NCBI GenBank assembly: GCA_035297365.1 | Contig: DATGZA010000058.1 | Coordinates: forward strand, 1 to 23,877 | Direction: 5' to 3' | Length of the DNA: 23,877 bases | From: Nitrososphaeraceae archaeon | GTDB taxonomy: Archaea; Thermoproteota; Nitrososphaeria; Nitrososphaerales; Nitrososphaeraceae | Shown here: one piece after another, positions 1 to 23,877 of the stretch | Position numbering within the stretch: position 1 is the stretch's first letter | Layout: each line of letters opens with the position of its first letter | The notes under the pieces: generated by a model | What the model was told of the DNA's origin: nothing | Seen by the model: only the letters and a program-made list of their open reading frames with translations | Databases searched by the model: none | Program-made: the position numbers and the translations under genes

Positions 1-93
1 GGAAAGGATGCTATGCAAAAAGACATTCAGATAAATTTTAATCAATTAATAAATGAAGTTAAATCACAATTGAATTTTAGTTCTGTTGATTAA
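1..93 (+). CDS. Possible 3' end of a gene entering from the left edge
   Basis: Frame 1 is open from base 1 (GKDAMQKDIQINFNQLINEVKSQLNFSSVD) to TAA at 91-93. No recognisable motif. Confidence 0.3.
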   Translation, partial: GKDAMQKDIQINFNQLINEVKSQLNFSSVD

Positions 94-356
94 CATCTTT
101 CACTAGCCTTTCAAAATTTTATAAATGGAAGGATATCTGAAATTTTATCTGAATTGAAATCTGCGAATTTAATAGCAGTAATTGCAATTTTCAATAATCA
201 ACTTTCAAATACTTTCCAATTTTAATTTTTTCATCTTTTCTAATCTATTTATCTAAAATATACATTATGACTTTAGTATTGGCTGTATGCCAGATCCACC
301 TTATAAGTCCAGACAGTTAACCAGAAAAGATGCTTATTTAACATTTGAAACAGATT

Positions 357-1844
357 TTAATGCTGACTTAACTGAGATGTAATAGGTAGAGTAAAATTAA
401 AATTTGCACCTTTGTTCTTATTGTTCTCCGCCCATATTTTTCCACCATGTTTTTCTATAATATTTTTACAAATGTATAGGCCCAGGCCAGTTCCTGATTT
501 TGAACCTGTTACAAACTTCGTAAAGAGTTTATCCTTTATATTTGATGGAATGCCTGGACCACTATCTATTATTCTTACGAGAACAGTGTTGTTGTTGTCT
601 TGTCTTTCTAAAGAGACAATAATTTCTCCTTCTTTTACAATATTTATAGCGTTATTGATAATGTTTAAAAAAACTTGGTTTAAACGCAATTCATCTCCAA
701 CCATGGTAATTGAATCTTTATTGCATTTTAAAATTAAACTAATCTTTTTACCTAGGATTTGGTTTTTCAGATCTTTTAGTAAATCTTTTACCGACTCTAC
801 AAGATCAAATTCTTTCATATTAAGAGTTAAAAGTTGACTATCAATACGGGCAGCCTCTAAGATATTATCTGTAAGTAACTTAATTTTTTTAGCATTTTTT
901 ATGATGATTCTGAGTAAATCTTCTATATGACCAGGATCAAGGTTCTTGTTAGAAAGCATAACTTCTGCTAGACCTAAAATTGACTGGATCGGATTTCCAA
1001 TCTCATGTGCTGTTTCTTTAATAAATTGTATTTGTGTTTCATTTATGTTTTTTAATTGCTCATAAAGATTTTCCGCCTTTTCATAAAGTTCTGACTGTTT
1101 CCACAAGTTCTCAAACATAGAAATGTAATATAATACTGTTGATTTACTATTAGAGAAGGTTGAGAGTCCTAGCGATTCAGCAGGAGATTCTGTAGAATCG
1201 TTTACTAGTTCTGCAGTCATAGAGAATTTTCTGTCTACTATCAAAAATGTGACTGTTAAATACAGTGCTTCTGGTAAATATCTAATATGTATTCCTTTTG
1301 CCGTTAATCTATTGACTGCATCACCAATCTTTTTATCAAAAGGAGTTAGAATTCTTACTATTATGTTACCTTTAGTAGTATCTTGTAACCTTTGCAAGGT
1401 AAGAAAACCGTCTCCCAATACCATTCTCCTATAAAACCCATTTGCTGAAGAAAAAAGTAGTAATACTTCATTCTCCGCAGACTGAACAAGATTAATAGCA
1501 GTCCTTACAGCTTCTTCAGGATCCTTGATTATTTTGAGGCACGGTTTACTGAATTTAATATTTTTTATTTCTTGGATTTCATCAGAAGTGGGAATCGCTT
1601 TATCCCAGAAAGTATCAAAAACAAATTGTTTATTTTCAATAAAGTTTTTAATATTTTTGCCATAAAAGTTCTCCAATCTCTTGTATACGTTAAAACATTT
1701 CTGAGTATGAAAAAAGTATTTGGAACCATCTATTATTTCTTGGATCATTCCCTCATCTTTTTCAGTAAACAGGGGCTCTTTACACAAGGAACATTTTAAT
1801 TCTGTTCCATTGTTGGAATTGGAAAAACCTCTATTTTCATTCAT
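357..1844 (-). CDS. Cytoplasmic sensor histidine kinase with an N-terminal TRASH/YHS-like Cys motif
   Basis: H-box HEIGNPIQSILG, N-box NIINNA, G1 DSGPGI, G2 GTGLGL. The central LIVDRKFS...GLSTFSNSKSTV...FENLWKQ region is typical of Nitrososphaeraceae kinases. N-terminus has CSLC...DGSKYFFHTQKC. Confidence 0.95.
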   Translation of the reverse strand: MNENRGFSNSNNGTELKCSLCKEPLFTEKDEGMIQEIIDGSKYFFHTQKCFNVYKRLENFYGKNIKNFIENKQFVFDTFWDKAIPTSDEIQEIKNIKFSKPCLKIIKDPEEAVRTAINLVQSAENEVLLLFSSANGFYRRMVLGDGFLTLQRLQDTTKGNIIVRILTPFDKKIGDAVNRLTAKGIHIRYLPEALYLTVTFLIVDRKFSMTAELVNDSTESPAESLGLSTFSNSKSTVLYYISMFENLWKQSELYEKAENLYEQLKNINETQIQFIKETAHEIGNPIQSILGLAEVMLSNKNLDPGHIEDLLRIIIKNAKKIKLLTDNILEAARIDSQLLTLNMKEFDLVESVKDLLKDLKNQILGKKISLILKCNKDSITMVGDELRLNQVFLNIINNAINIVKEGEIIVSLERQDNNNTVLVRIIDSGPGIPSNIKDKLFTKFVTGSKSGTGLGLYICKNIIEKHGGKIWAENNKNKGANFNFTLPITSQLSQH

Positions 1845-2298
1845 TTTTTTCTAGGCCTGGAGAATTATGAAAATATATGGGTTCTATTGGTTTTAAACTA
1901 TTCTAAGATTCCGAATATTTACAAGAAGATTTAATTTCTTTAATAAGAAGGATCACTTTATCAAAATGTATCCTAATACCAAAGAAGAGTAAAAAAGTAT
2001 GAAGGGAAAGTAATAACAAATTTTATATTAAATTTGATTAATAATAAAAATTATTTATATTCGTACACAAAGAGCAGAATAATTAGATAATATGTAATGT
2101 TAAAGATTTTTGAAATCCAAATTGTTTTTTCAAAGTGATGAACTAAAAACCCCAAGTATTTATAAATATTTAATTTCGCAGCCTGTTACGTCATATGGAA
2201 CTTAGGATAGTTACATATTTAATATTGTAATAAAAAGTAATATTTATCCTGTAGTCAGAAAGTTTAATAGCTTTTATGGTTAAGATAGTGCTAAGGTT

Positions 2299-2568
2299 AT
2301 GGAAAAACCATCGGTAATAATTTTAACATTAGCAATGATGATGATTATAACAATACCAACAGTTTTATCAGTACACGCAGAAAAAGACAAAGACAATGAT
2401 GATAACGGAAAAGTCCAAGATGATGACGACCACTTAACAGAAAGAGATTTAGCAAAACTCTGTGGTGCTACCGAAGATTATGAAGCACATCAAAAACAAT
2501 GTGATAAACTATACGACATGTTAAGAAGTGGCGAAATAAAAGACGATCCAGATTTTGAATATGACTAA
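2299..2568 (+). CDS. Small exported acidic protein, function unknown
   Basis: Hydrophobic signal peptide ending VHA, Asp-rich mature part, two Cys. Confidence 0.8.
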   Translation: MEKPSVIILTLAMMMIITIPTVLSVHAEKDKDNDDNGKVQDDDDHLTERDLAKLCGATEDYEAHQKQCDKLYDMLRSGEIKDDPDFEYD

Positions 2569-3165
2569 CTACAACAATTGACATAGATATACTTAAAATT
2601 ATTATCATTAAAAGTCACAATCTCTACGATTTTGTCATTGAAGTATGTATCAATGAACGCACCATACTCATTGTAATAAAGAAATATATTTTTTATATTA
2701 TCAATTTTTCGAAATAATAATGGGTATAATAAAAACAAAATTTGTTCTAAGTTCTTATTCAATGACTGAAATCTTGCACACTATTAAATAGAGGAACAAA
2801 CAGGAAAGAAATCTGCAAATTGGCGGATTTCATAATTTCATAACCATGTAATGATCTTGTTGACCACGCTAACTTAGAGGAGGTGCTTTAGCTACTGGTC
2901 ACACAGAATTGTTAAAATTGGGAGCATCAGTTGGATGTGGTGGGTCCTATAATTATGAACCGAATAGAAATCCTATATGTGACCTCATATCAAATTTTTT
3001 TTGCTACTAACTTTTTCTTTTTTCAGAATACAAGAAGTAACTAATTAATTGTTCAATATTCAATTATAATAAAATTTAATTAAATGTTTATTATTAATCT
3101 AACTTATCATAATGTAAAGTATCTCTAATTTTTGCAAATAATAATCCCCAAAATAAGAAATTATA

Positions 3166-3846
3166 TTATCTTTTATTATTTCTAATTAAATCTTTTTTCA
3201 TCTGATTAAACTCTTCTTCAGTTAGTACTCCTTCGTTTTTCAGGTTTGCAAGTTTCTGTAACTCATCTGCAATTGATCCTGATTGATTGGATGTAGTTAT
3301 AGCTTCTTTATGGTCATCAGGTTCAGGAGATTTTTGCTTTTTTGAAGGGGCTATCCTTCGGCTATCTTGCATACCTGAACGAATTATTTCTATCAAATCC
3401 TCTGCCTTATCTTTTGGAATAGCTTCTATTATCCCTGATTGATCATCTTCACCTTCAATAACGCTATCCATCATACCTAATTTAGTTGAGCTCATTAATC
3501 CAGCAGCTTTAAACCTAATTGTAGATGATAACAATCCTTTTTCAAGCTTTAAACTTGTGATTATATCGTAAGGAATATCCACTACATTTGCTTTTATGCC
3601 AAGCATGTATGGATCTCTGATTATGATTCTTCTATCTGTTGCATAGATGGTATTGGGTGTAAAATAAGAGCCACCAGGTTTTATTTTTGACTGTCTTGCA
3701 ACAAGTAATACTTTTTCGTCTGGATTTAACATCTCCCTTATTTTATTAACTTCTTCTAAATCATTCCCCTTTATAACTGGTTTTTCGATATATAGAGTAT
3801 ATTTTTCTTCTTCTTCTTCTTTGTTGCTGCCCGAGCCAAAAGGCAT
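3166..3846 (-). CDS. Bacterial-type PH domain protein with a C-terminal SHOCT domain
   Basis: MLNPDEKVLLVARQ...ATDRRIIIRD...DIPYDIITS is a bPH pattern; SIADELQKLANLKNEGVLTEEEFNQMKKDLI is SHOCT-like. I prefer the ATG at 3846 (MPFGSG) over the TTG at 3855. Confidence 0.9.
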   Translation of the reverse strand: MPFGSGSNKEEEEEKYTLYIEKPVIKGNDLEEVNKIREMLNPDEKVLLVARQSKIKPGGSYFTPNTIYATDRRIIIRDPYMLGIKANVVDIPYDIITSLKLEKGLLSSTIRFKAAGLMSSTKLGMMDSVIEGEDDQSGIIEAIPKDKAEDLIEIIRSGMQDSRRIAPSKKQKSPEPDDHKEAITTSNQSGSIADELQKLANLKNEGVLTEEEFNQMKKDLIRNNKR

Positions 3847-3882
3847 ATAATACAATATATAGGAGGAAGTCTTATTTAAAAA

Positions 3883-4321
3883 TTAGTTATAATGATTCCC
3901 AATTTGTGTACCTATATTAAGTGCTATAATATGACTATATTGAGTAAAAAGAAGAGTAGTAAGAGTATCATTATAATGATTGTGTATGTTATCTTGACAC
4001 AAAAACAAATAAAGTGTATAATATGAAATGATAAAATATATCGTTTTTAGTATATTCTCACCATCACATCGACCGTTAATACCACCAATAATCTTTCCAG
4101 CTCCCGTCAGTTCTCTAAAATACTCCTCCGCCTGCATCTCTGACATCTTCCTTTCTTTTGTTGCCCTTGATCTATGTCCCAGATACATCATCACAGATCC
4201 AAAGATTGTTAATAACAAACCAATTATAGAAAAATCCCAAAAAAACCAAAGGCTGAGCCATACCTGTTAATAGGATTATGAAACTAAAAATATATCCAAT
4301 TACTTGTGATACTCTACCCAT
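3883..4321 (-). pseudogene. Small two-helix membrane protein interrupted by a frameshift
   Basis: ATG at 4321 gives MGRVSQVIGYIFSFIILLTGMAQPLVFLGF. Removing one base in the A-runs at 4230-4245 joins it to SIIGLLLTIFGSVMMYLGHRSRATKERK (ORF 3883..4218). The true 3' end is uncertain. Confidence 0.55.
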
Positions 4322-4629
4322 TTAATTACTCAGTAATTGCATTGATTTTATATTTATTGATAGGTGTACATATTAGCAAGCTTCCCTCTCCAAGATTCAT
4401 ATCCGTATGTACAGGATATTTTTCTAAATAATGAAGGTGTACACTCACAGAAATGAACTACAGCTTATTAAATTCCGTATTTATGTTATTGAAGATGTGC
4501 AATATCTTGATTTACATGTAATGGATGGATGTACAGAATGTACTAAAATACAGAATGTACTACTAAAATCATGGGTAATTAAAATACCATAAATTAGCGT
4601 TTTTCCCACTTAACCTCTACTATCTATAT

Positions 4630-4911
4630 TTAACTTAGGCATTCAAACTCTGAAACTTCCAAGCCCAGCTCCTTTTGTAACTTTTGTATTACTTTGGCAT
4701 AATATATTTCCCTATCTGGTTCAAATTTGTCTCTGGCTATGCAATAGCCTACCCATGCCTTGTTTAAAGCACCCCATGTCTGGTTTGTAAAAAATCCCGA
4801 TGGTAATTGTTCATGATACCTGAGACCTTGTCTATAATACTTCCAGGGATCAAAAGCATCATACTTTGACAAAAATGTATTATAATTTTTCCTATATTTA
4901 TGAGTCTTCAT
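4630..4911 (-). CDS. Hypothetical protein (93 aa)
   Basis: Clean ATG-TAA ORF with globular composition (TWGALNKAWVGYCIA...YYAKVIQKLQKELGL) and a TTTATA box about 25 nt upstream on the minus strand. Confidence 0.75.
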   Translation of the reverse strand: MKTHKYRKNYNTFLSKYDAFDPWKYYRQGLRYHEQLPSGFFTNQTWGALNKAWVGYCIARDKFEPDREIYYAKVIQKLQKELGLEVSEFECLS

Positions 4912-5913
4912 ATACTATTTATTGTCACGAAACCTATAAAAAACTTAAATTTCTGGGAATGATACATGAAAAACAAATAAACAATATCTTCTCTTAGATC
5001 GACGTTACAATTAATCCATTAAGTCAATTTTGATATGATGTAAAAATCTTTTTTTAAAACATTTTTGCCGTCAACAAAAATTACTGGTATACTTCCTCAT
5101 AAAATTTTTTTATTTTTAAATTTTTTCCAACAAATAATAATATTAAAAGAATTAGTATGTGCCAAATTGGTTACCCTGAAAAAGATCTCTATTTATAAAT
5201 AAAAAATAAATTCAAAAAATAAATTCAAAAAATTTGTTGTCTTTCTATATAAAATATAGAATAATGTAGTCGATCTTTTAGTCTGGCAATAATTTTTCAA
5301 TAAAAAATATCTTAAGATAATAGTTTATTGTACTACACTATAATACTTAACATATTACTGATAAATTTTATGAAAAGGGGAGATTACATATTGTCTTTTT
5401 CTGTACATCCAGCACTGCTTCTGTACACCAAGAACTGATATTTACGCTCACCTATATTATCAGCTTTAGGCATAACATGCCAAACACTATTTTAGGTATA
5501 CACCAACATTCTTGTCTATATGTACACTATATCTCAGCCTAAGATGATTGAAATTTTCCCACTGTAATTAACATAATGAGTATCATCGTTGTCAAAATTA
5601 TGAATCGCGGATAAGTCATTACTGGGTTTTTTGGTTTCCCAACCCCTTAATGCTTAAAGTACATATTAAATCAAAGTTCTTTGCTCTCGAATTAAACTTT
5701 TAATATTACTCTCTATAGTATGACTTGTTGAGGTAAAAATTACTTCAATCTTAATGATCACACTTGTTTCTACCCTAAGTTTTTTTTCCGGTTTTTTTAA
5801 ATTGAAATATATCCAATTTATACAAATATACTGAATAGAATTGGTAACGCATCATTGTGTATGGTATTTGTAAATCACTAATTAGATAATCATTCTTTTA
5901 ATAGAAAAGTAAT

Positions 5914-6016
5914 TGGCCCTAGAAAACTCCGGGCCCGTCGGGAGTAATACCGATAGTGGTGCGAAAATAAGAATCTAATGTATGGTGGTAAAGAGATAAT
6001 ATTTATGATTTACTTT
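5914..6016 (-). repeat. tRNA-3'-end-derived site 1 (left arm, core, type A right arm)
   Basis: tggccctagaaaactccgggcccgtcgggagtaataccgatagtggtgcgaaaataagaatctaatgta...ataatatttatgatttacttt. Confidence 0.9.
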
Positions 6017-6137
6017 TGAATACATATTTTTAAAAGATTAGTGTAATTTCTTTAGATTTTGGCTATTTCCAGTGTTTTGTGTTGTCTAAAAAAACCTCAC
6101 CATATTGTTTTCCTAGATTTGATTCCTTTAAGTATTT

Positions 6138-6433
6138 TCATATCATTAATTCTTTGATAATAGTTTTGTATTCTTCTGCTTTCAAAAATAATTCATAATT
6201 TAATTGATGTGATTCTTCAATTGTTGGCTTGATATCTTTGTTGGAACAATAAACAGAATAAAACAAAAGTACTTGTGCAAAAAATGCCCCCTAAAAAAAA
6301 TCCAAATCATTGGTTACTGTTTTCTTTAAATCATATGAAGGGTCCTGAAATACTTGAATTGTATAAGGTAGAGTATTGTATCTTCAGTGGCTTGATTAAA
6401 TAAGTTTCTAAGAATTTTTTCTCTATCCAACAT
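6138..6433 (-). pseudogene. Degraded hypothetical protein gene
   Basis: MLDREKILRNLFNQATEDTILYLIQFKYF, a frameshift, then TVTNDLDFF*GAFFAQVLLFYSVYCSNKDIKPTIEESHQLNYELFLKAEEYKTIIKELMI*. Confidence 0.55.
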
Positions 6434-6444
6434 TTATCAATAAT

Positions 6445-6548
6445 ATAAACTTGTTAAAAGATTTTGTTTTTTGACAATGAATGTCTTGATAATTACGAAG
6501 CTAAGAACAATAGTTTCAATCCTTGTTATGATGGATTTTGTTTTTTAC
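6445..6548 (-). CRISPR. Orphan CRISPR remnant: repeat, 37-nt spacer, degenerate repeat
   Basis: 6513-6548 gtttcaatccttgttatgatggattttgttttttac; on the minus strand it ends in the ATTGAAAC handle and has an ATCC/GGAT stem. A partial second copy cttgttaaaagattttgttttttgac ends at 6475. The spacer is 6476-6512. Confidence 0.75.
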
Positions 6549-6578
6549 TAGAAAATTAGGAACTAAAGCGGGTTAGTT

Positions 6579-6704
6579 ATGAAAAAGATATGGACAGATG
6601 ATATTGTAGAATTTAATGGAGAATTTTACAAAATACCAAATTCAATAATCGGTCCAAAACCTATTCAAAAACCTCATCCTAAAATCTATTCTGTTTACTG
6701 TTAA
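6579..6704 (+). pseudogene. Internal fragment of an LLM-class (luciferase-like) flavin/F420-dependent oxidoreductase
   Basis: MKKIWTDDIVEFNGEFYKIPNSIIGPKPIQKPHPKIY matches the LLM 'WT...V.F.G.FY......PKP.Q.PHP.I' segment. Only 41 codons are present. Confidence 0.8.
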
Positions 6705-6788
6705 ATATTTATTTATTAGGTTTATTTATCTTACATCTTTTTAATTATCTTTGTTGAAAGTGAATAAAATAAAGCTTTTTCCTATAAG

Positions 6789-7139
6789 TTAACTTAATAA
6801 CTTTAACACATTGCTAATAATTTGTGCATGATCTGCTTCTACTTCTGTAGTAATAAGCAATAAATGCTCATCATCTAATGGAATAGTAATTCGTTTAATT
6901 TTTTCATATTCTGTCATTGCATATTTTCCTTTTCCTGTTTTTGGAGATAAGAACTTTCTCAATCCCCATCCTTCTAAAGCTTGTAAATTTGATCTTCTTG
7001 TTTCTTCATTAGTTAGGATATTTTTTACTCCTTCTTTTTGACCACCATGTTTTATCTCTCCAGATACACCACATATTCCTGCAAATCTTATTTTAGAATC
7101 CATCTGTAAAATAGATCTACATAAATTATCATAGTCCAT
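6789..7139 (-). CDS. Thaumarchaeal roadblock/LC7-like protein (DUF6659-like)
   Basis: ILQMDSKIRFAGI...GKGKYAMTEYEKIKRITIPL..HLLLITTE pattern. Confidence 0.85.
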   Translation of the reverse strand: MDYDNLCRSILQMDSKIRFAGICGVSGEIKHGGQKEGVKNILTNEETRRSNLQALEGWGLRKFLSPKTGKGKYAMTEYEKIKRITIPLDDEHLLLITTEVEADHAQIISNVLKLLS

Positions 7140-7207
7140 ATATTAAATATTCAAAAATACAAATATTAATAGTTTTTAGATACTATTAATTTAGCGAATA
7201 CTTAACT

Positions 7208-7294
7208 GACCCATCGGGAGTAATACCGATAGCGGTGCTAAAAATAAGAGTCTAATGTAATAGTAATAAGATAATAATATTTAGGATTTACTTT
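7208..7294 (-). repeat. Site 2 (partial core, type A right arm)
   Basis: gacccatcgggagtaataccgatagcggtgctaaaaataagagtctaatgtaa...ataatatttaggatttacttt. Confidence 0.9.
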
Positions 7295-7327
7295 GCATCT
7301 TAATAATGATAAGAAAGTTAAAGTTTA

Positions 7328-7787
7328 CTAATTTAACAATTCTTTAACAGTACTTATTAATTCCTTTCTATCAATGGGTTTTATCAATATTTGTTCCTTG
7401 GATAAACTTGGAATTATAGTTAATATTTCATTTTATATATCTAATACAGTTATAAAAAGAATTTTAATTGTGGAATCGATTGATTTTATTTGTTGTTGTA
7501 ATTGAAATCCATTCAAATACTTCATTTTGATATCGAGTGTTACTAGTAGATCATTAAAATTTGGAAGATCTTTAATAAAATTCAATGCTTTGCAGGGATT
7601 TGTAAAAGACGTTATTTCATAACCTTTATCCTTTAAAAATGATTCATATGTAAAAAGTATATCTGGGTCATCATCGACTAAAATTATTCTTATGTTATTG
7701 CTTCTTTGAGTAAAAAATAAATCTTTTTCCCTTTTAGTTTCTGTAAAATCGTCGGTAGAGGTCGTATCATTTTATCAAGATATAATT
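7328..7787 (-). pseudogene. 5'-truncated copy of the receiver-domain half of the cyclase-REC gene at 15680-16759
   Basis: Collinear and highly similar to 15680-16140. It has an in-frame TAA at 7433-7435 (Pro in the intact copy) and no cyclase domain. Confidence 0.9.
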
Positions 7788-8176
7788 ATTTGTTTATTAT
7801 GTTTATATTTGGGAAATTTTTAGGGACATAAAAAAATTTTCAATAACAAAAATAAATTTACTGATTAGTAGAATTACTCCAAAGATTCAGATTACATCAT
7901 ATTCATATTATACAATAATTGTATAAAGATATTGATTTAAATAGTATTTGTGTTATTTAATGTCTTTGTATGTTAATTACTTATAACGAGGTATTTTAAT
8001 AAATGAAATTTGTTATTATTTAATTCCATTTGCTTTCAAACTTGACCATAATAATTTTCCTGATTTAGAGAGATTTATATATATTAATTGATTGCTAAAT
8101 TTGATAATTTGTATCTAGATAAATAAAAAAAATTAAAAAACTATTTGATTGCTATCTGAAAATAATATTATTAGAT

Positions 8177-9532
8177 TCACATTAACTTATTTTGTTGTGC
8201 TATTCCTCTAGTAAATAGTATTTCATGATTACCTGGAGTAATATCTTCCCAAACAACATAAATATGATTATTAGTTACTGCAATTTGAGGACATTCTGAA
8301 ATACCTGTATTATTGCTTAGATTCGCTATTTTAGTAGTTGACGCATCATTTTTGATATTTACTATGAATATATCTTGGTTTTCTTTAGAAATTATATCTT
8401 GCCATACTATATAGGAGGGATCATTATTTGCTACTTCAACATTAGTAGGATGAGTAATTTTATTTACAGAAGAATTTTTGTTTTCAGGTTTTGTAACTTG
8501 AATTGTATATGGATCTGTAAAACTAGTGCCATTATCATCACTTTTAACAAAATATATATCTTTGATATTTTTTGAATGCAATCCTCCCCAAATTATCAAT
8601 ACTTCATCTTTAGATACTGATATTTGTGATTCTCCAAAATTATAATGAGCTAATATAATGCTATTTTCAAAAGCATTTCCTCTATCAGAACTTTTTATAA
8701 AAAATAGTCCACTATTTTCAATATCTTTAGAGAGGTCATTATTTTCACTATTCCAAACAATGTATACATAATCTTGATAAGAATTCACTTTTGGATAAGC
8801 ATCATTAGTATTGGTCGCTAATTCTATTGAATCATTAAATGTATTTCCACTATCAAAAGAACTCTTAAACATTATACTACTATTTTTATCATTATTTTGA
8901 TCGTAGTCAATATCTTGCCATACTAAGTATACATTTTCATTAAATGCAGAAAGTTCTACATTGTTAGAATTTTTAGAGTTATTGCTTAGGTTTATAGCTT
9001 TGCTAAATGTCACACCATTATCTTCACTTTTTGAAAATATAATTTCTGTATTATTAGAACCTGTGTTATCTGTCCAAACAATAAATATACCATTTTTAGT
9101 GACAGCAATCTGTGGGTGTTCTGAAAAGCCAGTATTATTACTCAAATTTATTGGTTTACTAAATGTATTTCCATTATTCTCACTTTTTTTAAAATGAATA
9201 TCATAGTTATTTTTATTTAATTTATCATTAACAGATTCTTGCCATACTAAGTATACGATATTGTCAATTGCAGATATCTGAGCATATACAGAATCAAGAT
9301 TATTATTTGTTATATTAGTAACATTTGAAAAGTTGAAGTCTGAGATAAGTGTACTATCAATACTATTTTTAGAGCTACTATTAAAGGATAACTTGTTTTC
9401 ATCAATTTCATCCGTTGCAGAAATCTCATAATAACAAAATAATGAACTTAGAATAATAAAGAATAGAATCAATTTCAGTTGATATTTATTAACTAAAAAA
9501 GGGATTAGGAGGTTTGACTTTTGAATATTCAT
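8177..9532 (-). CDS. Exported BNR/Asp-box repeat (sialidase-like beta-propeller) protein
   Basis: N-terminal hydrophobic segment and five Asp-box repeats (KSENNGNTF, KSEDNGVTF, SSFDSGNTF, KSSDRGNAF, KSDDNGTSF) with recurring VYLVWQ. The start is uncertain (ATG 9532 or TTG 9556). Confidence 0.9.
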   Translation of the reverse strand: MNIQKSNLLIPFLVNKYQLKLILFFIILSSLFCYYEISATDEIDENKLSFNSSSKNSIDSTLISDFNFSNVTNITNNNLDSVYAQISAIDNIVYLVWQESVNDKLNKNNYDIHFKKSENNGNTFSKPINLSNNTGFSEHPQIAVTKNGIFIVWTDNTGSNNTEIIFSKSEDNGVTFSKAINLSNNSKNSNNVELSAFNENVYLVWQDIDYDQNNDKNSSIMFKSSFDSGNTFNDSIELATNTNDAYPKVNSYQDYVYIVWNSENNDLSKDIENSGLFFIKSSDRGNAFENSIILAHYNFGESQISVSKDEVLIIWGGLHSKNIKDIYFVKSDDNGTSFTDPYTIQVTKPENKNSSVNKITHPTNVEVANNDPSYIVWQDIISKENQDIFIVNIKNDASTTKIANLSNNTGISECPQIAVTNNHIYVVWEDITPGNHEILFTRGIAQQNKLM

Positions 9533-9696
9533 ATTATTATTACTATAGAATTTCAATCTATTTATTTGTAAAATACATTACTCAAATATACTTGAAATAC
9601 AAAGAATTCTAAAAGATTTTTTGAAATGATATTGTAATATATGACTTATAACTATAAGACAGAGAGAACCATTTGCAATCATATTATGATTAATGT

Positions 9697-9736
9697 AGTT
9701 GAACCCGAGAAAACTACGGGCCCGTCGGGAGTTGAA
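9697..9736 (-). repeat. Site 3, best-preserved copy (left arm, longest tRNA-like core, unique right flank)
   Basis: agttgaacccgagaaaactacgggcccgtcgggagttgaa; the minus strand reads TTCAACT CCCGA CGGGCCC G tagttt TCTCGGG TTCAACT. Confidence 0.92.
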
Positions 9737-9839
9737 TAGCCACAGTTTCCGTGTTCAATGTTATTTTAAGATAAACTTATTATGATTTCTAAAAGGTTAG
9801 ATTTGGAGAAGAAAAATGAAAACCAAATAAATACAAAAA

Positions 9840-9960
9840 TTATATCATGTTGATCTCTTGTTCTTTGTATCATTTTGCTTCTCCCTCTGTTAATTTAAAA
9901 TACATGGTATCATCATTAAATCGCTCAAATAAATTTTTAGGGATGTTATCTTTATCCAAA
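9840..9960 (-). pseudogene. C-terminal fragment of a small Nitrososphaeraceae protein
   Basis: LDKDNIPKNLFERFNDDTMYFKLTEGEAK*YKEQEINMI* resembles the 'DKDKFY.PK.L..RFDG...YF..T.EEA..YK' family as I recall it. It has an internal stop. Confidence 0.45.
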
Positions 9961-10328
9961 CAGTATCTGGCAAAAGAAAAATCTCGATTAGATTAACTCA
10001 TAAAAAGAAACAATTCAATAATTAAAAAAAGATATAAAAAGAAAAATCAATGATGAAATCGGTCAAAGGCTTATTCTTATATGGATAAGATAAATAAAAA
10101 AGATATTGAAAATTCTAATTGAAAAAAGGAATTATTATGAGTCAAGAAAAATGTACATAATACAAATATTCGAAACTTGTAAACCTCATAGATAAGTAAA
10201 AATAGCCATAACTACATCCTTATCTTAAGTGACGTATTACTATATTCATATAGTAAAAACCATTTAGACTTTTCGAGTATTTTACATAGCCATCAATAAG
10301 TTGTAGGAAGAGAGGGGAATTTAGGAGG

Positions 10329-10871
10329 TTACTTACTGGCTATTTCCTGAATAAGGCTTCTGACTGTATTGATATCAAGGTCTAGCTGATCAGCAATCAT
10401 ATCATCCGAAATACTAGATTCATAAAGATTTCTCAACATTTCTTTCTTTTCACTGTCTATTATATTAGAAGGTGGATATAGCGATAGCTCTGCTTCAACT
10501 GATTTAACATATTGTTCGACCTTCTCAATAATATAGTCTGTATTGGTTCCCTTGTTTGCTGAAAGTACCAGTACATGATCTTTGACTGGAATGTTAAATA
10601 TCTTTACTTTATCATAATCAAAAAAAACACATTTTAAAGCACCTAATTCTGGTGAAAACATTCTTCTCAAGTCAACAACATAAGCAGTTTGAGCCAAATT
10701 CAATTCAGGATTTCTTCCCTTAAGATAATCCTCAAGGCCTTCTCTCATACCTCCTCCATACATATGTCCTGACTTTTCCACTACCCCAGCAAATCTAATA
10801 CCAGGATCTAGTTCTAAAATATTTTTTGAGAATTGCTCTGCTTTCATATTCAATATTAAGTGATTGTTCAT
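10329..10871 (-). CDS. Roadblock-like (DUF6659-like) protein with a C-terminal helix-turn-helix
   Basis: ILELDPGIRFAGVV...ELGALKCVFFDYDKVKIFNIP, then SDDMIADQLDLDINTVRSLI. Confidence 0.85.
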   Translation of the reverse strand: MNNHLILNMKAEQFSKNILELDPGIRFAGVVEKSGHMYGGGMREGLEDYLKGRNPELNLAQTAYVVDLRRMFSPELGALKCVFFDYDKVKIFNIPVKDHVLVLSANKGTNTDYIIEKVEQYVKSVEAELSLYPPSNIIDSEKKEMLRNLYESSISDDMIADQLDLDINTVRSLIQEIASK

Positions 10872-11128
10872 ATTTAGTCTTTCTGTACTGGCTGCATTAG
10901 TTGTTTTTGTATTAACTAATTATGAAGGTATCCGTTAAATCCAAATTAGAAAGTAACATAGTCAAGAACACGTTTGTAGGAATTACGATAGATTCATAAT
11001 TTCATTTTTACATGAATTTTACTCTCCTAACTGCTGAAATACTTAGCCCTATACATAGTAATGAGACATGAATTACCATTTACTGTAAAAAAAGTATTCA
11101 TTAATGTAATTCAAGTAAATTTGTGATA

Positions 11129-11228
11129 GTGAACCCAGAAAACTACGGGCCCGTCGGGAGTAATACCGATATCGGTGCGATAATAAGAGTCTAATATAGA
11201 GATACCACTGCCATGTAATGTAGCTTTT
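11129..11228 (-). repeat. Site 4 (left arm, core, type A right arm)
   Basis: gtgaacccagaaaactacgggcccgtcgggagtaataccgatatcggtgcgataataagagtctaata...tgtagctttt. Confidence 0.92.
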
Positions 11229-11270
11229 TTTGTTTAAGTTTATTATTTATCATTTACTATTAGTAGTACG

Positions 11271-11999
11271 CTATTGTCGTGGTATTACATTTATATCATA
11301 CTTAACCTCTGACACAAAATTAAGATTACTAGTGGTAGTAACATCTGCTAGCAATCCACTAGCATAAATAGTATGATGACCCACCGGTAACTCTTTTAGA
11401 ATAACAAATGTACCATCTGATATTGCTTCGGTAGTTTGTGGAGGAACACCAAGAACATTATTTTCGGGTAATGTAACATTAAATAATGATGAGGCTACTC
11501 TGTAATTTTGTAAATCCTTTACTGGTATCGAATCGACAATTAGTTTAACATCTTTTACAGCATCTTGGTCAGACTTGGCACAATTACGTAAATCTTTTTC
11601 ATGTTTGAGTTCAGGATATTCTGCGAAAGTACATATTACTTCAATAGGGCTTACCAGAATAGCCATTCCTTCAGGAATAGAACATTTTCTTTCTTCATAG
11701 CCACCACTGGTTCCTGCTAGAAACCATACATTAGGATTATTTTGATTCATATTACAGTACTGTCCGGTCCTATCTGTAGAAGGATTAGAATCATTAGGAG
11801 AAGAAAGTAACCATTTCCACCATTCTGTCGACCATTCTCCATAAATCAAACCATATGGTTTTTCATTTGGTAAAAAAATAGAAAATTCAGAAGCTTCAAC
11901 TAACATACTAGAATTATTATTGAAGTATAACAAAGATAACAACAGAGAAATTGACAAAATAGTGAAATTTCGTATAAGATCATTAAACACAGACATCAT
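11271..11999 (-). CDS. Conserved exported protein of unknown function
   Basis: Signal peptide, then WSTEWWKW...NP..D.TGQYC..NQ..PNVWFLAGT.GG..ERKC.IP.G.AIL, a conserved extracellular family. Confidence 0.88.
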   Translation of the reverse strand: MMSVFNDLIRNFTILSISLLLSLLYFNNNSSMLVEASEFSIFLPNEKPYGLIYGEWSTEWWKWLLSSPNDSNPSTDRTGQYCNMNQNNPNVWFLAGTSGGYEERKCSIPEGMAILVSPIEVICTFAEYPELKHEKDLRNCAKSDQDAVKDVKLIVDSIPVKDLQNYRVASSLFNVTLPENNVLGVPPQTTEAISDGTFVILKELPVGHHTIYASGLLADVTTTSNLNFVSEVKYDINVIPRQ

Positions 12000-12109
12000 T
12001 TCATCAAATACTATAAAAATTCTTCTAAACTAAAATTTTAAGAATTCAGCAATGATAAAATTTTATTTAACAATATTTAAATTAATAAAAAGATATCGTT
12101 ATGCATTGA

Positions 12110-13462
12110 TTGAATATTCACACTTTTGGTAATAACAAGATTTTCTATATTCTATCGTCATTATTAGTTTTAATTTTTTTGTTAGATATCAATATTCTAA
12201 AAACATTTGATTTAGTTAATAAAACTTATACAAACTATAGCATTTTTATTTTTCTTAGTATATCCGTAACTTTTTTGATTCTATCTTCTCTTATATTAAA
12301 ATACAATTGGAATTATATAAATGAGTTTATTAAAAAATCTAATAGAATTTATACTATATTCAAAATAACTCTACTAACTCAGGTTTTTCTATCTTCATTG
12401 CTTATACTTTTAAATTATGAAGTAATTATGTTACATTATTACTCTACGTATATAATAATAATATCTCTTTTCGGAAGTTATTCTTTAAGTTTTTTTATTC
12501 TTTTTTTCCTTACATACAAATTTTTACGTTGGTATAATATAAAAAGAAATTATATATTAATCTTTTATTCACTTGCTTTTGGTACGATATTTCTTGAATC
12601 AATTTTTAAATTAGGTTTCACGGAAATCATGATAATATTCAAACCTCAATTAATATTTCCCATGACAATAGGTTCGTCAATTTTTATCCCTGCTTACTCT
12701 CTTCAAGGTTATTTAAATAACATCTTTCCAATCTTATCTGTACTTTCTTTTGTCTTTGCTTGGATTGCTAGCTCCATTATGATGAAAGAATATTCAAGTA
12801 AAGTTGGTGGAATAATTAAATATTGGGTAATTGTTACCGTTCCATTAATTTTTTATATCAGTCAATTTTTTGTTCAATTTAACAGTCAAATTATTTTTCA
12901 GCTAACCTCCAATATAACATCTCTTAGTATCATTCTTACAATAGTTTTTATATTTAGTAAATTAATAGGAGGTTTATTATTTGGAATACCATTCTGGATA
13001 ATATCAAAAACAATTCATAACTCTGCTATAAAAACTTCTATGACAATAGCGGGATTTGGATTTGTCTTTTTATTTTTGACTAATCAAGCTCAGGGAATTG
13101 TTGTAACTCCATACCCTCCATTTGGAATTACTACAACTTTGTTTTTTGGTCTTTCTTCATTTCTTGTGATGATAGGACTTTATTGTTCTGCAATTTATAT
13201 TTCTGAAAATAGAGATATTAGAAAGCTAATAAGAAATGATATTCTCAAATATGATTTGTTACGACAGATAAGCAATAGGTTTATAGAAGATAAAACAATT
13301 AATTATATTAACCAAATTAGAAAATCGTCTAAAAATGAATTATTTGTAGATTACAATAGGTTATTTTTAAATGATAAAGACATAAAACAATATGTTAAAG
13401 ATGTAATTGATGAAATAAGTAAAAAAAATGATAACGGTAACAAGAATAATAAAAAAGAATAA
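12110..13462 (+). CDS. Polytopic membrane protein of unknown function
   Basis: 450-aa ORF with about 10 hydrophobic segments, a PYPPFG motif and a charged C-terminal tail. Confidence 0.85.
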   Translation: MNIHTFGNNKIFYILSSLLVLIFLLDINILKTFDLVNKTYTNYSIFIFLSISVTFLILSSLILKYNWNYINEFIKKSNRIYTIFKITLLTQVFLSSLLILLNYEVIMLHYYSTYIIIISLFGSYSLSFFILFFLTYKFLRWYNIKRNYILIFYSLAFGTIFLESIFKLGFTEIMIIFKPQLIFPMTIGSSIFIPAYSLQGYLNNIFPILSVLSFVFAWIASSIMMKEYSSKVGGIIKYWVIVTVPLIFYISQFFVQFNSQIIFQLTSNITSLSIILTIVFIFSKLIGGLLFGIPFWIISKTIHNSAIKTSMTIAGFGFVFLFLTNQAQGIVVTPYPPFGITTTLFFGLSSFLVMIGLYCSAIYISENRDIRKLIRNDILKYDLLRQISNRFIEDKTINYINQIRKSSKNELFVDYNRLFLNDKDIKQYVKDVIDEISKKNDNGNKNNKKE

Positions 13463-13480
13463 GAGGCATTCCAAGTTCGG

Positions 13481-13553
13481 CGGGAGTAATACCGATAGCG
13501 GTGCAAAGATAAGAGTCTAATGTTATAGTGAAGAGAATATTTAAAAATTACTT
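13481..13553 (-). repeat. Site 5 (end of core, type A right arm)
   Basis: cgggagtaataccgatagcggtgcaaagataagagtctaatgttatagtgaagagaatattta. Confidence 0.9.
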
Positions 13554-13868
13554 CTCAACAATTATAAAAGTTTGAATTCTCTAAAATTTAGAATAAGAAA
13601 AAACAAAAAAATAACCATTAAAACATAAAGTTAAAATTTCATATATTTCGTCTTTCTCAGTCTTAACTAGTAGTTAATCCTAGGTGCCATATTATTTCTT
13701 TTATAGTCTTTATATATTGCACAGTAACAGATTCATGTTGGAGAATTCAGACGGTTCAAATCATTTATAACATTTTTAAATTTTCAATATTTATTATAGT
13801 GCCCAAAATAGTCTAAATTATAAAATTTAAATTTGGTTTACCATAATATAAAATCCATAACGATTATT

Positions 13869-14131
13869 ATGACTATCTTTGATGTATTTGCATTCATCAG
13901 TGGAATTATCCAATAGGAGTAGGTAGCCTTTTACTTTATTCTTTCTTAGCTAGACCTTATAAGCAAAATGGTGTAACAGTCAGAGGAATTTTTTTTATTG
14001 GTCCAATTCCAATAGTACTTAATAATGACAACCAAGACATTAATTTATTATCTATAATATTTTCGATATCTTTAATAGCAGTATTTTTTGTTTTATTCTT
14101 TTTTATCCTTTTAAATTATATTAATTTATAG
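13869..14131 (+). pseudogene. DUF131/TIGR00304-like small membrane protein, frameshifted
   Basis: MTIFDVFAFISGII, one base missing near 13910, then IGVGSLLLYSFL...VRGIFFIGPIPIVL...*. GxFFIGPIPIV is the family signature. Confidence 0.75.
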
Positions 14132-14133
14132 AA

Positions 14134-14624
14134 ATGAAAAAATGCAAAAACTGTCAGGTTAATGATGCTAGATACATTTGTTTTGGATGTAGTAGAGAAT
14201 TTTGTACTTATTGTATGAAAGAAGATGAGTTTCTTTGCTCTCAGTATAGATATAATAAACAACATGAAAATCAAAAACAACAACGACAACAAGAAAACAA
14301 ATCCAAATTAAAAAAAAGAATCATAGGATAATCAATATTATTTATATAATAATTGCATCATCAATATTATTTCTAGGTATAATTTTAGTATTAACATCAT
14401 ATCCATCTCTTATTAATATGATTAGTAGTAGTAGTAACGGTACTATATCAGAAGAAGAGCAATACAATAATAATAGAGACGGATTTATCTACATTTTTCG
14501 ATTTCCATTTGCTATACCGCTTGAGTTTAATTGTTTATTTATTATACCTCTGATACTGACTTTTATCATCATTATACCAATAATTTTACTTTTAATTTTT
14601 CTGAAATCAATAAAAATATCCTGA
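14134..14624 (+). pseudogene. Zinc-finger plus membrane protein split by a frameshift at an A8 tract
   Basis: N-terminus CKNC...CFGC...CTYC. Adding one A to 14310-14317 reads through KKKNHRIINIIYIIIASSILFLGIILVL into ORF 14418..14624 (GFIYIFRFPFAIP, TM helix). Confidence 0.7.
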
Positions 14625-14831
14625 AAATGAATATAAAGTCTCAAATAGAATAAAAAAATAAACAAGAACCTTGTATATCAAGATTTGAATCCTACATGCA
14701 TTATAATGAGGTTTTTGCTAATTTGTATTTAGCTGTTATTATTAGAAACTTATTTTTAAACGGATACCAATGTGGAGTTACTATAAAAATTAATATTATA
14801 TATTTTGATATATAAAAAAATATTAAATTAA

Positions 14832-15095
14832 TTAGTCATTTTTGATGATAGTAGCTTGTAATAATTCGCCCATTTCATTATGCATTTTAAGATAGTTTAG
14901 TCCCTTTTCTGTAGTCTTGAATGTGTGATTCACATCAAGATATTCTAGTAGATTGTTTTCTGTCAAAACAGAAAGATATTCCTTTAATTGTGCATAACTT
15001 AGAAAAGCTTTGTACATAATTTTTGTCTTGGTTGCTCTTCCATTTGCAGCGTCCAGTATATTACCCACTATTTCCGTTCTACTTCTATATTTCAT
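14832..15095 (-). CDS. Archaeal winged-helix transcription regulator (HTH_45/DUF4364-like)
   Basis: MKYRSRTEIV..IL....ATKTKIMYKAFLSYAQLKEYL..L.ENNLL......FKTTEKG. Confidence 0.93.
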   Translation of the reverse strand: MKYRSRTEIVGNILDAANGRATKTKIMYKAFLSYAQLKEYLSVLTENNLLEYLDVNHTFKTTEKGLNYLKMHNEMGELLQATIIKND

Positions 15096-15476
15096 ATTAT
15101 TATAAGGTTGTTTAGTTATTTTAGTTTAATATCACAGTCAAAGGTAAGATAATTATAGTACAAACATTCTAAATATTATTTGCAAATAAAGAAAATATAT
15201 AAGAAAAGGTAATTCCTTAACACTCAATAAAAATCAATAGTAATAGTTGCAGATCATGTTTTGATACATGAAAACGAAATGAAAGATTATTTAGATTATG
15301 TGAAATTCTGAGAGATACAATAGTTATGACAACAACAACAAAACTACTTCCGAATTTACTAAAATGTTAAAGATGCTCTGAAACTCAGTATAATAGTAAA
15401 TTTGAACTAACAAGGCTGTTTGAATTTTAGTTCTTTTTAACAATAGGGTTAGCCTACATTTTCAGCAAGCTGCTCT

Positions 15477-15530
15477 GGAGTAGTGCCCTCAATGTAGAAT
15501 GGTTCTACTCTCTTATATTTAGCTTCTATT
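15477..15530 (-). repeat. Site 6 (degenerate type B right arm)
   Basis: ggagtagtgccctcaatgtagaatggttctactctcttatatttagcttctat aligns without gaps to 20643-20695. Confidence 0.75.
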
Positions 15531-15589
15531 ATTGAGAACTTAAATTGATTTTGTCGTATCAGAAAGTTTTAGGAACTCGATATTCACTT

Positions 15590-15646
15590 CGTCGGGAGTA
15601 ACATTGATAGCGGTGCAAAAATAAGATAATATTTAAGATTTACTTT
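15590..15646 (-). repeat. Site 7 (partial core, internally deleted type A arm)
   Basis: cgtcgggagtaacattgatagcggtgcaaaaataagataatatttaagatttacttt. Confidence 0.85.
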
Positions 15647-15679
15647 ACATCCTAATAATGATAAGAAAGTTGAATATTA

Positions 15680-16759
15680 CTAATTTAACAATTTTTTAAC
15701 AGTGCTTATTAATGCCTTTCTATCAACGGGTTTTATCAATATTTGTTCCTTGGATAATCCTGGAATTATAGTTAATATTTCATCTGGTATGTCTAAAACA
15801 CTTATAAAAAGAATTTTAATTGTGGGATCGATTGATTTTATTTGCTGTTGTAATTGAAATCCATTCAAATCTTTCATTTTGATATCGAGTGTTACTAGTA
15901 GATCATTAAAATTTGGAAGATCTTTAATAAAATTCAATGCCTTGCAGGGGTCTGTGAAAGAAATTATTTCATAACCATTTTCCTTTAAAAATGATTCATA
16001 AGTAAAAAGTATATCTGGGTCATCATCGACTAAAATTATTCTTTTGTTATTGCTTCTTTGAGTAAAAAATAAATCTTTTTCTCTTTTAGTTTCTGTAAAA
16101 TCGTCAGTAGAGGTAGTAATACTATTATCAAGATACAATTCATTAATTTTTTTTATACTGTATGTAGGGTATCCAATTGTTTCGGTTATCTTACATTCAC
16201 CATTGTTTATAAAATTATAATTGTTAGCAATATTAGAAAACGATTTTAAAATTCTATAAAAATTATCTCCAATAATTATTTGATTTACAATAGACAGGGA
16301 TGAATTTATCTTTGAACAGCGGTTTACTGTTGCCCCGAATAAATCTATCTGGCTATAATCACCAACTAAAGCTAAATCTAAAACACCAAAATCCATGCTA
16401 ATTCTATAGCTGAATGGGGGAAGATGCTGCTTGGATAATTCTTGATTAAGAGTAAAGCGGGAATCTAAGATTTTCAACCCGCATTCAATCACTTCTCTAA
16501 AAGCCTTTTCGTTTTTAGTATCAGATGCTTTTGGAAAATATAATAATAAACAATCACCAATATTCTTAATGACTTTCCCACCATAACTTTTAACTATTTC
16601 TGATATTGAATTCATAAATTTAGAATAATAAATTCTAATATGTTCTAATTTGTCCATTGTAATGGTATTTTGAGTAGAATCTACCAAATCAATAAAAACT
16701 ACACAACTCTTTATTGAATCACCAGAAAATCTAATTTCTTGTGAAGAAAAATTTTTCAT
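15680..16759 (-). CDS. Class III nucleotidyl (adenylate/guanylate) cyclase domain fused to a C-terminal receiver domain
   Basis: Cyclase motifs FIDLVDST, VIKNIGDCLL, IDLFGATVN; REC motifs IILVDDD, LDIKMKDLNG, IKPV. Confidence 0.93.
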   Translation of the reverse strand: MKNFSSQEIRFSGDSIKSCVVFIDLVDSTQNTITMDKLEHIRIYYSKFMNSISEIVKSYGGKVIKNIGDCLLLYFPKASDTKNEKAFREVIECGLKILDSRFTLNQELSKQHLPPFSYRISMDFGVLDLALVGDYSQIDLFGATVNRCSKINSSLSIVNQIIIGDNFYRILKSFSNIANNYNFINNGECKITETIGYPTYSIKKINELYLDNSITTSTDDFTETKREKDLFFTQRSNNKRIILVDDDPDILFTYESFLKENGYEIISFTDPCKALNFIKDLPNFNDLLVTLDIKMKDLNGFQLQQQIKSIDPTIKILFISVLDIPDEILTIIPGLSKEQILIKPVDRKALISTVKKLLN

Positions 16760-16819
16760 AATATTTCACACGAAACTAAACAACTAATAATTTTTTATAG
16801 TAGAATAAAAAAGTAAAAA

Positions 16820-17374
16820 TTAGTGGTTGTAAGATTTTTGAACCTTATTTACAAAGCTAAAGAAGTCTTGAACTGAATCGTTATAGTATTTTTGTGCAAT
16901 TTCCATAGATTTGTTAACGGTTTCTGAGTATCCAAATACACAGTCATTTATTCTTCGTGTAGCATTTATTGCATTATCTTTAATATTTTGGTTGGTATTA
17001 CTATAAACATCTGTATATTCTTGTGGATAAATAAATTTATTCCAATAAGATTTGTTATTATATATATTATCTATAAATTTGGAAAATACTGATTGATAAG
17101 TATTAAGAATATTTTTTTGTAAATCCCCATAGTTGTTAGAGATTGATTGGATTGTGTTAATATTTTGTTCTTGATATTTGTTTGTTGTACCTATATTTTT
17201 TTCAAGAATGTCATTCTTTGTCTTTTGATATTCATTGATAGTATTAGTAATCCTATTCGTTCTTTCAGTGAAATTACTGTTGCCTTTGTTAAGTCTAGCT
17301 GTATTTTTTTCATTAAATTTTGGTTTATTTATAGTTATATTTTCATTTCTTTTTATTTCTTCTTTTGTCAACAC
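16820..17374 (-). CDS. Asn/Gln-rich helical hypothetical protein of a Nitrososphaeraceae family
   Basis: Long ORF (TNKYQEQNINTIQSISNNY...ATRRIND...NKSMEIAQKYYND). The likely start is GTG/TTG at 17374/17371, about 25 nt after a TTTATA box; the ORF track begins at 17434. Confidence 0.8.
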   Translation of the reverse strand: MLTKEEIKRNENITINKPKFNEKNTARLNKGNSNFTERTNRITNTINEYQKTKNDILEKNIGTTNKYQEQNINTIQSISNNYGDLQKNILNTYQSVFSKFIDNIYNNKSYWNKFIYPQEYTDVYSNTNQNIKDNAINATRRINDCVFGYSETVNKSMEIAQKYYNDSVQDFFSFVNKVQKSYNH

Positions 17375-17831
17375 AATTATATTTCTATTGCTAAGGTATA
17401 TAAATGTACATAATGATGTCCAGTGCATAGTCATATTTGTTTTTGTATGATCTACTTATTTGTATAATTGGACGCAATATATTTACAATTACCATAATTA
17501 CAAGTAAAGGAGAGGAGATAAGTACTGAAACATGAGTAATACAATTTATCAATTCTTGTTTTCTAGCATATTGATTCAGGAATTTCTGTTACTTGACTAT
17601 ATTAAAAGTAAAAATTAGATAAAATTATAAAAAATATATATAAAATAGATATTCTTTACAAAGTTTTATATTACTAGCAATTTAGTCATATGTTTTATCA
17701 AAAAAAATTGAAATCGTCTTTAACATTCATTAACTATAAGGGGCGTTTTTAGATGACAACTTTATCTTCGATAATTCGGTATAAAGTAGAATTTAAATAT
17801 AGCATTTTGTGGCATATAAAACAAGTAGCAG

Positions 17832-18382
17832 ATGACTAATTCATCTTTTCCACAATTATCTGGTAAGCTAGTCAATTTAAGAGAACCTTCAAGTGATGAT
17901 GTTACAAATATAGTAAATCTTATGAGTTATGATATAGCTAAATATCTTTATGAAGTTCCATATCCTTATAAGATAGATGATGCTTAAAATTTATTAAATC
18001 TAGTTGTGATGATTTTAGGCTACATAAATCAATAACTTTTGCTATAGACTATAAAAATAAATTTCAATCAGTTCGTCTACTAGTTGGAATTATAGCTATT
18101 AAAGATATTGATTATGTTAATAAAAAAGCAAATATAGGATACTGGATTGGCCAACAATATCATGGCAAAGGCACAGCAACAGAATGTATTGAACTCGTCG
18201 TTAACTACGCATTTGACGTATTGGAATTGAAAGAGATTTCAGCTTATGTTTTTCCAAAAAATAAACCTTCTATAAGAGTTTTGGAAAAAAATCGTTTTGT
18301 AAAGACAAAGAAAGTAAATGAATACCATCCTATCACAAATAGTTATAGAAATTCTTTAGTTTATATAATAAAAAAATACTAA
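17832..18382 (+). pseudogene. RimJ/RimL-type GNAT N-acetyltransferase, frameshifted
   Basis: MTNSSFPQLSGKLVNLRE...VPYPYKIDDA, one base missing near 17985, then KFIKSS...ANIGYWIGQQYHGKGTATE...AYVFPKNKPSIRVLEKNRF. Confidence 0.88.
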
Positions 18383-18424
18383 ATAGTAAATTGTAAAGAA
18401 CATAATTTTAGCACTTATATCAGC

Positions 18425-18464
18425 ACGGGCCAGTCGGGTTGAGTGGCATTTTTGCCTCTATTTT
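18425..18464 (-). repeat. Site 8 (core, type C right arm)
   Basis: acgggccagtcgggttgagtggcatttttgcctctatttt, nearly identical to 23575-23614. Confidence 0.85.
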
Positions 18465-18558
18465 GTTATTTATTTCTTAAGAATAATTAATAAAAAAAAT
18501 TATACAATGTTAAAAATTTTATTCCACAAATTTTAAAGACTTGTTTCCATACTTATAG

Positions 18559-19283
18559 ATGGGCGATTTTGTTATCTCAGCAGATAGTACTCTTATCAAG
18601 ACTAAAGGTTCTGTCTGGCATAAATCCTCTACGACTAAAGAAATAGTACCACATTCTGGTATCGATACTGATGCAAGATAGGGATTCAGTTATACAAAGG
18701 AGGGTTGGATATTTGGATACAAATTACATTTGATATCAACTACTGGTTCCATTATAGTACCATTGGCAGCAGATTTTACAACAGCCAACATACCTGACAA
18801 TCAAATATACAGTACAGTAACATGCAGTCTGCCTGTTACAAACACAAGAGAAACATATTATATGTCTGCAGATCCTGGATACGATGATCATAAACTGTAC
18901 GATCTCAGCAGAGATATGGGATTTCAATTGGTGTGTCCGGTACAGAGATATGAAAATATACCTGCTGACAGGATAAAATTAGTTGAATTTTATGAATCTA
19001 ATATTGGACAGGCTATCTATTCTCTAAGAAGTATATCAATTGAACCATTGATAGAACATATCAAATCTATCTTTAGAATAGACCCATTACCTGTAAGAGG
19101 ATATGATAAGGCTTGTGCAGCAGTACTATTGTCAGTCTTGCTGTACCACATACTTGTGTATTATAACTGTAAAACTAACAAAAAGAATCCCAGAGCAATC
19201 AAATACATGCTACGAACATAATGATTGATTACATGCTACTATTAGCATGATAATACTTGTTCACTGAATTATGACCCATCCTC
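18559..19283 (+). mobile_element. Defective IS with a DDE_Tnp_1-type (IS4/IS5-like) transposase pseudogene
   Basis: In frame from 18559: ISADSTLIK...GIDTDAR*GFSYTKEGWIFGYKLHL...SADPGYDD...RSISIEPLIEHIK. TAG at 18679-18681 replaces a Trp, the N-terminus is missing, and the ORF stops at 19221. A possible right end is ttatgacccatcctc. Confidence 0.85.
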
Positions 19284-19289
19284 AGATAT

Positions 19290-19466
19290 TTAATCTTCAA
19301 AGAAAGGTCTATGTTGAACATCGAAACCTGGAGAGATATTTGCAAATTGCATTATTGTGATCATTTTGCATACTTTGTCCTGTAACTCTGAATGTTCAAT
19401 AAATTTCTTTTTACAAATAGGACATTTAGTTTCTTTTCCTACATTCATAATGTTACTATCGCTCAT
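19290..19466 (-). CDS. Small putative zinc-binding protein (58 aa)
   Basis: MSDSNIMNVGKETKCPICKKKFIEHSELQDKVC. The start is placed at ATG 19466 because its upstream region is homologous to that of the gene starting at 20405. Confidence 0.7.
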   Translation of the reverse strand: MSDSNIMNVGKETKCPICKKKFIEHSELQDKVCKMITIMQFANISPGFDVQHRPFFED

Positions 19467-19549
19467 TACATTGTTGAATGCGAATTTAATATATCTATGA
19501 TTAGAAGGAACCTTATCTAATGTTCTAATATTCATCCATTCTGAATTAT
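19451..19549 (-). promoter_or_regulatory. Duplicated promoter/start region, copy 1
   Basis: Ungapped 99-bp similarity to 20390-20488, with a TATATTAAA box roughly 20-25 nt before the ATG on the minus strand. Confidence 0.7.
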
Positions 19550-19694
19550 TCACAATTAGAAAAATCGAGATTGATCTTAGTATAAAAAGATAATATTTAT
19601 CCTAATTTTGTACCCTATACATTGGTATTAGTAATATCGTTAAAGTAATACATTGATCAATTTGTATTTGTAGGAAAAAATGAAAAATAGAAAA

Positions 19695-20405
19695 TTAAGG
19701 CATATGTTCTGGTGGTATATCCACACATGTTGCAAATGCTTGTATACTAACCTGAGAACCTGATAGTGGTGATTGGGTTGATACAAACCATTTGTTATCA
19801 AGATTCGGAGGAGGATCTATTGGTAATTGAAAGGAATCTAGAAAATTGTCATTAGTTAGAACACCGGTAAAATGAAATCCGCCATTTAATAAAAGATCTT
19901 CAGGGTCACATTCTGCTATAGATGATATAACTTGACCCTCAGCACCTATATCTGTAGTAGGATTTTCTCCAAGCACTCTATATATTTTAAGATCTTCAAA
20001 AGAGGGACCTCCTGGAATCTCCAAATTACAGACCATTGGTGAGGTTACAAAGAATCCTTTAAACTGTCCAGTTTTACAGACAAATTTGTGATCTTTGGTT
20101 GGGTGTTTACTATAATCTTTATGATAATTATCTCCATATTTATCAGCAAATTCTAATTTTATATTCGAATCATAACCGTCGTCATCATAATCGTTGTAGT
20201 CTTGGTTATAATAATTGTTATCCTCATATCCGCGTTGATAGTCGTCTTGGTAATAGTTGTTATTATCATCATATCCATACTGGCCGTAGTACATTTGTGC
20301 AACTGCATTTGTAATTGTTGACGGGTTTAGAGCCAATAGTCCTGTCGCTAATATTGCTGCCAATATAGAGGCAAAAACTATCATTCTGTTGTTACTATTG
20401 CTCAT
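19695..20405 (-). CDS. Exported Tyr/Asp/Asn-rich protein of a Nitrososphaeraceae surface-protein family
   Basis: Signal peptide ending AVAQ, a Y/D/N low-complexity tract, the motif YSKHPTKDHKFVCKTGQFKGFFV....C, and a C-terminal AECDPEDLLLNGGF...AFATC domain. Confidence 0.88.
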   Translation of the reverse strand: MSNSNNRMIVFASILAAILATGLLALNPSTITNAVAQMYYGQYGYDDNNNYYQDDYQRGYEDNNYYNQDYNDYDDDGYDSNIKLEFADKYGDNYHKDYSKHPTKDHKFVCKTGQFKGFFVTSPMVCNLEIPGGPSFEDLKIYRVLGENPTTDIGAEGQVISSIAECDPEDLLLNGGFHFTGVLTNDNFLDSFQLPIDPPPNLDNKWFVSTQSPLSGSQVSIQAFATCVDIPPEHMP

Positions 20406-20488
20406 TACATTGTTAAAAGTGAATTTAATATATCTATGGTTAGAAGGAACATTATCTACTCTTGTAATATTTCAAGACTCTGAATTAT
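20390..20488 (-). promoter_or_regulatory. Duplicated promoter/start region, copy 2
   Basis: Homologous to 19451-19549. Confidence 0.7.
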
Positions 20489-20614
20489 CTAATGTAAGAA
20501 GAATAGAAAATAATGTTAAAGTAGAAAACAAAATCTCTTCCTCACATATTTTCTAATAGACAGGTTAATAGAATAATATTATCTTAATCTAGTCATCTAT
20601 CTGGTCATGTATGA

Positions 20615-20695
20615 TGGACCCTAGAAAACACCTGGCCCGTCGGGAGTAGAGCCTTCCATGTAGTAGAGTTCTACTACATAGTATTTAGCTTTTAT
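20615..20695 (-). repeat. Site 9 (left arm, core, type B right arm)
   Basis: tggaccctagaaaacacctggcccgtcgggagtagagccttccatgtagtagagttctactacatagtatttagcttttat. Confidence 0.9.
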
Positions 20696-20847
20696 CATCA
20701 AGAAGTTAGAAAGTAAAATAATTGTACAATAATCGACTAATCTTCATTTGGTTCGATAGAATCACCTAAAAATTTCAACACAATTCTTTTTCTTTTCTAT
20801 CAAATATGAAATACTGTTTTATACAACATATGAAATAAAGCAGTTTA

Positions 20848-21033
20848 TTGGAACAGAGAAGAATAGGAATAATTTTCATGGTCTTAGGCGCTGTCATATT
20901 GGTAATTCCGTTAATTATAACTATAACAGAGAGTTCCATTCGAATATTTGTTCCAATGATTGCGTTAATACTTTTACTTTTTGGTTTTCCAATAATATTA
21001 AGTAGTAAGAAAGACAAGAATATAGAAAATTAG
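20848..21033 (+). CDS. Small two-helix membrane protein
   Basis: TTG start, two hydrophobic helices with basic flanks (QRR...; SKKDK). Confidence 0.6.
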   Translation: MEQRRIGIIFMVLGAVILVIPLIITITESSIRIFVPMIALILLLFGFPIILSSKKDKNIEN

Positions 21034-21074
21034 ATAAATACAAACAAAATCTCTACCATAATGAATATAGAGAA

Positions 21075-21143
21075 TAATACCGATAGCGGTTCTAAAATAA
21101 GAGTATGTTGTAGATATACTATTACATTGTATTTAGCTTTTAT
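21075..21143 (-). repeat. Site 10 (type A right arm only, core lost)
   Basis: taataccgatagcggttctaaaataagagta...ctattacattgtatttagcttttat. Confidence 0.8.
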
Positions 21144-21182
21144 TAAGAACTATTATAAAAATCAAAATTTTCTGGGATATAA

Positions 21183-21261
21183 TGAATCCGAGAAAAGTAA
21201 TACTCCTCGGGAGTAGAATCTTCCATATAGTAGGGTTCTACGACATCATATTTAGCTTTTT
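21183..21261 (-). repeat. Site 11 (left arm, degenerate core, type B right arm)
   Basis: tgaatccgagaaaagtaatactcctcgggagtagaatcttccatatagtagggttctacgacatcatatttagcttttt. Confidence 0.85.
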
Positions 21262-21401
21262 AGTAATATAATAGTATTATCAATTTATTATATCTTTCAA
21301 AAATGATAAGGAAATAGAATTTTATTAAATTTATAATAATTTACGGCTCCCTTGGTAAAGTAGCAGTTATATTATAAAATTCTATTATGTTTCTGTGCCA
21401 A

Positions 21402-21780
21402 CTATTTACAGAAATTATGTGCTTCTGACATACTAGGACTATTGTTAGTAGGATGAATATGTTGTTCTTGTAGTTCAAATTCCATAGGTCCCATCTTTGC
21501 TTTTTTTATTTCTGGAATTAATAAGATAAACAAAATAATTCCCAATGTTACTAAATAACCTTCTGATATATCCATAAGTTGTGTTTCTTTTGCAGTATTT
21601 GTAGCGGTGTTGGGAGTATTCGTAGTAGTGTTTGGAGTATATGAAAATAGAATTATATTACTAATAATATGATATGTAATGTAACAGTTGAACCCAATAA
21701 TAATGCAAATAAAGTTATACCAACTATTTTTTTAAATATCGATGACTTCCAGAAGTCCCAGAAATTTTGAAAATGTTGAG
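21402..21780 (-). pseudogene. C-terminal membrane-anchor fragment of a larger protein, truncated next to the IS6 remnant
   Basis: NFWDFWKSSIFKKIVGITLFALLLGSTV, a frameshift, then YTPNTTTNTP...YLVTLGIILFILLIPEIKKAKMGPMEFEL. It has no start. Confidence 0.6.
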
Positions 21781-21781
21781 T

Positions 21782-22069
21782 ACGTGGTATCCTCGGGCAA
21801 GTAACTTTTTAGATTTGAAACATCGATTACATTCACCATAGAAAAGAGTTTGATTGAAAGGGTAATGCAATATTTCAAGGACAGAATTGAATCTTCTGAT
21901 AATTACTATCCTTGTAATAACAATTAATAACAATAACAATAAAGAAAATTGTGGTCTATCACATATATACAATTGGATGAAATTATTTGTATATTTCTAT
22001 AATTCAGAAATGAGAAATGAAACTCTATCCCTTAAATTAGGAGACGAGCCAACTTAAGTTAACAGCACC
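21782..22069 (+). mobile_element. IS6-family remnant (transposase C-terminus and right end)
   Basis: TWYPRASNFLDLKHRLHSP / EKSLIERVMQYFKDRIES.DNYYPC...CGLSHIYNWMKLF with stops and frameshifts. The end reads GGTGCTGTTAAC on the minus strand, like IS6 GGYNCTGT termini. Confidence 0.8.
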
Positions 22070-22138
22070 CTGTTAACTATCTACAACGATTAATAATATT
22101 GAAAGAAATGACCAAATCAAGAAAATGCACAATTAATA

Positions 22139-22783
22139 TTACATTCCACCTCTTCTTTTCAAGAGTTTAAAAGCAATGTTTGGTCCCATTTTCTGTCTAA
22201 TGACCAATTCAATCCACAATAACGCCAATTGTTCCAGCAGTCTTGCATTAATAAGAGGACCAACATCTACAACATCAAAACCTACTTCTTTTGCTAATTT
22301 CGTTACTACGGATTTTGCTTTAAAATCGTCTCCGCAAATAAAAGTATCTGCTCTATAAGAATCAAATTGGAGGTCATTCATAGTCTTCGCACCTATGGCA
22401 TTAAATGCTTTCACCACCTTAGAACTTTTACACCATCTTGCAATCTCTTCAGCAGCTGATGTTGAAGGTTCGACTACTAAACTTTTTAGATCTTTACTAA
22501 TTGGATTAGTAAGATCCACCAAGATCTTTTCAGATAAATCTCCAGCATTTTCGATAGTTTCTTTTGCTGCCTCCCAAGGTACGCACAATACTACTACATC
22601 TCCAAACGAAGCTGCTTCGCTAATGATTCCAACTTTAATATCGGAGCCTAGAGATTTTAACATATTTTGAACTTTAGAACTATTGATGTTTCTAACTCCA
22701 AAGACAACCTGATTTCCTTTTCTTATCCATCTATTTCCCAGAGTGCTGCCAACATCACCAGCTCCAATAATTCCGATTTTCAT
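22139..22783 (-). CDS. NADPH-dependent F420 reductase family oxidoreductase
   Basis: Rossmann MKIGIIGAGDVG, VVLCVPW, KILVDLTNP, VVKAFN, ICGDD..AK..V..L...VGFDVVDVGPL..AR.LE. Confidence 0.92.
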   Translation of the reverse strand: MKIGIIGAGDVGSTLGNRWIRKGNQVVFGVRNINSSKVQNMLKSLGSDIKVGIISEAASFGDVVVLCVPWEAAKETIENAGDLSEKILVDLTNPISKDLKSLVVEPSTSAAEEIARWCKSSKVVKAFNAIGAKTMNDLQFDSYRADTFICGDDFKAKSVVTKLAKEVGFDVVDVGPLINARLLEQLALLWIELVIRQKMGPNIAFKLLKRRGGM

Positions 22784-23140
22784 ATCAATTATCTTGTAGA
22801 TGATCTCTTCCAGTATTTTAGTTGGTCGTTTCCTTTCATTTAAAGTAAAATTTTACTTCTGTAATAAAACTATATACCAATTTTAGGTAAATCATTTTTC
22901 CAGTTTCGATTGACTAGATTTATTTAACTATAATATCGAATCTAAAAAGAAAACTTTGTAAGTAAGAAATACAATACATCATATGACAATAAAATTTGGA
23001 TATGGCTACGACGTGTGCGAGCTGCTATAAGAAGATTCAAGACTATCCAATATATTGTAATATATGTGATGATTATTTTTGTTCTGACCAATGCCACATT
23101 AAAAATCATAATAAACAAGGGGAAAGTTTTTGACTATAAT

Positions 23141-23480
23141 TAGAACCTACCCGAAATTATCCACCTAGAAACAATAATGCTACTTGCTATTTGTACAAGA
23201 CCAAGATAGTTTTCTACCTTCTTTTCATACCTTGTAAACAATTTCCTGTCTCTGTTATGCCATGAATTTGTTATTTCTACAACCCATCTTCTTGCTGGAT
23301 GATATCTTCTCTTACCCGATACTTTTTCTCTTCTATGTCTTATTTGTGATATGTATCCTCTTTTGATAATTTCTTGTTCTACATCTTTGAATGATATACT
23401 TTATCAAGGCTAGGTTCTATTTTTTTGTATTTTTGTCTTTGGATTGTCTTCATGGTGGCTTGATAACTTTACTGTCTAAA
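23141..23480 (-). mobile_element. IS5-family remnant (transposase C-terminus and right end)
   Basis: EQEIIKRGYISQIRHRRE...PARRWVVEITNSWHNRDRKLFTRYEKKVENYLGLVQIA, with an upstream LDK motif out of frame. The probable end is tagaacctacccgaaa at 23141. Confidence 0.85.
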
Positions 23481-23558
23481 TCAAATGGTAACTTTAAAGA
23501 ATTTGAACAGATCTCTTAATGAATCATCTAATTAACTAAGAAATATATCTGTATGATG

Positions 23559-23614
23559 TGGTCCATAGAAAAGTACGGGCCCGTCGGGTTGCGAGGCATT
23601 TTTGCCTCTATTTT
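23559..23614 (-). repeat. Site 12 (left arm, core, type C right arm)
   Basis: tggtccatagaaaagtacgggcccgtcgggttgcgaggcatttttgcctctatttt. Confidence 0.9.
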
Positions 23615-23877
23615 AGAAAGTATATCTATGTTTTCAAATTTTTTAATCTTTTATTCTTTAAAAAATGAGATGATGTTTCTTATGTGATTTAAATATATCT
23701 AATATCTATGAAATTTTGCATAATTGCTTTCTCATTTGAATCGTAAATGTATTTTATTCAATTTTGTTATTTGATTTTAGTTATTATCATCATCGTTATT
23801 ATCTTTGTTATCATTAGAAGTGTTAGGATCAATACATACGTCTGTATCAAGTCCCGCTATTACTCTCGTATTTACAC

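Follow-up and report, generated by a model that had tools for sequence, protein, structure and literature searches.

Gene modules separated by tRNA-Lys gene ends in a probable accretion island of a soil Nitrososphaeraceae archaeon

The genome of this soil ammonia-oxidising archaeon contains an island of many small gene modules, split by leftover ends of a tRNA-Lys gene. We propose that the window (the whole 23,877-nt stretch of DNA analysed, contig C58) is part of a genomic island that probably grew as integrative elements targeting tRNA-Lys(UUU) accreted in tandem, with later integrase loss and exchange between sites. This reading builds on features that were observed directly, namely the tRNA gene, an integrase gene adjoining it, the arm architecture of the sites, their co-orientation and breakpoints at the cores; the order of events and the pairing of integrases with sites we infer.

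Under the accretion model, the crossover core would be the final 13-20 nt of tRNA-Lys(UUU), from the 3' strand of the T-stem through the acceptor strand, and every integration by a tyrosine integrase would duplicate it, with newer arrivals displacing older elements away from the tRNA. In ageing elements, the integrase and the bulk of the genes would disappear, leaving att junctions arranged as 'P arm - core - P' arm', at which integrases from intact elements, together with ordinary deletions, could exchange, delete and re-insert modules. The outcome would be modules of 0.5-9 kb that carry cargo genes or pieces of genes and share the tRNA orientation. The assembly of islands from mobile elements stacked at a tRNA gene is already known from bacteria.

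Sites and cargo in the window

An earlier sequence-only reading had described 12 co-oriented repeats of one family. A related set of repeats is indeed present on the plus strand at 12 of 12 positions, all intergenic (Table 1), but the sites do not form one uniform family, as they carry several arm types and their cores are mixed. The 13-nt core with up to two mismatches occurs six times in the window, always on the plus strand, against 0.01 expected. Each site was aligned locally to the real tRNA-Lys 3' end and scored against a null of 1775 windows (99th percentile, score 16); by these scores and percentiles, six sites have clear cores (13-20 nt), three have short remnants (10-12 nt), one is borderline and two are arm-only. 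The proposal that one tRNA received 12 or more integrations in series fails because tRNA sequence is kept at only six to nine sites, and the AGTTGAA extension, given with the core in that reading, is present at 9697 only.

Recombinase sites are laid out as inverted arms flanking a core, and the arms beside the window cores are attP arms. To the right of the core, the arm is of type A at six sites, B at three and C at two, the remaining arm being unique, and six sites share the conserved left arm P'0. On the tRNA contig (C64, see below), the arm that separates tRNA-Lys from the integrase is matched, in inverted form, by the C arm, and site 12 is therefore likely to be the distal end (attR) of the youngest element. 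Between sites 4 and 5, the two ORFs at 11271..13462 are kept together in other species as one block whose end is the A arm of site 5.

Table 1 Sites and cargo of the window (strand of sites, tRNA sense)
Feature	Position	Strand	Description
Site 1	5914..6016	-	P'0 arm 5914-5929; 16-nt core 5930-5945 (16/16 to tRNA end); A arm 5946-6016
DUF6659-like protein, 116 aa	6789..7139	-	E 6e-5, below cut-off
Site 2	7208..7296	-	12-nt core remnant 7210-7221 (11/12); A arm; without P'0
Cyclase/receiver paralogue fragment	7265..7787	-	92% identical to 15620-16140
BNR-repeat-like protein, 459 aa	8177..9556	-	Match below cut-off
Site 3	9697..9760	-	P'0; 20-nt core 9717-9736 (20/20, into T loop); arm unique in genome
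DUF6659 protein, 180 aa	10329..10871	-	Pfam
Site 4	11129..11235	-	P'0; 16-nt core 11146-11161 (16/16); A arm; junction also in species G012
Two ORFs without family match	11271..13462		242 aa, minus strand; 450 aa, plus strand
Site 5	13478..13556 (13481)	-	A arm; borderline 10-nt core remnant (9/10, score 15: null 95th-99th percentile)
Winged-helix protein (HTH_45)	14832..15095	-	Multi-copy family member
Site 6	15474..15542 (15477)	-	B arm; 'module X' repeat; tRNA match 7/8, not above null
Site 7	15590..15646	-	10-nt core remnant (10/10); A arm ~24 nt short of family consensus
Adenylate/guanylate cyclase with receiver domain	15680..16759	-	Multi-copy family member
GNAT acetyltransferase	17829..18379	+	Frameshifted here; intact in G017 (183 aa)
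Site 8	18405..18464 (18425)	-	20-nt remnant of type-1 integrase-side arm P'1; 13-nt core 18426-18438 (12/13); C arm
DDE transposase fragment (IS remnant)	18730..19221	+	
Site 9	20615..20708	-	P'0; core 20634-20647 (alignment 18/20); B arm; module X
Site 10	21075..21145	-	A arm; no tRNA match; right boundary of 460-nt module 20643-21104
Site 11	21183..21275	-	Degenerate P'0; 12-nt core remnant 21207-21218 (11/12); B arm
NADPH-dependent F420 reductase-like protein	22139..22783	-	
Site 12	23559..23614	-	P'0; 13-nt core 23576-23588 (13/13); C arm
Presumed youngest element, start	23615..23877		Runs off contig; last 33 codons of a minus-strand ORF

The intact tRNA-Lys gene, its integrases and the spread of the sites

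To the right of the window, an intact minus-sense tRNA with the exact 3' end of the cores had been predicted, with a recombinase near it. Both are present in the same genome. Aragorn identified a tRNA-Lys(UUU) gene on the minus strand of contig C64 (C64:497-584; Rfam RF00005, 56.8 bits, full length, 15-nt intron) whose 3' end equals the window cores, and a tyrosine recombinase ORF begins 64 nt past the tRNA end, running for 144 aa before the contig end cuts it. This ORF shares 79% identity with a 405-aa integrase behind tRNA-Lys in genome G022 and 42% with an intact 370-aa paralogue on contig C78; the alignment shows the motifs SSGIR..G, H..RK and GH..YY, with matches to phrog_1 'integrase' (E 9e-13 and 9e-11) and, below cut-off, to PF00589. 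The predicted position is a different matter: C58 and C64 are separate contigs that share no end k-mer, and the right end of C58 has no partner, so we infer the link between window and tRNA rather than read it from the assembly.

In 20 genomes of the genus, 21 tRNA-Lys loci were surveyed, 17 of them with at least 46 nt of downstream flank. This flank is an integrase region at 10 of the 17 loci (type 1 at five, type 3 at three, type C at two), the P'0 arm at five and another arm at two; no fewer than three integrase families lie directly behind tRNA-Lys in the genus. An HMM of the A arm matches the arm between tRNA and integrase, in inverted orientation, in 5/5 type-1 loci (E 3e-5 to 0.015). 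The predicted junction 'A arm - core - P' arm - integrase' occurs at C63:280-920 with an N-terminal fragment of a type-3 integrase (64% identity), and near 291.6 kb of G017:C8, in a near-complete relative, with a full-length type-3 integrase.

The genome that holds the window has 29 A arms on 10 contigs, and each genome of the genus has dozens, grouped in islands (arm present in 24/24 same-genus genomes and 0/16 other families of the order). The copies in the window's genome mismatch the consensus at 0-13 of 40 nt (median 5), a spread that scars of different ages would show. Integrase-family tblastn matches were obtained at 15 places, mostly fragments. The A arms are co-oriented within contigs (C58 6/6, C20 8/8, C63 6/6, C14 2/2, C23 2/2), and 7/8 of those in the 45 kb after tRNA-Lys in G017 follow the tRNA orientation. 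G017 also has a second island of sites (C8:177-315 kb) and nine exact core 16-mers on six contigs, in both orientations and far from tRNA-Lys.

Breakpoints and competing explanations

As the sequence-only reading had anticipated, synteny breakpoints are enriched at the sites: 27 of 113 HSP ends fall inside site spans against 8.1 expected, and after clustering 7 of 34 do so against 2.4 expected, a count matched in 82 of 10000 circular shifts. The other 27 of the 34 clusters lie off the sites, and some breakpoints fall within the A arm, not at the core. Exact cases are module 20643-21104, found in three different contexts, and G017:C10, which equals window site 8 plus an 802-nt unit between two direct cores, site 8 being 'empty' by comparison; the unit encodes no integrase and its largest ORF is 98 aa. 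Five unique window blocks (2256-2576, 3002-3085, 3083-3952, 4616-5152 and 20643-21104) lie inside the tRNA-Lys island of G017, co-oriented with the tRNA and in changed order. The same junctions occur in soil assemblies made independently in other studies, for example on contigs covering 22119-23604 and 9765-11175.

Such exchange could also mean that the island is an active cassette platform, integron-like or made of satellite elements, a working store and not a graveyard, where small integrase-less units with one complete site (P'0 - core - A, B or C arm) leave as circles and re-enter any core-bearing site via integrases encoded elsewhere. G017:C10 and site 8 differ by exactly one core-bounded unit, the circular junction that this implies (P'0 - core - A arm) occurs more often than any other full-length site type, shared modules hold their orientation and shift order and island between species, and A arms outnumber integrase genes and fragments. 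The claim that no segment encodes an integrase was borne out by Pfam searches of 20 ORFs and by tblastn with five integrase types (E<=1e-3), and 17201-18460 gave no credible integrase pseudogene trace even at E<=10. This fits a platform and counts against accretion, because modules that were all decayed autonomous elements should have left some traces. The P'0 arm never precedes an integrase, and its presence at six window sites counts against plain serial integration, which predicts one such flank per array. However, no circular-junction or empty-site read was obtained, and the joints in public contigs that 'go back' or 'skip' (short side only 20-38 nt) are explained by paralogous repeats. 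The graded decay of the A arms, one orthologous A arm that is conserved less than its own module, and the gene fragments and pseudogenes in many modules also argue against a working store, the 802-nt unit could derive from a larger element as a remnant, and no IntI-type integrase was found, with weak matches to the XerA model only. We consider an active platform rather unlikely. An integrase acting in trans, as suggested earlier for a recombinase, may move cassettes, the 802-nt unit being one good hint of this.

The accretion reading is also preferred over a dispersed MITE- or REP-like repeat that resembles a tRNA by chance and was spread by transposition or kept as a regulatory or structural motif. 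Copies scattered in both orientations had been named as evidence against integration at a tRNA; co-orientation holds per contig, but the copies lie on 10 contigs here and run in both orientations in G017. That distribution, the multi-copy A arm throughout the genus and the many copies missing the core would suit such a repeat. It is nevertheless disfavoured, and in our judgement very improbable, as identity of the core to the real tRNA-Lys end reaches 20 nt, integrases adjoin the same tRNA, and co-orientation within contigs is strict, unlike that of transposon insertions. Terminal inverted repeats or target duplications were not seen around the unit, and no DDE transposase is associated with it, the one in the window being an unrelated IS fragment. 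A conserved promoter, terminator or small-RNA element common to paralogous island genes has marginally poorer prospects still. All copies are intergenic, most genes left of full sites in the window point away from the site, and a stable palindrome (z -2.4) lies in the B arm, but the sites are not covered by any Rfam family, A-type sites on either strand form no better folds than shuffled sequences (z -0.6 to +0.6), and neighbouring genes of 54 copies in G000 and G017 have no consistent orientation (core side 23 away, 28 toward; tail side 32 toward, 20 away). Least probable of all is an assembly or binning artefact, with strain mixtures or chimeric joins at repeats mimicking an array: the genome, a MAG in 110 contigs, shows end overlaps of 141 nt and branches at sites, and public contigs break at sites, but four soil runs from four studies yielded single contigs that cross individual junctions (e.g. 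11142-14413, 21061-23248, 22119-23604), the same junctions occur in other species (G012, site 4; G017:C10), and comparable arrays lie within long contigs of G017.

Relation to described systems

Archaeal integrons have reportedly been found, alongside attC clusters without an integrase (CALINs). Like these, the window has co-oriented small gene units between recombination sites, sites far in excess of integrases, and units reshuffled between genomes. The integron analogy drawn earlier fails on the defining parts, since an IntI-type integrase is absent and the sites originate from a tRNA end with attP arms, not attC hairpins; there is also no attI or Pc platform, and many units hold several genes or fragments. 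The window array is not an integron.

The nearest described mechanism is tandem accretion in which elements decay to units that lack an integrase but retain att sites. In bacteria, the relevant part of a review describes tandem accretion and integrase-less cis-mobilizable elements (CIMEs) for the ICESt1/ICESt3 family and streptococcal tRNA-Lys islands (PMC5704250). As in the window, integration is at a gene 3' end (tRNA-Lys in both), the resident decays yet keeps att sites that newcomers enter, arrays are co-oriented, their att junctions are chimeric, and a neighbour may supply the integrase for mobilisation. Set against that account, the window is archaeal, from soil Nitrososphaeraceae. It has more units, which are far smaller (0.5-9 kb, mostly one or two genes), a single core serves at least three divergent integrase families, and no conjugation genes were seen.

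The comparison with Prochlorococcus tycheposons, also made earlier, was apt, as these islands are among the closest described systems. The portion of the preprint that concerns them reports tandem accretion, decay to integrase-less units with att sites, and degenerate elements, broken integrases and extra partial tRNAs across hypervariable islands (bioRxiv 10.1101/2020.12.28.424599). Relative to that description, the window differs in domain and integrases, and its conserved attP arms belong to a repeat family found throughout the genus. Tandem integration is known in archaea too, and passages on integrated elements of Thaumarchaeota describe elements that tyrosine recombinases integrate into tRNA genes, some of them with introns, at short att sites (median 17 bp), and report tandem integration and integrase loss (PMC6563490, PMC8371274). 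Neither 'tRNA-Lys' nor 'Nitrosocosmicus' appears in the main text of PMC6563490. The tandem elements in those passages are described as pairs, whereas the window has a dozen junctions with modules of 1-2 genes.

Copies of the tRNA-Lys(UUU) 3′ end and the intact gene

The source genome is a fragmented metagenome-assembled genome (MAG) of 2.52 Mb (110 contigs, 30.5% G+C, rated 97% complete), the window takes up its entire contig C58, and the results presented here come from sequence analysis of assembled contigs. The sequence-only reading had predicted an intact minus-strand tRNA with the repeat core as its 3′ end and a recombinase close to it. ARAGORN called no tRNA in the window, and in its search of the whole genome it identified a tRNA-Lys(UUU) with an anticodon-loop intron on the 2.4-kb contig C64, which Rfam recovers at full length (56.8 bits, 15-nt insertion) and whose 3′ end matches the core exactly. 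The predicted recombinase is also present, since an open reading frame (ORF) for a tyrosine integrase starts 64 nt past the tRNA 3′ end and continues in the same sense for 144 codons to the contig end. This ORF is 79% identical to a 405-aa protein in the same position in genome G022, and 42–43% identical to a 429-aa protein of genome G019 and to an intact 370-aa paralogue on contig C78. The tyrosine-recombinase motifs SSGIR.G, H..RK and GH....YY are visible in the alignment, and PHROG family 1 'integrase' matches at E values of 9e-13 and 9e-11; the match to Pfam Phage_integrase is under the cut-off of that model, and neither this type-C integrase nor a four-sequence profile had a match among PDB sequences.

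Twelve places in the window had been assigned to one repeat. Alignment to the true tRNA-Lys end, with the 99th percentile of 1775 null windows as the cut-off for remnants, upholds six clear cores and three short remnants, whereas one further site is borderline and two belong to the set through their arms alone (see table). The 13-nt core occurs six times at ≤2 mismatches, always on the plus strand, against 0.01 copies expected. All sites are intergenic. To the right of the core, arm family A is found at six sites, B at three and C at two, with a unique arm at 9697, and the left arm P′0 is common to six sites.

Sites in the window and other features referred to in the text
Feature	Position	Match to tRNA-Lys 3′ end	Remark
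Site 1	5914	16/16	clear core
Site 2	7208	11/12	short remnant
Site 3	9697	20/20	clear core
Site 4	11129	16/16	clear core
Site 5	13481	9/10	borderline
Site 6	15477		no tRNA-like core; arm only
Site 7	15590	10/10	short remnant
Site 8	18425	12/13	clear core
Site 9	20615	18/20	clear core
Site 10	21075		no tRNA-like core; arm only
Site 11	21183	11/12	short remnant
Site 12	23559	13/13	clear core
C arm of site 12	23589–23614		
Module X (family D8)	14713–14752, 15503–15542, 20669–20708, 21119–21166		repeat of ~40 nt
Winged-helix module	14723–15541		820 nt
Module in three contexts	20643–21104		460 nt
Cyclase + receiver gene	15680–16759; also C63:4528–6177		
Truncated cyclase + receiver copy	7265–7787		
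CRISPR-repeat-like sequence	6513–6549 (−)		Rfam CRISPR-DR7
Short open stretch	6579–6700 (+)		
Stretch matching contig C20	6575–6685		89% identity
140–300-nt repeat	19451–19588, 20390–20527		
ORFs overlapping this repeat	19290–19553, 19695–20405 (−)		
tRNA-Lys(UUU)	C64:497–584 (−)		
Partial tRNA match (L001)	C64:2072–2128 (+)		Rfam RF00005
tRNA-Thr(CGU) and integrase ORF	C12:33265–34699		
Integrase gene pair (L002)	C78:16092–17705		
A arm – core – type-3 integrase fragment	C63:280–920		
A arm – core – full-length type-3 integrase	G017:C8, ~291.6 kb		
Second A-arm region	G017:C8:177–315 kb		

Three other loci of this genome touch on the same subject. The partial tRNA match on C64 (31.9 bits, model positions 10–63), 1.5 kb upstream of tRNA-Lys, is on the opposite strand and received no ARAGORN call. 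On contig C12, a tRNA-Thr is directly followed by a 468-aa Phage_integrase ORF, forming a second tRNA-linked integration site. The locus on C78 holds two type-1-like integrase genes face-to-face, one intact (370 aa) and one truncated (204 aa), and is regarded as a separate element because there is no A arm nearby.

Arms, junctions and integrases across the genus

An intact tRNA-Lys end was recovered in 20 of the 25 genomes of the genus, at 21 loci. For 14 of these, the contig ends less than 1 kb away on the 3′ side, as would be seen if the repeat interrupts assembly. Seventeen loci are informative, with 46 nt or more of downstream sequence. An integrase region comes next to the tRNA in ten of them (type-1 in five, type-3 in three and type-C in two, including this genome), and in the remaining seven the P′0 arm (five, with no integrase in the available sequence) or a further arm (two) takes this place. 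The P′0 arm lies directly 3′ of the intact tRNA in five genomes, and beyond ~27 nt the DNA is unrelated. tRNA-Lys is a hot spot throughout the genus, its one 3′ end being a docking site common to several integrase families. A partition of the integrase gene by insertion, as in the 'suicidal' SSV type, was rejected, since the corresponding family PF16795 has no match in the genome and the integrase ORFs start beyond the core, with intact copies in relatives.

The A, B and C arms as well as the P′ arms match arms that adjoin integrases elsewhere. At 5/5 type-1 loci, an HMM of the A arm matches the arm that separates tRNA-Lys from the type-1 integrase (E values of 3e-5 to 0.015), in inverted orientation with respect to the core, and the C arm of site 12 is an inverted copy of the arm between tRNA and integrase on C64. 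Given these inverted A- and C-arm copies, free elements should carry the order 'arm – core – inverted arm', which is the usual site layout of tyrosine recombinases. It follows that each window site joins, across a core, the far arm of one element to the near arm of its neighbour. The A arm and core are followed by a type-3 integrase fragment on contig C63, and by a full-length type-3 integrase on contig C8 of the near-complete genome G017. Crossover may take place within the core, at ...TCGGGAGT or at the GGGCCC palindrome.

In the window itself, tblastn detected no integrase remnant in any module, in agreement with the sequence-only reading, and no integrase ever follows P′0 at its six sites. 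At site 8, 20 nt of the near arm of type-1 elements (P′1) persist without the integrase. A conserved 1.1-kb stretch to the left of this site was considered as an integrase remnant and proved to be a frameshifted GNAT gene, which is intact in G017. Module X follows the B arms and one A-arm subtype, and it bounds the winged-helix module, which is 94% identical in G017.

Distribution of sites, breakpoints and an occupied and empty site pair

Using nhmmer, 29 A arms were located on 10 contigs of this genome, many of them without a core. They are strictly co-oriented within contigs (6/6 on the contig under study, 8/8 on C20, 6/6 on C63, 2/2 on C14 and 2/2 on C23). The arm is multi-copy in all 24 other genomes of the genus and was found in 0/16 genomes from other families of the order; elsewhere, the same repeat was recovered in 58 stretches, all from Nitrososphaeraceae or Nitrososphaerales MAGs. 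In G017, the flank of tRNA-Lys is 90–93% identical to that of this genome, and a type-3 integrase comes after the tRNA, with seven co-oriented A arms in the next 41 kb, a series that closes with a full 'A – core – P′0' site. A second region of G017, on C8, has a further 20 A arms, of which 15 share one strand and 5 lie on the opposite one, and exact 16-nt cores occur on six G017 contigs in both orientations. The presence of sites on many contigs and in several regions indicates that they mark several islands and not one array. This weakens the earlier explanation of the copies as serial scars at one tRNA, which had itself named genome-wide scatter in both orientations as evidence against it, and the count of twelve serial integrations is not upheld. 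The local co-orientation nonetheless argues against a transposon-like repeat, and a dispersed MITE or REP sequence was rejected on these grounds and because the aligned copies show no terminal inverted repeat (TIR) or target-site duplication (TSD). The A arms of this genome differ at 0–13 of 40 positions (median 5), a graded decay that, at the level of sequence, fits scars of different ages.

To assess synteny breakpoints, the window was compared with the remainder of its own genome, with 210 kb of G017 and with 64 loci from further genomes; HSPs of at least 300 nt and at least 75% identity were counted, and padded site spans made up 7% of the region. These spans contain 27 of the 113 informative HSP ends (8.1 expected) and 7 of 34 clustered breakpoints (2.4 expected), a result reached in only 82 of 10000 circular shifts. 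The expectation that breakpoints would lie at the sites is therefore borne out as a real enrichment, although most fall elsewhere. Individual modules illustrate the pattern. The 460-nt module occurs in three contexts (the window, contig C99 and G017), and its homology stops at ...GGGAGT on one side and within the A arm, following AAGAGT, on the other. In G017, the F420-reductase module and its P′0 arm have a 95% identical counterpart that faces an A arm across the core in place of the C arm, and five unique window blocks lie inside the G017 tRNA-Lys island, co-oriented with the tRNA and in changed order.

The clearest case involves site 8, where the window reads 'GNAT – P′1 remnant – core – C arm' and contig C10 of G017 reads 'GNAT – P′1 remnant – core – A arm – ~0.8 kb – P′0 – core – C arm'. 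The flanks are identical, and the sole difference is an 802-nt unit between direct cores. The two loci are an occupied and empty site pair exactly at the core. The largest ORF of the 802-nt unit has 98 aa, and the unit cannot encode its own integrase. In a separate observation, the cyclase + receiver gene has many copies in every genome of the genus, and homology within this family regularly begins at the A-arm tail.

Several lines of evidence bear on the continuity of the array. The contig under study and C64 are separate in the assembly; end k-mers link reverse-complemented C68 to C99 and C99 to the left end of the studied contig, leave its right end without a partner, and show an end common to C64 and C65. 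That the array is continuous with the tRNA is suggested indirectly, by the matched inverted C arms and by the window blocks in the G017 tRNA-Lys island. The accretion model would predict the order reverse-complemented C68, C99, C58, a gap with the remainder of the type-C integrase element, and C64, with tRNA-Lys heading the array. Because C99 and C68 carry further sites, the island is larger than the span first reported. Its site-free part in the window (1–5900) encodes a histidine kinase, a bPH/SHOCT protein and others, and blocks of it lie in the G017 island. Contigs from soil sequencing runs of four studies cover single junctions at 95–100% identity and tend to stop at sites, and genome G012 has the site-4 junction with the same DUF6659 gene; such junctions in independent contigs argue that the array is not an assembly chimera.

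Joints in public runs were taken from assembled Logan contigs. Three of these go back (14760>13485, 23614>9695 and 20677>14723) and one skips forward (13519>14718), all with ambiguous short sides of 20–38 nt; as evidence of circles or deletions they were rejected, since they match paralogous-site arrangements. A better supported joint, 15102>9759 (run X5, side of 96), gives the DUF6659 module a different left neighbour. A search of IMG/VR for a free element with attP returned 0 exact-pattern matches, which says little because the query was one degenerate 28-mer.

Proposed accretion at tRNA-Lys and other readings of the array

The best reading of these data is tandem accretion of integrative elements at tRNA-Lys. 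Elements with different tyrosine integrases would insert at the tRNA-Lys end or at a resident's copy of it, each integration duplicating the core; resident elements would then lose their integrase and shrink, and the remaining pieces would be reshuffled by core–core recombination, deletions and IS activity. A three-step accretion that includes integrase-less, att-keeping units (CIMEs) is described from bacteria, including a tRNA-Lys island (PMC5704250), tycheposon islands are described as stacked elements between partial tRNAs with older fragments scattered (bioRxiv 10.1101/2020.12.28.424599), and archaea, including Thaumarchaeota, are reported to show tandem integration as well as loss of integrases and att sites of very short length (PMC6563490, PMC8371274). 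The likeness to tycheposon islands concerns island architecture. The array is real and neatly exemplifies a known process, in a lineage for which we found no description of it: no title among the matches listed concerns such arrays in Nitrososphaeraceae. The genomes of soil ammonia-oxidising archaea are large and flexible, and the origins of their variation are poorly charted; this locus offers one concrete mechanism, in which core copies mark the seams of islands holding signalling, redox and unknown genes. The conserved arms also provide a sequence tag for islands and module boundaries in MAGs, where assemblies usually break.

A bolder alternative, which we consider unlikely, is a cassette economy of soil Nitrososphaeraceae templated on the tRNA end, in which hundreds of integrase-less units of 0.5–3 kb would be cut out as circles and inserted anew wherever a core-bearing site occurs, by integrases from a few residents, each unit carrying one complete site, 'P′0 – tRNA-Lys core – A/B/C arm'. 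Mobilisation in trans is kept alive by the 802-nt unit and by three findings for which accretion accounts poorly: P′0 directly 3′ of the intact tRNA in five genomes and at six window sites never with an integrase after it, the lack of integrase traces in the window modules, and cores far from the tRNA. If true, the several islands per genome would be exchangeable gene stores, functionally analogous to integrons but of separate origin in archaea, from attP/attB sites, and small units mobile in trans would give archaea an equivalent of cassette systems.

The closer analogy to integrons drawn in the sequence-only reading is not sustained. Integrons have an IntI-type integrase beside attI at the array head, whereas the window has no integrase, and integron-integrase models gave no match at E ≤ 0.1 against the tRNA-side integrases, which score weakly against the archaeal XerA model (27–33 bits; cut-off 220). 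The sites of integrons, attC, are imperfect palindromes recombined in folded single-stranded form; against this identity argue both the folding of the A-type sites, which does not exceed that of shuffles, and their tRNA-derived core. Remaining candidates for the sites were rejected: a structured RNA (no Rfam match at the sites at E ≤ 1, and the same lack of folding), a decayed tRNA body as the source of the A arm (574 of 2000 shuffles reach the observed local-alignment score), and a promoter or terminator (neighbouring genes are inconsistently oriented over 54 copies).

Further sequences were noted inside the island. The CRISPR-repeat-like sequence (43.6 bits, E value of 6e-6) has no second copy within 6 mismatches genome-wide and is therefore an orphan repeat. 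The short open stretch beside it, read by eye, looks similar to the N-terminal portion of a luciferase-like F420-dependent oxidoreductase and would be a gene fragment adjoining this repeat. The 140–300-nt repeat, with ~30 copies genome-wide (many on C11, C13, C31 and others), spans the upstream region and first codons of two minus-strand ORFs, as though many paralogous genes had kept a common 5′ region.

Follow-up and report, generated by a model that had tools for sequence, protein, structure and literature searches.

A tRNA-Lys(UUU)-derived site between gene cassettes of Nitrososphaeraceae as a probable hybrid attachment site of a tRNA-anchored array

The integrated elements of Thaumarchaeota are given in the text of the survey by Krupovic et al. 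(2019, PMC6563490) as 2.6-98 kb in length, carrying an integrase by definition and having att sites that measure 17 bp in the median; the same text states that no integron-like cassette platforms had been detected in archaea as of 2019. Integrons, including archaeal ones, are the subject of a preprint by Ghaly et al. (bioRxiv 10.1101/2022.02.06.479319), the main text of which names neither Nitrososphaer- nor Thaumarchaeota. The tRNA-anchored tycheposon islands of Prochlorococcus are described in the preprint text of Hackl et al. (bioRxiv 10.1101/2020.12.28.424599). A literature search, which had supplementary att-site tables such as Table S2 of PMC6563490 outside its scope, returned no description of arrays of the kind reported here, and an integron-resembling arrangement of tRNA-derived sites has not previously been described for soil ammonia-oxidising archaea.

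The locus lies in a stretch of 23,877 nucleotides from a Nitrososphaeraceae archaeon, hereafter the window. As in the thaumarchaeal tRNA-targeting elements covered by the survey text (PMC6563490), the direct repeats correspond to the 3' part of a tRNA gene, the target tRNA contains an intron and one site is re-used, giving rise to arrays. The tyrosine recombinase family is likewise common to both, but it is represented here by remnants only. In contrast to the elements of that survey, the units are 0.1-3 kb long and nearly all without an integrase, and the conserved block of ~40 bp with arms of ~100 nt exceeds the median att length of 17 bp. No element of the window has an integrase inside it, and remnants are present in 4 of 83 related loci. 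The array resembles the islands of the tycheposon preprint (bioRxiv 10.1101/2020.12.28.424599) in its tRNA anchor, in newcomers that push older elements inward and in a cargo of niche genes, and scattered partial tRNA copies and fragmented integrases are also reported there. As that preprint text presents them, however, tycheposons are bacterial, have integrase and replication modules as hallmarks and number one or two elements per genome, whereas the units described here are dense, single-gene and equipped with conserved arms; neither a replication module nor an intact integrase was detected in the window or in 113 of the 128 representative ORFs of the related loci. The likeness to integrons as described by Ghaly et al. 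(bioRxiv 10.1101/2022.02.06.479319) consists of co-oriented, small, diverse cassettes without integrase that each end in a recombination site, of insertion beside a fixed primary site and of a cassette order that varies between genomes. Unlike integron attC, the sites are conserved in sequence and derived from a tRNA, and their single-strand folds were no better than those of shuffled sequences (z -1.8 to +0.9). The primary site is moreover a tRNA gene and not attI, with no IntI beside it: genes for UvdE and NAD synthase flank the tRNA and no recombinase was found within 2 kb.

The site at 9697-9736 contains the heptamer AGTTGAA twice, at 9697-9703 and 9730-9736, 33 bp apart, and the minus-strand layout written for it in the original prediction was confirmed. 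The 40-mer is G+C-rich in a window of ~28% G+C, and it occurs a single time against 0 expected. The heptamer by itself was not enriched (8 copies against 6.1 expected, with 22 of 100 shuffles reaching 8), so the significance of the site rests on the conserved blocks that flank it. A core of 16 nt was found at six places in the window with at most 3 mismatches, where 0 are expected, and the left-arm motif at five places (5913, 9700, 20615, 21183 and 23559) against 0.23 expected, a number reached in 0 of 100 shuffles. A sixth left arm, at 11128, has a 1-nt deletion relative to the motif.

Related sites were collected by one scan of species-representative genomes with a 22-position core pattern (minus-strand reading), the exact pattern selecting the sites, and flanks of 2 kb were analysed. 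The scan returned 90 stretches, 83 of which are located in 23 species-level assemblies of Nitrososphaeraceae/Nitrososphaerales, 30 of these 83 coming from one bin that may mix strains. The remaining seven were dismissed as bacterial chance matches, G+C-rich and without flank similarity. Read in tRNA direction, a site is composed of a class-specific upstream arm, an invariant 22-bp core and a downstream arm. The upstream arms were assigned to class A (36 of the 83 sites), B (25), D (13) and C (3), with a tRNA body in four and other sequence in two. The core comprises the T-stem 3' strand, the acceptor 3' strand, the discriminator, three variable bases, which are the sole core positions that vary, and a T-run. 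The downstream arm most commonly takes the form CGGGTTCA (38/83), followed by AGGGCCCA (9/83) and CGGGACCA (8/83). The original prediction that the left half of the site represents the 5' half of a T-arm was upheld across the family: the arm agrees with the 5' half of the tRNA T-arm at a median of 11 of 14 positions over the 83 sites, against a background of 3.45, and at 13 of 14 positions in 12 arms.

In the related loci, 139 of 140 profile matches ran in the same direction as the exact match, and the six contigs with two or three exact matches were all co-oriented. Spacings of 103 to 1971 nt were measured inside the 2-kb flanks. The sites were clustered: a 349-kb contig has three matches, all in a stretch of 20 kb, and a contig of 601 kb has one. 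When the site region was compared with phage and plasmid collections by BLASTN, only chance AT-rich matches appeared (E 0.1-0.4). A hairpin preceded by the AT-rich motif AAAAGCTAAATAC is common to the arms of classes A and B (for example, 11163-11241 and 20650-20713 of the window), with a stem of 9-10 bp in class B; motif and hairpin may serve as promoter, terminator or arm-type binding site. The end of a response-regulator gene was considered as a constant component of the upstream arm and rejected as not general, only L078 being orthologous.

The identity of the tRNA was established from four of the 83 scan copies (L024, L075, L081 and L090), in which the core match is the 3' end of a complete, intron-containing tRNA gene scoring 56.7-56.9 bits on Rfam RF00005 (threshold 29). 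The anticodon loop CUUUUAA identifies the gene as tRNA-Lys(UUU), and a 14-nt insertion 3' of the anticodon loop is consistent with an archaeal intron. In all four loci the intact tRNA gene is followed by a T-rich trailer, by the same downstream arm and then by a cassette. On its other side, L024 and L075 carry the UvdE and NAD synthase genes, which makes tRNA-Lys the chromosomal anchor. The right half of the site at 9697-9736, predicted to be a tRNA 3' end, proved identical to that of tRNA-Lys(UUU) in all four genes (20 of 20 nt), the last 13 nt of the copy (9717-9729) forming the start of the invariant core. The cognate gene carries TCTCGGG immediately 5' of the T-loop TTCAACT, as the original prediction requires, and the downstream arm at 9697-9710 (minus strand) repeats 14 nt from the 5' half of the tRNA-Lys T-arm. 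The site belongs to class D, the sole class other than the tRNA itself with a complete T-loop.

There is next to no probability that these sequences represent a tRNA gene in circularly permuted or split form, the 3'-to-5' tRNA junction that had been put forward as an alternative, or a MITE/REP repeat. The element GGGCCCGTAG does equal the first 10 nt of tRNA-Lys, but seven of the ten matching nucleotides are automatic from the palindrome and only 3 nt extend beyond it. No D-arm follows, pieces of the T-arm and acceptor being present without D-arm or anticodon arm; ARAGORN found 0 tRNA genes in the window, and Rfam gave one CRISPR-repeat match and no tRNA. The GTAG beside the palindrome is, we presume, reminiscent of REP elements; against a repeat of this type, the sites are co-oriented and clustered, not dispersed, and neither terminal inverted repeats nor target duplications were seen.

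The behaviour of the flanks across loci bears on the point of exchange. The upstream class was independent of the three variable bases, of the arm and of the downstream flank (p > 0.15). The variable positions of the arm were linked to one another (p ~0.0002) and to the downstream flank (p ~0.003 and 0.0002), and the three variable core bases showed no significant link to either flank. The linkage of the arm to the downstream flank and its independence of the upstream class indicate that the arm travels with the next cassette and that the exchange point is inside the 22-bp core, a bracket of ~22 bp obtained from phylogenetically non-independent sites chosen by an exact pattern that covers the same stretch. 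For the site at 9697-9736, the next cassette in tRNA direction is the BNR cassette. Sixty-eight pairs of loci had the downstream cassette alone in common, and in 46 of them the start of homology lies between -9 and -2 relative to the core, at -3 most commonly; three pairs had the upstream cassette alone in common and in one pair both sides were continuous. One cassette without integrase was found at 94-97.5% identity in three species-level assemblies, where it follows a class B, a class D and a class A end, and in one bin one and the same cassette follows the tRNA directly (L024) and a class B end (L047), an arrangement that is predicted by insertion at the tRNA-proximal position. The re-assortment of the flanks, together with the linkage of the arm to the downstream flank, bears out the proposal that the two halves of the site face different cargo segments. 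Different arms occur despite near-identical downstream flanks in L071/L081 and L021/L060, and the strain pair L005/L040 has a short divergent patch beside the site; swapped arms and divergent patch together imply that gene conversion or homologous recombination between repeats may contribute.

The same data speak against the mechanism of the original prediction, in which strands are exchanged in the two T-loop copies, the cargo lies inside the split T-loop of a 33-bp minihelix-like unit, and its removal rebuilds a T-arm as a fresh landing pad. As that mechanism has it, the last 3 nt of the T-loop delimit the conserved block on the left and a T-loop-like heptamer delimits it on the right, and the few pairs with arms swapped against near-identical downstream flanks also agree with it. 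A T-arm rebuilt without a tRNA body was found in one of the 83 sites, L042, in which at ~1986-2036, and nowhere else, sequence like the downstream arm is fused directly to the T-loop end and core. The arm variants, however, segregate with the downstream and not with the upstream cassette, class C sites (three loci and two sites of the window) are without any T-loop remnant, and class A and B ends differ from the tRNA T-loop at several positions, which would leave a T-loop overlap mismatched. Apart from L042, no run of empty 33-bp tandem units was found. An exact 14/14 duplicate containing AGTTGAA occurs in 0 of the 83 related sites, hence the perfect duplicate is peculiar to the site at 9697-9736. 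We therefore regard exchange within the T-loop copies as very unlikely.

Given the tRNA identity, the anatomy and co-orientation of the arrays, the re-assortment of flanks at the core, the intact tRNA at the array heads and the integrase remnants in related arrays, the site at 9697-9736 is probably a hybrid att site (P arm - core - P' arm, attP-like) between neighbouring cassettes of a tRNA-Lys(UUU)-anchored array built by serial site-specific integration, the cassettes being mostly without integrase. A cassette would circularise and bring an attP of ~130-200 bp, in which a P arm specific to class A, B, C or D is followed by the core and a P' arm. Through its core the attP would be identical to the tRNA gene from the 3' strands of T-stem and acceptor to the discriminator and the T-rich trailer, and its P' arm would open with sequence that imitates the 5' strand of the T-stem and the T-loop. 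Strands would be exchanged within the core by a tyrosine integrase, presumably acting in trans, the partner being either the tRNA gene or a site already in place. The tRNA would thereby be regenerated with the newcomer beside it and the older cassettes shifted distally, so that every internal site would be a hybrid that takes its P arm from one cassette and its P' arm from the next. Exchange between adjacent sites may excise or reshuffle cassettes, and unused sites and cargo would decay. Neither an empty site nor a circular cassette was observed, which counts against this reading.

The sublocations at which integrases cross over in tRNA genes are said to be the anticodon loop, the T-loop and the asymmetric 3' end. 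Compared with these sublocations (Williams 2002), the identity block extends likewise from the T-loop to past the 3' end, as in elements that restore the 3' part of the tRNA. The differences are that exchange would be favoured in the T-stem 3' strand, acceptor or trailer, and that the downstream copy of the T-stem 5' strand would provide dyad symmetry. CCCGA and TCGGG, 16 bp apart, make up an inverted repeat of 5 bp with the dyad axis at the tRNA 3' terminus, and may represent the outer parts of core-binding repeats. Binding elements of 9-10 bp would leave an overlap of ~7 bp holding the three variable bases. Inverted core-binding repeats around the tRNA 3' terminus would thus explain why the T-stem looks 'permuted'.

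Profiles built from the loci of related genomes identified 13 related sites in the window (Table 1), all 13 on the minus strand, of which five are complete (5912, 9697, 11126, 20612 and 23558), one is near-complete (21180) and seven are decayed. The density amounts to 13 sites in 18 kb with a spacing of 0.1-2.9 kb. The cassette adjoining site 4 is 83% identical to L041 and the homology ends within the site. The tRNA-Lys gene at the head of this array is expected beyond the right end of the window.

Table 1. Positions of the att-like sites and adjoining cassettes in the window
Feature	Position	Strand	Description
tRNA-Lys(UUU) 3'-end copy, last 20 nt	9717..9736	-	T-loop, T-stem 3' strand, acceptor 3' strand, discriminator; identical to L024, L075, L081 and L090 genes
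tRNA trailer with T-run, then downstream arm	9697..9716	-	same trailer and arm after the intact tRNA (4 loci) and in 79 other sites
Class D upstream arm	9737..9773	-	end of the DUF6659 cassette; nhmmer class D profile, E = 9.8e-26
Cassette downstream of site 9697-9736 (tRNA direction)	7295..9696	-	BNR-repeat protein gene 8177-9556, response-regulator gene fragment 7436-7771 (Pfam)
Cassette upstream of site 9697-9736	9774..11125	-	DUF6659 protein gene 10329-10871 (Pfam)
Site 1	5912..6032	-	class A arm, complete core, downstream arm; most distal site in the window
Site 2	7206..7294	-	class A arm, decayed core, without downstream arm
Site 4	11126..11241	-	class A, complete
Site 5	13478..13525	-	class A fragment, partial core
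Site 6	14685..14770	-	class B fragment, core lost
Site 7	15474..15549	-	class B fragment, degenerate core
Site 8	15590..15626	-	class A fragment
Site 9	18422..18471	-	class C arm, partial core, without downstream arm
Site 10	20612..20713	-	class B, complete, 1 core mismatch
Site 11	21072..21147	-	class A fragment without core
Site 12	21180..21260	-	class B, near-complete: core degenerate, arm present
Site 13	23558..23616	-	class C arm, complete core and arm; closest to the expected tRNA

The sites were also considered as a regulatory or RNA module (terminator, hairpin or promoter) that was spread and homogenised by homologous recombination and duplication with no dedicated site-specific recombinase. 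The T-run after the tRNA-like end, the common motif and hairpin of the class A and B arms and the short divergent patches beside sites, which suggest gene conversion, are in agreement with such a module. RNAalifold furthermore pairs the acceptor GGGCCC with the arm, and the variation of the arm is mostly G-U/G-C compatible (19 GU, 7 GC and 1 AU at one pair, 17 GU, 7 GC and 3 GA at a second). The covariation values obtained by RNAalifold for 27 class B and 37 class A sequences were nevertheless -0.19 and 0, with double changes in one of eight and none of six pairs, and the single-strand folds did not surpass the shuffles. The exact identity to the 3' end of one tRNA and the intact tRNA at the array head are left unexplained, homology between genomes breaks precisely at the core, and integrase remnants are found within the arrays. 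A module of this kind is accordingly considered quite unlikely.

One or two genes lie between the sites of the window. The cargo includes two DUF6659 proteins, a BNR-repeat protein, HTH_45/Sso10a-family and cyclase-receiver proteins and an F420-type oxidoreductase, in addition to fragments of a receiver gene, a GNAT gene and two DDE transposases; the related loci likewise carry diverse accessory genes, and cassettes of the window are present in other genomes next to different neighbours. Crude ORF counts gave a modest orientation bias (102 sense, 77 antisense), which counts against the att reading. Two DDE transposase pieces at 18682-19218 (+) and 23143-23400 (-), a GNAT domain at 17981-18379 (+) and a DUF131 piece at 13883-14128 (+) are none of them full-length, and the partial frames suggest decay inside the array.

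Several other observations were made on the cargo. A direct duplication of 300 nt with 91% identity (7265-7564 and 15617-15916) spans the 3' end of a cyclase-receiver gene beside a class A arm, and the copy at ~7436-7771 is a receiver-domain fragment only. An orphan CRISPR-type repeat at 6513-6549 (-) lies inside a cassette (Rfam CRISPR-DR7, 43.6 bits, threshold 37), with no second copy in the window. The gene for a small DNA-binding protein of the HTH_45/Sso10a family is a recurrent cargo, present at 14832-15095 (-) of the window and in nine loci, always in tRNA direction and often directly before the upstream arm. A gene of ~190 aa, or its 3' fragment only, was found in antisense orientation in L046 (1011-1604), L072 (2084-2650), L075 (281-622) and L036 (129-515), with fragments in other loci; it shows sub-threshold similarity to RadA/Rad51 with no visible Walker A motif. 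It ends ~110-135 nt downstream of the core in 15 of 16 loci, lies upstream of the site in the sixteenth (L008), and is present in more than one copy in several assemblies and in none in the window.

Pfam detected no recombinase family in 16 ORFs and 26 further stop-to-stop frames of the window (from 40 frames of at least 70 aa), nor in 113 of the 128 representative ORFs of the related loci, the 15 left out being of ~100-110 aa. The region within 2 kb upstream of tRNA-Lys was likewise without a recombinase. A fragment in L026, invisible to Pfam even at E = 5, was first seen as a weak PHROGs match (E = 6e-4) and then confirmed by homologues. This ORF of 170 aa represents the N-terminal portion, 167 aa long, of a tyrosine recombinase family whose members have ~415 aa; it is 95% identical to P0001 (PF00589), and 1246 relatives of the family are in the database at E <=1e-5. 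At 380-1260 (-) of L026, tRNA-Arg(GCG) is followed 41 nt later by the integrase gene, which is broken off after 167 codons, exactly at the start of a class A arm and just past the first catalytic-arginine box. Further fragments of the family were revealed by tblastn in L047, L001 and L016, and none in the window. The absence of an integrase from the window and from the 2 kb upstream of tRNA-Lys, and the position of the best remnant beside tRNA-Arg and not tRNA-Lys, count against the att reading, and the ~415-aa family is a candidate for the enzyme without a tie to the tRNA-Lys site. Peptides encoded by the core were looked for by eye in four full-length homologues and were not present, which argues against an arrangement of att inside int (SSV-type split integrase) for this family.

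The integrase fragments in four related loci, the partial state of seven of the 13 window sites and the pseudogene pieces in the window would all be expected if the sites were fossil scars left by a succession of ordinary elements, each with an integrase, that had inserted at the tRNA and then lost their genes, the units never having been mobile as cassettes without integrase. The same picture of fragmented integrases and partial tRNAs in tRNA-anchored islands is given in the tycheposon preprint text (bioRxiv 10.1101/2020.12.28.424599). Neighbouring sites, however, are 0.1-2 kb apart in the loci, and in the window 0.1-2.9 kb, far below the 2.6-98 kb stated in the survey text for thaumarchaeal elements (PMC6563490). 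Arms of ~100 nt are conserved on units without integrase in 23 assemblies, and a cassette of this type, 94-97.5% identical, stands behind three neighbours in three species-level assemblies. A pure graveyard origin is possible for part of the array but fits poorly with conserved arms and recent re-assortment, and as an account of the whole we consider it unlikely.

Ammonia-oxidising archaea drive soil nitrification, and to our knowledge little is known of how they acquire accessory genes. We tentatively propose, as a tenable extension of the att reading, that the arrays may constitute an integron-like gene-capture platform of independent origin in soil ammonia-oxidising Nitrososphaeraceae. The 3' end of tRNA-Lys(UUU) would be the primary insertion site for single-gene cassettes with a tRNA-mimicking attP and conserved arms, a tyrosine integrase would act in trans from elsewhere in the genome or from a helper element, and the T-stem strands would be re-centred on the tRNA 3' terminus as inverted binding repeats. 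Many scan matches are on short contigs, which indicates that such regions, with their repeated sites, break metagenome assemblies. If the proposal is correct, the array, present in 23 species-level assemblies, would be a dedicated region for the swapping of stress, sensing and metabolic genes. The site would then offer a defined DNA handle for finding the recombinase and for tracking strain-level gene flux in soil metagenomes, and may provide tools for site-specific integration in a group that is hard to manipulate and lacks such tools.
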